A stretch of 64,000 nucleotides of DNA from Macrostomum lignano. Lineage: Eukaryota. How positions within the stretch are numbered: the first letter of the stretch is position 1; each line of letters begins with the position of its first letter. The translations under genes were made by a program, and so were the position numbers. Below are positions 1 through 64,000 of this stretch, piece after piece. Where the stretch lies: positions 1-64,000 of the forward strand of contig NIVC01002322.1 in NCBI GenBank assembly GCA_002269645.1, given 5' to 3'. The notes under the pieces are model-generated. The model ran no database searches, was not told the DNA's origin, and worked only from the letters and a program-made list of their open reading frames with translations.

Positions 1-74
1 GCCAACGCCACTCGCGTAAAAAAAGTTACAGAAGCACCCTGTGACCAGACCGTTTCTAATTATTATCTTCGCTT

Positions 75-1209
75 AATTTAGTTTCTTCTTAGAACCCATT
101 TTTAAGAGTCACCCTCTAGAACCCCATTTCTCAAAATCGCCTTCTGAAGCAGCATTTCTAAGAATTGCCATCTGGAACCCCATTTCTAAGAATCGCCCTC
201 TGGAACCCCATTTCTCAAAATCGCCTTCTGAAGCCACATTTCTTAGAATCTTCTTCTGTAACCCCATTTCTAAGAATCGTTCTCTGGAGCCGCATTTCTA
301 AGAATCGCCCCTGGAACCCTATTCTAAGAATCGTCTTCTGTAACCAATTTCTAAGAATCGTTCTCTGGAGCCGCATTTCTAAGAATCGCCCTCTGGAACC
401 CCATTTCGAAGAATCGCCCTCTGGAACCCCATTTTTAAGAATCGCCCTCTGGAGCCCCATTTCTAAGAATCGCCCTCTGGAACCCCATTTCTAAGAATCG
501 CCATCTGGAACCCCATTTCTAAGAATCGCCTTCTGGAACCCCATTTCTAAGAATCGCCTTCTGGAACCCCATTTCTAAGAATCGCCCTCTGGAACCCATT
601 TTTAAGAATCGCCCTCTGTAACACCATTTCTAAGAATCGCCCTCTGAAGCCGCATTTCTAAGAATCGCCTTCTGGAACCCCATTTCTAAGAATCGCCCTC
701 TTGAACCCCTTTTCTAAGAATCGCCTTCTGAAGCCAAATTTCTAAGAATCGCCCTCTGGAACCCCATTTCTAAGAATCGCCCTCTTGAACCCCATTTCTA
801 AGAATCGCCCTCTTGAACCCCATTTCTAAGAATCGCCTTCTGGAACCCCATTTCTAAGAATCGCCTTCTGGAACCCCCATTTCTAAGAATCGCCTTCTGA
901 ATCCGCATTTCTAAGAATCGCCCTCTGGAACCCCATTTCTAAGAATCGCCCTCTTGAACTCCATTTCTAAGAATTTCCTTCTGGAACCCCATTTCTAAGA
1001 ATCGCCCTCTGAAGCCGCATTTCTAAGAATCGCCTTTTGAAGCCGAATTTCTAAGAATCGCCTTTTGAAGCCGAATTTCTAAGAATCGCCTTTTGAAGCC
1101 GAATTTCTAAGAATCGCCCTCTGGAACCCCATTTCTAAGAATCGCCCTCTGGAACCCCATTTCTAAGAATCGCCCTCTGGAACCCCATTTCTAAGAATCG
1201 CCTTTTAGC
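75..1209. repeat. ~30-bp tandem minisatellite (tttctaagaatcgccctctggaacccca), intronic to Pellino
   Basis: Dozens of near-identical units are visible. The related ttctaagaatcgc motif recurs at ~2250-2450 on the other side of the Pellino exon. Confidence 0.95.
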
Positions 1210-1270
1210 CTATTCTAAATGTAGGCACACTGGCTCACAGCACTCGTCCCCTGTCCCTCCACTCGCGCAG

Positions 1271-2054
1271 GTGAGCACGCTATTCGCTGGAATGTGACAA
1301 CTGACGAAGTTGACGGCCTGACAACCAACGGCGTCCTTATCAACAAGCCGGTGGGCGGCTACTGCCCCGGCAGCCAGCCGGGCCCCTGGTTCGAGGTGAG
1401 CATCGAAGGCCGGCTTTACCCCATGCGTGAGCACCGGGCCACCCCGTCGCATTCGGACGTGCTGCACGCGGTTGACAACTCGCTGATTGACGGCACGGTC
1501 ATCGACCTGTGTGGAGTCTGCCTGGTGTACCGCTCCGCTGAGGGTCTGCGGCGCAGTCCCACCCTGCTGGAGCTCTGCTCGCGAGTTGAGTCGCTCAACC
1601 AGACGCACATCCTGTGCCCGGTCCGCTACCAGACTCTGGTGATCCGGAAGCCCCTGCAAGCGAATCCCGCCTCAGCCGCAGGCGGCGGCGGCTCGATGCC
1701 AGACGATCGGCAGCCGTACGTGTACACCGGCTGCGGCCACGTGCACGGCCTGCACAGCTGGGACAGGCCCGGCGGACAGCAGCAGCCGGACAGGCGAACC
1801 TGTCCGCTGTGTCTGCAACAATCTGCTTTTATTGCCCTACGCCTAGGAGAAGAGGCGGCGCTGTATTTGGACAGAGACGGGATGCCAAATTATGCGTTTA
1901 ACCCGTGCGGTCATATGGCCTCGGAGCTCACAGTGAAGTATTGGTCTGCGCTGCCGCTGCTCACGGCCAGCCAGCTCAGGCCGCTGTGCCCATTCTGCTC
2001 AACACGCTGGCTACTCCGGCCACAATCAGACTGCTGTTCCAGTCTGACATTTGA
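1271..2054 (+). CDS. PELI: Pellino E3 ubiquitin ligase, terminal exon (C-terminal FHA part plus RING-like domain); apparent 1-nt frameshift near 2003
   Basis: Acceptor ...ctcgcgcAG|1271. Motifs: GEHAIRW...DGLTTNGVL, W.E.S..G..Y..RE, L.DG..IDLCG, CPV...TL, QPYVY..CGHVHG, CPLC, FNPCGH, YWS..PL, CPFC. The Pellino-like end IRLLFQSDI* lies in a shifted frame (stop 2052-2054). Upstream exons were not found in the window. Confidence 0.92.
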
Positions 2055-2859
2055 CTGCCTGTTGATTACACACTATTTAACCTCTCGTTATATCTACTTT
2101 CTAAGAATATCGGTCCCGTTTGTTTGTTTCTAAGAATCAGTTTTCTAGGAAACGCAGAAAATCTTATATCATGGAAATATTAAATTAGAACAATTCAAAC
2201 AATTGCTCTTATACGAGTAACCTATGTTCAAAGACTATCCTCTCGACTTCGCGTCTTAGAATTGCTGCTTCGAATTCGTTTCTAAGAATCGCTGCTTCAA
2301 ATTTGTTTCTAAGAATCGCTGCTCAAATTCGATTCTAAGAATCGCTCCTTTGACTTCGATTCTAAGAATCGCTGCTCAAATTCGATTCTAAGAATCGCTG
2401 CTCTGAAATTCGTTTATTAGACTCTACACACGAATTTGTTTCTAAGAAAGGTCACCTAAACTTATTTCTAGGAATCGCACTTACAAAATTGTATATGACA
2501 ATAAAATTTTCTGCTGGGACCTGTTTACTGCGTTATAAACATCTTTCGGCTTCTGTGCTAAGCAAGAATCTGGATGATGAATACCAATAGATTTACCTGT
2601 TAACTTGTTTTGTTATGAAGCAAATTTATTTATTTTTCTCGCCTACTGAGTTTTGTCTTGTACGGCTCGCCAAATAATGCTAGTAATATATGCTTATTCC
2701 TGTGCAAACTGAATCGTGCATACTTGCATACTCTGTGGCTACAGTAGCTGAACTAATAATTTTTACAAATAGATTTTGCTACACTTTATTTGCTTGTACT
2801 TTTGCATTATGGCAGTGCGGCTAAACTTTAAATGGCAGGTGTGTACCGAATTCTGCGTC

Positions 2860-3362
2860 CCTTCTCGCTTCACCCTTCATTCTCCCCTCTACCCCTCACA
2901 TCCCCCTCTACCCTTCTACCCCTCGCATCCCCTCTACCCTCACATCCCCCTCTACCCTCACATCCCCCTCTACCCCTCACATCCCCCTCTACCCTTCTAC
3001 CCCTCGCATCCCCATCTACCCTCACATCCCCCTCTACCCTCACATCCCCCTCTACCCTCGCATCCCCCTCTACCCCTCACCCTCTGTACCCCTCAGCCCC
3101 TCTACCCCTCATTCCACTCTACACCTCATCCCCTCTGCCCTCATTCCCCCTGCCCTTATTCCCCCTTCTACCCTCATCCCCTCTACCCCTCACCCCTCTA
3201 CCCCTCACCCCCTCTACCCCTCACCCCCTCTACCCCTCACCCTCTCTACCCCTCATCCCCCTCTAACCCCATCCCCCTCTACTCCTCACCCCCTCTACCC
3301 CTCACCCTCTGTACCCCTCAGCCCCTCTACCCCTCATTCCACTCTACACCTCACCCCTCTCT
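2860..3362. repeat. C-rich low-complexity minisatellite (cccctctaccctcacat-like)
   Basis: Direct inspection. It produces spurious Pro/His ORFs. Confidence 0.9.
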
Positions 3363-3830
3363 GCCTTCATTAGATTGCAGGTACTAGTTTCTTAATTTTT
3401 TTCTAAACAAAAGCTTTCTGAATTACTGTATTCTGACCCTGTGTTTTTGAACTAACCGAATTGGTTTTTTTAACCTAATATTAAGTGAATAGTTTGATAA
3501 AACAGCCATTTTTACTCGTAATTCTCCACCTCACTCGAAATTCAGGTAAATCAGAGTTTAAGGCCCAAATCTTGTTAGATTGACATTCACTGTTAGATTT
3601 CAGTCACAGTTAACTGTGCACCCTGCCTTCTTTCCACTGTCCCCAACCTTGCTGCTTATTTTCAAACTTTGTTTCTTTAAGTCATGAGCTTTCTTTAAGC
3701 TTTTTTCATATTGTCTGTCAGTTTCCTGTCTGCATGGTTATTTTATTATTTCTGTTTTGGCCATCTTCGCGCGTATGGTCAGGTGCTAGAATCGTGTCCC
3801 GTTCTCGGCCTCACTGCCCGACTAACCAGT

Positions 3831-3995
3831 TCCTTATCCAGCCTGAGCACCCCAAACTGACCAGTGAGTGCCCTTATCCAGCCTGAGCACCCCAAACTGA
3901 CCAGTGAGTGCCCTTATCCAGCCTGAGCACCCCAAACTGACCAGTGAGTGCCCTTATCCAGCCTGAGCACCCCAAACTGACCAGTGAGTGCCCTT
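3831..3995. repeat. 40-bp tandem repeat x~4
   Basis: The unit ccttatccagcctgagcaccccaaactgaccagtgagtgc recurs at 40-bp spacing. Confidence 0.95.
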
Positions 3996-5036
3996 AGATT
4001 CCAAATCGCCAATTAGATCTCTTCGAATTCTTAAACGACTTCAATTTCAGCACGAATTAACATCGCGTTTGTAACTACACGGTGCATAATAGTAGATATT
4101 GCGTTTCGAATTTTTATTATTGCCTACTTAACTGTATGATAATATGCTCTCTTGGTTTAACTTTAAATTTTGACTGATTTACGTCACCAAAAATGTTTCG
4201 ACCCTAAGATGGAAGCAGAAATTGATTGTCTCTCTCACCTGGCGTTTTGCTTTCAGCCCACCTGGTTGATTTCCCTGCCTATTTTTTTATCCCCAACCTT
4301 AATTGCTGTTGGTTTGCTCGGTAAATTTATTATCCCAGTTGTTAATTAATTAGAGATTTGAAAACTACCTTTAACCTGATAAGTAGTGCAGTAGTAATAT
4401 GTTGCGAATATTATTATCTTTTTTCATTCTACTTGTAAATCTGTATCGTTTAAAATTCGACTTGCTGATTTCCCGTAGCCAATGAGAACAAGCCAATCAG
4501 TAATCAATGATGCAGCGCTGCTGCTGCGTCTGCCCCTCCCCGGTAAACTTCACCCAGTATTATAACTATTCACATTAATAACCATTACCATGTAATTATG
4601 ATTTGGATGTTTATCTGAATTAAACTGCCCACTAATTATTAAATAAACGAAACCAACTTGCCTCCTTTTTAACCAGCAAGCACACACGAACTCAATAATT
4701 GAAGCGGTGACGTCATTTTTATTCCTATTTGGCTTACTGATTTTTTTAATTACGTCAAGCCTGAGCATTGTAGTATATTTAGAGGACAGAGAATGAGAGA
4801 ACAGGTTAAAAGCAATTAGTGGTAAGCAGAGCTTTCTTATACAGAATGTAGTCAGTCATTAATTACATTATTAACATGATTTGTACAGGATTTTTGCACG
4901 CCAAAAGTATAGTTAAAAATGCACTTTTTTAACAAAAAGAAACCGGTGAGCATTTTTGAGCGATTGTAGGAGTCGGTCGGGTTTCTTAATGAAAAAGCAG
5001 TTCTTGTTTTGAAAATTTTGTCCCGTATTGGTACAT

Positions 5037-7888
5037 TTACACCACAATTTCGTATGTGAATTTGCCGCGAGTCGTGTCGTTGTGGCCTCCAGCTTCTGAT
5101 GAGGCTGCGGCGGAGGTTGTTGCCTGGTTGCCGGGTTTTGCCTGTTGTTGCTGCTGCTGCTGCTTCTTCTGCCTCAGTTTAACAAGCGTCGAGGCGGATG
5201 AAACTGCTGAGGTGGCGGCGGCAGTGCCGTTGTTGCCAACCGTGGCTGTCCGGGTCAGCGGCGGACCAAATGTGGACTTGACCGGCTGACGGCCGCCTGC
5301 GTTTAGGTGGGAGTTGGGGCAACTCGTGATTGCATTGCAGTAGGCGATTCTGTGGGAACCTGGGTACGGGGGTTTCAATTTGGATCGGGATTCTCTATCG
5401 GGACTTTGTGAATCGGGATTCTCTATCGGGACTTTGTGAATCGGGATTCTCTATCGGGACTTTCCGAATCTGGATCGGCTTTACATAGAGGATTTCTTAT
5501 TTCGCAGGTGTTCAGATTTCTACATCCACCATTTAGAAGATCAAACTGTTTCCTAAGCTGAGCAAACCAACCAACCTGCAGACGCGGCTGGCAGCAGGGC
5601 TCCCATCTCGGCCAGCCGGGGTGAGAAGGCCCCGCCGCTGACTGTGGTGGCGAATGTCGTGTCGGCGACTCCGTCAGCGTCAGCGCCGTCCTCAGCGTCG
5701 GCGCAGGGACTGTCGGAACTGTTGGAAATGATGCGGAGTGCTCTAAGATTTTTCTGATTGATAATTAGATAGTATGATGAGGACCTGCGCAGGCTGTGCA
5801 AATTATGTAAACAATATCATTTTCGAGTCTTCACGAACGCGACTTACGGAATCTACCATATCTACACCTTAACGATTTTCATGAACTGCCAATCTGCCCC
5901 TTACATGATCTCCATGAACTGCCAATCTGCCCCTTACACGATTTTCATGAACTGCCAATCTGCCCGTTACACAATTTTCATGAACTGCCAATCTGCCCCT
6001 TACATGATCTTCATGAACTGCCAATCTGCCCCTTACATGATCTCCATGAACTGCCAATCTGCCCCTTACATGATCTCCATGAACTGCCAATCTGCCCCTT
6101 ACATGATCTTCATGAACTGCCAATTTGCCCCTTACATGATCTTCATGAACTGCCAATTTGCCCCTTACATGATCTTCATGAACTGCCAATTTGCCCCTTA
6201 CATGATCTTCATGAACTGCCAACCTACCCCATACCCTACCTTCATGAACTTTAAATAGCTATAAATCAGTAGAGCAGAAGTATAGAACAATAGCAATCAG
6301 ATAAAAATGACTCAGACGCAGGTCATACCGTAAGCTCTCAGTTAATTAATGCCGCTAATTAAAAGCCACGCAGCTCACCTGCTTCCAGGCAGACCCGTCA
6401 CCAGCGAGGAGTGGCCCGACTGCCTCCGTCTGTGCCGACCATGGCTACGACTATTATTATTATTAGTCGCCTTGGCAACCACTAGCAAGCGCCGCCGACG
6501 ATGGCAGACGCAGATTAGCGCAATCAGCAGGGTGCCAATTATGGCGCCACAAACTGCAGCCACAATGGCTATGGTGCTTACGGTCACGTCTGGCAGCCTG
6601 CCAACTGCGGAATTGGGTTGGGGCGGGAGATAAGAACTCTGCAGAGTGAAATAATTGCACCTAAAATTTGCTTCTCAGTCTGTCAGATGCAGAAGCATGT
6701 GGTTCAGTGTCGGTACAATGTGCACTTCAATACTTCTCTTTAGACTGGCTGGAGTCTAACATTTGCAAGCATCTAGTCTAGATCTCTAACATTGGAATCT
6801 AGATCTCTAACATTGGAATCTAGATCTCTAACATTGGAATCTAGATCTCTAACATTGGAATCTAGATCTCTAACTCTGGAATCTACATCTCTAACATTGG
6901 AATCTATATCTCTAACATTGGTATCAACATATCTAACATTGGAATCAACATATCTAACATTGGAATCAACATATCTAACATTGGAATCAACATCTCTAAC
7001 ATCAGAATCTAGATCTCTAACTAACATTGGAATCTACATCTCTAACATTGAAATCTAGATCTCTACATTGAAATCTAGATCTCTAACATTGAAATCTAGA
7101 TCTCTAACATTGAAATCTAGATCTCTACATTGAAATCTAGATCTCTAACATTGAAATCTAGATCTCTAACATTGGAATCTAGATCTCTAACATTGAAATC
7201 TAGATCTCTAACATTGGAATCTAGATCTCTAACATTGAAATCTAGATCTCTAACATTGGAATCTAGATCTCTAACATTGAAATCTAGATCTCTAACATTG
7301 AAATCTAGATCTCTAACATTGGAATCTACATCTCTAACATTGAAATCTAGATCTCTAACATTGAAATCTACATCTCTAACATTGGAATCTAGATCTCTAA
7401 CATTGAAATCTAGATCTCTAACATTGGAATCTAGATAGATCTAGAACATTGGCGCCGAGATTATATCCATTGCATCTCTAGTCTAGTCTAGATCTCTAAG
7501 TCTCTAGTCTAACATTGATCGGCCTATCTAGATCTCCGGCGTTGGCATCTCATGTAGATCTCTGCCTGAACTCTGCCTGAAACGACACCCACTCGTTCAG
7601 GTCCAGGGCTAGATTTTCATGTATAGCCATACATGCCCATGGGCCATGAGTCCATGGCTCTGACTATACATTGTTAAATACATGTACGAGTATACGGGAT
7701 CAGATCAGACAAAGCAAGCAGCTTCGCCACTTACAAACGCTGTCTACAAATTTGCCGCGCTGAATATTTTCTTGATTGCCGTTGCCGCCTCCCACTTGTC
7801 GCCAGTCAGTTGTCGTAGCGATGATCGGCTGCAAAGTTGTATCAGCGCTGCTTCGGTTTGCATTTTCAATTGATGAGGCTGTGTCCAT
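5037..7888 (-). CDS. Putative 4-exon single-pass membrane protein with C-terminal PDZ-ligand-like end (..KFTYEIVV*)
   Basis: Phase-compatible GT-AG model: exons ~7888-7735, ~6660-6379, 5742-5576, 5296-5037. Hydrophobic stretch IAIVAAVCGAIIGTLLIALICVC is followed by HRRRR. No family recognised. Confidence 0.55.
5878..6250. repeat. 27-bp intronic minisatellite (ttcatgaactgccaatctgccccttacatgatc-like)
   Basis: About 13 units visible. Confidence 0.95.
6773..7440. repeat. 21-bp intronic minisatellite (tctagatctctaacattggaa)
   Basis: About 30 units visible. Confidence 0.95.
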
Positions 7889-9186
7889 AGCTAACTAGTT
7901 AATTAAGTTAATAGCAGCAGTTGGCGGTAGATTTATTAAAAATATTCCTAATGAAGTAAGTTTATTCCTTGGCCGTTGTTTAAATAGTATGAATTGGATT
8001 TAATTAGAGACAAGGCCAAGTAGAGCTTAAATTCTTTACTTCGAAACAAAGTCAAGCTAACGAAAGGAGGACGGAAATGCCCACTCATGTATAGCCAGTC
8101 GTCGGTATAGTTGCTTTTGTGGGGGTTGGAAGGGCTTTCTTATATATTCTTTCTGCTTTAGAAGAAGGCCTCCAATTCAAATAACATCGCAGGGGGGCTT
8201 GAACAGAGGTGACTGGAATGACTCACTATCTATATTATTGCAAAACCAATTGGGGAAATTAAGGCGAGTCTACGGGCCGGGGGGCGGCTATTTTACAGCG
8301 CGTGAGGAGAGAGCGAGACGAGGGGCTCCAACGATTCAAGGAGGGGGCTCCCCTCTGGACTAGACATTTCAATATGTACATTGCGCAATGTACATTTGTT
8401 TTACGATCCAGAACCCCTCTGCCCCCCTCGGCCTCCACATGCGCACGAGTGTTTAGCTGGGGAAAGGGGGTTGGCAAGGCTGGCTTGTCGGCCTTACGGG
8501 CTTTTTGCGCTTAAGTTTTCTAATATGGAGGGTTGCGGCGGGAGTGAGAATTGCACAATTACGAGCTATATATTATCTATCGGAAAAGGACGGAACTGCG
8601 AAGCGGTGACCCGGGCTTAAGGGCGATAGTTAAATTCGAAGGCATAGGAAGGCTTTTTTTTCAAGTTTAGGACAGTTATATTTATAAGAATCTACGACAT
8701 GTAGAATTTAGAATTTTAGTATCAAAGTATCAATTGCACAAAGTACATTACGAGCACTATAAGCAGAAAGAATGTATCTAATTCCGGTGTTGCAAAAAGT
8801 AATCTGTGAAAAGGCAAAAATTGTGTTTTTGTCGAGGCTTAGATTATTAGAAATTCGGCGCCAAAAAGGCCCTAAAATTAAATTTTCATTATTTAGATGG
8901 GAATTTTTGAACGTGTATTAAAAATTATAAACATAACTCGCTCTACGCTACCAGTTTCAGTAGCAATGAGCTATTAGTTGGTCAGTCAGTCGGTCGACAG
9001 TAGTTAAGTTTTCTGAAACAAAGCTGTGATGTCTATGGCAATAGCTAATTTTATTGAAACGCGGAATTGGCAATGCTGTGCGCGAAAGGATTTTTGAGAA
9101 TATTTTACTCTGTTTAGTTATCAATTTCTGTTCCCTTTCAGCAAAGCACGTAGTTGGCTAGCCTGCCTATTCAGCAACACGCTGCC

Positions 9187-10143
9187 ATGTCGGAAAACAC
9201 TCTCAAAGTTGGCGCCGACGAGAAGCCCGTTGACCAGCAGGCTGAAACTGAGAATCAAGACGAAGAATCCAACAAGAAGACTGAGGATCAAAACAAAGAT
9301 AACAAAGAAGCCGAGTCTAAGGATCAAGACAAAGACGACAAAGAAGCCAACGAGACCGAGGATCAAGACAAAGACGACAAAGAAGCCAACGAGACCGAGG
9401 ATCAAGACAAAGACGACAAAGAAGCCAACGAGACTGAGGATCAAAACAAAGACGACAAAGAAGCCAACGAGACTGAGGATCAAGACAAAGACGACAAAGA
9501 AACCAACAAGACTGAGGATCAAGACAAAGACGACAAAGGAGCCGAGATTGAGGATCAAGACGAGGAAGACAAAGAATCCGAGATTGAGGATCAAGACGAG
9601 GAAGACAAAGAATCCGAGACTGAGGATCAAGACAAAGAAGTCAACAAGAAGACTGAAGAGCTAGAGCAAGCAGCCAAGAAGACTGAGGATAAGGACCAGG
9701 CTGAAACTGGGAATACCAGAACTGTCATTCAGCCCGCTGACGATGATGAAGATTATGATGAAGACGAGGACGATGAAATTGTAGATAGTAATGAAGATGA
9801 TACTCCTCCAACTCCTCCTCATAAAAAGTACGAGTACATCCAACATACTAAAAATGATGATGGAACTGACCTGAAGTTGGAATCAAACGAAACGAGAATA
9901 CTGCGCACAGAGGAAGTAAAACAGAGTAAAAAAGAAGAGAAGAAACGAAAAAAGGAGGCCGAAAAGCAAGCTAAGTTAGAAAAGAAGCTAGCCAAGAAGA
10001 ATGAGAAGTTAAAGAAAAAGCAAGAGAAGATGGCTAAAAAGGAAGCGAAAAAGCTCGCGAAGAAGCAGGCGAAAGAGGAAAAAAAACGACGCGAAGACGA
10101 AATAAAGCGGGTGAAAGAGGAAAGGAAACAACGCGAAAAATAA
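9187..10143 (+). CDS. Highly charged repetitive protein: Asp/Glu-rich repeats (DQDKDDKEANETE) followed by a Lys/Glu coiled-coil tail
   Basis: Long ORF from ATG 9187 with codon-periodic repeats and unique non-repeat segments. aataaa follows at ~10169. No family recognised. Confidence 0.65.
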   Translation: MSENTLKVGADEKPVDQQAETENQDEESNKKTEDQNKDNKEAESKDQDKDDKEANETEDQDKDDKEANETEDQDKDDKEANETEDQNKDDKEANETEDQDKDDKETNKTEDQDKDDKGAEIEDQDEEDKESEIEDQDEEDKESETEDQDKEVNKKTEELEQAAKKTEDKDQAETGNTRTVIQPADDDEDYDEDEDDEIVDSNEDDTPPTPPHKKYEYIQHTKNDDGTDLKLESNETRILRTEEVKQSKKEEKKRKKEAEKQAKLEKKLAKKNEKLKKKQEKMAKKEAKKLAKKQAKEEKKRREDEIKRVKEERKQREK

Positions 10144-10482
10144 CAAAAGCAGGCAAAAGCTAAGTAGAATAAAAACAACCGATAAGCTGGAATCCCATCG
10201 ACACCGCACCAATAACTTTCTCAGTCATAAGGTTGCTTTGTCTTTTTGTTGTCGACTCATTGAGCATATGAAATTGATTTGAACAAATAAAAACGATTTG
10301 CGATAATTTCGTTTATTTTGAGTTAATTTAAATTGTAATTTTTTTCTTTATCAGATTACTGAAGGTTGAAACTATCTAACTACTCGGTTTAAAAAAATAA
10401 CATCGTAGCTTGAGCATCAGTGCATGACATACCCCGTACCGTAGCATCCAAAGAAGTTTGATAGCTAGTATCCGTATTAACA

Positions 10483-11492
10483 GCAACAACAACAACAACA
10501 ACAACAACAACAAAAACAACAACAACAACAACAAATTACGCAGCCCCGCAAGCAAAGTCGCAGAGCAGGGTGCGTCAGATGGCGCGCCGCAGAGCCTGAG
10601 AGCGGACGAAGTCCGCCCCGTTGGCAGTGTCGGGCGCCCCGGCGTCGCGTAGGAGGCAGTCCACGTATCGACGGGTTTGGGCCTGACCCCGCCTGAGCGG
10701 GCCCTGCAGGGTGAGCAGCAGGACGTCCTGAACAGGTTGGGGGCAGTAGCTCTGCCCGGATCATGCGGTGGCCCACCAGTTGACGTTGGCACCGGCGCAG
10801 GATGATGGACGGGCGCTGCAGCTTGGCCCGATCGTACAGGGCCTCTGTCCCGACGCTCTTGTCAGCTCGAAAGGCCGCACGGAGCAGTCCTGAGTGCGCC
10901 GAGTCCAGCTGCCGCTCCAGTGTAGCCGTCAGCGTCCACGTCTTAGCGTTGTAGAGCAGGACGGTTTCGACCACCGCCACCACAGCCGAGCCCTCTGGCG
11001 GTCGAGCAGCGTTTCGGACTGGACGACGGCCCGGAAGAAGGCCGCCCAGGCAAGTCCTCGGCGCCGCCGAAGGTTTTCCTCCACGTGAGGCACCAGACCG
11101 CCGAGGTAGATGAACCGCTGGCAGCGTGCTAGCTTGGTTGTCTGCCCGTCTGCGCCGCGGCACGTCAGGTCCGCTGGGATGTCGACCGGCACTGTCAGCA
11201 CCTCAGTCTTCAGAGTGTTGACAACCAGACCAACGCTCGATGCCACCTCGACCAGCTAGGCGCCTTCAACAAGGACAGGAGGGCGAGGTCGTCGGCGTAG
11301 CCAAACACGCTCAGGCGCTTTTCGCCGTGGCGGCGACCGATGCGTCTGCGCAGCAGGAAGCCATCGCCAGCCGAGGGGAGTGCGGTCTGAAGCACCCAGT
11401 CCAGCAGCAGCACGAAGAGCAACGGCGCCAGCGTGTCGCCCTGCAGAACTCCTGATGAAGTGTCGAACAGGTCAGACAGGCGTCACCACAGC
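10483..11492 (-). mobile_element. 5'-truncated, frameshifted RTE-like non-LTR retrotransposon fragment with (TTG)n 3' tail
   Basis: RT motifs SGVLQGDTLAPLLF, VFGYADDLALL and FIYLGG, C-terminal VDCLLRDAGAP..ALRRAI*, then (caa)n on the plus strand. Confidence 0.88.
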
Positions 11493-11512
11493 AATCCCAG
11501 AGCTACATGTAT

Positions 11513-11670
11513 CCAGAGTTCATCCAGACAACTGGACCTTTCTTTCTCCGGCAGGTCCGGTTCCAACTAGATTCCAATCCCAGAGCTATCCAGAGTTCAT
11601 CCAGACAACTGGACCTTTCTTTCTCCGGCAGGTCCGGTTCCAACTAGATTCCAATCCCAGAGCTATCCAG
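11513..11670. repeat. 77-bp direct tandem duplication abutting the RTE fragment 5' end
   Basis: The unit starting ccagagttcatccagac occurs at 11513 and 11590. It is mirrored at ~28785-28942. Confidence 0.9.
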
Positions 11671-12636
11671 TCTTCTCGAATGAATGCGAATCTTTCAACT
11701 TTACATGGCAACTGTCAGATTGCACAGGCTATAACCATTGTTGGTTGGCTGTTGACTTTGAAACAGGTGAAATCCGCACTTTTGTCTTTCTTTCGAAATA
11801 GAAAATAGTAGAAAAAGTTGCAATTGAAAGCAGAATATTTACACAGGACACCATTCACTGTTGGACAATCACATGGCTGAATTTTGAGACAGTCAGGTTT
11901 GTGCGAGGTTTCAGTGTAAAAAAAGTTACAAGCCAGCACAAATGACTTTTGGGAAGAACCTCGTAATTACCAGGATAGATACAATTATAATGAACATCCT
12001 TGAGGAACTTCACTGACCAACCCGAACTCCGAACAAAATTACCAACCGTAACGTCAGGACGGTGCAAGGCAGCGACGATACGTAGGAACTATCAGGGAAC
12101 GAAAGACGGTCCGCTTTTCCCTTTGTAGGACCAGAGAGAATAATGGTAAAAAACGAAAAAATTCAAGGAAAATATCAATAGCTACTTGGAAGAGGAAGTC
12201 AAAGAGAAAAATTCTGTTGCTAAAAAGTATCAGTAAGTAGTATATGCAGCAAGCGCGTCTCGATTTGTTCAAGAGTGAAGTTGTTGAAGAAGGTTCAGTT
12301 GAAAGCTACTGGAACAAAAAGGCACCTTAAATTAAAATACGAATTACTAGCTAATTACTGAATTCTCCATTCTCCCAACTTACGATTCAGGATTCAGATC
12401 CAATACGACTCGTATACTAAAAATTAAAGACTATAGATTCAATTTTCTAAACAAAAATAAGCTTCATCATAGTCTATTTCGTGGACATAGACTATAAATT
12501 TAATTTCACTCCTCCCAGTTCGGAACAGGTCTTTCAAAAGAGCTTGAATAGCCAATTTAAAGTCCTAGCGCGCTTAACTCGCTTAAGAGCAAATAAATCA
12601 AGCAAATTTAAACAGCTGAAGCCTTTAATTGCCAGC

Positions 12637-13053
12637 ATGCGGTCGCGTTCACAGTCACCTGCCGCCTCATCGAGCCAGTCGGAGAAGATGACAACGGATG
12701 CTCCAGCTCAGCTCCAGCGGGCCCGTCCAGCCAAGAGGAAACGCTCCGCTTCCAGGAGCACCGGCAAGAAACGCTCTGCTTCCAGGACCACCGGCAGGAA
12801 ACGCTCCGCCTCCAGGAGCACCGGCAGGAAACGCTCTGCTTCTAGGGGCACCGGCAGGAAACGCTCTGCTTCCAGGAGCACCGGCGGCAGGAAACGCTCT
12901 GCTTCCAGGGGAACCGGCAGGAAACGCTCCGCTTCTAGGAGCACCGGCAGGAAACGCTCTGCTTCCAAGGCCACTGGCAGGAAGCGCAGCCGAACAGCCA
13001 AGAAGTCATCAGCCAAACGCATGAAGATGGCCGAGAAGAAGCCGACGAAGTGA
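12637..13053 (+). CDS. Protamine-like / sperm nuclear basic protein candidate, copy 1
   Basis: 138 aa, intronless, R/K/S-rich, with 8 decapeptides (R/K)KRSAS(R/K)xTG. TATA-like ctataaat at ~12492. Confidence 0.7.
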   Translation: MRSRSQSPAASSSQSEKMTTDAPAQLQRARPAKRKRSASRSTGKKRSASRTTGRKRSASRSTGRKRSASRGTGRKRSASRSTGGRKRSASRGTGRKRSASRSTGRKRSASKATGRKRSRTAKKSSAKRMKMAEKKPTK

Positions 13054-13819
13054 AATTGGCGAGAGTTAGGCCTCGCTGATTGGCAGTCCACTACCTAAAC
13101 GATACAAGGACTCGGCTCCCATTATTTGCTATTTTTAGTTCAATCATTACCTCAGGAACATTAAAAAATCCACAGTGATTCAATGATACCGGGTATACTG
13201 TGCTTCTTAAACATTTTAGGGATTAAATTGGCCAGACTCTAGGCGAAATAAATAATTTTCCACTTTCTGTTCATGTAGGCAGCAGCTAACAGTCTCGAAT
13301 AAACAGAGAAAGACCAGATATGATTTTAAAAGCTAATGCTCTTAGACGCTTTTTCTTTTTCTTTACTCAAAAAAAGTGATAAAAAACAGCTGCTTATGAG
13401 CTAATGTATGAAAGTATGCAGACCCGAAAGAGGCAATTATGAATTATAACTGAGCTTGAAGTTTCTTCGAGACGAACGTAAAAAGCCCGTGAATAAGCCT
13501 CGGAAAAAGTGCACCATATACAGTATACTCGTATTGTATACGAGTACTTTGCTTCAGATGAAATTACAGTTACTTGTAGTTAAAAACCCTTTTACAGGAG
13601 CGTCGCCTTGGATTATGGTAGGGGGGGGGGCGGACACAGCCAAGAATTCTACATGTACGAGTACATGACTTAATCCCTACATGTATTTTGAGAATAGATG
13701 TTGTTAGCACTTAGTTTGTCGCCCTAAAGCAACGCTATTGATTTCAACAATTGGTTACAAGGTATAGGGTGAGGGGACAAAGCATTGGGATCCCAATACA
13801 CTGCCTATTGATGGGGGTT

Positions 13820-14125
13820 TCATAAACTCGAAGTTTCACAACGTCAAAAGCAACTTCCTTCAAAAGGTCAAAAACTCAATTTGCAGCCGCTATCACAAGA
13901 TCGAATTCAAGAGGTCGAAGTTTCACAACATCGAAAACTTTAGCAAAGGGCTTCATAAGGCTGAAATTGCACGTGGAAAACTATTTTTTCCGCATTGTGA
14001 ATCTTAAGTGGCTGCTATTCAAGTTTTTGGCGTCAAATTTCGACCTTATGAAGTCTCTTGCTAGAGTTTTCGACGTTGTGAAATAACTTGCTTTTCGACA
14101 TGAAATTTCGACCTTGTGAAGGCAC
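13820..14125. mobile_element. Foldback/MITE-like modular inverted repeat (tttcacaac..cgaaaa / ttttcg..gttgtgaaa family)
   Basis: Internal inverted modules. The same motifs occur at ~26330-26640 and 57896-58232. Confidence 0.55.
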
Positions 14126-15694
14126 CCCTATTGATCACATATTGACAACATTGATGTCCTATATATTGATTATCGATAGCTAATCTACAGATCTCGAATA
14201 TTGGGAAATTCTGAAAAGAACCATTTTTACGGTCTAAATACTAAAATCAATTGGGCGAGAAAAAAAAGAATTATTATCAAGATCATATTTTTCAGGGGAA
14301 GTCCTCATATGTATATAGCTAGTGCTTGCTTTAGCATGCTACTCGACAGCTAGAGGTTCGCACAAGGTGTTGCTAGTGCTATATATCGTCCTGAATTTGG
14401 CCTAAATCGCCATGAATTTAATTTAATATTTAACACAATAAACTATGAGATTTGTCAATGACTTGAAATAGGTCAAATGGTTCTTTAATCTAATTCTCTA
14501 GCAATCATTATAGTTTAGCAAATATTTATTAATCAAGGAATTTTTTAGCCAGTGCTCTTGCATTAATTAATTAAGTTAATTAGATTAATATGTCATTGAT
14601 ATATTTGTTATTATATAGTAGGCCTATTCAAATTTGCTCTGTTAAATGCTTGACTGAAATCAAATCAGTTTGAAATTTTCATTTTGTCCTCCTTTATAAA
14701 GTGCTATCTTTCTTTTTTACCTAAACCACAGAGGACAAATTGCTCAATAGATTGTCAACTAAACTGGCCTGATCATTCCCAGCTTCTGCAACTTGTCTAG
14801 CTTGGAATTGACAATAGACTCAAGAGTTTTAAGTGAAAGATAGATACAATATAGCAAAACTTTAAAGTAGATAAGCTCACATCTTGGCCTTGATACCCTT
14901 AATCATAGGTTGTCTCTACTAGTAGACTAGCTATGGCACTGGCTGAGGTCACATTGAAGAGCTTGTCAAGTTCTAATAGGTTTTTATTTAGAAGTCCAAA
15001 TAACTTTAATGCATATACAACAGTCATATCTATATGATATAATTAACTATGAAACCTAATAATGATGGAGAGCATATCTTGCATCTTTAGCCAATGGCCA
15101 TTATAGGCATAACTTAAGCAAGGTTGCAATGGTAACTTAAGTTTTGGGCACAAGTTGAGTAAGTCCCAAATTAGGTTAGCTTATCAAGATAATGCTAAAA
15201 GATATACCAAATTGCTATATTTATCAAATAATGCTATCAAATGGTAATCAAATGATAATTTTTAAAGATAGGCCTATGCTATAAGAAATTGGATATATTA
15301 ATAAATGGTGTTTGTAAGAAACATTTCAATCTCTTAGCTTATAAAAAAAACTAGAATCAATGTAGGTTTTCTACATTTTCTAAATAGGTCTAGCCATAAA
15401 ATATAATTGTATGCTAGTCAAGACTCTTAATACTTTTAAAAAGAATTGGTAGTATATACAAATTGCAATTTGGGTATTATTTTTCTAAAACCAAAATGTT
15501 AGGTTAAGGTATTGGGATCATTTAGCAATACTTATATTCCATAAATCTAATCTGCTGTTAATTGACTTTGGTATTAAGTTATAAAGATATAATAAATCCA
15601 TTTGTTTTAACTATTCTTTATTTTAATTATTATTTTTTTTTGCATTTTTAAATTTCAAGAAATAAATTATAAAAATTTTAGACTGGTTGATAAA

Positions 15695-16860
15695 ATGAAG
15701 TTAACATTGGAGTTTGGAGGTGGAGCAGAATTTCTTGTTGGCAATGTTAAAAAGCATGCAATTGATCTGCCAGATACACAGCAATGTAAATAGTTGGCCA
15801 GTTTAGTGATATTGACTCTTGTTACTATACATGTATCTTAATATAATGTCAACTAGCTGATGACCATGCTTCCATTTTATAGGGACCCTTGGCCAGTTGC
15901 TAGAATGGATCAAAGCTAATAAGCTGCAAGAGAGACCAGAGCTCTTCCTGCAAGGATCTTCTGTGTAAGCTGTTTTCAAACTTGTGTAGTTTTATTTCCT
16001 TGCTTCTGGCACATCTAAACCAGCTCTCTCTGTGTCTTCTATTACTGATTTCAGTCGGCCGGGCATTCTTGTACTAGTGAATGACACTGATTGGGAATTG
16101 CTGGTAAGCTATACTGAGCAATGGGGGGAGGGGTAAAGCAGTTCAGCAATAAATGCGTCCGCAGCTCTCATGCCACAACCAGTTCCATGCGTGGCAATGT
16201 TAATTTGTGACATGTGTATGGGGTTGTCTTGCAGTTCACACCCATGTGCACAGAATACCACAATGCTCATTCAGGCACCCTGAAGAAAAATCTCAATGCG
16301 AATTCATTTTGTGCTACTCTTCTCGTAAAGCTGTGGTAAAGTAGTAGGGAGAAGAATCACCATAGACGATATCACACTCGCATGGGCTTGTGATTTTTGC
16401 TTTGTGTTTTTAAGAAAGAGCCACATTCTTTTATTCTGCGACGAAAAGCAGTGCAGGTAGAAGTCTCAAGCCTATTCAGTGCCCATAAGGGCAAACCCTC
16501 AAGTCACAAAGAGTGTACACATGCATAACAGTTTGAAAAATTCGGTCCGTTGTACACCCCGTGTGAGCGCGTGCTGTGCCCTACTTACAGTATTTGCGCG
16601 TTTGTATGTGCTCAGGAGTGAGCGGAATGGGCAGAAATGCCTCGCTACTGGTTGTGGGATAATGTTGCCAAATGCTTTTTGCCAGGTTTCCCGCGGCCCT
16701 CCTGTGAATGAATTGTTTAATAATCTTAGCAACTAAAATATAGGTCTGCTAGCAACTCTGTGTCAAATGTCACTGTTTTCATCTATTTTAGGGCGAGCTC
16801 TCCTATCAGCTGAAGGACAATGACGATGTGGTATTCATATCAACTCTGCACGGCGGTTAA
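15695..16860 (+). CDS. URM1: Ubiquitin-related modifier 1
   Basis: Exons 15695-15785, 15883-15964, 16055-16103, 16792-16860 (all GT-AG) give MKLTLEFGGGAEFLV...[50 protein letters not shown]. Missed by the ORF track. Confidence 0.97.
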
Positions 16861-17589
16861 AATTATTGCCATCAATGACTTCGATTCAATTTGAAGTGAT
16901 AATTTCTGCAATTAAATGTAAATATTGATTCTCACTGTCTTCAACACAAAAAATTTACTGTCATTTGCTGTCCTTAAAATATTTTATATTGTTGTTGTAG
17001 CTGGAAAGACGAGTGTGATTAGTTAAAACAGGAGGTACCTCCATTCAATAGCATCAATGGACCATATGAATAAATCACAATGTGAGAAGCTGGTGTAACG
17101 CAAAATAGACACAGTCAGTGGCGTACGCAGGGGAGGGGGTAACGGAGGTTTGTGTACCGAGATTAGTGGTGCGGAGAAGCTGAGTAGCACTTTCCGCTAC
17201 TCCACCTTTTACTGGGCAGGCTATAAAACTGTCCTTTATTGTTGCAACTGGACACAATAGGTGTCTGCTTTTATCGGGTTCGTTTTGTTTACATTTTAAT
17301 TCCATTGAAACAATTCCCTATGGTGCCAGGTCCCATGGATATAGCAAATTTATATTCGCTAGCCACTGCGGTTAATATGAAAATCATAAAAATGTTTAAA
17401 TATAATGGCTTCAATCCTTCTTTAAAAACGATCTTGTTTTCTGTGCGTAAGCACAAGATTAACAAATTGGAGTAATCGTTCAGTTGCGAGATCTGCCTAC
17501 CATCTTTCTTTTCCCAGATCTATGGGATTGGGATAATGTAGTTGTAGCTCGGTGTGAAAGTATCCAAATGAATTTAGTTTACTTATAGG

Positions 17590-18045
17590 AACAATAACAA
17601 CAACAGAATACGCAGTTAGCGTCACAGGGCGCGCCTCAAGGCCAGGTCGCGAATGAACGCCACGCCGCCGGCCGAATCCGGGGCGCCGGCGTCAGCCAGC
17701 AGGCAGTCGACATCACAGCTTAGGTCGAGCGCTAGCTTTGCCAGTGCCCCTCTCCGCCAGGCGGCCTTGGGCGTGCGGCAGTTCAGCGTCCCGACCCGAA
17801 GCGTGCCATGCGGTACGGCTGGAACTTGATATAGATGAGCCTATTGGTCCCTGGCGCCACGCAGAAGATCCGTATGGGCCAGCACGGCAGCAGCTCGGTG
17901 GGAAGCACCACGTCGCCGACCGCGCCGATTTCGCTCACGCGGACGCTCGCTCCGCCGCCCTCGTTTGTTGGTCCTGCCGCTGTTGGCCGCCGCAGCAGTT
18001 AAGCGCGGCTCACCGCCCTGACCACTTGGAGGTAGCGACATTTAC
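17590..18045 (-). mobile_element. Internally deleted non-autonomous RTE-like element (endonuclease N-terminus fused to RT C-terminus)
   Basis: The minus strand reads TLRVGTLNCRT..LALDLSCD|VDCLLADAGAPDSAGGVAFIRDLALRRAL*, then a short (ttg) tail. Its 3' part is homologous to the 3' end of the 10483-11492 element. Confidence 0.8.
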
Positions 18046-18531
18046 TTGCACCAATGTGTAAATTTATTGGCACCTATAGGAAAAATCATCCTTTGCAGTA
18101 GCTAGCCTAAATTACGGTAAAAACCATTGTTATAAAGCTGTAATCTAAAGATTTTATGAATATTTTAGAATACATCAGCGCTAAACTCTCGAAATTAGGT
18201 ACCTATGCTTTTTCTTCATCCGGATTGTTAGCAAACAATCGAGCAGCTTTACTTAATTAACTTTATGAAAAGGCGAGTAAAGATATCGGTACATAAATAG
18301 CTTTTTCATCTGTCTTATCTTCTGACTAAAACATTTCGCAAGAATTTTTAAAGACAAGAAGAAACTTTGCGCCAAAAATTGAAGAAGTATTCATTCTTTA
18401 TTTGTCGCAGCGAAGGGCTCCTAACGCACAAGAATCCACGTATAATGTTCATATCATAGATTTGGTTCTATCAGAACCCATTCACTAACTAAAACGTCGC
18501 AATCTTGTGGTCTTTTAGAGTCGCATCACTT

Positions 18532-19588
18532 TCACTCGCTATCCTCCTCGGGAGTTGGAGATGGGCGCGGCCTTCGTGGACGGTTCTCTCTCTTTTCGTC
18601 ATCCTCCTCGGGAGTTGGAGATGGACGCGGCCTTGGACGGTTCTCCCTCTTGTCGTCATCCTCAGGAGTTGGAGATGGACGCGGCCTTGGACGGTTCTCC
18701 CTCTTGTCGTCATCCTCCTCAGGAGTTGGAGATGGACGCAGCCTTGGACGGTTCTCCCTCTTGTCGTCATCCTCCTCAGGAGTTGGAGATGGGCGTGGCC
18801 TTGGACGGTTCTCTCTCTTGTCGTCGTCATCACTATCGTCCTCATCATCATCCTCCTCAGGAGTTGGAGATGGACGCGGCCTCGATGGACACGGCCTTGA
18901 ATGACGGTTCTCCCTCTTGTCGTCATCCTCCTCAGGAGTTGGAGATGGACGCGGCCTTGGACGGTTCTCCCTCTTGTCGTCATCCTCCTCGGGAGTTGGA
19001 GATGGACGCGGCCTTGGACGGTTCTCTCTCTTGTCGTCATCCTCCTCAGGAGTTGGAGATGGGCGTGGCCTTGGACGGTTCTCTCTCTTGTCGTCGTCAT
19101 CACTATCGTCCTCATCATCATCCTCTTCAGGAGTTGGAGATGGACGCGGCCTCGATGGACACGGCCTTGAATGACGGTTCTCTCTCTTGTCGTCGTCATC
19201 ACTATCGTCCTCATCATCATCCTCCTCAGGAGTTGGAGATGGACGCGGCCTCGATGGACACGGCCTTGAATGACGGTTCTCTCTCTTGTCGTCATCCTCC
19301 TCGGGAGTTGGAGATGCACGCGGCCTTGGACGGTTCTCTCTCTTGTCGTCATGCTCCTCGGGAGTTGGGGATGGCGGCGGCCTTGGTGGACGGTTCTCCC
19401 TCTTGCTTGCATCCTCCTCAGGAGTTGGAGATGGAGGAGGTCTTGGCATCTGTAATATTTCCCATTTTTCATTGATTTTTGCACTCTGGTAGAGGGCTTC
19501 TCCAAAGTTATTGCATTTCAGAAACAGTCGAATTTATTACCGCAGCAGCCACTGCAATTGTCACCAGAAGAAGCACAATCAACTTCAT
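18532..19588 (-). CDS. Secreted multi-copy peptide precursor (signal peptide plus 14 Pro/Arg-rich segments separated by 13 KR sites)
   Basis: TATA (tatataaa) at ~19669-19676. Exon 1 19588-19541 encodes MKLIVLLLVTIAVAAA, followed by GT..AG intron 19540-19450. Exon 2 19449-18532 encodes (KR-ENRPRPRPSPTPEEDDD)n. Confidence 0.8.
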
Positions 19589-20311
19589 GTTCTCAGGAGT
19601 AAAGATTTGACCAGCTGTAATTTGACCAAACTCAAACTCCAAAGATTTGGTTGATTTCTGCTGGTACATTTATATAGACAGCCAGCTCCGATTTTCTCCA
19701 GTGATCTCACAATGCCTGTTTACTCAGACTGAAAGTCGTCGCTTTGTTTCCACGTGCTCAAAATCTTTTGTTTATGTCATTGTTTCTTTCTCTGCTTTAT
19801 TTTTAAGAAAAACTGCTGTATCGTCAAAATCTAGATTATGAAAAGAATTGCAACAAGTAAAACAATGACTTATTCTCTGAGACGAAGCTGTCAATGGATA
19901 AAATCCGTTTTGGGTATTGTTTCGCTGAGACTTTGGGATATCATGTGGCTCTCGATGAATAATAGACTTGAATAACAGAATAAGACTTAGCCTAGTCTCA
20001 GAAATTCTTTCAGTTTGAGCACCAGGTGGAAGTTAAGAATTGTCAATAGAAGCATTTTCATTTATTCAACTCTGGTCTTTGAGAACAAAATGGATTTTTG
20101 ATCGTCTATTTTTAGCCTCAACCCGAAGAAAGTTTGTGCCTGATCGATGTTTTCAGCTTACGCTTACCAAAGAAAGTTTCAATGGTCACGTGGGTCTTGA
20201 CTTACTTGACTTAGCTGCAGGGGGCGTCCGGCGGATGCAGCGGGGAGGCGGAGGAGACCGCCCATTCCGCTAGCCCCTGGCGACCAACGACTTCCGTTGA
20301 AGTGGTGTCGC

Positions 20312-23300
20312 TCAGGGGGACCCGTCGGTCTCGCCTGCAGCGCGGTCCTCCTCACCGGCGGTGGGGAAGAAGTCAGCTCGTCCCGTGTCCCTGAGGTACC
20401 GGGCGAGCAGCGGGATGCTCTCGGGCCTGCAAACGTCGGAGAGAACCGGGTTAGGCCCTAGGTGAGTGAGCCTGGCCCTGGTGAAGACCGGGCAGTGGCA
20501 GATAAAATGCTCGGCGTTTTCACTGCCTGAGCGGCAGAAGGGGCACCGCTCCTCGGGTACTTGGCCCTGAAGGAAGCGGTGGCGAGAGAAGCAGCCATGC
20601 CCGGAGAGGGCCATGCTAACTGCTCTGAGGTCTCTGCGGTTGAGCCTGAGGAGGGCCCTACGCAGGAGAGGGGAGGGGCAGGGGACAGCAGCGCGGGATT
20701 GCCTACAATTCCGGGTGTCGTGCCACCTGCGGAGATGCTCGGAGTCAGCCCAGCGCTTAACGCGGGAGTTGATCACCGAGGCGGGGATGGGGGCACCCGG
20801 GCCCGGCCCCAGCAGCGCGCCGGCGGAGCCAGCCTTGACCAGCAGGTCAGCGCGCTCGTTGCCGAGGAAGCCGGCGTGGCCCGGGATCCATCTGAGCTCC
20901 ACCTGGTTGCCTAGCGCAAGCCCGTTGAGCTGGGTGTTGCAGTCCAGGACGGACCTGGAGCTGGCGGTGCTGCGGCAGAAGGGCTACTTGGCTGTCAGAG
21001 TGAAAAATAAATTTCCGACCGCTAAGCTGCCTTCGGCGCAGCTCTGCCGCGCAGGAGCTGATGGCAAGCACCTCGCTCTGAAAAACACTGGAGTTGAGCC
21101 CAGTGTGCTGGGAGTAGCTCCACACCACTTCTCCCTTGAAGAAGACGCAAGCTCCGAAGCCTGAGAGACCATGCCTCATAGAGCCGTCAGTGTAACAGTG
21201 GACTTCAGAATCGTTCCAGCTGTCACTCGCCTCGTGTCGAGGCTGAATAGTGACCTTATACCTTTGGCTCAGGAGAAGGGTGGCTGGGATCGAGTCCGTG
21301 GGAATGTTAAGCCCGCCACACTCATCGAGAGCCTTGAGGCAGAGGTCAGAGTGCGGGATAAGCGACCGCTTCTTAAAGGCCCGCACTTTCTTGAAGGCCA
21401 CCCCAGCATCCAGAAGACGCCGGGTGCTCTTCGCGGCCTCTCCTTTGATATAAATATCCAGAGGAGGGGCACAGAGGAAGGCATTCATGCCTTCAAAAGT
21501 AGAGGGTGGAGCGCCCATAGTCATGCGGCAGGCTCTGCCCTGGATTTTGTAGAGAGCGTCGTGGTTGCTCTTGACGCTCAGGCCGCTAGCCCACACGAGG
21601 CTGGCGTAACTGATCGAGGGGCGGATGATGGCAGTGTAAATCCACCACAGCTTCCTGGGGGTGAGCCCCCAGGTGGTGCCCACGGCGCGCCTGATCTGAG
21701 CCAGGACAGCCAGGGCTTTTTTGGCTTTCGTTTGAATGTGCGGGGTCCAGTTAAGCCTGTGGTCCAAAGTGAGGCCCAGGCAGCGGACCTGCTTCTCCAT
21801 GGAAATATCCTTTCCATAGAGGGTGAGGGGCTTAATGGTCCAGAGCAGTTTGTTGGTAAACATGACCGCTGTGGTCTTCGACTCTGAGAGTCTAAGGCCA
21901 CATTGGTTTGCCCAGCGCTCCGCTCGATCCAGAAAGCCTTGCAGAAGGTCTCTGATGGTATCAACCGAGGGGCCCGCGCATATTGCGGTCACATCATCGG
22001 CATAGCCCACCTTGAGAATGGGGTCGTGGAGATCACTGCAAAGCAACTCATCCATGACCATGTTCCAGAGAACGGGGGTGAGAACTCCGCCCTGGGGGCC
22101 CCCTTTCTGGACAGGCGCCGAAAGAGAGCTGCCGTTCAGGTGGGCCACAACAGTGCGGTTTCGGATCATGAACATGATCCACCGGACAAGGTGAGGGTGC
22201 GTGGCCCTGGATTCCAGGGCTCTGCAAAAGGCCTCGAAGATGACGTTGTCGAAGGCCCCCTCAATGTCCAGGAAAAGCAAGAGGGCAAAGCCGCTGCCAA
22301 GAACGGCCCTCTCCAGGAAGTCAACAATGACATGGAGGGCACTCTCGGTAGACCTGCCCGCGCGGAAGGCGTGCTGGTTCTGCGAGAGTGGGAAGCGCTT
22401 CAGCTCGACCGAAAGTAGGCGCCAAAGCACCAGTCTCTCGAGGAGCTTGAGGCAGAAAGAAGTGAGGCTGATAGGCCTGAAGGCCTTCACCGATTGATAG
22501 TCGCTCTTTCCAGGCTTGGGGATAAAGACCACCCGGGCCTCTCTCCACGCAACTGGTACAGCCCAGCTCCACACAAGCTCGAAGGAGACGACAGAGCAGG
22601 TCCAGGAAGCGGTGGTTCTTCACCGCCTCGTGCAAGAACGCTGGGTAGATGCCGTCGGGCCCAGGCGCCTTGAACTGGTTAAAGGACCTTGCCGCTCTAA
22701 TAATGCGGTCTTTGGTGATTATAGACTTTGCTAGGCCTTGCCCTCCCACTGTGTGGTCAGGCGGGCCCTGCTGAGTCGGAGATTTAGGGAAGAAACTGTT
22801 GAGCATTAGCTCTAGAGTCTCTTCCGAGTTCTCTGTGACTGAGCCATCAGGTCTCTTCACAACAGAGAGTTTAGAAAAACGGTCGTTAGTGAGTGCCTTA
22901 ACCACGCGGGCTACGGGGCGAGAGCCCTCAAGCCCTTCGCAATATTGGCGCCACTTGGCCGTCTTGGCCCTTCTGACTTGGCCCTTAAACTCGTGGATCG
23001 CACGGGTATAGGCCTCTCTGTCAGATGGGTCTTTGGTTTTGAGCGCTCGCCTTTGGAGGGTCCTGGCTCGGCGCCGTAGGGCCCCGAGCTCTGGGTTCCA
23101 CCAGGGAGCAGATTTCTTGCCTTTATAGGCTTTTAGAGGGCAGGCTGCTTCAAAGGCAGTGGTGATCGCCCCGCCCAGGGAGGAGGCGAGATCATCCACC
23201 ACCTGGCAGTCAGAGAGGTCACTGGGGGGTCAAGATCCCGAATGCCGCGGCTCAGCTTCGAGCCAAAGGCGGCCCAATCGGTGTTCCTGACGTTCCGACT

Positions 23301-23999
23301 CCAAGTGACCTTAGGCTTTTGCTTGGTCGGCCCAATGCAAAAGCGGATAAAGCGGTGGTCCGAGAGTGAGTCCTCGTCCCACACTCGCCAGCCCGTGACT
23401 TCGGAAAGCAGTCCGGGTGAGGCGATGGTGGTGTCAATGACTTCGGCCCACCACCCATAATTGAACGTTGGTGCATTGCCCACGTTACAGAAATTGAGGT
23501 TTGTGCTGCTGACGTAGGCCAGCAGCTCCTCGCCTCTGTTATTGGTGTTCTTGCTGCCCCAATGCAGGTGGTGTGCGTTCACATCCCCTGCAATGAGCAG
23601 CTCGAACCGGCGGGACGCGGCGTAGTCAATGAGGTTGACTAGTGCGTCGCAGACTACTGGGGCATCGCCTGGGAAATAGGCGGATGCTACCAGCACAGGT
23701 TTATTTGGAATGAGGTTATTGATTTGAACAACACAGATGTCCCCAGTCGAGAGATCAGGTCTCATCCATGCCTCAAAAGCTTTTGCAGCAAAGACCAGAG
23801 ATCTTGGGCGAGGCTGAGAGCCCGCCATGCAAAAACAGTGGTAGCCAGATGGCACATTATTTGGCTTACCTTAAGTCATCCAGGGCTCCTGCACGAAGAC
23901 CAGGCCCGGAAGCTGTTGCTCTGTCGTGCGCATCAGGTTGACTGACGCCGCCACGCAGTGCTGGGTGTTGATCTGCAGACACCAGGTAGCCACTGGCAT
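20312..23999 (-). pseudogene. LINE ORF2 (AP endonuclease, reverse transcriptase, RNase H, C-terminal CCHC) with one premature stop and ~3 frameshifts
   Basis: APE: LQINTQHC..S, VQEPW, GDVNAHH..WGS, SLSDH. RT: IPKPGK..RPISLTS, FLDIEGAFDN, GGPQGGVL, YADD. RNase H: YTDGS, QSEVLAI, SDSQ, WIPGHAG..GNERAD. Knuckle: CPFC..ENAEHFICHC. Confidence 0.92.
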
Positions 24000-25649
24000 C
24001 AGTGCAGATCGGGTGTTGCAGTCGCCAGGAGTTCCTCCTCCTCCTCGGCGCTCACCAGCTTCGGGTCGGGGTCGCCGGTGTCCATGGGCTCTTCTTCAGC
24101 AAAAGGCCCCCGACTGGTCGGAAGGCAATAGGCAGCGTTCACCGCCCTTCGCCCACCGGCCACGGGGTCCTCCGCTTCCGACTGGCCCAATGCCCTGGAG
24201 CAGCCAGCCGCCTGGGCAGGCGGGTCCGTCTCCAGTCGGCCCTGCCCCGAGGGGTTGGGCCCAGCTGGGACGTCCCCACCCTCCCTGGACGAGCTGGTGC
24301 GCCTAGGCGTCCCGGCGACCTCTCTCCTCAGCTGGGTGATTTTAGCGGTGCGGACCGCCTCAGCTGCGCGCTGATACAGGCCGCGCCGCTTGGTGCTGCG
24401 CGCCGGGCGTCGGTCTCCTCCGCCCTCAGCAGCGCGCTCGGCTTTGCCCGCGCGGCCGTGCTGCCGGGCGGGGCTGTTTGCTTTGGCAGCCTGAGCAGAA
24501 GCTCGCGCTTCGACCCCGGCTGCTTCGGCATTCCGCCCGCCCTGCTCACTGCCACGGGTGAGGGTCGGCCTCGTAGAAGCGGATGCGCAACTTCCAAAGG
24601 CCGACGTTGATGAAGCTGCCGTGTGGATAGCGCCTCATCCAGGCGTCCGACAGCCCCAGGATGGCTGTGAAGCCAGTGCCGTCGGTGCGCTCAAGGGTGT
24701 CATGCACCACTAGGCCCGCGGTGGGAAGCTCTCGGTTGACTGCTAGCAGTCCTTTCCGGAGCTCGTCGGCAGAGGTAACGACGCTCCTGGCCGGAACCCA
24801 GATTCAATGCCTCTTGGTCCGGGGGCGTTCGTCCTCTCTGCAGAAGGCTCAATTGAGGTCCCAGCTCTGCTCGGGCAGCAGCTCAAGGAGCCGCCGACCC
24901 GAGTCAGCATCACTAGGCCAAATGAGAAGGCACGAGTCCCTCGTCGCATTCGAATGAATGTGCAGAGGCGTGCCCTTCAGAGTTTGCTTCCACAGGAGGC
25001 CATCAACGGCACCTCTCACCTGCTTCAGCTGGTCGGGAGACAGGCGCGCGTCCTTCCCCAGGATGACAACCGCCGGTTGCCTCTTTGCTGCATCAGCGTA
25101 GGAGGCCCGGGGGTCGGTGGAGCATTCTTCAGGTGGGCTGTCCACCCTCCCGTCTGCATCGGCCTCCCTATCCTGGGCAGGGACTTCAGTGGGCTCAAGG
25201 CCCTCTTCCACCACCGCCCCAGATTGGGAAGCTTCCGCTGCCGCGGGCCGTTGGCCCCTGGCGCCGGTTAGGCTTCCGCCCTCCTTGGCCCGCCTCGCCT
25301 TGTTAAGTCGACGGCGGGCAGCTCCAGAGGTGGTGCTCAGCTGCTTGGCAGCTGGAGTAGCAGGTGTCTTCTCGGAGGCACCGCTCAGAGTTGGCTCCAC
25401 GGGTCTCGCCGGGGCGTCCCCGATGGTAGCAGATGGTATGGCCGCGGAGTCCACGGCCCCAGCCGAGGCCGGAGGCACTGTGTCATCCACAGCCGGTTGG
25501 TCACTTCGGTTAGAAGCCATTGGCTGGAAAAGAAAAAGGTGGGACTTCCTGCAGAACACAGGCAAAGAGCCGCAAGGCCGCAACCCCAAACCAAGCGGCA
25601 GGCCCCCAAAAAGCAAAATACCACCTTGCGGGGGGACCCAAAAGCGCAA
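23999..25649 (-). pseudogene. LINE ORF1 (gag-equivalent; central region resembles DUF4780-type LOA ORF1) with in-frame stops
   Basis: ORF 25649-24849 continues in frame past stops as IWVPARS..ELRKGLLAVNRELPTAG..GLWKLRIRFY. The last segment ends at TGA 24001-23999, overlapping the ORF2 ATG (TGATG). Confidence 0.65.
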
Positions 25650-27401
25650 GGGGAACCGTTAGCGACCAGACTACTCCCTGGCCAAGCGTCCATCAGCACG
25701 GAGTTACACTGGGACATTAGAGGGTGCGTTTATATGGTCACACCAGGACCCGGCGCCAACGAATCAGCTCGGCAAGCCCCAAGAGCCTGCCTTAACACCC
25801 ACGGGACGAGTACCCTTCGAAGTGCGCCTTGCAAGGTGAAAATCAGGAGACAGAGTCTCTTGAGCTATCAGCCCGCCAGGGGAGGCAGGTGTGAGCATCG
25901 CTGGCTGGGATAAGGCCATACCAGTCTCATACTGCACAGATAGTTCACCACGCCATTGCGTGCAGGACCCGGGGTCACGTGGGTCATTTAAAATCAATCG
26001 TAGTCATCACAAGAAATGTGTGAAACGCGACTGCATGGCGAACCTTGTGCGTCTTCGTAAAAGGTCCGGACCACTGTCTGCTAGACGAGCTCTCTAGCTG
26101 TCGAGTAGCATGCTCAAGCAAGCACTAGCTATATACATATGAGGACTTCCCCTGAAAAATATGATCTTGATAATAATTCTTTTTTTCTCGCCCAATTGAT
26201 TTTAGACCGTAAAAATGGTTCCTTTCAGAATTTCCCCAATATTCGAGATCTGTAGATGAGCTATCGATAATACGAGCGTAACGTATACGAGTATAGGACA
26301 TTTTTGTTGTCAATATGTGATCAATAGGGGTGCCTTCACAAGGTCGAAATTTCACGTCGAAAAGCAAGTTATTTCACAACGTCGAAAACTCTAGCAAGAG
26401 ACTTCATAAGGTCGAAATTTGACATCAAAAACTTGAATAGCAGCCACTTAAAGATTCACAATGCGGAAAAAATAGTTTTCCACGTGCAATTTTAACCCTC
26501 TGAAGCCCTTTGCTAAAGTTTTCGATGTTGTGAAACTTCGACCTCTTGAATTCGATCTTGTGATAGCGGCTGCAAATTGAGTTTTTGACCTTTTGAAGGA
26601 AGTTGCTTTTGACGTTGTGAAACTTCGAGTTTATGAAACCCCCATCAATAGGCAGTGTATTGGGATCCCAATGCTTTGTCCCCTCACCCTACCTTGTAAC
26701 CAATTGTTGAAATCAATAGCGTTGCTTTAGGGCGACAAACTAAGTGCTAACAACATCTATTCTCAAAATACATGTAGGGATTAAGTCATGTACTCGTACA
26801 TGTAGAATTCTTGGCTGTGTCCGCCCCCCCCCCCTACCATAATCCAAGGCGACGCTCCTGTAAAAGGGTTTTTAACTACAAGTAACTGTAATTTCATCTG
26901 AAGCAAAGTACTCGTATACAATACGAGTATACTGTATATGGTGCACTTTTTCCGAGGCTTATTCACGGGCTTTTTACGTTCGTCTCGAAGAAACTTCAAG
27001 CTCAGTTATAATTCATAATTGCCTCTTTCGGGTCTGCATACTTTCATACATTAGCTCATAAGCAGCTGTTTTTTATCACTTTTTTTGAGTAAAGAAAAAG
27101 AAAAAGCGTCTAAGAGCATTAGCTTTTAAAATCATATCTGGTCTTTCTCTGTTTATTCGAGACTGTTAGCTGCTGCCTACATGAACAGAAAGTGGAAAAT
27201 TATTTATTTCGCCTAGAGTCTGGCCAATTTAATCCCTAAAATGTTTAAGAAGCACAGTATACCCGGTATCATTGAATCACTGTGGATTTTTTAATGTTCC
27301 TGAGGTAATGATTGAACTAAAAATAGCAAATAATGGGAGCCGAGTCCTTGTATCGTTTAGGTAGTGGACTGCCAATCAGCGAGGCCTAACTCTCGCCAAT
27401 T

Positions 27402-27818
27402 TCACTTCGTCGGCTTCTTCTCGGCCATCTTCATGCGTTTGGCTGATGACTTCTTGGCTGTTCGGCTGCGCTTCCTGCCAGTGGCCTTGGAAGCAGAGCG
27501 TTTCCTGCCGGTGCTCCTAGAAGCGGAGCGTTTCCTGCCGGTTCCCCTGGAAGCAGAGCGTTTCCTGCCGCCGGTGCTCCTGGAAGCAGAGCGTTTCCTG
27601 CCGGTGCCCCTAGAAGCAGAGCGTTTCCTGCCGGTGCTCCTGGAGGCGGAGCGTTTCCTGCCGGTGGTCCTGGAAGCAGAGCGTTTCTTGCCGGTGCTCC
27701 TGGAAGCGGAGCGTTTCCTCTTGGCTGGACGGGCCCGCTGGAGCTGAGCTGGAGCATCCGTTGTCATCTTCTCCGACTGGCTCGATGAGGCGGCAGGTGA
27801 CTGTGAACGCGACCGCAT
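27402..27818 (-). CDS. Protamine-like / sperm nuclear basic protein candidate, copy 2
   Basis: Translation identical to 12637-13053. Confidence 0.7.
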   Translation of the reverse strand: MRSRSQSPAASSSQSEKMTTDAPAQLQRARPAKRKRSASRSTGKKRSASRTTGRKRSASRSTGRKRSASRGTGRKRSASRSTGGRKRSASRGTGRKRSASRSTGRKRSASKATGRKRSRTAKKSSAKRMKMAEKKPTK

Positions 27819-28962
27819 GCTGGCAATTAAAGGCTTCAGCTGTTTAAATTTGCTTGATTTATTTGCTCTTAAGCGAGTTAAGCGCGCTAGGACTTTAAAT
27901 TGGCTATTCAAGCTCTTTTGAAAGACCTGTTCCGAACTGGGAGGAGTGAAATTAAATTTATAGTCTATGTCCACGAAATAGACTATGATGAAGCTTATTT
28001 TTGTTTAGAAAATTGAATCTATAGTCTTTAATTTTTAGTATACGAGTCGTATTGGATCTGAATCCTGAATCGTAAGTTGGGAGAATGGAGAATTCAGTAA
28101 TTAGCTAGTAATTCGTATTTTAATTTAAGGTGCCTTTTTGTTCCAGTAGCTTTCAACTGAACCTTCTTCAACAACTTCACTCTTGAACAAATCGAGACGC
28201 GCTTGCTGCATATACTACTTACTGATACTTTTTAGCAACAGAATTTTTCTCTTTGACTTCCTCTTCCAAGTAGCTATTGATATTTTCCTTGAATTTTTTC
28301 GTTTTTTACCATTATTCTCTCTGGTCCTACAAAGGGAAAAGCGGACCGTCTTTCGTTCCCTGATAGTTCCTACGTATCGTCGCTGCCTTGCACCGTCCTG
28401 ACGTTACGGTTGGTAATTTTGTTCGGAGTTCGGGTTGGTCAGTGAAGTTCCTCAAGGATGTTCATTATAATTGTATCTATCCTGGTAATTACGAGGTTCT
28501 TCCCAAAAGTCATTTGTGCTGGCTTGTAACTTTTTTTACACTGAAACCTCGCACAAACCTGACTGTCTCAAAATTCAGCCATGTGATTGTCCAACAGTGA
28601 ATGGTGTCCTGTGTAAATATTCTGCTTTCAATTGCAACTTTTTCTACTATTTTCTATTTCGAAAGAAAGACAAAAGTGCGGATTTCACCTGTTTCAAAGT
28701 CAACAGCCAACCAACAATGGTTATAGCCTGTGCAATCTGACAGTTGCCATGTAAAGTTGAAAGATTCGCATTCATTCGAGAAGACTGGATAGCTCTGGGA
28801 TTGGAATCTAGTTGGAACCGGACCTGCCGGAGAAAGAAAGGTCCAGTTGTCTGGATGAACTCTGGATAGCTCTGGGATTGGAATCTAGTTGGAACCGGAC
28901 CTGCCGGAGAAAGAAAGGTCCAGTTGTCTGGATGAACTCTGGATACATGTAGCTCTGGGATT

Positions 28963-29970
28963 GCTGTGGTGACGCCTGTCTGACCTGTTCGACACTTCAT
29001 CAGGAGTTCTGCAGGGCGACACGCTGGCGCCGTTGCTCTTCGTGCTGCTGCTGGACTGGGTGCTTCAGACCGCACTCCCCTCGGCTGGCGATGGCTTCCT
29101 GCTGCGCAGACGCATCGGTCGCCGCCACGGCGAAAAGCGCCTGAGCGTGTTTGGCTACGCCGACGACCTCGCCCTCCTGTCCTTGTTGAAGGCGCCTAGC
29201 TGGTCGAGGTGGCATCGAGCGTTGGTCTGGTTGTCAACACTCTGAAGACTGAGGTGCTGACAGTGCCGGTCGACATCCCAGCGGACCTGACGTGCCGCGG
29301 CGCAGACGGGCAGACAACCAAGCTAGCACGCTGCCAGCGGTTCATCTACCTCGGCGGTCTGGTGCCTCACGTGGAGGAAAACCTTCGGCGGCGCCGAGGA
29401 CTTGCCTGGGCGGCCTTCTTCCGGGCCGTCGTCCAGTCCGAAACGCTGCTCGACCGCCAGAGGGCTCGGCTGTGGTGGCGGTGGTCGAAACCGTCCTGCT
29501 CTACAACGCTAAGACGTGGACGCTGACGGCTACACTGGAGCGGCAGCTGGACTCGGCGCACTCAGGACTGCTCCGTGCGGCCTTTCGAGCTGACAAGAGC
29601 GTCGGGACAGAGGCCCTGTACGATCGGGCCAAGCTGCAGCGCCCGTCCATCATCCTGCGCCGGTGCCAACGTCAACTGGTGGGCCACCGCATGATCCGGG
29701 CAGAGCTACTGCCCCCAACCTGTTCAGGACGTCCTGCTGCTCACCCTGCAGGGCCCGCTCAGGCGGGGTCAGGCCCAAACCCGTCGATACGTGGACTGCC
29801 TCCTACGCGACGCCGGGGCGCCCGACACTGCCAACGGGGCGGACTTCGTCCGCTCTCAGGCTCTGCGGCGCGCCATCTGACGCACCCTGCTCTGCGACTT
29901 TGCTTGCGGGGCTGCGTAATTTGTTGTTGTTGTTGTTGTTTTTGTTGTTGTTGTTGTTGTTGTTGTTGCT
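28963..29970 (+). mobile_element. RTE-like fragment, duplicated copy in right arm
   Basis: GVLQGDTLAP and YADD motifs and (ttg)n tail. Mirror of 10483-11492. Confidence 0.88.
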
Positions 29971-30309
29971 GTTAATACGGATACTAGCTATCAAACTTCT
30001 TTGGATGCTACGGTACGGGGTATGTCATGCACTGATGCTCAAGCTACGATGTTATTTTTTTTAAACCGAGTAGTTAGATAGTTTCAACCTTCAGTAATCT
30101 GATAAAGAAAAAAATTACAATTTAAATTAACTCAAAATAAACGAAATTATCGCAAATCGTTTTTATTTGTTCAAATCAATTTCATATGCTCAATGAGTCG
30201 ACAACAAAAAGACAAAGCAACCTTATGACTGAGAAAGTTATTGGTGCGGTGTCGATGGGATTCCAGCTTATCGGTTGTTTTTATTCTACTTAGCTTTTGC
30301 CTGCTTTTG

Positions 30310-31464
30310 TTATTTTTCGCGTTGTTTCCTTTCCTCTTTCACCCGCTTTATTTCGTTTTCGCGTCGTTTTTTTTCCTCTTTCGCCTGCTTCTTCGCGAGC
30401 TTTTTCGCTTCCTTTTTAGCCATCTTCTCTTGCTTTTTCTTTAACTTCTCATTCTTCTTGGCTAGCTTCTTTTCTAACTTAGCTTGCTTTTCGGCCTCCT
30501 TTTTTCGTTTCTTCTCTTCTTTTCTACTCTGTTTTACTTCCTCTGTGCGCAGTATTCTCGTTTCGTTTGATTCCAGCTTCAGGTCAGTTCCATCATCATT
30601 TTTAGTATGTTGGATGTACTCGTACTTTTTATGAGGAGGAGTTGGAGGAGTATCATCTTCATTACTATCTACAATTTCATCTTCTTCTTCTTCTTCTCCG
30701 TTTATCGCCTTGCGGCGTGGAGTGAACAGCGTCAGGCTTCACCGGAAGTGCGTTTGTGTCGCGCCATGTTTGTCGCCGATAACGTTCTTCCGCACCTGTC
30801 GCATTCTGCTGTCTTCCCTCGGTATTTTCTTGCTCAATTCTCTTGTTCTCCTCCATCTCCGGTGGACTGTGGTGTTGTTCAATTTCATCTTCTTCTTCTT
30901 CATCATCTTCGTCATCATCGTCAGCGGGCTGAATGATAGTTCTGGTATTCTCAGTTTCAGCCTGGTCCTTATCCTCAGTCTTCTTGGCTGCTTGCTCTAG
31001 CTCTTCAGTCTTCTTGTTGACTTCTTTGTCTTGATCCTCAGTCTCGGATTCTTTGTCTTCCTCGTCTTGATCCTCAATCTCGGATTCTTTGTCTTCCTCG
31101 TCTTGATCCTCAATCTCGGATTTTTTGTCTTTCTCGTCTTGATCCTCAGTCTCGTTGGCTTATTTGTCGTCTTTGTCTTGATCCTCAGTCTTGTTGGTTT
31201 CTTTGTCGTCTTTGTCTTGATCCTCAGTCTCGTTGGCTTCTTTGTCGTCTTTGTCTTGATCCTCGGTCTCGTTGGCTTCTTTGTCGTCTTTGTCTTGATC
31301 CTCGGTCTCGTTGGCTTCTTTGTCGTCTTTGTCTTGATCCTCGGTCTCGTTGGCTTCTTTGTCGTCTTTGTCTTGATCCTCGGTCTCGTTGGCTTCTTTG
31401 TCGTCTTTGTCTTGATCCTTAGACTCGGCTTCTTTGTCATCTTTGTCTTGGTCCTCAGTCTTCT
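30310..31464 (-). pseudogene. 5'-truncated copy of the acidic/Lys-rich gene carrying a frame-disrupting ~210-bp insert
   Basis: Homology to the left copy starts at 31464 with no ATG in frame. The insert is flanked by duplicated caatttcatcttcttcttcttc and leads to TGA. Confidence 0.65.
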
Positions 31465-32635
31465 GAGGATTCGAGAGTCGATCTCGAATTCATCCAACGG
31501 CATGTTCTTGTTTTTTAAAAAAGTTTTAATAACAACTTGTCTTAGCGAATTAAAAAGTTACAAGAAAGTATCTAATTAAAAATGCAATTATATTTTGTAA
31601 AAAAAATAATTTTACGACGTAAATAATACAGAAACTTTTAGCGTGTTAAAAAACTTGTTTTTTACAGTAGTAGGCTGCCGGCCTATCATTCAAAAATGTT
31701 ATCCTTACAATTCCATTTTCTATGCGGGAATTTGACCGTTAAAAAACCGTAAAAATTCCAGACTCTCCTTCAATTACCTTACTTATGCAAAAACTTGTCT
31801 TTTATTTCCTTACTTAAATACTTTCTGCTTTGTTTATCGTTAAAGATCGTTTGAAGTTTCGTAGAAAAAATATTGACGCTCTTTCAAATACTATATTATT
31901 GCGAAATTAGGCCGCTCATATCTCCTTTATCTATTGAATTGTTATTAATATTAAATACACTGACATATACTGGACAAACAGGCTTCTTGCCTGAGCCAAA
32001 CTTACTTGCTACTTTAAAAAAACTTAGTGACCGTTGCGCGGGTGGTCTAGCTCGACTACCTCGACCGTGCGTTTCATAACGCAGTCAAATTCGTCGTGCA
32101 GCATATTCAGCAGGGTGCTATTTCCAACTTTCTCAAAGCAGCATTGCGGTTGCCAAGCACGAAATTTTTCGAAACGCAATACAGTGCAAATATATATTTA
32201 AAGTACGATCATAAACAGTTAAACCAATTAAAGACAATTCGAGAAATCTGTTTGCGACTAAACTAATTCATTCATGCAATATTGCAATAGATACAGCTGC
32301 ATGATACAGTGATACTTTCAATTAATGTGTGTCATACCATTCAATTAAATTTAGAGAAAATAAACAAAATATCAGGCCTGCCTACCATTGCTACAGTACA
32401 GGTGTCTTGAAGTTAAAGTGTTCACTTTTGTCATTTGTGTAGGGCCTAGCCCTAGTCTATAAAAATTAGTAAGTTCAAAATCAAACTTGAATTAAAGTAA
32501 AGTTAAAGGCAAAGTTTACTTAAGTCAAACTTAATTCAAAGCCAAACTTTAATTTGAACAATATTATAATGTATTATTATTAAAAATGTTTTTGAATATT
32601 GATTGTGGATTTTTTATAGGCATGTTATTCCATAT

Positions 32636-33215
32636 CCATAGTCCGGATCATGGTCTATACACCAAATTAATTTGGCGTACAGTCACCCCTTGCTAACCCT
32701 ATTGGCGTACATTGACGTACAACCAAAAAATTGGGCTCTACCTATTGGCATGAGTGGCGTACACGCTGTTGCTATTGCAACTTGCAATGTAATGTATATA
32801 AACATCATTTTTTAGGGCCTAGGAATTTGCACGATAATTTAAAAAATGGAATTTATGTTAGAAATACATTCACTTTATCAAAATATATTCCCATCTATTG
32901 TTCTATTGAATAATTTTAATATTCTAATAAAACCTGCTGCTAGAGGCATAATATATATTTTACTTGCTTGCAGTATAACAGGGATATATATAACATAGGT
33001 GTAACTGTATTTAAATTGCGATATGCTCCATTTTTCGTTAACTTATTTTTCGTTTTGTTAATTTTTCATTGAATAGTTTTGAAGTAGGAAATTTGTACCT
33101 GTAAAAGTGGCGTACAGTTAGGGAAGGCAGAAAAAATTTGGCATACATTGGCATACAAACTGTGGATCCATCAAGTTTTAGTTTGGCGTACACCCTGCCA
33201 TGATCCGGACTATGG
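32636..33215. mobile_element. MITE with 18-bp TIR ccatagtccggatcatgg and 8-bp TSD (ttccatat/ttctatat)
   Basis: TIRs at 32636-32653 and 33198-33215. TSD matches 7/8. Repeated tggcgtac internal motifs. Confidence 0.8.
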
Positions 33216-33565
33216 TTCTATATACCATAATACTTCTAATAGGGCCTACTAAAGGCCTATTGGTTTTATGCTTTTTTGTAAGTCTAGGTCTAGTTTTTGA
33301 TATTTTATATATATTTATGATATAATTAAAATTATAATACCATATATTTATATAATATTTTATAATTATATTATCATATATTATATACATAGAATATAAC
33401 AATGTTACAACTTAAGACTTAGGTTAGATAGTATAGTGCTATATGAGAATTCTTTTGTTTTATAATCCCCATTCTTAGGCACTTTTGTTATATGATCCCT
33501 ATATAAAAGATGCAGTCCTTTATTATATCAAAGTTTCTTTTATTATGATTTTAATCCTATTAGGC

Positions 33566-34261
33566 CCATAGTGTAGATCATGTAGTGCACGCAAGAATTT
33601 TCCCGCGTGCATTTTCAAAAGTGGCGTGCACCGGCGTGCGATTAGGTAAGTGGCGTGCATTTGGCATGCATAATGCACACTACATAAATACACTGGCGTG
33701 CCTGGCGTGCGCCGCGTGCCGCATGCCTGGCACCTGATGTGGCAAAGCTGCCAATGCAATGGTAAGCAGACATAAAATATGTATTATTGTATTTAACTTT
33801 TGAAAAAAACTATTGTAAATAAACAGTGTATAAGACTGTTAAATAAACTAATGTATAAGAAATACACGTTTTTAAAGATATATCATTTCTTTTGTACATC
33901 GTTTGTTGCTTTGTTTTACACAATGCAATTCAAAATACGTTTTTTGTCTTTAATTTGAATTTGAATTTATCATTAATTGTATTGAATCTATTGATTAATC
34001 ATGAATCATATTCATAATTGATTAAATTGATTAACTGATTTCTATTATTACAGTTTTAGTAGTGGTTATGGTTATTTGATATGGTTGGTTATGGTTAGGG
34101 TATTTTAAGTTTTGTTATTTGTTGTTACCTGTGGTTAGTAGTCCTTGTCCTAGTAGGCGTGCATTGGCATGCATCGGCATGTATTCACTTGTCGTCGGCG
34201 TGCTTTTGGGAATTAGCTTTGGGTCGTTTCTCGCATGCACTTAGCATGATCCACACTATGG
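33566..34261. mobile_element. MITE of the same family, TIR ccatagtgt(a/g)gatcatg, perfect 8-bp TSD tattaggc
   Basis: TIRs at 33566-33582 and 34245-34261. TSD at 33558-33565 and 34262-34269. Contains tggcgtgc motifs. Confidence 0.88.
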
Positions 34262-35500
34262 TATTAGGCCCTATTGATACTACAGTTTAAAGGGCTAATA
34301 CCTTAGTTTTATCTTTTAAAGAGATCTTATTGCTAATACTAAACTATAGAATATGGGATTTTGTGACCCTTAGAGCTATTGTTATTTTTATTACTTTTAT
34401 ATTTTTCATATATAACTTATAATATATATAGTATAATCATGTTTTATTAGTAGTTATATGAATATATATTTTTAAGTAGCATATGTATTGGCCTAAGTAG
34501 TTTTATAGTACTATATGCTATTCATATATTTTAGATTTTAGATTTTAGATTTCTCTTAGTCTGAATGTTTCTTAGATCAAAGGATTATCGCTCTGCTCTC
34601 AGTAGGTTTTTATTGTAGCATGCTTACTTTCAATAGGTTTTAATTCTTCCAATTTTTGGGAGTCTAGTCTTATAGAAATGAGTAGATTTGTTTGATAGCT
34701 ACTACCTAAATTTGATTAGCTTGTAAACCACATATTGATTTTTCTAGTCCCTTTTGGCTTTTTATTTATACTAATATTCATAGAACATTTATAAAAAGTT
34801 TATATAGAATATTTTCTTAAATCATTATAGTTCAACAAAAGTTATGTGGAAATTCAAATACAATATTTTCTAAGAAGCTAAGCTGGCGGAGCTTTAAGTT
34901 CCTCTATAAAATTGTTTAATAGATCTATTAAGAAACTTATCTAAATTGTGTCTATTGGTGCTATTTTTATTTTTTAGTTTAAAGTTCATTTTCTCTTGCC
35001 TAAACAACTTTAAGAACAATAAAAAATTTCATGATCTTTTTGAAATATTCAATTATTGCTTAACAAAGGCCTAAAGTCAACTTTTATGCTTAATATACTT
35101 ATAATATAGTGTTATATATTTATATATTATCTTGCTTGCAACTTAGTTTGCTTTGATCATATTTTTACCTTGCTTTTTAATATAGGCAATCATCTAGTAA
35201 CCAAGTTATATTTAGCATACATGCTTGAACTCAACCTTGAACTCAACCTGGCAACACACATGTAAGTCACTATTGGATAGAACAGTAATCACGTGACTGC
35301 TTTTAGCCAATAGCAACTTACATGTGTGGCAATAGAAACAGATAGGTGATTCCCAAGGTTGCGCATATATGTTAGCATGTTAGACATGTTCTTTTGCTAG
35401 AATTTTTGAATCTATAATTATCTTATGCAGAATGTCTTAAATAAATACAAATACAATTGTTATTTTGATCATAATATTTTTATATTCTTTGTTTACTTCA

Positions 35501-35600
35501 GTTGTAGTCTAGTGTTTAGAGCTCTAGACTCATGAATTGAAGGTCAGGGGTTTAATTCCCAATCCCATTGGAACAATTTGTGTCCTTAATTAAGACATCA
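35501..35600 (+). mobile_element. Degenerate tRNA-derived SINE head
   Basis: A-box-like gtagtctagtgtttaga and B-box-like ggtttaattccc with tRNA spacing, then ttgtgtcctt..aagaca, which is typical of SINE bodies. Confidence 0.5.
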
Positions 35601-36094
35601 AGAGGGTACGTGTGGCAACCCACATGTGGCATTATTAAATCATTTTAATTTAAGGCATTTTTTGTTAAATGTTAATTTATACCAGATAGCTCAGGCTTGC
35701 CTAACATTTTTATCTCAAATGCCAGATAAGAGAGGGAATAGAGGTGAGAGAAGAAGAGGAAAGTGAGATGTGAGGAGAGAGGAGAGATGAGATGAGATAT
35801 GTAAGAAGAGAAGAGAGAATAGAGTAGAGCGTTGAGCAGGTCAAAATGCTATTGGGAAATTTCAAAGGACCCAAGGACTGAATAGAGAAGCCTTGAAAGC
35901 TGAAGTTTGCCAACTTGGAGTTTAAAGCTCAATTTTTAAGGAAACGTTTGCTGTCACACTGCTCCAGCCCGCCAGGCTCTGTAATACAAGCTAGCAACTG
36001 AATAGAGGCTTCAACAACAGCAGCAATTGACCCAACAACCGGTGGCTCAAATCCAACGGCGGCAGCGCCAGCAGATTCTCCCAAACCAGTAGAA

Positions 36095-37457
36095 ATGTCG
36101 GGCGATGCGCTAGCCTATAATGTTATATTCGTTCTGGGCAAGCCCGGCTGCGGCAAGGGCACGCAGAGTGACAAGATTGTGTCCGAGTTCGGCTATGGAC
36201 ACATGTCGGCTGGCGAGCTGCTTAGGATCGAAGTCCAGTCCGGCTCGCCGCACGGCGAAATGATTTCCCAGAGAATGCGAGATGGCCAGATTGTGCCAGT
36301 TGAAATCACCTGCAGCTTGTTGGAGAAGCGAATGGATACGCTTCACCAGGAGAAGGGACTGGTGTGTATGGCTCAGGACTAATCTAGTTTTCTTAGCATT
36401 AAGTCTTGCATTATTAAATATGCTCAAACTAACTCAAACTGCTGTAGAATCAAATCTGACCATCCATAATCAAGTCTCAGCATCTCACCATCCAGAATCA
36501 AATCTCAATAACAGGATCAAATCTCACTATCCAGAACCAAATCTCGCCATCCAGAATCAAATCTCACAATACCAGAACCAAAATTTCACCATCCAGAATC
36601 AAATCTCACAATCCCAGAATCAAATCTCACCATCCAGAATCAAATCTCACAATCCCAGAATCAAATCTCGCCATCCAGAATCAGATCTCACAATCCCAGA
36701 ATCAAATCTCACAATCCCAAAATCAAATCTCACAATCCCAGAATCAAATCTCGCCATCCAGAATCAGATCTCACAATCCCAGAATCAAATCTGGCCATCC
36801 AGAATCAAATCTCGCCATCCAGAATCAAATCTCACAATACCAGAACCAAAATTTCACCATCCAGAATCAAATCTCACAATCCCAGAATCAAATCTCACCA
36901 TCCAGAATCAAATCTAACAATTCCAGTATCAAATCTCACCATCCAGAATCAAATCTCACAATCGAAGAATCAAATCTCACAATCCCAGAATCAAATCCCA
37001 CCATCCAGAATCAAATATCACAATCCCAAAATCAAATCTCAACATCTATAATAAAATCTCAATGCGTGAATCAAATCCCATAATCTCGGCATTTAGCCTG
37101 ATTGATCATTTTCCTCAACCCGCCCAGGTAAACTTCATCATAGACGGATTCCCTCGCAACAAGGACAACCTGGACGGCTGGAATCGCCAGATGTCAACCA
37201 AAGCCATTGTCCGCTGCGTCCTGCTCATCGACGCTTCTGACGACGTCTGCGCCGGTCGCTGTCTCGGCCGTGGCAGCGGTCGCCTGGACGACAATGAGGC
37301 CACACTGCGCAAACGGTTTCAATCGTTTGTTCGCGACACCATGCCAATACTGGATCACTACGATCAGGCGGGCCTGGTGTTCAAAGTCAACGGCGAGCTT
37401 GAGCCCGATCGAGTGTTTGACCAGGTCAGACAGGTGTTTGAGAAATTGAAAAAATAA
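36095..37457 (+). CDS. CMPK1: UMP-CMP kinase (adenylate kinase family)
   Basis: Exons 36095-36361 and 37128-37457. P-loop VLGKPGCGKGTQ, HMSAGELLR, GQIVPVEITC, FIIDGFPRN, R.DDN...LRKRF. The frame is also open just upstream, so the N-terminus may be longer. Confidence 0.93.
36440..37080. repeat. ~21-bp intronic minisatellite (catccagaatcaaatctcac)
   Basis: Fills the CMPK intron. Confidence 0.93.
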
Positions 37458-38050
37458 AAACTGAATTTGCTATCTGTTGCAGGGCTGTGCCAGCCTAGGT
37501 TTTTCCTGACCCTAGGTAGTTCCTCCTTTTTGAAATCCAAGCAATTTTTATCGTCTCAGCAATGGCGTTGGGCTTAGTAGTTTTTTTTGTACACAGGAAC
37601 TTCTGGATACCTGGATTAGAAGCAGACCCGTTCTTGCCCCAGAAACTTTATTCATCATTGGCCATCCGAACTGCCTTAACTGCATACAGTGGGTTAACTC
37701 ACTACTCTTCCACTCTATCAATCTCTTTTAAATGAAGTTCAGGTCAGCATTTTTATTCAGGTTTCAGTGTTCTTCGGGTTTAGTAGAGCTAATACTAATA
37801 ATATAATACTACTGTTAAGTAGTTTTCTCGGTTGTGGCTTGATCTATTTGTACCACAAGAATAGCTGGATGTCACTCGCAAAAAATGCGCTCATCTGCTC
37901 TTTCGAGTCGATGGAAATTAGCACTAAGACTCAATGGTTGCGCAGGAAAACATGAAAAACCAAATCCAAAATCCTGTGCGTGTGCATAGCGCGCATAGAG
38001 AAAAAGCTGATGTCTCAGCCCCCAGCCAGGCTGATTTACAATTTAGCTTG

Positions 38051-38350
38051 TGACTTTAACTTCTCTCCTTACTGCTCTCTCATTGGCTGAGCTAGATTGG
38101 GCCTGTCCCCTAGTCTGAGTTTCGTCTGCCTGACTTTGACCTCTCTCCTTACCGCTCTCTCATTGGCTGAGCTAGATTGGGCCTGTCCCCTAGTCTGAGT
38201 TTCGTCTGTCTGACTTTGACCTCTCTCCTTACCGCTCTCTCATTGGCTGAGCTAGATTGGGCCTGTCCCCTAGTCTGAGTTTCGTCTGTCTGACTTTGAC
38301 CTCTCTCCTTACCGCTCTCTCATTGGCTGAGCTAGATTAGGCCTGTCCCT
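38051..38350. repeat. 80-bp tandem repeat x~3.5
   Basis: ctctctcctt recurs at 38141, 38221 and 38301. Confidence 0.93.
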
Positions 38351-39519
38351 AGGCAGAGTTTTTTGCCCTCTTGCCTTCACTTTTGCACATCGAGTTAACT
38401 GTTTGTTTTTCACTCTTAAGCTCCTCCTACGCTCCGAGGGCCACAAACCCCGAAGGAAAGGAAATTTTTAGCTGCCGCATTGAATTTAAGTGACACCACG
38501 CAGAGAAACTTCTGAATAATAGTAGAAAAGGTAGACTTTTTCATAACTTTAATTGCAAGTGGCATATCAGTTATTTAACTGTAATAGCTGTGGTTTGTGC
38601 TTACTGGAACTATTTTCCTAACGCTATAATTGTAGAGAATGGTTATCTACAAATCTATTACCGTAAGCCTACTACATCCATTTAGTGCGCTTATAGTTGA
38701 TCGATTGTTTTATACTATTCAATTATATTTTCAATTGATTTTTAAAAAAAAACCATTTCCTTGCGATACTGTCGTGCAAGTACTCCGTATGCGCAAGTCA
38801 GGCACATATGGTTATAGTAGTTCTCCGTGTGTCACAAACGCTTACGTTGCAGTTTTATTCTAGAATAAACCAGATATACTACTTATGTTTACAATTACGT
38901 ATTTTATTGCTTTATATGTATTGCCTACCTTATCTGTATTGTATAACTGACTTTGGTGAATTTGTTTTTCATTTAAAAGATAGCCATAATAACTGTTTAG
39001 TTTTAGTAGTGCAGATATACAAAAAACCTTTGTTGTTTAAAATAAAAGAGCAGCAAATTAAAACTGATCTTTATATGCGTGTCGGCGTTACACTGCACAA
39101 CCTTTACTTTACTTTATGGGCATATTTGACCGATGCTTCCTGTCTGAGTTATTTATGGCATTACCACTGTACCTTGTTATATTATAGTGGATTCCAGTTT
39201 TCTTGCGACACAGTCGTAACGGCCTGCTTATCGGCGGCAACAACTCGTTCTGTATGAATTCACCTCACTGTCATCATCCTACTGTCACCCACCTCACTTT
39301 CACCCACTTACGGTAACCCACGGTCACCCTGCTATTCCGTAACTAACCCATCACTCAACAACTAACTCCGTCTTCATTATACTGCTTTGCAAGCCGAAAA
39401 AGACTTGAAAATTCAACTCAAGATTTTCATCAAGTAGATCTTCTAATCCCTACACATGGAAACCAGTAGCCTCAACATCTTATTGGAATAGCGAATTTTC
39501 AGTGCTTCAATTAGTTACC

Positions 39520-41514
39520 ATGGCAACAACGTCAGGCGCCGACACCGCGCAATCCCAATCGGAAGAGCAGGCTGCCAAACTGCCGCAGATGAGCTTCCGC
39601 TATCTGGGCCAGAGTGGCGTGAAAGTGTCCGCCCTGTGCATGGGCACCATGACGTTCGGGGCCGGGCAGCGGCCTGGCAACACAGACGAGTCCGGCTCGC
39701 ACGCCCTGCTCGATCAGTTCGTCCAAGCTGGAGGCAACTTCATCGACACGGCCGATGTGTACAACAGCGGCGAATCGGAGCGGATCATTGGCTCTTGGCT
39801 AGCCGCCAGATCTTGCCGACAATCCGTGGTGTTGGCCACCAAGTTCTACGGCCCTGTGGACGATTCGAGCCAGGATCAGAATTGTCGGGGCGCATCCAGG
39901 CGGCACATGATCGCCGCTCTGGATGCCAGTCTGGAGAGGCTTGCCACCGACAGGGTGAGTGGCCTGCTGCTGTTCAACGCCCGCACCCACCACTGTCTGT
40001 TCTAACACCCACCTCACTCCCTGTCCGAACACCCACCTCACTCCCTGCCCCAACACCACCTCACTCCCTGCCTCAACACCACCTCACTCCCTGCCCCAAC
40101 ACCCACCTCACTCCCTACCCCAACACCCACCTCACTCCCTGCCCTAACATCCACCTCACTACCTGCCCCAACACCCACCTCACTACCTGCCTTAACACCC
40201 ACCTCACTCCCTGCCTCAACACCCACCTCACTCCCTGCCCCAACAATCACCTTACTCCCTGCCCCAACACCCAGCTCACTCTCCGCCTAAACACCCACCT
40301 CGCTTCTACTTTAAATTAACAACATATTATCTTTAGTAACAAACAAAATAGTCGACATCTGTCCTTCCAACCAACAAGGTGGACCTGCTGCAGCAGCACT
40401 GTTTCGACGCGGCCACGCCTCTTGAAGAGACTCTGCGTACAGCTCACGACCTGATCCGCTCAGGCCGGGTGCACTACTTTGGCGTTAGCAATTTTAGCGG
40501 CTGGCAATTGCAGAAAGCAGTCTGCACCAGCGAGAGGTTGGGCCTGGAGCCGGTGCTGTGCCTACAGCAGCAGTACAGTCTGCTGTCCAGGCAGGTCGAA
40601 CTCGAACTGCTGCCAGTGTGCGCCAACGAAGGTGTCGGCCTACTAGCTTGGAGTCCGCTGAAGGGCGGTCTGCTTACAGGTTGGGAGAATTTTCCATTTT
40701 CCAATGCTCTGTATATACGGTATTCTGTGATTCTTTTGGGAAAGGTAAATTTTTTAAAAGAATATTTCAGTCTTCAATTTAAACCATCATGAAACGTCTG
40801 GGGTAAATCTGTCAACGCTATTCGTACTCATAAGGGCAACATTACTCATAAGAGTCATTGCACCACCTCACTAGCGACTCTAGCGATTCTGGGGCGTCTA
40901 ATGCGACGGAGAGGCGACTGTTGCGTCACAAGCGCGTCACGTGAGTTGTAGAATCGTAAAGAGTCGCGAAAAAGTCGTCCGAAAGTCATGTTAGCGTTTT
41001 AACTTTCTACTTAGCGAAACTCCCTGCCTTATTACATCTCTTGCATATCTTATGCGTTCAATTCGCAGGCAAATTCTCTCGACCGAACGAGACCTCAGCC
41101 GGCGCTGCCACTGCGACAGCACCCGATGCCAGCACCCGGGTTGGTTGGGGTGCCACGGTAGGCTTTGCCAACGAGGCTAACCCCAGTTGGGCCAAGTTTT
41201 CCGCCGATCCCGCCTATTGGCGCGTCATGGAGGCCGTCAACAGTGTTGCTTCTAAACGCGGGGTGTCGCCTAGCCAGGTTGCCCTTCGCTGGCTGCTGCA
41301 CCAACCCGCCGTAACCTCCGTCATTATCGGCGCCAAGACGCCAACTCAGCTAGCTGAGAATCTGGCCTGCGAAAGTTGGCGTCTGACAGCTGACGAGCTG
41401 AAATCTTTAACTATGGCGTCCGATGTTGAACGAGTCTATCCCTACGAGATGCAGGCTAGAAATGCGGCGGCGGCTGACCGGCTCAGAGTTAGAAATGCCA
41501 ACTGCGTCTGGTAG
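39520..41514 (+). CDS. Aldo-keto reductase (YajO/aryl-alcohol dehydrogenase-like subgroup)
   Basis: Exons 39520-39954, 40379-40679, 41069-41514. Motifs LCMGTMTFG, GGNFIDTADVY, VVLATK, YFGVSN, QQQYSLL, AWSPLKGGLLTGK, QVALRWLL, IIGAKT. Confidence 0.93.
39998..40310. repeat. ~21-bp intronic minisatellite (aacacccacctcactccctgcccc)
   Basis: In AKR intron 1. Confidence 0.9.
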
Positions 41515-42082
41515 ACTGGAATGGTTGTCTTGATTGGCATGGGGTTGTTGTCTTGAATTAGCATTGGTGTGTTTAAACTTGGTGTGGGGTGGGTGCTTTT
41601 TATCGGTGTGGGTGGGTAATGGCTATACTTAATTTTCATTAAGTGACTCTTGGCTTGGACTTGGCGTGGAATGGGTGTACTTAATCGGCGTGGGGTGGGT
41701 GGCTTGAATTTGGCGTTAAGTGTTAGGTTCGTAGTTTTTTAATTCGAGTGTATGTACCAACGTTGTATGGAAATAAATGATTCTTTTTTTGTGAAGTTCT
41801 TTGTCATATTAATTTGTTTTATTTAGCTTTATTGCCTTCACAAATTTTACGGTTTCGCCTAGATTTTCATTACTGCCTACTTCGATTGTAGTACCTCTTT
41901 CTGTGCAAATTGTTTATGAAATACATTTTTTATAGATGAAATCAACGAATTGATTGAATCAATGAGAAATCAATTCTCAATTCTTTACTTTGTTTTGCTT
42001 ATAGGCATATGGACTCGGCAGAAGTTTAAATTTTTTAAGTGCAAGTTAGTTAAGCAAAATATTATTAGATTAGAGAAATTTG

Positions 42083-42390
42083 GGCGTTGGTGATGAGCGT
42101 GCGTACACTGGGGTAGAGAATGAGGGGTTGGCGATGAGCGTGCGTGCACTGGGGTAGAGAATGACGGGTTGGTGATGAGCGTGCGTACACTGGGTTAGAG
42201 AATGAGGGGCTGGTGATGAGCGTGCGTACACTGGGTAGAGAATGAGGGGTTGGTGATGAGCGTGCGTACACTGGAGTAGAGAATGAGGGGTTGGCGATGA
42301 GCGTGCGTACGTACACTGGGGTAGAGAATGAGAGGTTGGCGATAAGCGTGCGTATATTTGGGGTAGTGAGTGAGAGGTTGGTGATAGGCA
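42083..42390. repeat. ~42-bp tandem repeat (gatgagcgtgcgtacactggggtagagaatgaggggttggt)
   Basis: About 7 units visible. Confidence 0.9.
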
Positions 42391-42500
42391 GTAAGAAATC
42401 TCGACGCTCTTCAATACTGTTGACTTGAAATATTTGTATTAAATGAGGTATTGTTAAAAGTGGAGTTTCCCTGGCGCTTACAGCAGTTGAGTTGGCTGAG

Positions 42501-43882
42501 ATGGCTGAGCTGGACATCGGCTTGCACTGCTGCCAGCCCGACTGCAATCAGCTGGACTTTCTCCCAATCTGTTGCCAAGGCTGCCACCGCGTGTTCTGTC
42601 GCGAGCACGCCTCCCTGACGTTGCACGCCTGCCCGCAGGAGTTCGTCGTCCCCGGTCCGGCTTGCGAGACGCCGCCGACAACCTCGCCATCCAATTTGCA
42701 GCGAGAGGCCAACTGCGCCGCCTGCGACCGGCTCATCGCCGCGCCGATTCAGTGCGCCGCCTGCGGGGCTTTCGTCTGCGTGGCGCATCGATTTAGCGAC
42801 TCGCATCCGTGCGAGCGTTGGCAGCGTCCAGTTGGTGAGCAGGACCCGGCAGCAGCGGTGAGCAAATCCAAACTGAGCGACGACCTGCTTGAGCAGCTGC
42901 GCCAAGCCGACAGCAGGAAATCTGCTGAGCCGGCCAAGCCGCACCGACTGCGGCAGCCCGGACAGGAGCGGAAGGAGCGGCAGTTGGCGCTGATGAAGCT
43001 GAGACTGTCGGCTGTTGGGGATAAGTCTGTGCCGCAGGCGGACAGAGTGTACTTTATGGTGAGAGCTGGCTCTAGGAAATCTGTGTTTGTATTGAGCGGA
43101 GGCTTGGTTCTGCATTGAAAGATTGTTCAGGGTTGGGTGTACATTGTACTGAGTGTACATTGAGGAGTGGATAGGGTGGGATGTACACTGAAGAGTGGAT
43201 AGGGTGGGATGTACACTGAAGAGTGGATAAGGTTCAATGTACATTAAGGAGTGATAAGGCTGAATGTACATTGAAGAGTGAACAGGGTTCAATGTACATT
43301 AAAGAGTGGATTGGGTTCAATGTACATTGAAGAGTGGATTGGGTTCAATGTACATTGAAGAGTGGATTGGGTTCAATGTACATTAAAGAGTGGATAGGGT
43401 TCAATGTACATTGAAGAGTGGATAGGCTTCAATGTACATTGAAGAGTGGATTGGGTTCAATGTACATTAAAGAGTGGATTGGGTTCAATGTACATTAAAG
43501 AGTGGAAGGGCTGAATGTAAATTTAATTGCAAATCTGCAAATCCCTTCTCTTCAGGTTCAACCAGACATTCAAAAGCAGCAGCAGCAGCCGCTTCCAGTC
43601 TTCTTCTCCCGACACTGGCCAGTCGGCAAAGCGACTGACAGTCTTGCAGCTCGCCTTGGTGTGCCGCCTGTGCGCAAACTGCAGCAGCAGCAGTCGACAG
43701 CGGATCAGCGGCTCTCGCTGCTGCCGCTGGCAGGTGCAGACTCCAACTCTATGCCGGGTGCTCCCCTGCCTGCTGGCGACAGTCTGGCAACTTGCCTGCA
43801 GCGTGGCAACTTCGCAGAAGGGGATCGTCTGCTCCTGACCTACTGGCCGCCTGCTCCTGACCTACTGGCCGTCTGTTCCTGA
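42501..43882 (+). CDS. ZFAND1: AN1-type zinc finger protein 1 (two AN1 fingers plus ubiquitin-like domain)
   Basis: Exons 42501-43058 and 43556-43882. LDIG.HC...DC.QLDFLP..C..C...FC.EH, a second C..C/HRF..SH.C finger, ALMKL...A.GDKS.PQ..R.YF, FFSRHWPVGKA. Confidence 0.9.
43130..43510. repeat. ~29-bp intronic minisatellite (aatgtacattgaagagtggattgggttc)
   Basis: In the ZFAND1 intron. Confidence 0.9.
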
Positions 43883-43971
43883 CCTACTGGCCGTCTGCTC
43901 CTGACCTACTGGCCGTCTGCTCCTGACCTACTGGCCGCCTGCTCCTGACCTACTGGCCGTCTGCTCCTGAC
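43829..43971. repeat. 22-bp tandem repeat overlapping the ZFAND1 stop
   Basis: ctgctcctgacctactggccgt x~6.5. Confidence 0.9.
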
Positions 43972-44109
43972 TCTTCTAGGCCGGGCTTGGCCTGCCAAGC
44001 ATCTTCCTGAACTTGCTGCTCTAATTCTGTCACAGCCCTCTCTTAGCCCTGTCTGACCTTTATTGATCCCTGTTGACTTTAAATGACCTCATTAAAACCA
44101 AATATGAGC

Positions 44110-44450
44110 GTGTTGACACCTCTCTTGACACTATTTGACCCCCTCCCGTTGTCCCTATTTGACCCCCCTGCCTCTATTTAACCCCCCTCCTATTGTCCCT
44201 ATTTGACCCCCCCTCTGTCTTGTCCCTATTTGACCCCCTGCCTCTATTTAACCCCCCTCCTATTGTCCCTATTTGACCCCCCTCTGTCTTGTCCCTATTT
44301 GACCCCCTGCCTCTATTTAACCCCCTCCTATTGTCCCTATTTGACCCCCCTCTGTCTTGTCCCTATTTGACCCCCTCTCTTGTTCTTATTTGACCTCCTT
44401 TTTGTCCTTTTATGACCCTCTCTCGCTCTTGACTCCGTTTGACCTCTATT
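44110..44450. repeat. C/T-rich tandem repeat (tatttgacccccc..)
   Basis: Direct inspection. Confidence 0.85.
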
Positions 44451-44726
44451 CAACCCTAGATCAGATAATCTCTCTCTAACTAATTTGATTTCTATATACC
44501 AAATGTACCAGAAAATAAAAATAATTTTAATTTCAGTCTCATATTGTTTTGAAAATCTTTAAAATCAGTTTCATAAAAATTTTTGGCTTCGATGCAGTTT
44601 TGCACTATTCACTACCAGCTCCCAGTTCATGTAAAATTTCAGATTTTACATTAATTACGATAAAGCATGCGATCCTGACTTGCAATTGTTGTAATGATCA
44701 ACTATAACGACAATAAAATCAAAGCT

Positions 44727-47084
44727 ATGACGTCATCATCTCCAGCCGCGCTGCCGCCACTGCCGCTGTCCCGGGTGCAGCAGGCAGACCCGGCCTGCAC
44801 TGAACTGCTGGAGCTGTCGCTGGGCCCGTGCGATTTCTATATGCGCGGCACTGACGGCTTGTGGACCAAATGCCTGACTGAGCGAGATGGGGAGCAGGTG
44901 AGCCCTGTGGGATTGGTTCTGCCATTTCATTAACCTCGTCATCATTCTCTTAACTTTGTGCGCCAATCTCATCATCATCGGCGCCATTCTCATCATCATC
45001 GGCGCCAACCTTATCATCATCGGCGCCATTCTCATCATCATCGGCGCCAATCTCATCATCATCGGCGCCATTCTCATCATAATCGGCGCCATAATCTTCA
45101 TCATCATCGGCGCCATAATCTTCATCATCATCGGCGCCATAATCTTCATCATCGGCGCCATAATCTTCATCATCATCAGCGCCAATCTCATCATCATCGG
45201 CGCCAATCTCATCATCATCGGCGCCATAATCTTCATCATCATCGGCGCCATAATCTTCATCATCATCATCATCGGCGCCATAATCTTCATCATCATCGGC
45301 GCCATAATCTTCATCATCGGCGCCATAATCTTCATCATCATCAGCGCCAATCTCATCATCATCGGCGCCATTATCTTCATCATCGGCGCCATAATCTTCA
45401 TCATCATCAGCGCCAATCTCATCATCATCGGCGCCAATCTCATCATCATCGGCGCCAATCTCATCATCATCGGCGCCATAATCTTCATCATCATCGGCGC
45501 CATAATCTTCATCATCATCATAATCGGCGCCATAATCTTCATCATCATCGGCGCCATAATCTTCATCATCGGCGCCATAATCTTCATCATCATCAGCGCC
45601 AATCTCATCATCATCGGCGCCATAATCTTCATCATCGGCGCCATAATCTTCATCATCATCAGCGCCAATCTCATCATCATCGGCGCCATAATCTTCATCA
45701 TCGGCGCCATAATCTTCATCATCATCAGCGCCAATCTCATCATCATCGGCGCCAATCTCATCATCATCGGCGCCATAATCTTCATCATCATCGGCGCCAT
45801 AATCTTCATCATCATCATCATCGGCGCCATAATCTTCATCATCATCGGCGCCATAATCTTCATCATCATCGGCGCCATAATCTTCATCATCATCGGCGCC
45901 ATAATCTTCATCATCATCGGCGCCATAATCTTCATCATCATCGGCGCCATAATCTTCATCATCATCGGCGCCATAATCTTCATCATCATCGGCGCCATAA
46001 TCTTCATCATCATCGGCGCCATAATCTTCATCATCATCGGCGCCATAATCTTCATCATCATCGGCGCCATAATCTTCATCATCATCGGCGCCATAATCTT
46101 CATCATCATCATCATCGGCGCCATAATCTTCATCATCATCATCATCGGCGCCATAATCTTCATCATCATAAGCCACACTATTTGCGCCATCCTCGGTCAC
46201 AACAGCCGCCCCTCCCACTCGCCCCGCATAGGTCCGCCTGGTGCTGTACAGCCGGTCGGGCTCGCCTCGGCACGCTCTGGCCGTGATTGGCTGCGGCCCG
46301 ACCGACCGGCTGCAGCCGCTGGCCTCCGCAGCAGCCGCCGATTGGCCCCGCGCCCAGCCGCCGTTTCTGTTGTTCGGCAGCGGCCAATGGGGCGTCTGGT
46401 TTCGCGACGAGGCCGACTGCCAACGGATGGCGAAACGGCTGGCCCAGCTGGCGGACGGCGCGGCCGAGGTGGCCACCGCTCAGCAGGCCGAGACTGGAGA
46501 TGGCGCGCTGTCTGCCAGCGAGAGCATAGTGGAGATGCTGGGCAGAGCGCAGGCGCAGTACGAGGCGACAGCAGCGGCCGGTCAGGGAGCTCAGGCCTGC
46601 GAGATGGTGAGCTGCGGATGCTGGTGCTGCTGTCTGGTGTGCATTCTTAGAATCCCGGTCCTGGGATCCTGATCCCCACTATGTTGCCGCCCCGGCCGCA
46701 GGTTGCCAGGCGGATCAGAGAGCAGCTCGGCCTGGCCCAGCCGGAGGACAATGCGGTGGCGGCGGCTGAGGCTTCGCCGGGCTCCGCCGACATCAACGTC
46801 GACACTCGTGCGGCAGCAGAAACTGGGGGGCTGGCTGCCGGCTGCCAATGGCGGGAGATCGGGCCTGTGCGTCCTGAGTGCTGGACTGACAGGCGATAGA
46901 CAGACAGACGACAGGCAGACAGACGGACAGACAGACGGACAGACAAACAGACAGACAGACAGGCAGACAGACAGACAGGCAGACAGACGGACAGACAGAC
47001 GGACAGACAAACAGACAGACAGACAGACAGGCAGGCAGACAGACGGACAGACAGACGGACAGACAAACAGACAGACAGACAGGC

Positions 47085-47132
<48 letters not shown>

Positions 47133-47190
47133 GGACAGACAGACGGACAGACAAAAAGACAGACAAACAGACACTAAGACAGACAGACAC

Positions 47191-47241
<51 letters not shown>

Positions 47242-47680
47242 CAGGCAGACAGACAGACAGACACTAAGACAGACAGACACACAGACAGACAGACAGACAG
47301 ACAAAAAGACAGACAGACAGACAGACACAGGCAGACAGACAGACTAGTGCATCCAGACAGTGTACCCAGATTCCGGATTCATTTTGGATTCATTCATTCG
47401 TCAACTGCAGGCGTCGCCCCCGCCAGTGGAGGAGGAGTTCCTGCTGACCCCGGGCATGCTCGAGTCGCCTCGGTTGCCGCCGCCGCAACGAAGCCAGCCC
47501 GACGGCGAGGATACCTTTGCGGGCGACTTTGAAGCCGCTCCGACATCAGCGTTAACCGGGCAGATGCAGGACCTCCTGCGAGACAGCCTGACTCGCCTGC
47601 TGGACCAGGACGACGCTCTCATTGGCCTCTTGCACCAGGCCTACATTGCCAGCCTGCAGAAACGGCTTAGCAGCGTCTGA
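44727..47680 (+). CDS. DCP1: mRNA decapping activator DCP1-like (EVH1 domain plus C-terminal trimerisation helix), divergent
   Basis: Phase-0 exons 44727-44897, 46232-46606, 46702-46866, 47411-47680. L..VQQ.DP, W.K, LYSRSGSP.H, QPPFLL, GVWFRDEADCQRMAKRL. C-terminus MQDLLRDSLTRLLDQDDALIGLLHQAY. Confidence 0.8.
44956..46170. repeat. 1.2-kb (ATC)-based compound repeat in DCP1 intron 1
   Basis: Units of 18-30 bp, all multiples of 3 (atcatcatcggcgccataatcttc). Confidence 0.95.
46890..47345. repeat. (CAGA)n microsatellite in DCP1 intron 3
   Basis: Direct inspection. Confidence 0.97.
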
Positions 47681-47730
47681 CTGTCTGCTTCTAGTAGACA
47701 GTTGCCTGAATTTCTAGCGTTACATTCTCT

Positions 47731-48135
47731 GGATTGCTAGACTAGCCAATAAGGATAATTGATATAGAATGGATTGCTAGACTAGCCAATAAGGATAATT
47801 GATATAGAATGGATTGCTAGACTAGCCAATAAGGATAATTGATATAGAATGGATTGCTAGACTAGCCAATAAGGAAAATTGATATAGAATAGATTGCTAG
47901 ACTAGCCAATAAGGATAATTGATATAGAATGGATTGCTAGCCAATAAGGATAATTGATATAGAATGGATTGCTACACTAGCCAATAAGGATAATTGATAT
48001 AGAATGGATTGTTACACTAGCCAATAAGGATAATTGATATAGAATGGATTGCTAGACTAGCCAATAAGGATAATTGGCATAGAATGGATTGCTAGACTAG
48101 CCAATAAGGATTAATGGAAATAGAATTGATTTCTA
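47731..48135. repeat. 40-bp tandem repeat x~10 (ggattgctagactagccaataaggataattgatatagaat)
   Basis: 40-bp periodicity visible. Confidence 0.95.
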
Positions 48136-49803
48136 GACTAGTCAAAATAAAGTTATATTTATGGCGAAGCAAAAATGCAGTTAATACTTATTATTGCAAT
48201 GTTGATGCATTTTCGCTAGATACAATTTGATAGGTAATGATTTACCCAGCTCTACTTGGTATAATTATATTTATTTTTTGTTTTGTAATTCTGCATTCTG
48301 TTCTCGGTATTTATTTGAATCGCAGCCTGCCACTGTACGTTCAAGTAAGAATTGCATACGAAAATCCAGTGCTTCCTGTTTACACTACTTTTCTCTTTGT
48401 CATCAGTAGTAATGAAGGCGCCAACTAAGAATAAAATAAAGAAAATGCCCATTTTGCCTCAAATTTCAAAACGAAAAAGAAACTCACAAAGACAGCTCGC
48501 AGGCTCTGTGCTTCCGTATCGCTATGTGTTAAGAGTTTTTTATTGTTCTATAATGCAAACCACGAAAGTGTCGATATTGAAGCAGAAAAAATTATATTAT
48601 ATAAATATAGAATAAAAAAGATTTGATAACGAGAATTTCATGCCAAAGTCTGGTATAACAAAACTATATAACAAAGCTAATTGTGAAGGCCGTAAGAAGA
48701 TCAAAATAGAGTCACCGTTTTGAATAGGTTTTAATTTGTAAGCGGATAATAACTATTTTTGTAGACAATTTGCAAGGAAGATGACAGGTGGCCACTGGTG
48801 CTATTGAATTGTCATCGGAGTACCTATTACAGTAAAATTTAATAAACAAGACAAAGCAATATCGAGTAACATCAATACGAATATTCATATTAAGCATATG
48901 ATAAAAATATAAAAAACTTGATTGATCACTTGTCTGCGTGAATTAATTTGTACCAGCCAGCAATATAAAAGGTAAATTATAGCATAAATTTGTTGCCCAT
49001 TGATTGTAGGAACAGCCGCAACAAACAACGTGCGTCGTGAATTGTTTTTCAAATGAAGCGTCCATTGCTTTTGGCAGCCGCAAAAAGTCAGTCAAGCGCA
49101 TGCATACTACTTATATTTAGATAACTATATAAGTAGCTCAAGCGATGCGGGTTATTATTTTGTGACACAAACAAAAATTCAATTGAAGGATAGCAAAACA
49201 AGCGACAGCAATTATAATGATTTATGATCAGGTTGGTGCGAGGCCAGACTATGGCACTATGGACACAAACTAAAGATAACAGAGCGGCCCAGAGGAGAGA
49301 AATATTAACGGAAGCCTCAAGACAAGAATCACGAATAGAAATTAAATAATGATATAATAGTTGGTAACACGCCATCTCGCTGAGAATTGTCTGAGCAAGC
49401 GAGTTTAGAGACGAAACTGGACGATGCAGCGGATAGGAAACAGAAAGTGTAATGAATCGGGCGGGTTGAATGGCAAATGGCCGAGTCGGGTGGAGCAGGC
49501 AAACAATTCGGGACGAAAGCAAAATTAAGCAAACTGAAGATCCCGGGGCCATCTATGGGGGGCAAGTGGGCAACACGGACCCGGTGAATTTGTAGCTTAG
49601 ATTTGTAATAACTCCGATTAGTTGATGTACATTTATATACTTACACATACCGTTCAATAAATCTATATAACTAAACTTGTATACTAATAGTAAGGTTTTC
49701 ATTTAAAAGATAGGGTCCGTGTCACCCCCCCCCCTGCACAACCTGCCCGCCCGCATCCCAGGGGGGGGGGAATTTAAATTAATAAAACAAAATCCCTGCA
49801 TGG

Positions 49804-50053
49804 CTAATCAGCGTGGCTCCGCTTCTCTCCTTCCGAGCGTTTTGGCGACCCGTGGCCGCCGCTGCCGTTCTCGCTGTCCCGCTCGTCGAATTCGCGAGTA
49901 TCGTCCACTTCCTTCTGGCGACCGGAGGCCACCTTCACCAGCAGGACCAGCACGAACTGGAAAGAGGAAAGGTCAAGGTAACTAGCTAACTGACTAACTG
50001 ATGTGACTGACTGACTGACTGACTGACTAACTAACTAACTAACTGACTGACTG

Positions 50054-50086
<33 letters not shown>

Positions 50087-52330
50087 AGAACTAACTAATT
50101 AACTGACTAACTGACTGACTAACTAACTAACTGGAACCAAAAAGCTAGCTTCTTCATATTTATAAGAAATCCAACTCACATAAAACCAGTAAATATGCAG
50201 AAACTGCAGCACAAACAGCATCGTATTGAAGAATAAGAACATCTTCGGATCCTTGTCTTTATGATAGACGTACACGCCCCAATGAGAGGTGTACAGTACC
50301 TTCAGCGGGAACCAGAACAGTCGGAACCAGGCCCTGTGGATGGGAGGATACTCTGAACTACTCTGCGCGACTTTAAGAAGTACTTGTACTGTATCTGAGC
50401 TGCTCACCAGCTGACTGTGAAGGCCAGAAAGCCAATGTTAGCCATCCATTCGTGCAGTGGCCAGTGCCTGCCTGCGCGGTCCTTCATGTAGATGTTGAGC
50501 TTTGTGAGCTCCAGGATCACGTCGCTCAGGTCATGGATGAGCAGCACCAGGGCTCCGATCTTGTAGTACCTGAAGTTAGGGGGATAGGACTGTCTGTGTG
50601 CGTGTCTGTGTCTGCCAGTGTGCCTGTCTGTGTCTGTCAGTGTGCTTGTATGTCTCTGTCTGTCTGTCTCTGTCTGTCAGTCTGTCTGTCTGTCTGTCCG
50701 TGAGGCTGAACCCAGTCCACTTACTTCATAAGAAAGGAGAACTCCAACAGGAATATTGTCAGTCCGTGATGAAACAGCATCATGTAGGAGTCCTTGCGCC
50801 AGACGTCCATGTACACTGTGCCGTAGATGGAATGGACATAGAAGCCTAACTGCAGGGCGTACATCCAGTACACATCGACAGGTATTGGCCTGGTCAGGTA
50901 GCCCTCTGAATTTAGCAGCGAGTAATGAAGGTCACTTGGGGTGAGTCTGTTTCATAGCATCTCATCTCACTACCTACCATCGAATACAATATCCTTGAAG
51001 ATGTCCAGCGGCTTCTGAAAGAAATTGTGCCGGCCGCTGTAAATGACAACATAGTAGGAGTAGCCCCACAGGCCCGTGTAGATGAGGAACTTCCACACAG
51101 ACTCGGGCCACTTGGCGCGGTTGCCTCGCTTCAGGTTCAGCGACTCGGCCAGGGGCTGAAATGTTTTTTGTAACGGAACTTGTTCTCTAACAGGTGTGAC
51201 AAACTAGATAACAGGTGTAGCACACGCTGTCTAACAGGTGAAACCCATGCTGTCTAACAGGTGTAGCCCATGCTGTCTAACAGATGTAGCCCATGCTGTT
51301 TAACAGATGTAGCCCATGCTGTCTAACAGGTGTAAGTGTAATCCATGCCGTCTAACAGGTGAAACCCATGCTGTCTAACAGGTGTAGCCCATGCTGTTTA
51401 ACAGATGTAGCCCATGCTGTTTAACAGATGTAGCCCATGCTGTCTAACAGGTGTAGCCCATGCTGTCTAACAGGTGTAGCCCATGCTGTCTAACAGGTGT
51501 AGCCCATGCTGTCTAACAGATGTAGCCCATGCTGTTTAACAGATGTAGCCCATGCTGTCTAACAGGTGGAAGTGTAATCCATGCTGTCTAACAGGTGTAG
51601 CCCATGCTGTCTAACAGGTGTAACCCATGCTGTCTAACAGGTGTAGCCCATGCTGTTTAACAGGTGGAAGTGTAATCCATGCTGTCTAACAGATGTAGCC
51701 CATGCTGTCTAACAGGTGGAAGTGTAATCCATGCTGTCTAACAGGTGTAGCCCATGCTGTCTAACAGGTGAAACCTATGCTGTCTAACAGGTGTAGCCCA
51801 TGCTGTTTAACAGATGTAGCCCATGCTGTCTAACAGGTGTAGCCCATGCTGTCTAACAGGTGTAGCCCATGCTGCTTAACAGATGTAGCCCATGCTGTCT
51901 AACAGGTGTAGCCCATGCTGTCTAACAGGTGTAGCCCATGCTGTCTAACAGTTGACAAAGACAGGTGTAAAATTGCATATCTAACAGCGGTGGCCCACAC
52001 TGCAACAGTGATTATAGATGCCACCAGAAATGAAAAGCTTGCACAGCAATGACATTGTAAAACACGACTCACCAGGGACACAGTGGCAGTTACAATGTAC
52101 CTCAGGATAGTAAACACTGTGCCCAGCATAAGTACAGTTAGTATATCAGTCAGTTTAACAGAGGTGACCATATGATAAGTGAACTGGTAGTCATGAGGAT
52201 ATTTGGTGCCATTGTAGGCGAATTCGTTGAGTGAGATTAAAATTCGCTCAAAGAACTGATATAATGTTGGGTCTTCATAGTAGGAGTCGGGAAAAGTCCG
52301 AGCATTGCTTGGAGAGCCAGAGGCTGCCAT
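49804..52330 (-). CDS. CERS1: Ceramide synthase 1-type (TLC/Lag1 domain)
   Basis: Exons 52330-52073, 51155-50978, 50905-50725, 50569-50408, 50333-50180, 49956-49804. KWPESVWKFLIY, GFYVHSIYGTVYMDVWRKDS..M.FHH, LLIHDLSDV.LE.TKL, WFRLFWFPLK, EVDDTREFD. Confidence 0.95.
49981..50150. repeat. (ACTA/ACTG)n microsatellite in CerS intron
   Basis: Direct inspection. Confidence 0.95.
51215..51950. repeat. ~23-bp intronic minisatellite (agcccatgctgtctaacaggtgt)
   Basis: Fills CerS intron 1. Confidence 0.95.
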
Positions 52331-53942
52331 TGCAATCACTTTGCTGGAACTGATTGATAGTCAAACAATATTAAATTTATTTGCGCACCTCTCACATGCA
52401 TTAATAAAAAGTGATTTTATTGATTCCATTTTTGGGATCAGAATCCCTATTTTTGCCACAATAACTGGTCTTTTTATTGGGCTTAGAATTATATTTCTAA
52501 CTCTAAGGATAAATATAAATGGTTAAAAATAGCCAGGCAAATTGTAATGGCAAATATTGATTTATCAACACTATAAATTTTGGCAAAATGTGGCATCAAA
52601 AGCTGTTCATATATTCACCATGTGCAAACAGAAATGTGCTAGTATATAACCCCTTTGGTTTAATAACTAAGAAAGTTTTTTGGCATAAAAATTATTTTTT
52701 AATACATTAATGCATATAAAACTAGGCTTTTTGAGTATTGGCTCTTCTTTAAATTTAATTCTATAATGACAAATATAATGAAAATTGCTTTTATTAGGTA
52801 ATTTATAATGAAAGTCTTACCAATGGCTAATGGTGCCTTCATTTAGAAATATCTTATATAAAAAAGCCATATTAATGGTTTTAATTGGCTATTATTCTTC
52901 ATTAATGACTTAATCTTTATTACTAATAGGCCTTGAATAAGAATTTCCACATTTACATATTTTATAAAGCCTAAGACTATCTCAATGTCATTTAGGATTT
53001 AGTGTAGATATAGTTTAATGACCATATATATAAAATTAGGCTATTTCAACAAAAGCTATATAATATTAGTAATGAATTCATTAATGACAAAAGGCTAATC
53101 ATTGCTTCACTTGTACATTAATAAAATCTATTACATTTAACTTTCAATGATAACATTCAACAAGTTTCAAAATCAATTTTAATACTACCATTATCTTTTT
53201 CACATTAAATATTATATTATTTTTGCCAATTTTATATTTTGATTTTTGTATAATTTTATGCAACTATACTTATCTGACAAACAAATCCTGTGTTGGACAT
53301 TTTAATGAGTTTTTATATTGTCTATTAGTCCAAAAGTACAATCAATTGCTCACTTTCTCAATTTTCTCACTTTCAGTTGGCAAAAAATATGTGAGTAATT
53401 TCCTTAGGTCATAGTTTATGCTATATAATGCTAGTGATAATAAGTTTTAAATTAAATAGCTTACTTTTTATAAAAATTTTGTTAAAATATAGACAATTTA
53501 AGTAATTAGGCCAATTAAAGATATGTATAGTCATAGTGACCCCTAATACTTAGACTAAATAACTATATATAGCCTTTAGATGCATTATGCAATAGTTGTA
53601 GCTAAGCTATTAGCTGCATATCTACCTATTAGATAGGTATAATCAATTATTTATTATTATTGTTATCTAAATATATAGGCTAGCCAAACCCTTCTACATG
53701 AGATTGATGTGCTAAAAAATATTTTATACTAGGCTAGGCCTTATCTAGGCTAACTAGCAAGAAAATCATTTAATTAAGGATTGTTATAGTATTGTTTAAA
53801 TTTTAGGTTTAATTAGGCCTAGTAGTTTTATAGGCCCCTAGTACTATACCTATATTTATATTACTATTGAGAGACTCCCAAAAATTGGTTTTAACCTACA
53901 TTAAACCAATGTTAAAGTTAAAGTGTACACATGCTTGGACGT

Positions 53943-54090
53943 AACCTTGGGATTCACTCGGCTATTTCTATTGGCAACATGCACATATAAGTCGCTACTA
54001 GACAGAATAGTAATCGTGTGACTACTTTCAGCCAATAGCAACTTATATGTATATGTTGCCAATAGAAATGGCTGGGTGATTCTCAAGGTT
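53943..54090. mobile_element. Short hairpin-type MITE; partial related copy at ~35244-35370
   Basis: Imperfect inverted arms aaccttgggattcac..tttctattggcaacat / atgttgccaatagaaa..gtgattctcaaggtt. Confidence 0.6.
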
Positions 54091-54597
54091 GCACATGTAT
54101 AAATATACATAGTGGAATGGGGTGGCTACACATTGGATAACAAGCATAATAAAGTGGCTAACCAAGGAGTAAGGGGTAGGTAGGTCATTATGTAGAATCA
54201 TGCTATTTGCTCAGTTTGTTATATACATTGGCTATGTACATTAATTTAATGTTAGTAAAAGCCAATTGGCTAAAATTATTTATATAAATTAAAAAATAAG
54301 ACAACTTTTAGTGTTATAAATTTACAGGATTGTTGTAGGCCTAGGTCCCTAGATGTATTTTACTTTTTTAAAATAGGCCTATTAGGGTAATTAGGCCCTA
54401 TGTTCATTTTTTATTAAAATTCTAGAAACCAACAAAAAGCTAACTTATTAAAAAAGTAAAAACAATGAAAATTTTATCAAACTTTTAAGTAGGCCCTATA
54501 TATAGGCTTATCTAATACAAGAATTATATAAGAATTGAAAATAGTCCTTTATATTAGCTTTACATTTTATATTAAATTATTATGTTAGGGCCTAGAA

Positions 54598-54894
54598 CAT
54601 ACATGCGCAACAGTCGGCCGAGTTGGCCGATCCGGCCGACTGATTTGGCGGCCAACCAAGGAAGTCGCAAAAATGCCCACCCAAAAAAAGAACCAAGTAG
54701 TAGTACTAAGTAGCTGATGAGGTATTTTGGCTTAATAAGACAGTCATAGTTACTCCTGCCATTTACCCAAAGTTGCATTAATTTTGCTTTAGGGTTTTTT
54801 ACATGTAAGTCGCATTTTTGGCCAAAAACTATGTCGCATTTTTGTTGAAACTAAGTCGCATGGCCAACCAAATTTTGGAGGTTGCGCATGTATG
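54598..54894. mobile_element. 297-bp MITE, 14-bp TIR catacatgcgcaac, perfect 8-bp TSD gcctagaa (hAT/P-like)
   Basis: TIRs at 54598-54611 and 54881-54894. TSD at 54590-54597 and 54895-54902. Confidence 0.88.
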
Positions 54895-57800
54895 GCCTAG
54901 AACCTATTAAATTTTTCTTTTTAAAATACAAAAGTATATATTCTGTTTTTGTAATGTAGGCCTAATTTTAAATGTTAAGGGCCTATGTCTATGATGTTTT
55001 TTAATAAGCTATTTAATTCCATTAAAAAAGATGATAATTAGTTTGCTATATTAGGCCTATCCAAATTAATTCCAAATAAATATTTCAAGAAGTTTTCTCT
55101 ATACCTATAGGCTAACAACTATAACAAATGATTTTTTCATTTTTTTAGATTATATTTATTTTATTTTTTTAATAATTCCTTTACAAATTGTTATTTAAAT
55201 TTGCTTTTGTATGCATATTGGTGTGACGTTGCTAGTTTAAGTGGTCCCGTTGGACTATAGTTTCCCTTGCTATTTCTCATTTTAATTTCTCCAATAGTTT
55301 ATTTTAACGTTTACTTGTAGTAGCGTGCAAATAATCTGTATCAATTGCTAATTCACTGTGTGTTTGGTAGGCCTTGCGCTCGTCTGTGAATTTTGGCACG
55401 ATCGATAATTTCAAGTTCTCTCGCCAGCCAATGAAGGCTCTCCGTGTTTGCGCTACCCCCCTTTTGCGCTCTTTATTAGCACCCCCCCCGCCTGGCGGCG
55501 GGCCCCTCACCCTTCGGCCCTTCTCCTCCTGCCTTCTGTCTGGTTTCGGGCTGCCTCGAGCCCCCCTTATCTCTCACCACGGCTCCTCTGTCTGGGCCAG
55601 CCTGTTTACACTGCCTGCCACTATCTGCCATGGCTAACGCCAATCTCACCACTACGCATCTGCCTCTTCTGTGCTCATCGCCGTTACTCACCACGTTGCA
55701 TCGCATTGCATCACTCGCCTGCCACTCGACTGCAATTTCTAACTCACCTTCAATTCAAAACCATTGTTGCAGCCGCCAGTGTCCCAAAGCGCAGTAAGTT
55801 CTGTATTGACATTAACCAATTAGAATATTGATCTCAACAATAAATCAACTACGGCAGTTCCCTGCCTTGTACGCCAAGTGCTCCGCTACACAATCCGCTT
55901 CTCAAGACTTGACTCGATTCATTTTGGGACTACGACTTACGACGACTCTCGTAAAACGGCCCTTTTAAGGATCATAGCCGCTACACCAATAATCGTGACA
56001 ATTGGCAAGCCATAGACTAGACCTAGGACTCTCACTGAACTGAAGTCTGTGTGGTTGGTAGGCCTAAGCCTATGCTAGCTTATTCATTTATTTTTTAACT
56101 AGGCTAGGCCTAGGGGCCTAAATATTTGATTAAAGCATTATATTATACTAGGCACATTATTGTAGGCCTAGGCATGAATAAAAAACTAAATTTAAGCTGA
56201 CGAGTCGACAACAGTTTACCTTTCCCCGACGTTTTGACTGCCTGTGGCCTTTTTGATTTGTTGCTTACATATCCGCTTTTAAACTTAAGTGGAGAACTAC
56301 TAAGTTTATGAAATGCTTTTAGCGCTAGGTACCAAAAATAGGATTCCTAAGCTAAAAATAAGTACTGTTTTGTGTGATTTCTAATAAGGCACGAACACAA
56401 CACCATCATTGGCATCAAGGTTAAAGTTTAAGATAACTTTTTAGTTTAGTGGCAATAATGAATAATCGGCACATTATCAGAAGTCATAAAGTAGACGCTT
56501 TTAAACAAAAAATGTTATCGTAAGAATAATAATAATGCATTTTTTTGTTGGAAGCAGCATCTCGCAGCCACTTCAAAACTATAATCACTAAAATCCGCGT
56601 AATAAAAACAAATCTATGATAGATTGATAGTGTCAGTTCCTAACTCCCACGTTTAGAATTCCTTAAGACATTCATTGGTTTTATATTACATTATTACATC
56701 ATGTTGTCGATGCTGACCCCCGTCGAATTAATTTTAATTCTATAACTACCATGTCTGCATACGTGTATAGAAATATTAAGTGTACAACTTTAAAGCCCAA
56801 CTGTAAATCATGGAAGAATGCAATATACTTCATATGATTCAAGGTGACTTTATGTAAGAATTTGCCTTATATTCCTTTGCCAAGGAATATAACGAAGTGT
56901 TTCTAGTGGTCCTTGGAATTTGCGTGTACATTAAAGTTATGGTATGGGTGCACGACAATTGACACAATGTAACTGCCACAAATTGACTGCCAACAAAATG
57001 AAGCTTCTAAAGTTAGCATGTTTTCACAACTTTTACGTCTACATGTGCGTGTACTACACGCTTGTCCAGCAGAACAATTGACTTTTTGGGGCAGCTGAGG
57101 TCATTGCAGATTCGGATCCTGCCGTCAGGCTTTGGGACGACTGCCAGATTCGAGATCTACTCGGATGCCTGGATCTCCTCGACGATCCCGTCCTCTGGAA
57201 GCCATGATCGATCCCAGCATATGGATATTCTCTTTTGCGGCGTCCGTCGGAGAGCTACAATATGTACATTTAGATTGCGCCACTGGAGGCACTGCGGGGT
57301 TCACTTGGGGCCGGTGCTCGAACCCCCGAATCCAGCCGAGTCCTCGCGTCAGCTGCTTAAGGCGATCTGGCAGCCCGGCGGTCAGCGTCGCCTTCGCGGC
57401 CGGTTTACCATTTGGAAGCTGAAGATCGGCGACAATGACCGAAAGCACCGCCTGTCCCAGCACGTCGGACGCGATGAGCTCCCTTTGGTCCCGAGGTTCA
57501 GACGTAGGCCGTTCTCTCCACGATAGAATCGACACTGCCCTGGCTGGACCTTCAGCCGGCATCTGATGTCGGGACTGGCAGTGCCGCGCATAGTGAATAC
57601 CTCGTGGCTGTTCTCGTCTGCGAACTCGACCACCTGCATATATGTGTGTGCCGTGCGACCTGCGAGGGCAGTGCCCTGCCAAAATGGTTCTGCTTGCCAC
57701 ATGCATACAGCAGGACTTGCCTTCAGCAGCATGAGTTTGCTGAGCATATATGTACGAGCGTATATACATGTACATGTATAAGTCTTAAGATTCACGGTCA

Positions 57801-57895
57801 AAACCAGGGGCGCCAGCACCACAGGGGCGCCAGCACCACAGGGGCGCCAGCTATAGGGGGTTGGGGGGATGTCCAATATTTAGCTCAGCTGGGTT

Positions 57896-58232
57896 GCTTT
57901 CACAAGCTCGAAATTTCACAACCTCGAAACCAGTTACTTTCATAAGCTCGAAATTTCACAACCTCGAAACCAGTTACTTTCATAAGCTCGAAATTTCACA
58001 ACCTCGAAAATTTTAGCAAGCGACTTCATAAGCTTCATAGGTTTTCGAGGTTGTGAAATTTCGAGCTTGTGAAGTCGCTTGCTAAAATTTTCGAGGATAT
58101 GAAATTTCGAGCTTATGAAGTTTCGGGTTTGTGAAAGTGGGCTGCTAGAATGGTTTTCGAGGTTGTGAAATTTCGAGCTTATGAAGTCGGCTACTAAAAT
58201 TTTCGAGGTTGTGAAATTTCGAGCTTATGAAG
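57896..58232. mobile_element. Foldback-like palindromic modular repeat
   Basis: Modules tttcacaacctcgaaa on the left switch to tttcgaggttgtgaaa on the right at ~58038. Confidence 0.65.
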
Positions 58233-58834
58233 CGAGCCCGGTTGCCACTGCACCCCTTTTTCTCTCTTGCCTGCTATGCACACGCTCTGGAACCGGCCGG
58301 GTCTTTCAGTTTTCCTGCATCTTCAGTCTGAAATTGAAATTGATTTCTTTTTCAATAATTTCGAGACAGAGAGGCAGTCTGCAGACTTGGATGGAGTCGA
58401 CAGGATGAAGTTATTGCTAATTTTGCTAAGCAATGGGGCTGCTCGTAGAAAACCATACAGGAGGCGATTGTTCCAGCCTCAATATCTTTATAAGTAATCT
58501 GGTAAAATGCAATTATTTTTTTAATTACTCTGTTATAAAAGCAAAAAACACTAAATTTGCTACTGATAGAGAGTAGCGATTTTTTTGCAATTGGGCATTT
58601 AGCTTTTGTTTGCTCGTGGTTGATGCTGGAAAATGTGCACATTCGACGTGTGCAAATGGTTAGTTATAGTCTCCGTGGTTTGTGCTCTCAGAGGCAGTAC
58701 AGAGATGCAGGTGCAGTCCGCTCTCCGGGATACAGAGAGAAGCCTATAAATTGCGTAGCATTAAAAAGGCACAGAAATGAATGGACGCATTAACTATAGA
58801 AGTTTTCAAACCTGAGTTTGTTCTCGCATTCCAG

Positions 58835-59085
58835 CAGACCCCCAGCCGGCCCGAGTGATGCTGTCTGTACCGTGGATCATTCTATCGTTCGAGCTGTCCG
58901 TCTCGGTTGTTCTTCTGGCCGTTCTCATAATCCTCGGCGTGTACAAGTACAACGGGCTGAAAGTGGTCATCGGCCCGAAGCCTTCGGCTCCGAGAGATCG
59001 CGACATCACCGATTTGTCGGATTTTAACACGACGATGCCGGATTCGCACCTTTCAAAGCATCACCTGCAAGCGTACTGGGAATAA
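58835..59085 (+). CDS. Possible terminal exon of a small single-pass membrane protein
   Basis: GC-rich island with hydrophobic stretch SVSVVLLAVLIILGVY followed by KYNGLK. Possible upstream exons at ~58404-58495 and ~58690-58750 were not resolved. Confidence 0.35.
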
Positions 59086-59209
59086 TCATGGTTGAGTATT
59101 GCCTGCTCAAAGGACAAATTTGTGTGCATGAAGTTTTTATGTTTATACTCGACAGGAAAAAAATTAATGTCCTTGGAAATGTCCTACCACTCTGGGGAAA
59201 TGCTCTATG

Positions 59210-59885
59210 CTTCGGGCGACATGTCCTTATACCTTGGGTGACATGTCCTTATACCTTGGGCGACATGTCCTTATACCTTGGGCGACATGTCCTTATACCT
59301 TCGGCGAAATGTCCTAATTATACCTTGGCGAAATGTCCTAATTATACCTCGGGCGACATGTCCTAATTATACCTCGGGTGACATGTCCTAATTATACCTT
59401 AGGCGACATGTCCTAATTATACCTTGGGCGACATGTCCTAATTATACCTTGGGCGACATGTCCTAGTTATACCTTGGCGAAACGTCCTAATTATACCTTG
59501 GGCGAAATGTCCTAATTATACCTCGGGCGACATGTCCTAATTATACCTTGGGCGACATGTCCTAGTTATACCTTGGCGAAACGTCCTAATTATACCTTGG
59601 GCGAAATGTCCTAATTATACCTCGGGCGACATGTCCTAATTATACCTCGGGTGACATGTCCTAATTATACCTTAGGCGACATGTCCTAATTATACCTTGG
59701 GCGACATGTCCTAATTATACCTTGGGCGACATGTCCTAATTATACCTTGGCGAAACGTCCTAATTATACCTTGGGCGAAATGTCCTAATTATACCTCGGG
59801 CGACATGTCCTAATTATACCTTGGGCGACATGTCCTAATTACACCTCGGGCGAACTGTCCTTATACATTTGGCGAAATGTCCTAC
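59210..59885. repeat. 21-22-bp tandem repeat (ttataccttgggcgacatgtcctaa)
   Basis: About 30 units visible. Confidence 0.95.
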
Positions 59886-60499
59886 ACCTCTGGAGAAATG
59901 CCTTAAGTTACATTTTTTGTTTAAACTAAGTCGTACGGCCGGTGAGGGTTTGAATGCCTGAGGCGAAATGTAACGCGGGCACTTTTGCTACAGCTCAAGT
60001 TAGTAATTACGAGTAATTATAAGGCAGACCATCTTAGGGTGAGTAAAGAAGCGGTGCAGTGACATAAAAGAGAGTTTGGACACGAGGCTGAGACTATTCT
60101 GTTTTTATTGAAATGACTCAAAAATGTCTACACGAGTATAGTTATATTGCATGAGTCTGAGTTTATAATTAGAACTTACACGCAAGTTAATTTTTCTATA
60201 CACCCAGCAACCGGAATCCTTTTTTTCGCCTAGAAAAGATCCTTGACTCTAATTGCTATTGCTTATTCGCATATGAAAGAATTTTTTCTTTAACCAAAAA
60301 ATATAACTCAAATGATATTCGCTTTCTGATTTTTTTCTCAAAGTTGAAACTTCAATAAGACAGAACACCATAATTATTGGCACTAATCTTATTAATTTAA
60401 TTACTCGAATGTTAGATTAAACTTTTCTTAAGCTGCCCACAGAGGGAAATGTGGAAAAGGGCGTCAAAAGGATGATAGGGTGTCAAATGGGAGACAAAG

Positions 60500-61262
60500 G
60501 AAAGTCAGGAGAGAGACAAAGGGATGTCAGGAGAGAGACAAAGGAATGTCAGAAGAGACAAAGGAATGTCAGGAGAGAAAGGAATGTCAGGAGGGAGATA
60601 AAGGGATGTCAGGAGAGAGACAAATGGGATGTCAGAAATGAGACAAAGGGAATCAGGGGTGTCAAGAGAGAGATAAAGAGATGTCAGGAGAGAGACAAAG
60701 GGATGTCAGGTGAGGAGAGAGACAAAGGGATATCAGGAGAGAGACAAAGAGATGTCAGGAGAGAGACAAAGGGATGTCAGGAGAGAGACAAAGAGATGTC
60801 AAGAGAGAGACAAAGAGATGTCAGGAGAGAGACAAAGAGATGTCAGGAGAGAGAGAAAGAGATGTCAGGAGAGAGACAAAGAGATGTCAGGAGAGAGACA
60901 AAGAGATGTCAGGAGAGAGAGAAAGGGATGTCAGGAGAGAGACAAAGGGATATCAGGAGAGAGACAAAGAGATGTCAGGAGAGAGGAAAGGGATATCAGG
61001 AGAGAGACAAAGGGATGTCAGGAGAGAGAGAAAGGGATGTCAGGAGAGAGAGAAAGGGATGTCAGGAGAGAGACAAAGGGATATCAGGAGAGAGACAAAG
61101 AGATGTCAGGAGAGAGGAAAGGGATATCAGGAGAGAGACAAAGGGATGTCAGGAGAGAGAGAAAGGGATGTCAGGAGGGGGGATAAAGATATGTCAGGAG
61201 AGAGACGAAGGGATGTCAGGAGGGAGATAAGGGATGTCAGGAGGGAGATAAGGGATGTCGGA
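60500..61262. repeat. Purine-rich ~20-bp minisatellite (agagacaaagggatgtcaggag)
   Basis: Direct inspection. Confidence 0.93.
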
Positions 61263-61896
61263 GAGTAATAATGACTTTTTGACGTATTGATAGGTGTTTT
61301 ATTATTAGCTTAGAGCCAGCGCGAAAGAATACACGAATAATTTTTCATATTTTATTTAAACAATTGGACACGTCGGCAAGCCAACATTAAAATCATCAGC
61401 TATTTGAAATTGACACTTTTAGCAAAAATAATTGTTCGAAATTAATAATTAACACACGAAAGTACAAGATTGTCAACGACAGTGATGGCTTGCTCCAAAC
61501 CAAGTACGGTGAATTGAAGCTTGAATACCGCACACAGCTGCACATTTAAATTTAGCAGGACAAATAGATAATAAGGTCCCAACAAGCAGCCACTTTCACT
61601 TAGCTAATAAAAAAATATGCAATAAAACAATAGAAAGCTGGAAAATACAAGGAGGGCTGAGCTGATATTTTTCAACTGTTTAAAACAGAAACTGAAACAC
61701 AACAACTGGAACAAACGTTACAGTTAAAGGCAGAATCAAAGCTCCATTAAAGCAGATAACGCAACCGAGAAAATTGCTGAACCAACCCGGCCTGACTACT
61801 GACGAATAGTCATAAGTAGAGTAGCACGTAGACGAAAAGTTAAAATGTAAATAAAAATCGAAAATATAATTATCTTAAAAAATGACGAAGAATCAA

Positions 61897-63454
61897 TCAG
61901 ATTCTGAAGGTGTCACCTCGGCCGTCGATGTGCCGCAGGCGCAGGTAGAAATCCGAACCGACGCCCTGCATCGTTTCGAAGGTGAGCGCGCCGCCGAGGT
62001 ACCTGGCGTAGGCCAGGGAAGCCGGCAGGCCGAAGCCGAATCCGTGCATAGAGCTGGACGACGAGCGCGACTCGGAGACTCGGTCAAAGAATGACTCGTG
62101 CTGCTCACTGGCCTCGGCAGTAGAGAAGTTGTAGTCGAAAATTTTATCGGCAATTTCGTGAGGCACTCCACCGCCTTGATCGCTGATTCTGCAAATTATA
62201 ATAGGCGTGTGGAATTTCATGATAATAGAATCTGTTCATATCTTCATAAAAACGTCTTTTCTATACGTATCGGCTTTCTAAATTAATGAGTTTGGTTTGC
62301 TTTATCAGTTCCGATGTAATTTATGTGTTTATTCATAGCAGAATTAGTTTTTTTCTTTTTTAGTAGAGCTATACTTCAGGGCAATTTTAACGACAGATTT
62401 GTAGCAAAATATAACTGCATAGAAAATTATAACAAAAAACGCAGTCTGCGCTACTTTGAAATTCAAGTAGCATGGTGAGAAAGTTCCATTAAAATTTTTC
62501 TTTTTCCTACCTAATAACAAAGTCGACATCGTTGTTAGCGACCGTGACTCGAACCTCGGGCACCGGGCCAGGGCGACCCCGATGGAACTCCACAGTGGCT
62601 CTGAATGCGTTCTTCAGCAGCTCGGTGAGGACGTACTCAATCGGCTGCGGGATGTAGGAGAAAGCCGCTTTACTGCCGTTGCCGTCAACTCGAATTGTCG
62701 GCGACTGGCCATATTTCATGTCGCACATTCGGGTAACGAGGGCGGCGCGACTCTCAACGAGGTCACCGGGGCAGAATTTGGTGCCGACGATGCCGACAAA
62801 GTCTGGCTTCTCCTGCCGCAGAGCCAGATGGTGTTCGCACAGCAGCCGGATGCCCAGCCGGGAGGTCAGGGTCCTGTCTAGGAAGGTTCTCACTAGGCCG
62901 GAGTCGCGGACGTGCCGGCCGCACTCGCGGAATCCTTCGGCCAGCATGGTCACAACGTCCTTGTGCTCGTCGAGCAGTTGGCGCAGCAGGCCAGAGTACT
63001 GGATCTCGTCCTCGGGCTCAGTCAGAGTCGGCGTATTCGACAGAATGTGGAAGGCCCGCAGGTAGAGCTCGTGCACCGCTAGCAGGGTTGGATGGCAGCC
63101 AACAACAAATGGCAGGGCTCGAAAATCGGCCACTCGATGGGCGATGCGGACTGGCAGTTCGCGCTGCAGATACTGAGCGGAGCGGAGCACCTGGTGGCTG
63201 TCTGCGGCTCGGCCTGAGTACAGCAGCGAGGCCGGGGTGAGGAGTACAGAATTCTTAGCAGCAGCCGCGTCCACAGCGGCCTGGTTGTAGTAGTGCGAGC
63301 AGGCCATCGACGGCGAGGGTGCCGGAGACACGATGGTACAGGCGGCAGTCGTCGTGGCAGAAGACGCTGCATTGTTGAAGCGAATCTGACCAGCTCTGGA
63401 AGGCGTCACTCGAGACAGAGCCCGGTAGGATACTAGCTTGGAGGCTCGACTCAT
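61897..63454 (-). CDS. BCKDK: Branched-chain alpha-ketoacid dehydrogenase kinase
   Basis: Exons 63454-62511 and 62188-61897. [84 protein letters not shown]. Confidence 0.96.
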
Positions 63455-64000
63455 TGCTATAAAATTTCGTTGATCCTTGTTTTACGCGATAGAACTCTCA
63501 AGGTATACTATTTAGGTAGGCGATCTCGTTTAACAGTTGATTTTTTGTCTTCTGAACTCTGAAGCCGCAGATTCAGAGCCCATTTTATGCATTGTGGAAA
63601 TGGCTGAGCACGAGGCTTGGGAGTGATGCTATGGCCCAAGTCTCACTTCTGTAGAGAATGCTCCCCATGCTTGAAAATACTTCTATTTTTAGACTGAGGC
63701 GAGTAAAGCCTTCGCGTGGACACCCCCTATCGACCCCACCCCCGACCTTGAAGGGGACTGGGGCTGACTGTACATGGCGCGGATGAGTGTACATTGATGT
63801 GCCCGGTCTTCCTTACTATACAGTATACCCCCACTAAAAAAGTCTCTCCGTCACGCCCCTTTCGCGTGCGTGGAAGGACCGAACCGTTTAGTCTTTGAGG
63901 AGAGTTGGGGGGAGTGACGTGAGGGCGAGGTCATCCCTCTTTCTTTAAGTGAATTGTTGGGTGATAAATGTGTAATGTCTATTTCTACTAAATTACTTCA

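What the first reader, a model, noticed from the sequence alone, without database searches (positions are those of the whole stretch)
9275..31464. 22-kb palindrome-like amplicon: ~5-kb near-identical inverted arms, each with a protamine-like gene, around a spacer with a secreted polyprotein gene
Seen in sequence: 9275-14355 and 26092-31464 are reverse complements. Each arm contains the acidic/Lys-rich gene, the same RTE fragment, the same 77-bp duplication and an identical protamine-like ORF. Removing the TSD-flanked LINE shrinks the spacer to ~5.9 kb, about one arm length. Established: mammalian Y-chromosome palindromes keep testis genes in near-identical inverted arms by gene conversion. Inference: this may be a miniature analogue, a male-reproduction amplicon (sperm chromatin protein plus a candidate seminal/glandular peptide precursor) in an invertebrate.
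Basis: partly seen in the sequence, partly recalled or inferred. Interest (0 to 1): 0.78.

Follow-up and report, generated by a model that had tools for sequence, protein, structure and literature searches.

The report
Inverted gene duplication flanking a small inversion
A real 22-kb "mini-palindrome" in the flatworm Macrostomum lignano is best read as a small chromosomal inversion that duplicated one breakpoint in inverted orientation and has since been partly homogenised by gene conversion; a role in male reproduction is untested.

Summary
Arms 9275-14355 and 26092-31464 are reverse complements, 98.9% identical overall. A 3.86-kb core has no substitutions; the edges are 2-5% diverged.

The window is bases 1-64000 of Macrostomum lignano contig NIVC01002322.1. 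A paralogous contig (NIVC01000150.1) carries the same genes but only one arm. There the spacer lies in the opposite orientation and the LINE site is empty. So the window reads A-L-S-L'-B where the paralogue reads A-L-S'-B. This is the signature of an inversion with an inverted duplication at one breakpoint, or of an inverted duplication followed by a spacer flip.

- The duplication cut the acidic gene. The right copy has no start codon, a premature stop and a frameshifting 208-bp insert, so it is a pseudogene.
- The basic "protamine-like" gene is complete and identical in both arms. It evolves as a coding gene (dN/dS 0.25) but has no real homologues.

Testis or gland expression could not be tested. 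This is a known kind of structure: interest is moderate to low.

The parts
9275..14355 (+). Left arm (L), 5081 bp. Its outer junction with flank A (9274|9275) is the ancestral type; its inner junction with the spacer (14355|14356) is novel.
   Evidence: In the paralogous contig, homology to L runs on past 9275 to 8659 but stops exactly at 14355.
26092..31464 (-). Right arm (R), 5373 bp, the reverse complement of L. Its inner junction with the spacer (26091|26092) is the ancestral type; its outer junction with flank B (31464|31465) is novel and shows GAATCC microhomology.
   Evidence: In the paralogous contig, homology to R runs through 26092 into 25973 and stops at 31464.
10097..13955 (+). Identical core of the arms (R counterpart 26501-30356). 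There are 0 substitutions. The only differences are 4 length differences in homopolymer, microsatellite or dinucleotide runs. Read as a gene-conversion tract.
   Evidence: The same stretch is about 9% diverged from the paralogous contig.
9187..10143 (+). Acidic/Lys-rich gene, intact copy: a 318-aa ORF with 39-bp tandem repeats and a K/E-rich tail. Its first 88 nt lie outside the arm.
   Evidence: NCBI calls a gene at exactly this range, with a 305-aa product. It is intact in the paralogue, with dN/dS 0.41.
30310..31464 (-). Truncated acidic-gene copy, a pseudogene. It has no ATG, an in-frame TGA just upstream of the homology, a premature TAA at 31162-31160 and a 208-bp frameshifting insert.
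   Evidence: NCBI calls only a 91-aa partial product at 31160-31435.
30694..30901 (-). A 208-bp insertion found only in R, bounded by direct repeats of about 20 bp (gaagaagaagatgaaattg). It is absent from L and from the paralogue.
10479..11500 (-). R counterpart is about 28955-29973.
   Evidence: Pfam gave no hit. The paralogue also has it, about 1 kb longer.
11510..11670 (+). 77-bp tandem duplication, 2.1 copies, 100% identical. R counterpart 28785-28945.
12637..13053 (+). Basic Ser/Arg/Lys-rich gene, copy 1: 138 aa, pI 12, 8 repeats of about RKRSASRSTG, single exon. A TATA-like motif sits near 12490 and AATAAA motifs near 13250 and 13300.
   Evidence: NCBI calls a 193-aa partial product at 12472-13053. 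dN/dS against the paralogue is 0.25 in this frame and 1.2 and 2.4 in the other two.
27402..27818 (-). Basic gene, copy 2. The CDS is identical to copy 1, and so is the surrounding 1.1 kb.
14356..26091 (.). Spacer, 11,736 bp (about 5.95 kb without the LINE). It is inverted relative to the paralogous contig.
15695..16860 (+). Urm1 (ubiquitin-related modifier 1) gene. Four exons: 15695-15785, 15883-15964, 16055-16103, 16792-16860.
   Evidence: The spliced 96-aa product matches a UniRef M. lignano Urm1 entry exactly. Pfam family Urm1 is recorded for the called gene.
18532..19588 (-). Secreted repeat-protein gene. Exon 1 (19541-19588) encodes the signal-peptide-like MKLIVLLLVTIAVAAA. Exon 2 (18532-19449) encodes about 15 Pro/Arg/acidic units separated by Lys-Arg. 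TATA near 19675, AATAAA near 18400.
   Evidence: NCBI calls a gene at 18532-19412. In the paralogue, exon 1 and the TATA box are conserved. dN/dS is 0.30 in this frame and 1.5 and 1.8 in the other two.
20196..25972 (-). LINE insertion, 5777 bp, with APE, RT and RNase H domains and frameshifted ORFs. 12-bp target-site duplications at 20184-20195 and 25973-25984.
   Evidence: The paralogue has an empty site.

Best explanation
This is a real inverted segmental duplication in the Macrostomum lignano genome, and it bounds a small inversion.

**Ancestral order.** The paralogous contig keeps the order A - L - S' - B. A is the flank containing the 5' end of the acidic gene. L holds the acidic gene, a retrotransposon fragment and the basic gene. 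S' holds the secreted-repeat gene and Urm1. B holds ADK and AKR.

**The event.** In the window's lineage the block next to L was inverted and L was copied in inverted orientation to the far breakpoint, giving A - L - S - L' - B.
- The most economical route is a single inversion with staggered breaks about 5 kb apart at one breakpoint, followed by fill-in and end-joining. The R|B junction lies in GAATCC microhomology.
- A two-step route gives the same product: an inverted duplication, then a spacer flip by recombination between the arms.

**Consequences.**
1. The basic-protein gene became two complete, identical copies.
2. The acidic gene was cut about 88 nt into its coding sequence. The promoter-less right copy has since decayed.
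3. Urm1 and the secreted-repeat gene changed orientation.
4. A LINE later inserted into the spacer.

**Later homogenisation.** Arm-to-arm gene conversion erased all substitutions in the central 3.86 kb. The edges, which carry indels, kept 2-5% divergence.

**Shown:** the structure, the single-arm paralogue with the inverted spacer, the empty LINE site, the divergence pattern and the coding constraint. **Inferred:** the polarity of the change, the break mechanism, gene conversion as the process, and any function.
For: - **The arms are real and their edges are exact**.
- **Identity of the sequence.** Window coordinates equal record coordinates of NIVC01002322.1, Mlig_3_7 assembly.
- **The paralogous contig NIVC01000150.1** carries BCKDK, TRAM/LAG1, ZFAND1, AKR, ADK, Urm1, the secreted-repeat gene and the acidic gene. 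It has only one arm.
- **How its homology maps onto the window**:
  - B (31637-31495) comes first.
  - About 870 unrelated bp follow.
  - S then runs forward, 15250-20196, and joins directly to 25973-26091.
  - The arm follows, 26092-31464, equivalent to L 14355-9275.
  - Flank A closes the series, 9274-8659.
- **Junctions.** R and the paralogue run together past the inner boundary. L and the paralogue run together past the outer boundary.
- **Which arm is more derived.** The paralogue lacks R's 208-bp insert. It agrees with L at 32 of 50 L/R differences and with R at 14.
- **Divergence**. L-R is 2.2% at the outer edge, 0 of 3854 sites in the core and 4.6% at the inner edge. L-paralogue is 4.4%, 9.2% and 11.5% for the same segments. 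At the edge ratio, roughly 140-175 core differences would be expected; none is seen.
- **The genes are constrained.** dN/dS is 0.25, 0.41 and 0.30, and above 1 in the alternative frames of the basic and secreted genes.
- **The genes are transcribed.** Calls exist at these coordinates, and this assembly's annotation is transcript-derived (PMC5730564).
- **The mechanism has precedent.** Staggered-break inversions with inverted duplications are described in Drosophila (PMC1885836).
Against: - **No outgroup.** Polarity rests on parsimony, because the older BCKDK paralogues are not syntenic.
- **One breakpoint is not pinned down.** The roughly 0.9 kb next to the ancestral S'|B junction (window 14356-15250) is unrelated to the corresponding 870 bp in the paralogue. 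The spacer-side breakpoint is not resolved to the base.
- **The stagger would be long.** 5.1 kb is several times the longest duplication in the Drosophila set (about 1.9 kb).
- **No reads could be examined.** Mlig_3_7 is described as error-prone for this neopolyploid genome (PMC10733133), and the structure lies 9 kb from a contig end.
- **Possible polishing artefact.** A perfectly identical core could in principle be exaggerated by consensus polishing.
Confidence: 0.7

Rival explanations
1. The palindrome is ancestral. The two-arm structure existed before the two paralogous regions separated. The paralogous contig later lost one arm, and the spacer flipped in one lineage by recombination between the arms.
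For: - The roughly 870 bp between B and S in the paralogue is unrelated to the window. It could be the scar of a deletion.
- Gene conversion is active here, so low L-R divergence does not by itself date the duplication.
- No outgroup is available.
Against: - It needs three events (formation, arm loss, flip) where the main explanation needs one or two.
- No remnant of a second arm is found in the paralogue.
- Even the edges, which are not homogenised, are only about 40-50% as diverged as L versus the paralogue.
- R carries the truncated, decaying gene copy and more derived changes (32 against 14), as expected of a younger, secondary copy.
Confidence: 0.13
2. Assembly artefact. The right arm and the spacer orientation come from a chimeric join, for example of reads from another subgenome copy or a fold-back read, in the Canu/PacBio assembly.
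For: - Mlig_3_7 comes from a neopolyploid genome with three subgenomes, and its analysts describe it as error-prone.
- The structure lies 9-31 kb from the start of the contig.
- Reads could not be inspected.
Against: - Fold-back artefacts give spacer-less, uniformly near-identical arms. Here an 11.7-kb unique spacer separates the arms.
- The arms differ by a 208-bp insert, a 78-bp repeat-number change and about 50 substitutions clustered at the edges, while the core is identical.
- Two unrelated false joins would have to mimic an inversion exactly, and no sequence is shared at the joins beyond 6 bp.
- There are no Ns or scaffold gaps.
- R has changes found neither in L nor in the paralogue, so it is a separately evolving copy.
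Confidence: 0.07
3. One reading: a selected male-reproduction cassette, a miniature of sex-chromosome palindromes. Gene conversion is maintained because it protects a sperm-chromatin (protamine-like) gene, and the spacer gene encodes a seminal or glandular peptide precursor.
For: - The basic gene is the one intact duplicated gene and lies wholly inside the converted core.
- Its product is small, has pI 12 and 36% R+K, and is rich in phosphorylatable Ser. It is a constrained orphan.
- The spacer gene has a signal-peptide-like exon and Lys-Arg-separated repeats.
- This reading is compatible with the structural explanation above.
Against: - No expression or localisation data were reachable.
- The protein has no poly-Arg tracts, no Cys and no H1 domain. 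The only Pfam hit is a sub-threshold compositional match to HC2. The HMMER hits are unrelated 10-residue-period repeat proteins.
- There are only two copies.
- The other arm gene is a pseudogene.
- The spacer holds the housekeeping gene Urm1.
- The repeat peptides lack the Gly-Lys-Arg amidation signature.
- Conversion tracts need no selective explanation.
Confidence: 0.12

Closest known systems
Inversions with inverted duplications at their breakpoints (staggered-break model; Drosophila melanogaster group, Ranz et al. 2007, PMC1885836)
   Same: - Sequence that is single-copy in the ancestral order and lies next to one breakpoint now sits at both ends of the inverted segment, in inverted orientation.
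- Only one of the two breakpoints is duplicated, a case the paper also describes.
- The duplicated gene fragment decays.
- The new junction has only microhomology.
   Different: - The duplication is 5.1 kb, against at most about 1.9 kb in that set.
- The inverted segment is only about 6 kb, so this is a micro-inversion.
- The copies are partly homogenised by gene conversion instead of diverging to about 88% identity.
- The comparison here is between paralogous subgenome copies of one neopolyploid genome, not between species.
Sex-chromosome palindromes of primates and mouse (ampliconic testis genes, arm-to-arm gene conversion; from established knowledge, not tested here)
   Same: - Inverted arms lie around a unique spacer.
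- There is evidence of arm-to-arm conversion.
- There is potential for spacer inversion.
- An intact gene is kept as an identical pair.
   Different: - The arms are 5 kb, not 9 kb to 1.45 Mb.
- Identity is non-uniform, with edges 2-5% diverged.
- There are two copies only.
- The animal is a hermaphrodite, so no sex-chromosome context applies.
- Testis expression is unknown.
- One arm gene is a pseudogene.
Inverted-repeat-mediated recurrent inversions in human (NAHR flip-flop; e.g. PMC3961182, found, abstract only)
   Same: Inverted repeats of a few kb flank a segment whose orientation differs between copies.
   Different: Only one orientation is seen here, in one assembly. Polymorphism or recurrence was not tested.
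Sperm nuclear basic proteins (protamines and protamine-like proteins)
   Same: The protein is small, very basic (pI 12) and rich in Arg, Lys and Ser. It is a repetitive, lineage-restricted product of a single exon.
   Different: - Arg is 22%, with no Arg tracts.
- There is no H1 winged-helix domain and no Cys.
- No homologue was found.
- Expression is unknown.

Membership tests
Inversion with inverted breakpoint duplication (staggered-break type) | A segment is inverted relative to the ancestral or reference gene order. | tested here: met
   Urm1 and the secreted-repeat gene have the opposite orientation, relative to ADK/AKR and to the acidic gene, in the paralogous contig.
Inversion with inverted breakpoint duplication (staggered-break type) | Sequence that is single-copy in the uninverted arrangement and adjacent to one breakpoint is present at both ends of the inversion, in inverted orientation. 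| tested here: met
   The paralogue has one arm, adjacent to the spacer. The window has two. The junction pattern is that A|L and S|R are ancestral and L|S and R|B are novel.
Inversion with inverted breakpoint duplication (staggered-break type) | No pre-existing inverted repeat or transposon at both breakpoints that could have mediated the inversion by ectopic recombination. | tested here: inconclusive
   No arm-like sequence lies between B and S in the paralogue. However, about 0.9 kb at that junction cannot be aligned between the two contigs.
Inversion with inverted breakpoint duplication (staggered-break type) | Polarity (which arrangement is derived) is fixed by an outgroup. | not testable with these tools
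   The older BCKDK paralogues are not syntenic. No other Macrostomum genome could be searched.
Sex-chromosome-type ampliconic palindrome | Arm-to-arm identity is very high along the whole arm (above 99.9%) and is maintained by gene conversion. | tested here: not met
   The core is identical at 3854 of 3854 sites, but the edges are 2.2% and 4.6% diverged. The arms also differ by 208-bp and 78-bp indels, and overall identity is 98.9%. Conversion is inferred for the core only.
Sex-chromosome-type ampliconic palindrome | Arm genes are intact, multi-copy and expressed mainly in testis. | not testable with these tools
   One arm gene (basic) is intact in 2 copies. The other is a pseudogene in R. Tissue expression could not be reached. 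Transcript-based gene calls show only that the loci are transcribed.
Sex-chromosome-type ampliconic palindrome | It lies in a non-recombining, sex-limited chromosome region. | not tested
   M. lignano is a simultaneous hermaphrodite (PMC5977470 title). From general knowledge, not from these papers, hermaphrodites have no sex-limited chromosome. The chromosomal location of this contig was not determined.
Protamine / protamine-like sperm nuclear basic protein | Composition: protamines have at least about 30% Arg with Arg tracts; protamine-like proteins have about 35-50% Lys+Arg (criteria from memory). | tested here: inconclusive
   R is 21.7% and K 14.5% (sum 36%), S is 21.7%, pI is 12.0. No run of more than two Arg occurs. 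It falls at the low end of the protamine-like range and fails the protamine criterion.
Protamine / protamine-like sperm nuclear basic protein | Relationship to histone H1 (for the protamine-like type) or to a known protamine family. | tested here: not met
   Pfam gives only a sub-threshold HC2 match (18.7 bits against a cut-off of 40). The word-indexed search found no homologues. The 47 HMMER hits are unrelated periodic repeats.
Protamine / protamine-like sperm nuclear basic protein | Spermatid or sperm-nucleus-specific expression and replacement of histones. | not testable with these tools
   No expression resource was available. No paper text contains these peptide strings.
Prohormone / neuropeptide-type polyprotein | An N-terminal signal peptide followed by repeated peptides flanked by dibasic cleavage sites. 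| tested here: met
   MKLIVLLLVTIAVAAA is followed by about 15 units separated by Lys-Arg. The exon, the TATA box and the frame are conserved in the paralogue. The signal peptide was judged by inspection, not by a predictor.
Prohormone / neuropeptide-type polyprotein | Peptide maturation signatures (for example Gly before the dibasic site for amidation) and neural or glandular expression. | tested here: not met
   No Gly precedes any Lys-Arg. The units end in acidic runs (EEDDD-KR). Expression is not testable. A secreted disordered Pro-rich repeat protein is an equally good reading.

The most novel reading that the evidence does not exclude
The arms form a self-maintaining mini-palindrome in a hermaphrodite. 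Gene conversion keeps a duplicated, lineage-specific sperm-chromatin (protamine-like) gene as an identical pair. The spacer, which carries a secreted reproductive-gland peptide precursor, flips between orientations in living populations. This would be convergence with mammalian sex-chromosome palindromes outside any sex chromosome.
Probability: 0.1. Interest if true: 0.65.

Novelty: new member of a known kind. Interest (0 to 1): 0.35.

Why it matters
The locus is a clean, base-level example of how paralogous regions of a recently polyploid animal genome diverge in structure.

A 6-kb micro-inversion is coupled to a 5-kb inverted duplication. That single change doubled one orphan gene, killed a copy of its neighbour, and created inverted repeats that now undergo gene conversion. 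In principle the repeats can also re-invert the spacer.

For M. lignano workers it flags three things:
- A pair of identical basic-protein genes and a conserved secreted-repeat gene. Both are candidates for expression and RNAi tests.
- A locus where read mapping and RNAi or primer design will be confounded by the duplicated arms.
- A test case for assembly validation.

It does not open a new category of biology.

Tried and rejected
- **Homology searches for the arm genes.**
  - The word-indexed search with the basic protein returned nothing.
  - The same search with the acidic protein hit the 8000-candidate ceiling and returned nothing, so it is inconclusive.
  - The exhaustive HMMER scan with the basic protein returned only unrelated proteins with 10-residue repeats.
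  - None of these searches returned the window's own annotated 193-aa product, so absence there is weak evidence.
- **Exact look-ups of my gene models.** The acidic, basic and secreted models and the 91-aa guess all failed. The deposited products differ in length from the genomic ORFs (305 against 318 aa, 248 against 321 aa, a 193-aa partial).
- **Spliced protein look-up.** I got round this through cluster ids.
- **RNA genes.** Rfam and tRNA scans of the window found nothing.
- **Retrotransposon fragment.** Pfam gave nothing in either contig, so the RTE clade is unverified.
- **Outgroup.** The 73%-identical BCKDK paralogues are on non-syntenic contigs.
- **Ancestral S'|B junction.** Aligning it base by base failed, because about 0.9 kb is unrelated on each side.
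- **Literature.** No paper links M. lignano to a protamine gene, and no paper contains these peptide strings.
- **Rejected idea: the arm core is a mobile element.** No other copy exists in the window or in the fetched loci.
- **Rejected idea: the basic protein starts upstream of the ATG.** The upstream reading frame is not conserved in the paralogue.
- **Not pursued.** I did not search paper supplements for in situ primer sequences.

Full report

Yes. The repeat finder, BLAST and a global MAFFT alignment agree on two arms, 9275-14355 (5081 bp) and 26092-31464 (5373 bp). They are reverse complements around an 11,736-bp spacer. The main block is 98.9% identical over 4615 columns. Homology stops abruptly at all four edges. 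The window contains no Ns and no further copy of the arm.

Each arm carries the same features:
- a 39-bp tandem-repeat coding region;
- an (AAC)n tract followed by a decayed GC-rich retrotransposon fragment;
- a perfect 77-bp x2.1 duplication;
- a basic ORF.

The LINE in the spacer (20196-25972) has endonuclease, reverse-transcriptase and RNase H matches. It is flanked by a perfect 12-bp target-site duplication.

**2. Where the window comes from**

A large exon at 62510-63454 is 100% identical to the BCKDK protein of Macrostomum lignano. The contig look-up shows that window coordinates equal record coordinates 1-64000 of NIVC01002322.1 (184,136 bp, assembly Mlig_3_7, GCA_002269645.1).

That assembly was made with Canu from PacBio reads. 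Its gene calls derive from RNA-seq-guided transcripts, with ORFs called by TransDecoder (PMC5730564). The genome is neopolyploid with three subgenomes, and the authors who analysed the assembly call it error-prone (PMC10733133).

**3. Anatomy**

*Left arm.*
- The acidic/Lys-rich gene is a 318-aa ORF at 9187-10143. Its ATG and first 88 nt lie outside the arm.
- The basic gene is at 12637-13053. It encodes 138 aa with pI 12.0, 21.7% Arg, 14.5% Lys and 21.7% Ser, and eight units of about RKRSASRSTG. It is a single exon with TATA-like and AATAAA motifs.

*Right arm.*
- The basic gene and 1.1 kb around it are identical to the left copy.
- The acidic copy starts at the arm edge with no ATG and has an in-frame TGA just upstream.
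- It carries a premature TAA at 31162-31160.
- It also has a 208-bp insert (30694-30901) bounded by direct repeats of about 20 bp, which shifts the frame. It is a pseudogene.

*Spacer.* There are two genes besides the LINE and a second small retrotransposon fragment.
- Urm1 is a four-exon gene at 15695-16860 on the + strand. Its spliced 96-aa product is an exact match to a UniRef M. lignano Urm1 entry.
- A two-exon gene lies at 18532-19588 on the - strand. Exon 1 encodes MKLIVLLLVTIAVAAA. Exon 2 encodes about 15 Pro/Arg/Ser/Thr/acidic units separated by Lys-Arg.

NCBI gene calls exist at the acidic gene, the basic gene, Urm1, the secreted-repeat gene and the stump of the right acidic copy. These loci are therefore transcribed in whole animals.

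**4. The decisive comparison**

A second contig of the same assembly, NIVC01000150.1, carries a 99%-identical BCKDK and the same neighbouring genes. I reached the relevant part by rebuilding the spliced AKR and Urm1 proteins and using their cluster members.

Aligned to the window, that contig reads in this order:
1. flank B (31637-31495);
2. about 870 unrelated bp;
3. the spacer, forward from 15250 to 20196, running straight on into 25973-26091 (an empty LINE site, with an overlap equal to the target-site duplication);
4. one arm (26092-31464, equivalent to L 14355-9275);
5. flank A (9274-8659).

So the paralogue is A-L-S'-B, with a single arm and the spacer in the opposite orientation. The window is A-L-S-L'-B.

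At base level, R and the paralogue run together across the inner boundary, while L stops exactly at "ctagag". L and the paralogue run together across the outer boundary, while R stops there. Hence A|L and S|R are ancestral-type junctions, and L|S and R|B are new.

The R|B junction lies in GAATCC microhomology between flank B and the acidic gene. The paralogue lacks R's 208-bp insert.

**5. Divergence pattern**

| Segment | L versus R | L versus paralogue |
|---|---|---|
| Outer edge, 9641-10096 | 2.2% | 4.4% |
| Core, 10097-13955 | 0 of 3854 sites | 9.2% |
| Inner edge, 13956-14355 | 4.6% | 11.5% |

The core is not unusually conserved. At the edge ratio, roughly 140-175 L-R differences would be expected there, and none is seen. 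Arm-to-arm gene conversion of the central tract is the straightforward explanation. The indel-bearing edges escaped it.

Of the 50 L/R substitutions, the paralogue agrees with L at 32, with R at 14 and with neither at 4. This fits a secondary, less constrained right copy.

**6. Are the genes real?**

| Gene | dN/dS in the proposed frame | dN/dS in the other two frames |
|---|---|---|
| Basic gene | 0.25 (12 synonymous, 9 non-synonymous differences) | 1.2 and 2.4 |
| Secreted-repeat gene | 0.30 | 1.5 and 1.8 |
| Acidic gene | 0.41 | 0.59 and 0.97 |

These values compare the window with the paralogue. For the secreted-repeat gene, the signal-peptide exon is identical and the TATA box is conserved. 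All three are therefore constrained protein-coding genes. The constraint on the acidic gene is weak.

**7. Mechanism**

The pattern is sequence that is single-copy in the uninverted arrangement and lies beside one breakpoint, now at both ends of an inverted segment in inverted orientation. This is what the staggered-break model of inversion predicts. It is common at Drosophila inversion breakpoints, including cases where only one breakpoint is duplicated (PMC1885836). I take this one-step origin as most likely.

An inverted duplication followed by a spacer flip through recombination between the arms gives the same product. The two cannot be told apart here.

The weaknesses are these:
- There is no outgroup.
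- The stagger would be 5.1 kb, well beyond the 1.9 kb seen in flies.
- About 0.9 kb at the spacer-side breakpoint cannot be aligned.

*Rival: ancestral palindrome with arm loss in the paralogue.* It needs more events and leaves no remnant. I put it at about 0.13.

*Rival: assembly artefact.* I consider it unlikely, at about 0.07, for these reasons:
- The spacer is long and unique.
- The arms differ by structured changes concentrated at the edges.
- R has private changes.
- Two false joins would have to imitate an inversion.

Only reads can settle the artefact question.

**8. Function**

The arms do nothing by themselves. Their effect is two identical copies of the basic gene, a dead copy of the acidic gene, reoriented Urm1 and secreted-repeat genes, and a substrate for conversion and re-inversion.

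"Protamine-like" is a compositional label only:
- R+K is 36%.
- There are no Arg tracts, no Cys and no H1 domain.
- The only Pfam hit is a sub-threshold HC2 match.
- There are no true homologues.

The repeated RKRSAS motif resembles basophilic-kinase and SR-type phospho-sites (my inference from general knowledge). A nuclear, phosphorylated basic protein is plausible. I put a sperm-chromatin role at about one in four.

The spacer gene fits "signal peptide plus Lys-Arg-separated repeats" but lacks amidation signatures. A secreted disordered Pro-rich protein is an equally good reading. No tissue expression data were reachable, and no paper contains these sequences.

**9. Verdict**

- The functional half, a male-reproduction amplicon, is untested. 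Parts of it are weakened by the pseudogene, the presence of Urm1, the two-copy count and the hermaphrodite context.
- This is a new example of a known kind of rearrangement, documented unusually cleanly between paralogous regions of a neopolyploid flatworm.
- Interest: 0.35.

Noticed in passing
window 15695-16860 (+): A complete four-exon Urm1 (ubiquitin-related modifier 1) gene sits in the spacer. NCBI annotates only a 65-aa partial product here.
   Followed up: yes
window 1-2200: The window starts at base 1 of contig NIVC01002322.1. A Pellino-like gene (ORF 1294-2133) appears to be cut by the contig start. The palindrome therefore lies only 9 kb from a contig end.
   Followed up: partly
window 14356-15250; L005 8130-8995: The roughly 0.9 kb next to the novel L|S junction is unrelated to the roughly 870 bp at the same position in the paralogous contig. 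Neither stretch matches anything else that was fetched. It could be filler captured at the breakpoint or independent turnover.
   Followed up: partly
window 14359-14368 and 26038-26047: The 10-mer CGCACAAGGT occurs 4 nt beyond the L inner boundary and again about 45 nt beyond the R inner boundary, in the ancestral continuation. It is not conserved in the paralogue. It may be a templated insertion at the junction, or chance (rough p of about 0.003-0.01).
   Followed up: partly
window 31465-31478 versus 9257-9274: The novel R|B junction lies in short microhomology: GAATCC..CA is present both in flank B (the paralogue also has it, as GGAATTCTCA) and in the acidic gene just outside the left arm.
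   Followed up: partly
window 11493-11718; L005 17073-18108: Where the window arms have 225 bp containing the 77-bp duplication, the paralogue has about 1 kb more of the same retrotransposon fragment. The deletion plus duplication is shared by both arms.
   Followed up: partly
window 13800-14130 (and 26320-26650); related 58129-58217: A fold-back, MITE-like element with internal inverted repeats lies at the inner end of each arm. A 77%-similar piece occurs at about 58.1-58.2 kb.
   Followed up: no
window 9187-10143, 18532-19412: The NCBI products are shorter than the genomic ORFs (305 against 318 aa, 248 against 321 aa). The transcripts used for annotation therefore differ from the genome in repeat number. 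The cause could be repeat-length variation between paralogues or collapsed repeats.
   Followed up: no
window 2776-3387, 36282-37085, 44694-47680, 60451-61268: There are several other long tandem repeats that stay open in several frames. One lies within the range of the annotated ADK gene. Another is an annotated 337-aa gene with DEDYGADD-type repeats. The region is unusually rich in coding-like minisatellites.
   Followed up: no
contigs NIVC01000522.1 and NIVC01000594.1 (L007, L008): An older BCKDK paralogue (73% identical) is present as the exact same protein on two further contigs with different neighbours. It shows the layered duplication history of this genome.
   Followed up: partly
database searches: Neither the word-indexed search nor the exhaustive HMMER search returned the window's own annotated 193-aa basic protein. 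Negative results for these low-complexity proteins should not be read as absence.
   Followed up: no

What the first reader, a model, noticed from the sequence alone, without database searches (positions are those of the whole stretch)
12637..13053. Orphan protamine-like protein with (RKRSASRxTG)8, present in two identical copies
Seen: intronless 138-aa protein dominated by R/K/S, with no acidic residues in the repeat block, a TATA-like box upstream, and an identical copy at 27402-27818. Established: bivalve protamine-like SNBPs (Mytilus PL, Spisula PL-I tails) have basic RSxS-type repeats phosphorylated during spermiogenesis. Inference: an undescribed sperm nuclear basic protein in this lineage, lacking the H1 winged-helix core.
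Basis: partly seen in the sequence, partly recalled or inferred. Interest (0 to 1): 0.7.

Follow-up and report, generated by a model that had tools for sequence, protein, structure and literature searches.

The report
Duplicated flatworm gene for basic repeat protein
In the flatworm Macrostomum lignano (not a bivalve), two identical inverted copies of a small reading frame would encode a very basic, serine-rich repeat protein that could pack sperm DNA, but whether it is expressed is untested and repeat-derived frames like it also arise by chance in this genome.

Summary
Window 12637-13053 (+) is a 138-codon ORF with eight RKRSASRxTG units, pI about 12 and no acidic residue in the repeat block. 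An identical copy lies at 27402-27818, but on the minus strand. The two copies sit in the arms of a 5.1-kb inverted duplication with an 11.7-kb spacer.

The window is the first 64 kb of Macrostomum lignano contig NIVC01002322.1. This is a free-living flatworm, so the bivalve framing is wrong.

The protein is an orphan. It has no Pfam domain, no PDB relative and no homologue among 1.8 billion representatives. The one related sequence is a repeat in a doubtful M. lignano gene model.

Evidence for a real sense-strand gene:
- TATAAA plus an Inr-like motif lie upstream, and the ORF starts at the first ATG after them, with A at -3.
- Two AATAAA signals follow the stop codon.
- Variation among repeat units falls mostly at wobble positions.

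Evidence against:
- The 30-nt minisatellite is open in three frames.
- The wobble test fits one antisense frame better.
- An off-frame ORF elsewhere in the window is even more "protamine-like".
- No annotation or transcript evidence could be reached.

Verdict: a plausible lineage-specific gene for a basic nuclear protein. The sperm-chromatin role is the leading guess (about 0.3) and is unproven.

The parts
12493..12498 (+). TATAAA box of copy A, 144 nt upstream of the ATG
   Evidence: It is the only TATAAA on either strand in 11800-13900.
12514..12521 (+). Initiator-like CCCAGTTC (A at 12517), 24 nt after the first T of the TATA box; putative transcription start
   Evidence: Read from the sequence. 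The match to YYANWYY is my inference.
12637..13053 (+). Copy A of the 138-codon ORF. The ATG is in the context gccagcATGc and is the first ATG after the TATA box.
12736..12987 (+). 30-nt minisatellite, 8.3 copies, encoding (RKRSASRxTG)8
13247..13252 (+). AATAAA, 193 nt after the stop codon. A second AATAAA is at 13298-13303.
   Evidence: There is no AATAAA on the minus strand in 11800-13900.
27402..27818 (-). Copy B of the ORF, identical to copy A in DNA and protein
27468..27719 (-). 30-nt minisatellite of copy B
27957..27962 (-). TATAAA box of copy B, the mirror of 12493-12498
   Evidence: It lies inside the 100% identical core. Coordinates follow from x+y=40455.
9259..14355 (.). Left arm of the inverted duplication. 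It contains most of the intact acidic gene (9187-10143; its first 72 nt lie outside the arm), a GC-rich segment ending in (AAC)n, and copy A.
26092..31464 (.). Right arm. It contains copy B, the same GC-rich segment, and a decayed copy of the acidic gene with no start codon, an in-frame stop and frameshifts.
10484..13630 (.). Core of the arms, 100% identical to 26825-29971 over 3147 nt, while both flanking arm segments differ by 0.6-2%
14356..26091 (.). 11.7-kb spacer between the arms. It holds an AT-rich stretch, an acid/proline-repeat ORF (18532-19449, minus) and a frameshifted GC-rich non-LTR retrotransposon (about 20312-25650, minus).

Best explanation
A Macrostomum-specific, single-exon gene, present as two identical inverted copies, encodes a 15-kDa, intrinsically disordered, extremely basic protein. 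About 60% of its coding sequence is a 30-nt coding minisatellite.

Inferred mechanism. The repeated RKR clusters take the protein into the nucleus. There its roughly 50 Arg/Lys side chains neutralise DNA phosphates and compact chromatin. Each unit has Ser residues in a basophilic-kinase context (RxRxxS), and their phosphorylation would hold the protein off DNA until it is needed. The most likely setting is the spermatid, where M. lignano chromatin condenses into discrete bodies. That would make it a protamine-like sperm nuclear basic protein of independent, repeat-born origin.

Shown: the ORF, its composition, the duplication, the signal arrangement and the orphan status.

Inferred: transcription, translation, nuclear localisation, DNA binding, phosphoregulation and sperm specificity.
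For: - ORF and composition.
- Signals on the sense strand only: TATAAA 144 nt upstream with an Inr-like motif, no ATG between it and the start codon, A at -3, and AATAAA 193 and 244 nt after the stop. This combination occurs at 1.2% of ATGs in the window. Neither the antisense ORF nor the off-frame control ORF has it.
- Five of nine variable repeat columns are sense wobble positions. All non-synonymous changes are R<->K or fall in one permissive codon (S/T/G/A). The only indel is one codon.
- GC3 of 0.70 matches three conserved genes of the window, at 0.74.
- There are eight RxRxxS and eight G[RK]KR motifs, and no hydrophobic segment.
- No domain was found and no secondary structure was predicted.
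- A related KRSASR repeat, read in the same frame, occurs in another M. lignano model, A0A1I8IJ38.
- M. lignano sperm chromatin condenses, and about half of its germline-enriched genes are Macrostomum-specific (PMC5816591). No sperm basic protein of a flatworm is described in the searchable library.
- Both copies are complete and identical, while the neighbouring gene's second copy has decayed.
Against: - No transcript, peptide or annotation could be reached. The exact products of all three open frames are absent from the protein collection.
- The neighbouring acidic gene also carries a coding minisatellite, yet it is annotated. The repeat filter of the GenBank annotation (PMC5730564) therefore does not fully excuse the absence.
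- The array is open in three frames.
- A strict synonymous count is better for the wobble-sharing antisense frame (7 of 9, P about 0.002) than for the sense frame (5 of 9 when GGC/GGA is read in its own unit, P about 0.06; 4 of 9 in the script's count against the consensus).
- The codon-usage score does not favour the sense frame.
- An off-frame ORF in the same window is more basic still, so composition proves nothing.
- The related repeat in A0A1I8IJ38 carries an Asp in each unit and sits in an implausible gene model.
- The sperm role rests on composition alone.
Confidence: 0.33

Rival explanations
1. It is a non-coding minisatellite. The 30-nt array merely happens to lack stop codons, and the ORF is a by-product that is never translated. 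At most it yields a non-coding transcript. The duplication is an ordinary segmental inverted duplication.
For: - TRF reports 96 rows in 64 kb, and only about a third of the periods are multiples of 3, as chance predicts.
- Three frames are open across the array.
- The sequences just outside the array look like degenerate repeat units, so their basic character may be inherited from the repeat.
- A more basic off-frame ORF exists at 30997-31503.
- No annotated product exists in any frame.
- The sense-frame synonymous excess is only P about 0.06-0.14.
Against: - Seven of nine variable columns are silent in one frame or conservative in the other (P about 0.002-0.008), which is unexpected for unconstrained DNA.
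- The TATA, first-ATG and AATAAA arrangement occurs at only 1.2% of ATGs.
- The single indel is in frame.
Confidence: 0.3
2. It is a real basic nuclear protein, but not a sperm protein. It could be, for example, a nucleolar, RNA-binding or general chromatin-associated factor, or a substrate or scaffold for basophilic kinases, expressed somatically or in neoblasts.
For: The gene-likeness evidence is the same as for the best explanation. The RS, RxRxxS and basic clusters also occur in nuclear RNA-binding and nucleolar proteins (my own knowledge). Nothing found here is specific to the testis.
Against: - There is no RRM or other domain.
- Small, domain-free, lineage-specific proteins with pI 12 are most often spermatid chromatin proteins in animals (my own knowledge).
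- Germline genes are the class richest in Macrostomum-specific genes (PMC5816591).
Confidence: 0.2
3. The coding strand is the opposite one. The 104-aa ORF 12708-13022 (-) (mirror 27433-27747, +) encodes (LEAERFLPVx)n, and the basic frame is its antisense shadow.
For: Seven of nine variable columns are strictly synonymous in this frame (P about 0.002). It also has the highest codon-usage score of the six frames, 0.357 against 0.173. ATTAAA lies 78 nt after its stop codon.
Against: - It has no TATAAA and no AATAAA, five upstream ATGs within 250 nt, and T at -3.
- Five of its seven silent sites are wobble positions shared with the sense frame. The other two are AGG<->AAG, which is the most conservative change possible in the sense frame.
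- It has no Pfam match.
- The ORF ends only 28 nt beyond the array.
Confidence: 0.07
4. It is a neuropeptide or prohormone precursor. Each unit ends in G-[RK]-K-R, the classical amidation and dibasic cleavage signal, which would release eight copies of SASRxT-amide.
For: There are eight G[RK]KR motifs at exact 10-residue spacing. Flatworm neuropeptide precursors are often lineage-specific multi-copy repeats (my own knowledge).
Against: There is no signal peptide. The maximum 9-residue Kyte-Doolittle hydropathy is -0.08 over the whole protein and 0.52 in the in-frame upstream extension. The TATA and Inr-like motifs lie directly upstream, with no room for a leader exon.
Confidence: 0.03

Closest known systems
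Protamine-like (PL-III/PL-IV type) sperm nuclear basic proteins of bivalves
   Same: Both are small, highly basic (K+R 35-50%), rich in Ser and Ala, free of Cys, and lack a globular winged-helix domain. Ser phosphorylation is expected in both. The description of the bivalve proteins is from my own knowledge.
   Different: There is no detectable sequence relationship. The host is a flatworm, not a mollusc. The regular 10-residue tandem repeat encoded by a minisatellite is not a described feature of those proteins. Expression and localisation were not tested.
Vertebrate protamine P1 (Pfam PF00260)
   Same: Both are arginine- and serine-containing DNA-condensing peptides with RS-type phosphorylation sites near the N-terminus; the target starts MRSRSQSP. 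Both come from small TATA-driven genes (my own knowledge).
   Different: There is no Pfam match. Arg is only 22%, against more than 45%. Lys is abundant, there is no Cys, and the protein is about three times longer.
Drosophila atlas, a putative de novo gene for a basic protein required for spermatid chromatin condensation (PMC8445463, seen)
   Same: It is a precedent for a lineage-restricted orphan gene with no domains that acts in sperm chromatin condensation.
   Different: The two are unrelated in sequence. atlas has genetic and expression evidence, and the target has none. The target is built from tandem repeats and is duplicated.
SPKK-repeat tails of sea-urchin sperm histones H1 and H2B
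   Same: Both use short basic Ser-containing repeats that bind DNA and are switched by phosphorylation during spermiogenesis (my own knowledge).
   Different: Those repeats are appended to histone folds. The target has no histone domain and no [ST]P[KR][KR] motif.
Palindromes carrying testis genes on mammalian sex chromosomes
   Same: Both have inverted arms of several kb with a unique spacer. The arm core here has zero differences while the flanks have diverged, as expected from arm-to-arm gene conversion.
   Different: The arms are much smaller (5 kb). The animal is a hermaphrodite without sex chromosomes. Identity could be an assembly-polishing artefact, and testis expression is unknown.

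Membership tests
Vertebrate-type protamine (PF00260) | Match to the family profile | tested here: not met
   The Pfam scan returned only a sub-threshold HC2 hit.
Vertebrate-type protamine (PF00260) | Arg well above 45% of residues, length under about 65 aa | tested here: not met
   Arg is 30 of 138 (22%) and the length is 138 aa.
H1-derived protamine-like proteins (PL-I/PL-II) | Winged-helix linker-histone globular domain | tested here: not met
   No Linker_histone hit. No secondary structure in the AlphaFold model.
Protamine-like SNBP, compositional class | K+R about 35-50 mol%, rich in Ser and Ala, very few acidic residues (definition from my own knowledge) | tested here: met
   K+R 36%, S 22%, A 13%, D+E 2%. 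An off-frame control ORF also meets this criterion.
Sperm nuclear basic protein (functional class) | Expression restricted to spermatids or testis | not testable with these tools
   No transcriptome access. No annotated product exists.
Sperm nuclear basic protein (functional class) | Protein present in mature sperm chromatin | not testable with these tools
   No M. lignano sperm proteome was found in the library.
Neuropeptide/prohormone precursor | N-terminal signal peptide | tested here: not met
   Maximum 9-residue hydropathy is -0.08.
Neuropeptide/prohormone precursor | Repeated peptides flanked by dibasic sites with a C-terminal Gly | tested here: met
   Eight G[RK]KR motifs.
SR/RS-domain splicing proteins | RRM domain together with an RS-dipeptide domain | tested here: not met
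   No RRM. There are 15 RS and 9 SR dipeptides, but inside RKRSASR units.
Chlamydial histone-like Hc2 (PF07382) | Profile score above the gathering threshold | tested here: not met
   18.7 bits against a cut-off of 40. The hit is compositional.
Non-coding minisatellite | No frame-specific constraint on variation between units | tested here: inconclusive
   Sense frame: 5 of 9 columns silent (P about 0.06). Antisense frame: 7 of 9 silent (P about 0.002). There are only nine variable columns.
Gene-conversion-maintained palindrome | Arm-to-arm identity higher in part of the arms than elsewhere in the same arms | tested here: met
   No differences in 3133 nt, against 21 events in 1430 nt of flanking arm. 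P(0) is 1e-8 or less. An assembly-polishing artefact is not excluded.

The most novel reading that the evidence does not exclude
A protamine-type sperm chromatin protein arose de novo in the Macrostomum lineage from an expanding 30-nt minisatellite. It is kept as two identical copies by arm-to-arm gene conversion in a small autosomal palindrome of a hermaphrodite. That would be the first sperm nuclear basic protein identified in a flatworm, and a miniature parallel to the testis-gene palindromes of mammalian sex chromosomes.
Probability: 0.15. Interest if true: 0.6.

Novelty: new member of a known kind. Interest (0 to 1): 0.3.

Why it matters
No sperm nuclear basic protein of a flatworm turned up in the searchable literature. 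Yet M. lignano is a genetic model in which sperm chromatin visibly condenses into discrete bodies, and RNAi, transgenesis and electron microscopy are routine there.

A validated candidate would open the study of histone replacement in Platyhelminthes. It would also give a clean example of a chromatin protein born from a coding minisatellite.

If the frame is not expressed, the case is still a useful warning. In repeat-rich genomes, protamine-like ORFs appear as by-products of minisatellites, and one certain example lies 18 kb away in the same window.

Tried and rejected
- **Exact-product look-ups.** I tried the 138-aa protein, the M18 start, the 190-aa extension, the antisense ORF (both starts) and the +1-frame ORF. 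None is on record.
- **Word-index homology search.** It returned nothing. It also missed a relative that the exhaustive search later found, so I treat it as uninformative for this low-complexity query.
- **Exhaustive HMMER search.** It gave 47 hits. On reading them, all but one are unrelated proteins that share only a 10-residue periodicity. The exception is M. lignano A0A1I8IJ38, which carries GK[KM]RSASRDAG repeats inside an implausible 1007-aa model.
- **Other databases.** PDB gave nothing even at E<=10. Rfam and tRNA scans of the window gave nothing.
- **Codon-usage scoring.** Scoring against three conserved genes of the window did not separate the frames.
- **Looking for an independent copy.** Contig NIVC01003724.1 (L002), reached through the Pellino gene, overlaps window 1-11462 and matches the left arm apart from microsatellite length. 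It stops short of the target in the stretch I could fetch, so no independent copy was available for dN/dS.
- I tried to reach the rest of that contig with the spliced 305-aa product of the neighbouring gene. The tool turned the look-up away, and I did not try any other route.
- **GC-rich arm segment.** I suspected that 10477-11250 is a truncated LINE. It has no Pfam hit and no similarity to the LINE in the spacer, so that remains a guess.
- **Giant transposon with 5-kb terminal inverted repeats.** I considered and dropped this. The spacer holds only a LINE and repeat ORFs, with no transposase or polymerase.
- **Bacterial-type promoter and terminator scan.** It is irrelevant for this eukaryote.

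Full report
**What is in the sequence.** Window 12637-13053 (+) is an ATG-to-stop frame of 138 codons. It has three parts:
- a 33-residue Ser/Ala/Gln-rich head, MRSRSQSPAASSSQSEKMTTDAPAQLQRARPAK;
- eight units matching [RK]KRSAS[RK]xTG, where x is S, T, G or A and one unit has an extra Gly;
- a 24-residue Lys-rich tail.

TRF sees the array as a 30-nt period with 8.3 copies and 85% matches at 12736-12987. The protein would be 15.0 kDa with pI about 12, K+R 36%, S+T 31% and no Cys. It has three acidic residues, all outside the array. The stated second copy at 27402-27818 translates to the same protein only as the reverse complement.

**Where it comes from.** A 315-codon exon at the right end of the window is 100% identical to the branched-chain ketoacid dehydrogenase kinase BOX15_Mlig025482g1 of Macrostomum lignano. 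That gene lies at 61897-63454 of contig NIVC01002322.1 of assembly GCA_002269645.1, which are the same numbers as in the window. The window is thus the first 64 kb of that contig. The animal is a free-living hermaphroditic flatworm, not a bivalve. Other conserved genes in the window are a Pellino exon (1294-2133) and an AN1 zinc-finger ORF (42501-43118). [quoted passage not shown] TRF returns 96 rows for this window.

**The duplication.**
- The two ORF copies lie in the arms of an inverted duplication, 9259-14355 and 26092-31464, separated by 11.7 kb.
- The spacer contains an AT-rich stretch, an acid/proline-repeat ORF, and a GC-rich non-LTR retrotransposon. The retrotransposon has endonuclease, reverse-transcriptase and a weak, sub-threshold RNase H match, and its reading frame is split into overlapping pieces.
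- Each arm carries three things: a gene for an acidic, Lys/Glu-rich protein; a GC-rich segment ending in an (AAC)n microsatellite; and the target.
- The left copy of the acidic gene (9187-10143) is intact. It is annotated as a gene on an overlapping contig.
- The right copy has lost its start, has an in-frame stop and frameshifts, and is about 83-89% identical at protein level.
- By contrast, the arms show no difference at all over 10487-13619 (3133 nt), which includes the target and its flanks. The arm segments on either side of this core differ at 4 sites in 694 nt and at 17 events in 736 nt.
- At those rates, 18-46 differences would be expected in the core, so P(0) is 1e-8 or less.
- Either the core has been homogenised by arm-to-arm gene conversion, or assembly polishing made it uniform. 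One assembly cannot tell these apart.
- The diverged flanks show that two distinct copies do exist.

**Is it a gene? Evidence for.**
- On the plus strand, a single TATAAA (12493) lies 144 nt before the ATG. It is followed after 24 nt by CCCAGTTC, which fits an initiator.
- No ATG lies between the TATA box and 12637, and the start codon has A at -3.
- AATAAA occurs 193 and 244 nt after the stop codon.
- On the minus strand of the same 2.1 kb there is no TATAAA and no AATAAA. The antisense ORF is preceded by five ATGs.
- Over all 2004 ATGs of the window, the combination of TATAAA within 250 nt, no intervening ATG, and AATAAA within 400 nt of a 417-nt ORF is found 25 times, or 1.2%. That count includes the two target copies.
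- Neither the off-frame control ORF nor the other repeat ORFs show this combination.
- Among the eight units, nine columns vary. Five of these are sense wobble positions and are silent. Two are AGG<->AAG (Arg<->Lys). Two fall in the one variable codon, which gives only small residues.
- The single length change is one whole codon.
- GC3 is 0.70, against 0.74 in conserved genes of the window.

**Is it a gene? Evidence against.**
- A stop-free 30-nt unit opens the whole array, and three of six frames are open here.
- The sense-frame synonymous excess is weak: 5 of 9 silent, P about 0.06-0.14.
- The antisense frame that shares wobble positions, (PVLLEAERFL)n, has 7 of 9 silent columns, P about 0.002. 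The two AGG<->AAG changes are CTG<->TTG Leu codons in that frame.
- The array therefore looks constrained as coding sequence, but the repeat test alone does not identify the strand. It leans the wrong way for the basic frame.
- Codon-usage scoring is equally ambiguous.
- Composition is no argument. The ATG-ORF 30997-31503 (-) is an off-frame reading of the decayed acidic gene copy. It encodes (RIKTKTTKKPTRP)n with K+R 44%, which is more basic than the target.
- No product of any of the three frames is in the protein collection.
- The GenBank annotation of this assembly used a core-genes subset that drops transcripts overlapping repeat annotations (PMC5730564), which weakens that negative.
- However, the acidic neighbour, with its own coding minisatellite, was annotated.

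**Relatives.**
- Pfam gives only a sub-threshold compositional hit to chlamydial Hc2, at 18.7 bits against a cut-off of 40.
- PDB gives nothing at E<=10.
- The exhaustive HMMER search of 1.84 billion representatives returns 47 hits, all confined to the repeat block.
- On reading them, nearly all are unrelated proteins with 10-residue periodic repeats.
- One is related: M. lignano A0A1I8IJ38. It contains about 25 units of GK[KM]RSASRDAG with several in-frame length variants.
- That model is 1007 aa of mostly implausible sequence, and each unit contains an Asp. It shows only that a related repeat exists elsewhere in this genome.
- The target is thus an orphan, restricted as far as can be seen to Macrostomum.

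**What it most likely does.** If translated, the product has several predictable properties:
- It has no hydrophobic segment; the maximum 9-residue hydropathy is -0.08.
- It has no predicted secondary structure; mean pLDDT is 59.8 and pTM 0.12 in a single-sequence model.
- It has about 50 positive charges and basic clusters of the kind that act as nuclear import signals.
- It has eight RxRxxS and ten [RK][RK]xS sites.

The simplest mechanism is electrostatic binding and compaction of nucleic acid, switched by serine phosphorylation.

In animals, small domain-free proteins of this kind are most often spermatid chromatin proteins (my own knowledge). M. lignano sperm chromatin condenses into discrete bodies, and about half of its germline-enriched genes are Macrostomum-specific (PMC5816591). 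The melav2 study proposed an unidentified protamine-like target (PMC2795745). No flatworm sperm basic protein appears in the searchable literature.

| Reading | My estimate |
|---|---|
| Sense frame is a real coding gene | about 0.55-0.6 |
| Given that, a sperm-chromatin role | about 0.5 |
| Non-coding repeat | 0.3 |
| Basic nuclear protein with another role | 0.2 |
| Antisense coding | 0.07 |
| Neuropeptide precursor (G-[RK]KR sites present, no signal peptide) | 0.03 |

**Comparison with known kinds.**
- It works like a protamine-like SNBP in composition only.
- It fails membership of the vertebrate protamine family and of the H1-derived PL proteins: no profile match, no winged helix, Arg only 22%.
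- It meets the loose compositional definition of the PL class, but so does an off-frame artefact.
- The defining functional features, spermatid expression and presence in sperm chromatin, cannot be tested here.
- The closest conceptual precedent is an orphan basic spermatid protein such as Drosophila atlas (PMC8445463).
- The inverted arms with an identical core recall testis-gene palindromes of mammalian sex chromosomes, on a much smaller scale.

**Verdict.** The feature is real and correctly described. It is misplaced taxonomically, and its function is undecided. It is a credible but unproven candidate for a lineage-specific basic nuclear protein. One strand-specific RNA-seq mapping would settle most of the uncertainty. 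Interest is modest (0.3). It would rise to about 0.6 if the sperm role and the gene-conversion palindrome were both confirmed.

Noticed in passing
window 9187-10143 (+); decayed copy 30316-31462 (-): This is a 318-codon ORF for a protein with an acidic 13-residue repeat (DQDKDDKEANETE, from a 39-nt minisatellite) and a Lys/Glu-rich tail, with no Pfam match. The identical sequence on contig NIVC01003724.1 is annotated as a 305-aa gene, probably with a 39-nt GT-AG intron at 9640-9678 or 9916-9954. The right-arm copy is a pseudogene: no start codon, an in-frame stop, and frameshifts.
   Followed up: partly
window 30997-31503 (-): This off-frame ATG-ORF of the decayed acidic-gene copy encodes (RIKTKTTKKPTRP)n with K+R 44%. 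It shows that protamine-like ORFs arise as minisatellite by-products in this genome.
   Followed up: yes
window about 20312-25650 (-): A GC-rich (57-64%) non-LTR retrotransposon lies in the palindrome spacer. It has a putative ORF1, Exo_endo_phos_2, RVT_1 and a weak, sub-threshold RNase H match. ORF2 is split into four overlapping frames, so the copy is frameshifted.
   Followed up: partly
window 10477-11250 (-) and mirror 29209-29975 (+): A GC-rich segment with 105-228-aa ORFs ends in an (AAC)n/(GTT)n microsatellite and is present in both arms. It looks like the 3' end of a truncated retroelement. It has no Pfam hit and no similarity to the LINE in the spacer.
   Followed up: partly
window 18532-19449 (-): A 305-codon ORF made of 57-nt repeats encodes (PRPRPSPTPEEDDDKRENR)n. 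It has no Pfam match and no product on record, and three frames are open. Its coding status is unknown.
   Followed up: partly
window 44736-46650: A 24/45-nt minisatellite of about 1.2 kb is open in four frames. One is a 508-aa (DDDEDYGA)n ORF and another a 442-aa His/Arg-rich ORF. This again shows how repeats inflate ORF lists here.
   Followed up: no
L002 (NIVC01003724.1:52827-76996) against window 1-11462: A second contig of the same assembly overlaps the start of this contig at 99.4% over 7.7 kb, but only 93% in the 28-nt repeat at 95-1202. By its length it should end about 0.6 kb past the left arm. This indicates assembly redundancy or a haplotype break at the palindrome.
   Followed up: partly
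window 1294-2133 (+), 42501-43118 (+), 61897-63454 (-): The conserved genes flanking the locus are Pellino (FHA C-terminal part plus RING exon), an AN1 zinc-finger protein, and branched-chain ketoacid dehydrogenase kinase. They are useful synteny anchors for finding the locus in other Macrostomum genomes.
   Followed up: partly

What the first reader, a model, noticed from the sequence alone, without database searches (positions are those of the whole stretch)
18532..19680. Hidden spliced gene for a secreted polyprotein releasing Pro/Arg-rich peptides with acidic tails at 13 KR sites
Seen: TATA box, a 48-nt first exon encoding a pure signal peptide, a 91-nt GT-AG intron, then 14 segments such as ENRPRPRPSPTPEEDDD and a longer Cys-containing variant ENRHSRPCPSRPRPSPTPEEDDDEDDSDDDD, each delimited by KR. 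The ORF track shows only the second exon. Established: KR is the canonical prohormone-convertase site. Multi-unit precursors pairing Pro/Arg peptides with acidic spacers are known for apidaecin, and PRP/Ser-Thr motifs occur in drosocin-type antimicrobial peptides. Inference: a novel proline-rich antimicrobial, seminal-fluid or mucus peptide family. No C-terminal Gly amidation signal is present, which argues against a classical amidated neuropeptide.
Basis: partly seen in the sequence, partly recalled or inferred. Interest (0 to 1): 0.76.

Follow-up and report, generated by a model that had tools for sequence, protein, structure and literature searches.

The report
Unannotated flatworm secreted repeat-peptide precursor gene
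This looks like a real but unannotated two-exon gene of the flatworm Macrostomum lignano for a secreted, unstructured protein of 14 proline/arginine-plus-acid repeats, each ending in a Lys-Arg cutting site; it has no relatives anywhere, and neither its expression nor its function could be tested.

Summary
On the minus strand there is a TATATAAA (19676-19669) and a 48-nt exon encoding MKLIVLLLVTIAVAAA (19588-19541). A 91-nt GT-AG intron follows, then a 918-nt exon (19449-18532) of 14 repeat units with 13 KR pairs, and AATAAA 130 nt after the stop.

The window is the first 64 kb of Macrostomum lignano contig NIVC01002322.1. Three things argue for coding sequence rather than a chance minisatellite:
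- All unit lengths are multiples of 3.
- Variable sites are enriched at third codon positions.
- Signal-peptide-like starts are very rare in the window.

A second in-frame acceptor (19486, 55-nt intron) cannot be excluded.

The protein has no homologue among 1.84 billion cluster representatives and no Pfam domain, and AlphaFold2 predicts disorder. It is absent from GenBank proteins. The likely reason is that the deposited annotation dropped transcripts overlapping tandem repeats.

Best reading: a secreted polyprotein cut at KR into small proline-rich peptides. Those peptides are net anionic (-1 to -9) and lack the apidaecin C-terminal motif, so the antimicrobial analogy is weak. Expression, splicing, cleavage and tissue are all untested.

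It is a lineage-specific member of a known architectural class, of modest interest.

The parts
19669..19676 (-). TATA box (TATATAAA), 81-88 nt upstream of the start codon
   Evidence: There are 13 such octamers in 128 kb of both strands.
19589..19646 (-). Inferred 5' UTR, assuming a transcription start about 25-30 nt after the TATA box. It has no upstream ATG. It contains ATTACAG (19621-19615), identical to the intron acceptor heptamer, which may be a spliced-leader acceptor.
   Evidence: The start site is inferred, not shown.
19541..19588 (-). Exon 1 coding part: 48 nt encoding MKLIVLLLVTIAVAAA, a signal peptide with n-region MK, a 14-residue hydrophobic core and A-x-A before the junction.
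   Evidence: The core has a mean Kyte-Doolittle value of 3.09. It is one of only 4 such starts in the window.
19450..19540 (-). Intron, 91 nt, GTAATA...ATTACAG, GC 0.34. It holds an in-frame stop and three out-of-frame ATGs, so it must be removed for a sensible product.
   Evidence: Its style matches the BCKDK intron in the same window.
19486..19487 (-). Alternative in-frame acceptor AG (CCCTCTACCAG|AGTGC). It would give a 55-nt intron and add 12 residues (SAKINEKWEILQ).
18532..19449 (-). Exon 2 coding part, made entirely of 14 repeat units and ending in TGA (18534-18532) exactly where the 14th KR would be.
19084..19281 (-). Two adjacent long 99-nt units (ENRHSRPCPSRPRPSPTPEEDDDEDDSDDDDKR).
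   Evidence: They differ only by one synonymous GAG/GAA change.
18814..18912 (-). Third long 99-nt unit. Together with three short units it forms the second copy of a 270-nt higher-order repeat.
18397..18402 (-). Poly(A) signal AATAAA, 130 nt after the stop codon.

Best explanation
This is a genuine, lineage-specific two-exon gene of Macrostomum lignano.

Proposed mechanism:
1. Exon 1 supplies a cleavable 16-residue signal peptide.
2. Exon 2 supplies a roughly 36-kDa, strongly acidic (net -30), intrinsically disordered protein made only of repeat units.
3. In the secretory pathway a subtilisin-like proprotein convertase (PC2/PC1/3 or Kex2-type) cuts after each of the 13 KR pairs.
4. A carboxypeptidase then removes the K and R.
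5. The products are about 14 small peptides: mostly the 17-mer ENRPRPRPSPTPEEDDD, plus three copies of a 31-mer with one Cys.

Each peptide has a Pro/Arg head in which nearly every Arg is followed by Pro, and so is shielded from trypsin-like cleavage. Each has a PSPTP motif well suited to O-glycosylation, and an acidic tail. The peptides are net anionic and are probably exocrine gland products rather than classical amidated neuropeptides or cationic antimicrobials.

Shown: the sequence anatomy, the organism, the absence of relatives and the predicted disorder.
Inferred: transcription, the splice junction, secretion, cleavage, modifications and tissue.
For: Gene model:
- TATA box, a first AUG in good context, GT-AG intron, in-phase junction and AATAAA are all present.
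- Signal-peptide-like starts are rare: 4 in 128 kb, one placed exactly here and followed by GT.
- GC content drops in the intron and the UTRs.
- The retained intron would give a 26-aa product, and its three out-of-frame ATGs would block use of the ATG at 19449.

Coding constraint:
- All units and all unit-length differences are multiples of 3.
- 15 of 29 variant nucleotide differences fall at third codon positions. Among the seven 57-nt and three long units it is 6 of 8.

Polyprotein logic:
- The array starts right after the signal peptide and ends at the stop, which replaces the last KR (AAG AGA becomes GAG TGA).
- All 13 Lys of the mature protein sit in KR pairs.
- KR is kept in the diverged edge units (DASKR, HDDKR, DDEKR) while neighbouring residues vary.
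- 37 of 56 Arg are followed by Pro.

Other support:
- AlphaFold2 gives pLDDT 50, pTM 0.12 and no secondary structure.
- In planarians pc2 RNAi lowered a specific set of peptides, so flatworms have convertase-dependent prohormone processing; Collins et al. accept prohormone genes on a signal sequence plus basic sites flanking the peptides (PMC2953531).
- Absence from GenBank proteins is explained by the repeat filter used for the deposited annotation (PMC5730564).
Against: - No transcript, splice-junction, peptide or expression evidence could be obtained.
- M. lignano RNA-seq-derived proteins appear to be missing from the searchable collections: the BCKDK cluster has only NCBI/UniRef-type sources.
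- Tandem and simple repeats make up 15% of this genome, and the array is open in 4 of 6 frames.
- The KR sites are not independent, because the units are recent copies of one another.
- At 321 aa the protein exceeds the <200 aa used to define planarian prohormones.
- There is only one KR per unit, so the acidic tail stays attached to the Pro/Arg head. No known bioactive peptide class looks like this.
- No homologue exists to show conservation.
Confidence: 0.5

Rival explanations
1. The gene is real and the product is secreted, but it is not cut. It acts as an intact, disordered, acidic polyampholyte. Possible roles are a glycosylated or phosphorylated matrix, mucus or rhabdite component, a seminal-fluid component, or a granule-packing or coacervating component. 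In this reading KR is simply the basic end of a charge-blocked repeat.
For: - The mature protein has strongly segregated charge blocks and a net charge of -30.
- It is fully disordered.
- At 321 aa it is longer than typical prohormones.
- KR conservation can be explained by recent unit duplication, as shown by the 270-nt higher-order repeat and 99% identical long units.
- Large repetitive secreted proteins are known gland products in this species, for example Mlig-ap1 and Mlig-ap2 (PMC6410801).
Against: - Every Lys is in a KR pair at a unit boundary, and nearly all other Arg are Pro-protected.
- KR persists in diverged edge units, and the protein ends where a KR would be.
- Exposed KR in a disordered secretory protein is an ideal convertase substrate (established knowledge of PC/Kex2 specificity).
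Confidence: 0.25
2. It is not a functional gene. It is a minisatellite that happens to be open in several frames, with a fortuitous upstream ATG, hydrophobic stretch and GT-AG pair, or else a decaying or unexpressed gene copy.
For: - Tandem and simple repeats are 15% of the genome.
- The window holds dozens of minisatellites, several of them open in many frames.
- The array is open in 4 of 6 frames.
- There is no homologue and no annotated protein.
- The locus lies next to a degenerate LINE, inside a 13-kb spacer between perfect inverted repeats.
Against: - Unit lengths and indels are all multiples of 3, and substitutions are biased to third codon positions.
- Signal-peptide-like starts are rare, and one lies exactly upstream, in phase and followed by GT.
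- TATA and AATAAA sit at sensible distances.
- The array boundaries coincide with the acceptor and the stop codon.
- Absence from GenBank has a procedural explanation.
Confidence: 0.12
3. It is a proline-rich antimicrobial-peptide polyprotein analogous to apidaecin or drosocin. The acidic tail would act as an attached neutralising pro-piece that a further protease removes to free cationic NRPRPRPSPTP-type peptides.
For: - The polyprotein layout with dibasic sites and Pro/Arg-rich cores matches the general design of apidaecin precursors (PMC11549390).
- The PRP and S/T-P motifs resemble O-glycosylated drosocin and pyrrhocoricin (my own knowledge, not tested here).
Against: - The predicted peptides carry -1 to -9, whereas active Type II PrAMPs carry +3 to +6.
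- There is no PRPPHPRL motif.
- There is no cleavage site between PSPTP and EEDDD.
- The spacer architecture differs: RR-EAEPEAEP lies N-terminal of the peptide in apidaecin.
- Apidaecin-like peptides were found only in bees and wasps.
- No sequence similarity was detected.
Confidence: 0.05

Closest known systems
Fungal KEX2-processed repeat proteins (KEPs), including yeast alpha-factor precursors
   Same: Signal peptide followed by a protein made of near-identical short peptide cores, each ending in KR. In silico KR cleavage yields far more than the required four repeated fragments (definition in PMC6339444).
   Different: It comes from an animal, not a fungus. There is no X-Ala/X-Pro STE13 signature directly after KR, because the next residues are E-N. 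The peptides are zwitterionic, with an acidic tail. No sequence similarity was found.
Flatworm peptide prohormones (planarian npp/spp genes, Collins et al. 2010)
   Same: Signal sequence plus basic cleavage sites flanking repeated peptides, in the same phylum. [quoted passage not shown]
   Different: At 321 aa it exceeds their <200 aa criterion. It has no Gly amidation signal. Its extreme Pro/Arg/Asp/Glu composition is unlike known flatworm neuropeptides. Neuronal expression is unknown.
Apidaecin-type (Type II PrAMP) pre-pro-polyproteins of bees and wasps
   Same: A pre-pro-polyprotein of repeated Pro/Arg-rich peptides with acidic residues and dibasic processing sites (PMC11549390).
   Different: It has no PRPPHPRL pharmacophore. 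The peptides are net anionic rather than +3 to +6. [quoted passage not shown] The phylum is different.
Mammalian salivary basic proline-rich protein polyproteins (from my own knowledge, not tested here)
   Same: Secreted, disordered, tandem-repeat, Pro-rich exocrine proteins that convertases cut into many small peptides.
   Different: Those use RSxR-type sites, are Gly/Gln/Pro-rich and lack acidic tails. There is no homology.
P0121, the only database hit: a 944-aa secreted protein with RPKPSPTPGNTTNTTHKTT repeats
   Same: It shares the R-P-[KR]-P-S-P-T-P motif (E 8.8e-7, 33% identity).
   Different: It is a Thr-rich mucin-like array with a 20-aa period, with no KR and no acidic tail, followed by a large folded C-terminal region. 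The match is at the level of motif and composition, not homology.

Membership tests
Apidaecin-type (Type II) PrAMP polyprotein | Pre-pro-polyprotein with multiple repeated peptide units | tested here: met
   14 units follow a signal peptide.
Apidaecin-type (Type II) PrAMP polyprotein | Conserved C-terminal PRPPHPRL-like pharmacophore | tested here: not met
   The units end in ...PSPTPEEDDD and no PRPPHPRL is present. The definition is from PMC11549390.
Apidaecin-type (Type II) PrAMP polyprotein | Released peptides are cationic (+3 to +6) | tested here: not met
   The predicted peptides carry -1 to -9, with pI 4.1-5.2.
Apidaecin-type (Type II) PrAMP polyprotein | Processing signal of the RR-EAEPEAEP type, N-terminal of each peptide | tested here: not met
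   KR is followed by E-N-R-P. The acidic residues precede KR as the tail of the previous unit.
Flatworm peptide prohormone (criteria of Collins et al. 2010) | Signal sequence | tested here: met
   It meets heuristic criteria only: MK, a 14-residue hydrophobic core and AAA. SignalP was not available.
Flatworm peptide prohormone (criteria of Collins et al. 2010) | Basic cleavage sites flanking the predicted peptides | tested here: met
   There are 13 KR pairs, one at every unit boundary.
Flatworm peptide prohormone (criteria of Collins et al. 2010) | Precursor shorter than 200 aa | tested here: not met
   The precursor is 321 aa. The criterion is in PMC2953531.
Flatworm peptide prohormone (criteria of Collins et al. 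2010) | cDNA-verified gene model and peptides confirmed by mass spectrometry | not testable with these tools
   No M. lignano transcript or peptidome data were reachable.
KEX2-processed repeat protein (operational definition) | Secreted protein that yields at least 4 repeated fragments on in silico cleavage at KR/RR | tested here: met
   Cleavage gives 14 fragments. The definition is in PMC6339444. The class is defined for fungi, so this is resemblance, not membership.
Mucin-type PTS-repeat protein | Repeats dominated by Ser/Thr/Pro with dense O-glycosylation sites | tested here: not met
   Ser+Thr is 12.8%, while Arg+Lys+Asp+Glu is 55%. The mucin threshold is my own rule of thumb.
Non-coding minisatellite | Unit lengths and indels unconstrained by reading frame, and substitutions spread evenly over codon positions | tested here: not met
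   All units are 51, 54, 57, 60 or 99 nt. Differences by codon position are 7, 7 and 15.

The most novel reading that the evidence does not exclude
The anionic, protease-resistant peptides cut from this precursor could be the still-unidentified 'small negatively charged' releasing factor of the M. lignano duo-gland adhesive organs. They would be secreted from releasing-gland vesicles to compete with the Lys/Arg-rich cohesive protein Mlig-ap1 and trigger detachment.

The factor was still described as unknown in 2019 and 2022 (PMC6410801; PMC9229212). The predicted peptides carry -3 (17-mer) and -9 (31-mer).

Against this reading: releasing vesicles of another flatworm, Minona ileanae, had low nitrogen content (PMC6745481). 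That argues against a peptide cargo. Nothing links this gene to the tail plate.
Probability: 0.03. Interest if true: 0.8.

Novelty: new member of a known kind. Interest (0 to 1): 0.3.

Why it matters
If it is expressed, this gene adds an orphan peptide family to a flatworm model that is used for work on adhesion, regeneration and sexual conflict.

It also exposes a systematic blind spot. The GenBank annotation of this genome excluded transcripts that overlap tandem-repeat annotations. Secreted repeat polyproteins are exactly the class that includes pheromone, neuropeptide, antimicrobial and gland-product precursors, and they are preferentially missing from the public protein set.

The predicted peptides (Pro/Arg head, O-glycosylation motif, acidic tail) are easy to synthesise. 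They can be looked for by non-tryptic mass spectrometry.

Tried and rejected
Searches that found nothing:
- Word-indexed protein search with the full spliced product. There were no hits, and the 8000-candidate list may have been filled by low-complexity words.
- Exhaustive HMMER search of 1.84 billion cluster representatives. It found only a compositional hit to a mucin-like protein.
- Pfam.
- Exact-sequence look-ups of the 321-aa and 305-aa products and of two alternative-frame ORFs. None is on record.
- Back-translated scans of metagenome and prokaryotic genome contigs.
- Full-text search for the peptide strings in papers, and in the supplements of the M. lignano seminal-fluid screen.
- Rfam on the whole window.
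- tblastn of the units and blastn of the flanks against the window. There is no second copy in the window.

Attempt to see the GenBank gene calls at the locus through neighbouring ORFs:
- The ORFs at 12637-13053 and 9187-10143 are not on record.
- The 190-aa neighbour has no homologues.
- Only the BCKDK neighbourhood (51.9-73.5 kb) could be retrieved.

Readings rejected:
- Membership of the apidaecin family, because three defining features fail.
- A mucin, on composition.
- Translation from the ATG at 19449 without splicing, because three out-of-frame ATGs lie upstream of it in the intron.

Full report
**What is there**

- TATATAAA at 19676-19669.
- An ATG at 19588 with A at -3.
- A 48-nt coding stretch, MKLIVLLLVTIAVAAA, ending at 19541.
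- GTAATA...ATTACAG from 19540 to 19450 (91 nt).
- An open frame from 19449 to the TGA at 18534-18532.
- AATAAA at 18402-18397, 130 nt after the stop.

The spliced product is 321 aa. After the signal peptide it consists only of 14 units separated by 13 KR pairs:
- A first unit, MPRPPPSPTPEEDAS.
- A slightly diverged second unit.
- Eight regular short units of the ENRPRPRPSPTPEEDDD type.
- Three identical 33-aa units, ENRHSRPCPSRPRPSPTPEEDDDEDDSDDDDKR.
- A last unit, ENRPRRPRPSPTPEEDSE, that runs into the stop.

Tandem Repeats Finder reports periods of 57, 99 and 270 nt at 92-99% match. The 270-nt period is one long unit plus three short ones, so the array grew by recent block duplication.

**Where it comes from**

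The window is eukaryotic. It has very uneven GC, no Rfam hit and dozens of minisatellites. It carries Pellino, aldo-keto reductase, AN1 zinc-finger and BCKD-kinase gene fragments and a LINE reverse transcriptase.

The BCKD-kinase ORF is 100% identical to Macrostomum lignano BOX15_Mlig025482g1. That gene lies at 61897-63454 of contig NIVC01002322.1 of assembly GCA_002269645.1. These are the same numbers as in the window, so the window is bases 1-64000 of that contig.

**Is it a gene or a lucky minisatellite?**

ORF length is no argument, because the array is open in four of six frames and 15% of this genome is tandem or simple repeat (PMC5730564). Other evidence does discriminate.

1. A scan of all ATGs on both strands looked for a start followed by 14 uncharged residues with mean hydropathy of at least 2.5. 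It finds four in 128 kb. One is 19588(-), and it is followed immediately by GT. Another is a repeat artefact on the opposite strand of the array.
2. GC content is 0.39 in the leader, 0.48 in exon 1, 0.34 in the intron, 0.58 in exon 2 and 0.39 in the trailer. The only other intron I could place exactly, in the BCKD-kinase gene, is likewise AT-rich with a ...TTTGCAG acceptor.
3. Unit lengths are 51, 60, 57, 99, 99, 57, 57, 57, 99, 57, 57, 54, 57 and 57 nt. Every one, and every difference between them, is a multiple of three.
4. Among the seven 57-nt and three long units, 6 of 8 variable sites are third codon positions. Over all 14 units the counts by codon position are 7, 7 and 15, with 10 synonymous and 13 non-synonymous codon variants. 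The non-synonymous ones are concentrated in the three edge units.
5. If the intron stayed in, the first AUG would give a 26-aa product. Three out-of-frame ATGs in the intron would also intercept ribosomes before the ATG at 19449.

I put the probability that this is a real coding gene at about 0.8.

One correction to the finding concerns the acceptor. The donor at 19540 is clearly the best. But a second in-frame acceptor at 19486 (CCCTCTACCAG|A, 55-nt intron) has the better pyrimidine tract. It would add SAKINEKWEILQ between the signal peptide and the first unit. Base composition favours the 91-nt intron. Only cDNA can decide, and neither choice changes the picture.

**Relatives and annotation**

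- The spliced protein has no Pfam domain.
- It has no hit in the word-indexed search.
- An exhaustive HMMER pass over 1.84 billion cluster representatives gave one hit, P0121 (E 8.8e-7). This is a Thr-rich mucin-like protein with RPKPSPTPGNTT repeats, a motif-level coincidence.
- Neither the 321-aa nor the 305-aa sequence, nor the alternative-frame ORFs, exists in the 15-billion-protein collection.
- Scans of metagenome and prokaryotic contigs found nothing, and no paper contains the peptide strings.

So the gene is an orphan and is missing from GenBank proteins. The genome paper explains why. [quoted passage not shown] The gene may therefore be present in the unfiltered community transcriptome. 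'Hidden' applies to the public protein set only.

The searchable collections seem to hold no M. lignano RNA-seq-derived proteins: the BCKD-kinase cluster has only NCBI/UniRef-type sources. The lack of transcript-derived hits is therefore uninformative.

**What it most likely does**

The mature protein is 24% Pro, 18% Arg, 18% Asp and 15% Glu, with no Gly, net charge -30 and pI 4.7. AlphaFold2 gives pLDDT 50, pTM 0.12 and no secondary structure. It is disordered.

Several features fit a precursor that is cut once per unit:
- The array fills the whole mature protein.
- All 13 lysines are in KR pairs at unit boundaries.
- KR survives in the diverged edge units while its neighbours change.
- The stop codon sits where the 14th KR would be.
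- 37 of 56 arginines are followed by proline, which blocks trypsin-like and convertase cleavage.
- KRENR also contains R-x-x-R, which is Pro-blocked in short units and open (RENR|H) in the three long units.

Flatworms have convertase-dependent prohormone processing: in planarians pc2 RNAi lowered a specific set of peptides, and a signal sequence plus basic sites flanking the peptides is the accepted prohormone criterion (PMC2953531).

The products would be a 2.0-kDa 17-mer and a 3.6-kDa 31-mer. They might carry an N-terminal Glu that could cyclise, a PSPTP motif favourable for O-GalNAc, and T-P-E-E or S-D-D motifs favourable for acidophilic kinases. These modifications are inferences from general knowledge, not tests.

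I give the cleaved-polyprotein reading about 0.5, an uncleaved secreted polyampholyte about 0.25, and a non-functional locus about 0.12.

**Comparison with known families**

The architecture matches fungal KEX2-processed repeat proteins by their operational definition (PMC6339444), and it matches flatworm prohormones except for length.

It does not qualify as an apidaecin-type precursor. There is no PRPPHPRL, the peptides carry -1 to -9 rather than +3 to +6, and the spacer geometry differs. That family has been found only in bees and wasps (PMC11549390).

By my own rule of thumb it is not mucin-like either, because Ser+Thr is only 12.8%.

The seminal-fluid and gland ideas remain untested. M. 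lignano reproduction-related genes are reported to evolve rapidly (PMC7336406, abstract). That is compatible with orphan status but does not show it.

**Most novel reading not excluded**

The releasing factor of the M. lignano adhesive organ is proposed to be a small negatively charged molecule. It was still unidentified in 2019 and 2022. Anionic peptides from this precursor would fit the charge requirement.

However, releasing vesicles of Minona ileanae were low in nitrogen, and nothing ties this gene to the tail. I give this reading about 3%.

**Verdict**

The function is unknown but is most plausibly a secreted KR-processed repeat-peptide precursor. It is a new, lineage-specific member of a known architectural class. 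Interest is modest until expression data are consulted, and those data already exist publicly and would settle the main points quickly.

Noticed in passing
window 10484-13630 and 26825-29971 (extended, less perfect arms 9250-10397 and 30056-31464): A 3,147-nt inverted repeat that is 100% complementary, with further 88-99% arms outside it. It encloses a 13.2-kb spacer that holds the target gene and a LINE. It could be a real inverted segmental duplication or a long-read assembly artefact near the contig start.
   Followed up: partly
window 20312-23855, minus strand: A degenerate non-LTR retrotransposon split into at least four overlapping ORFs. The endonuclease is at 23133-23855, the reverse transcriptase at 20847-22574 and an RNase H remnant at 20312-20902. 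Its 3' end lies about 0.6 kb upstream of the target gene's TATA box.
   Followed up: partly
window 44950-46476 (-), 9154-10143 (+), 12481-13053 (+) and its copy 27402-27974 (-): Other coding-looking tandem arrays. They are EDYGADDD repeats (24/45-nt period, about 50 copies), EDQDKDDKEANET repeats followed by a Lys/Glu-rich tail, and GRKRSASRST repeats. None has a Pfam domain, and the last has no homologues. These too are probably lost from the GenBank annotation through the repeat filter.
   Followed up: partly
window 19615-19621, minus strand: The heptamer ATTACAG in the predicted 5' UTR is identical to the intron's acceptor heptamer (19450-19456). It could be a spliced-leader trans-splice acceptor, since 38.8% of M. 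lignano genes are trans-spliced.
   Followed up: no
window 19667-19669, minus strand: An ATG overlapping the TATA box is in frame with the signal-peptide ATG (53-aa ORF 19669-19508). If transcription started further upstream, the hydrophobic segment would sit 27 residues into the protein.
   Followed up: no
window 48452, minus strand: Another signal-peptide-like start (MGIFFILFLVGAFITT) next to a 40-nt minisatellite at 47730-48145. It was not examined further.
   Followed up: no
window 1294-2133 (+), 39502-41514 (+), 42492-43118 (+), 61897-63454 (-): Conventional genes in the window: Pellino (FHA and RING domains), an aldo-keto reductase in at least two exons, an AN1 zinc-finger protein, and BCKD kinase (two exons with one roughly 313-nt AT-rich intron).
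   Followed up: partly
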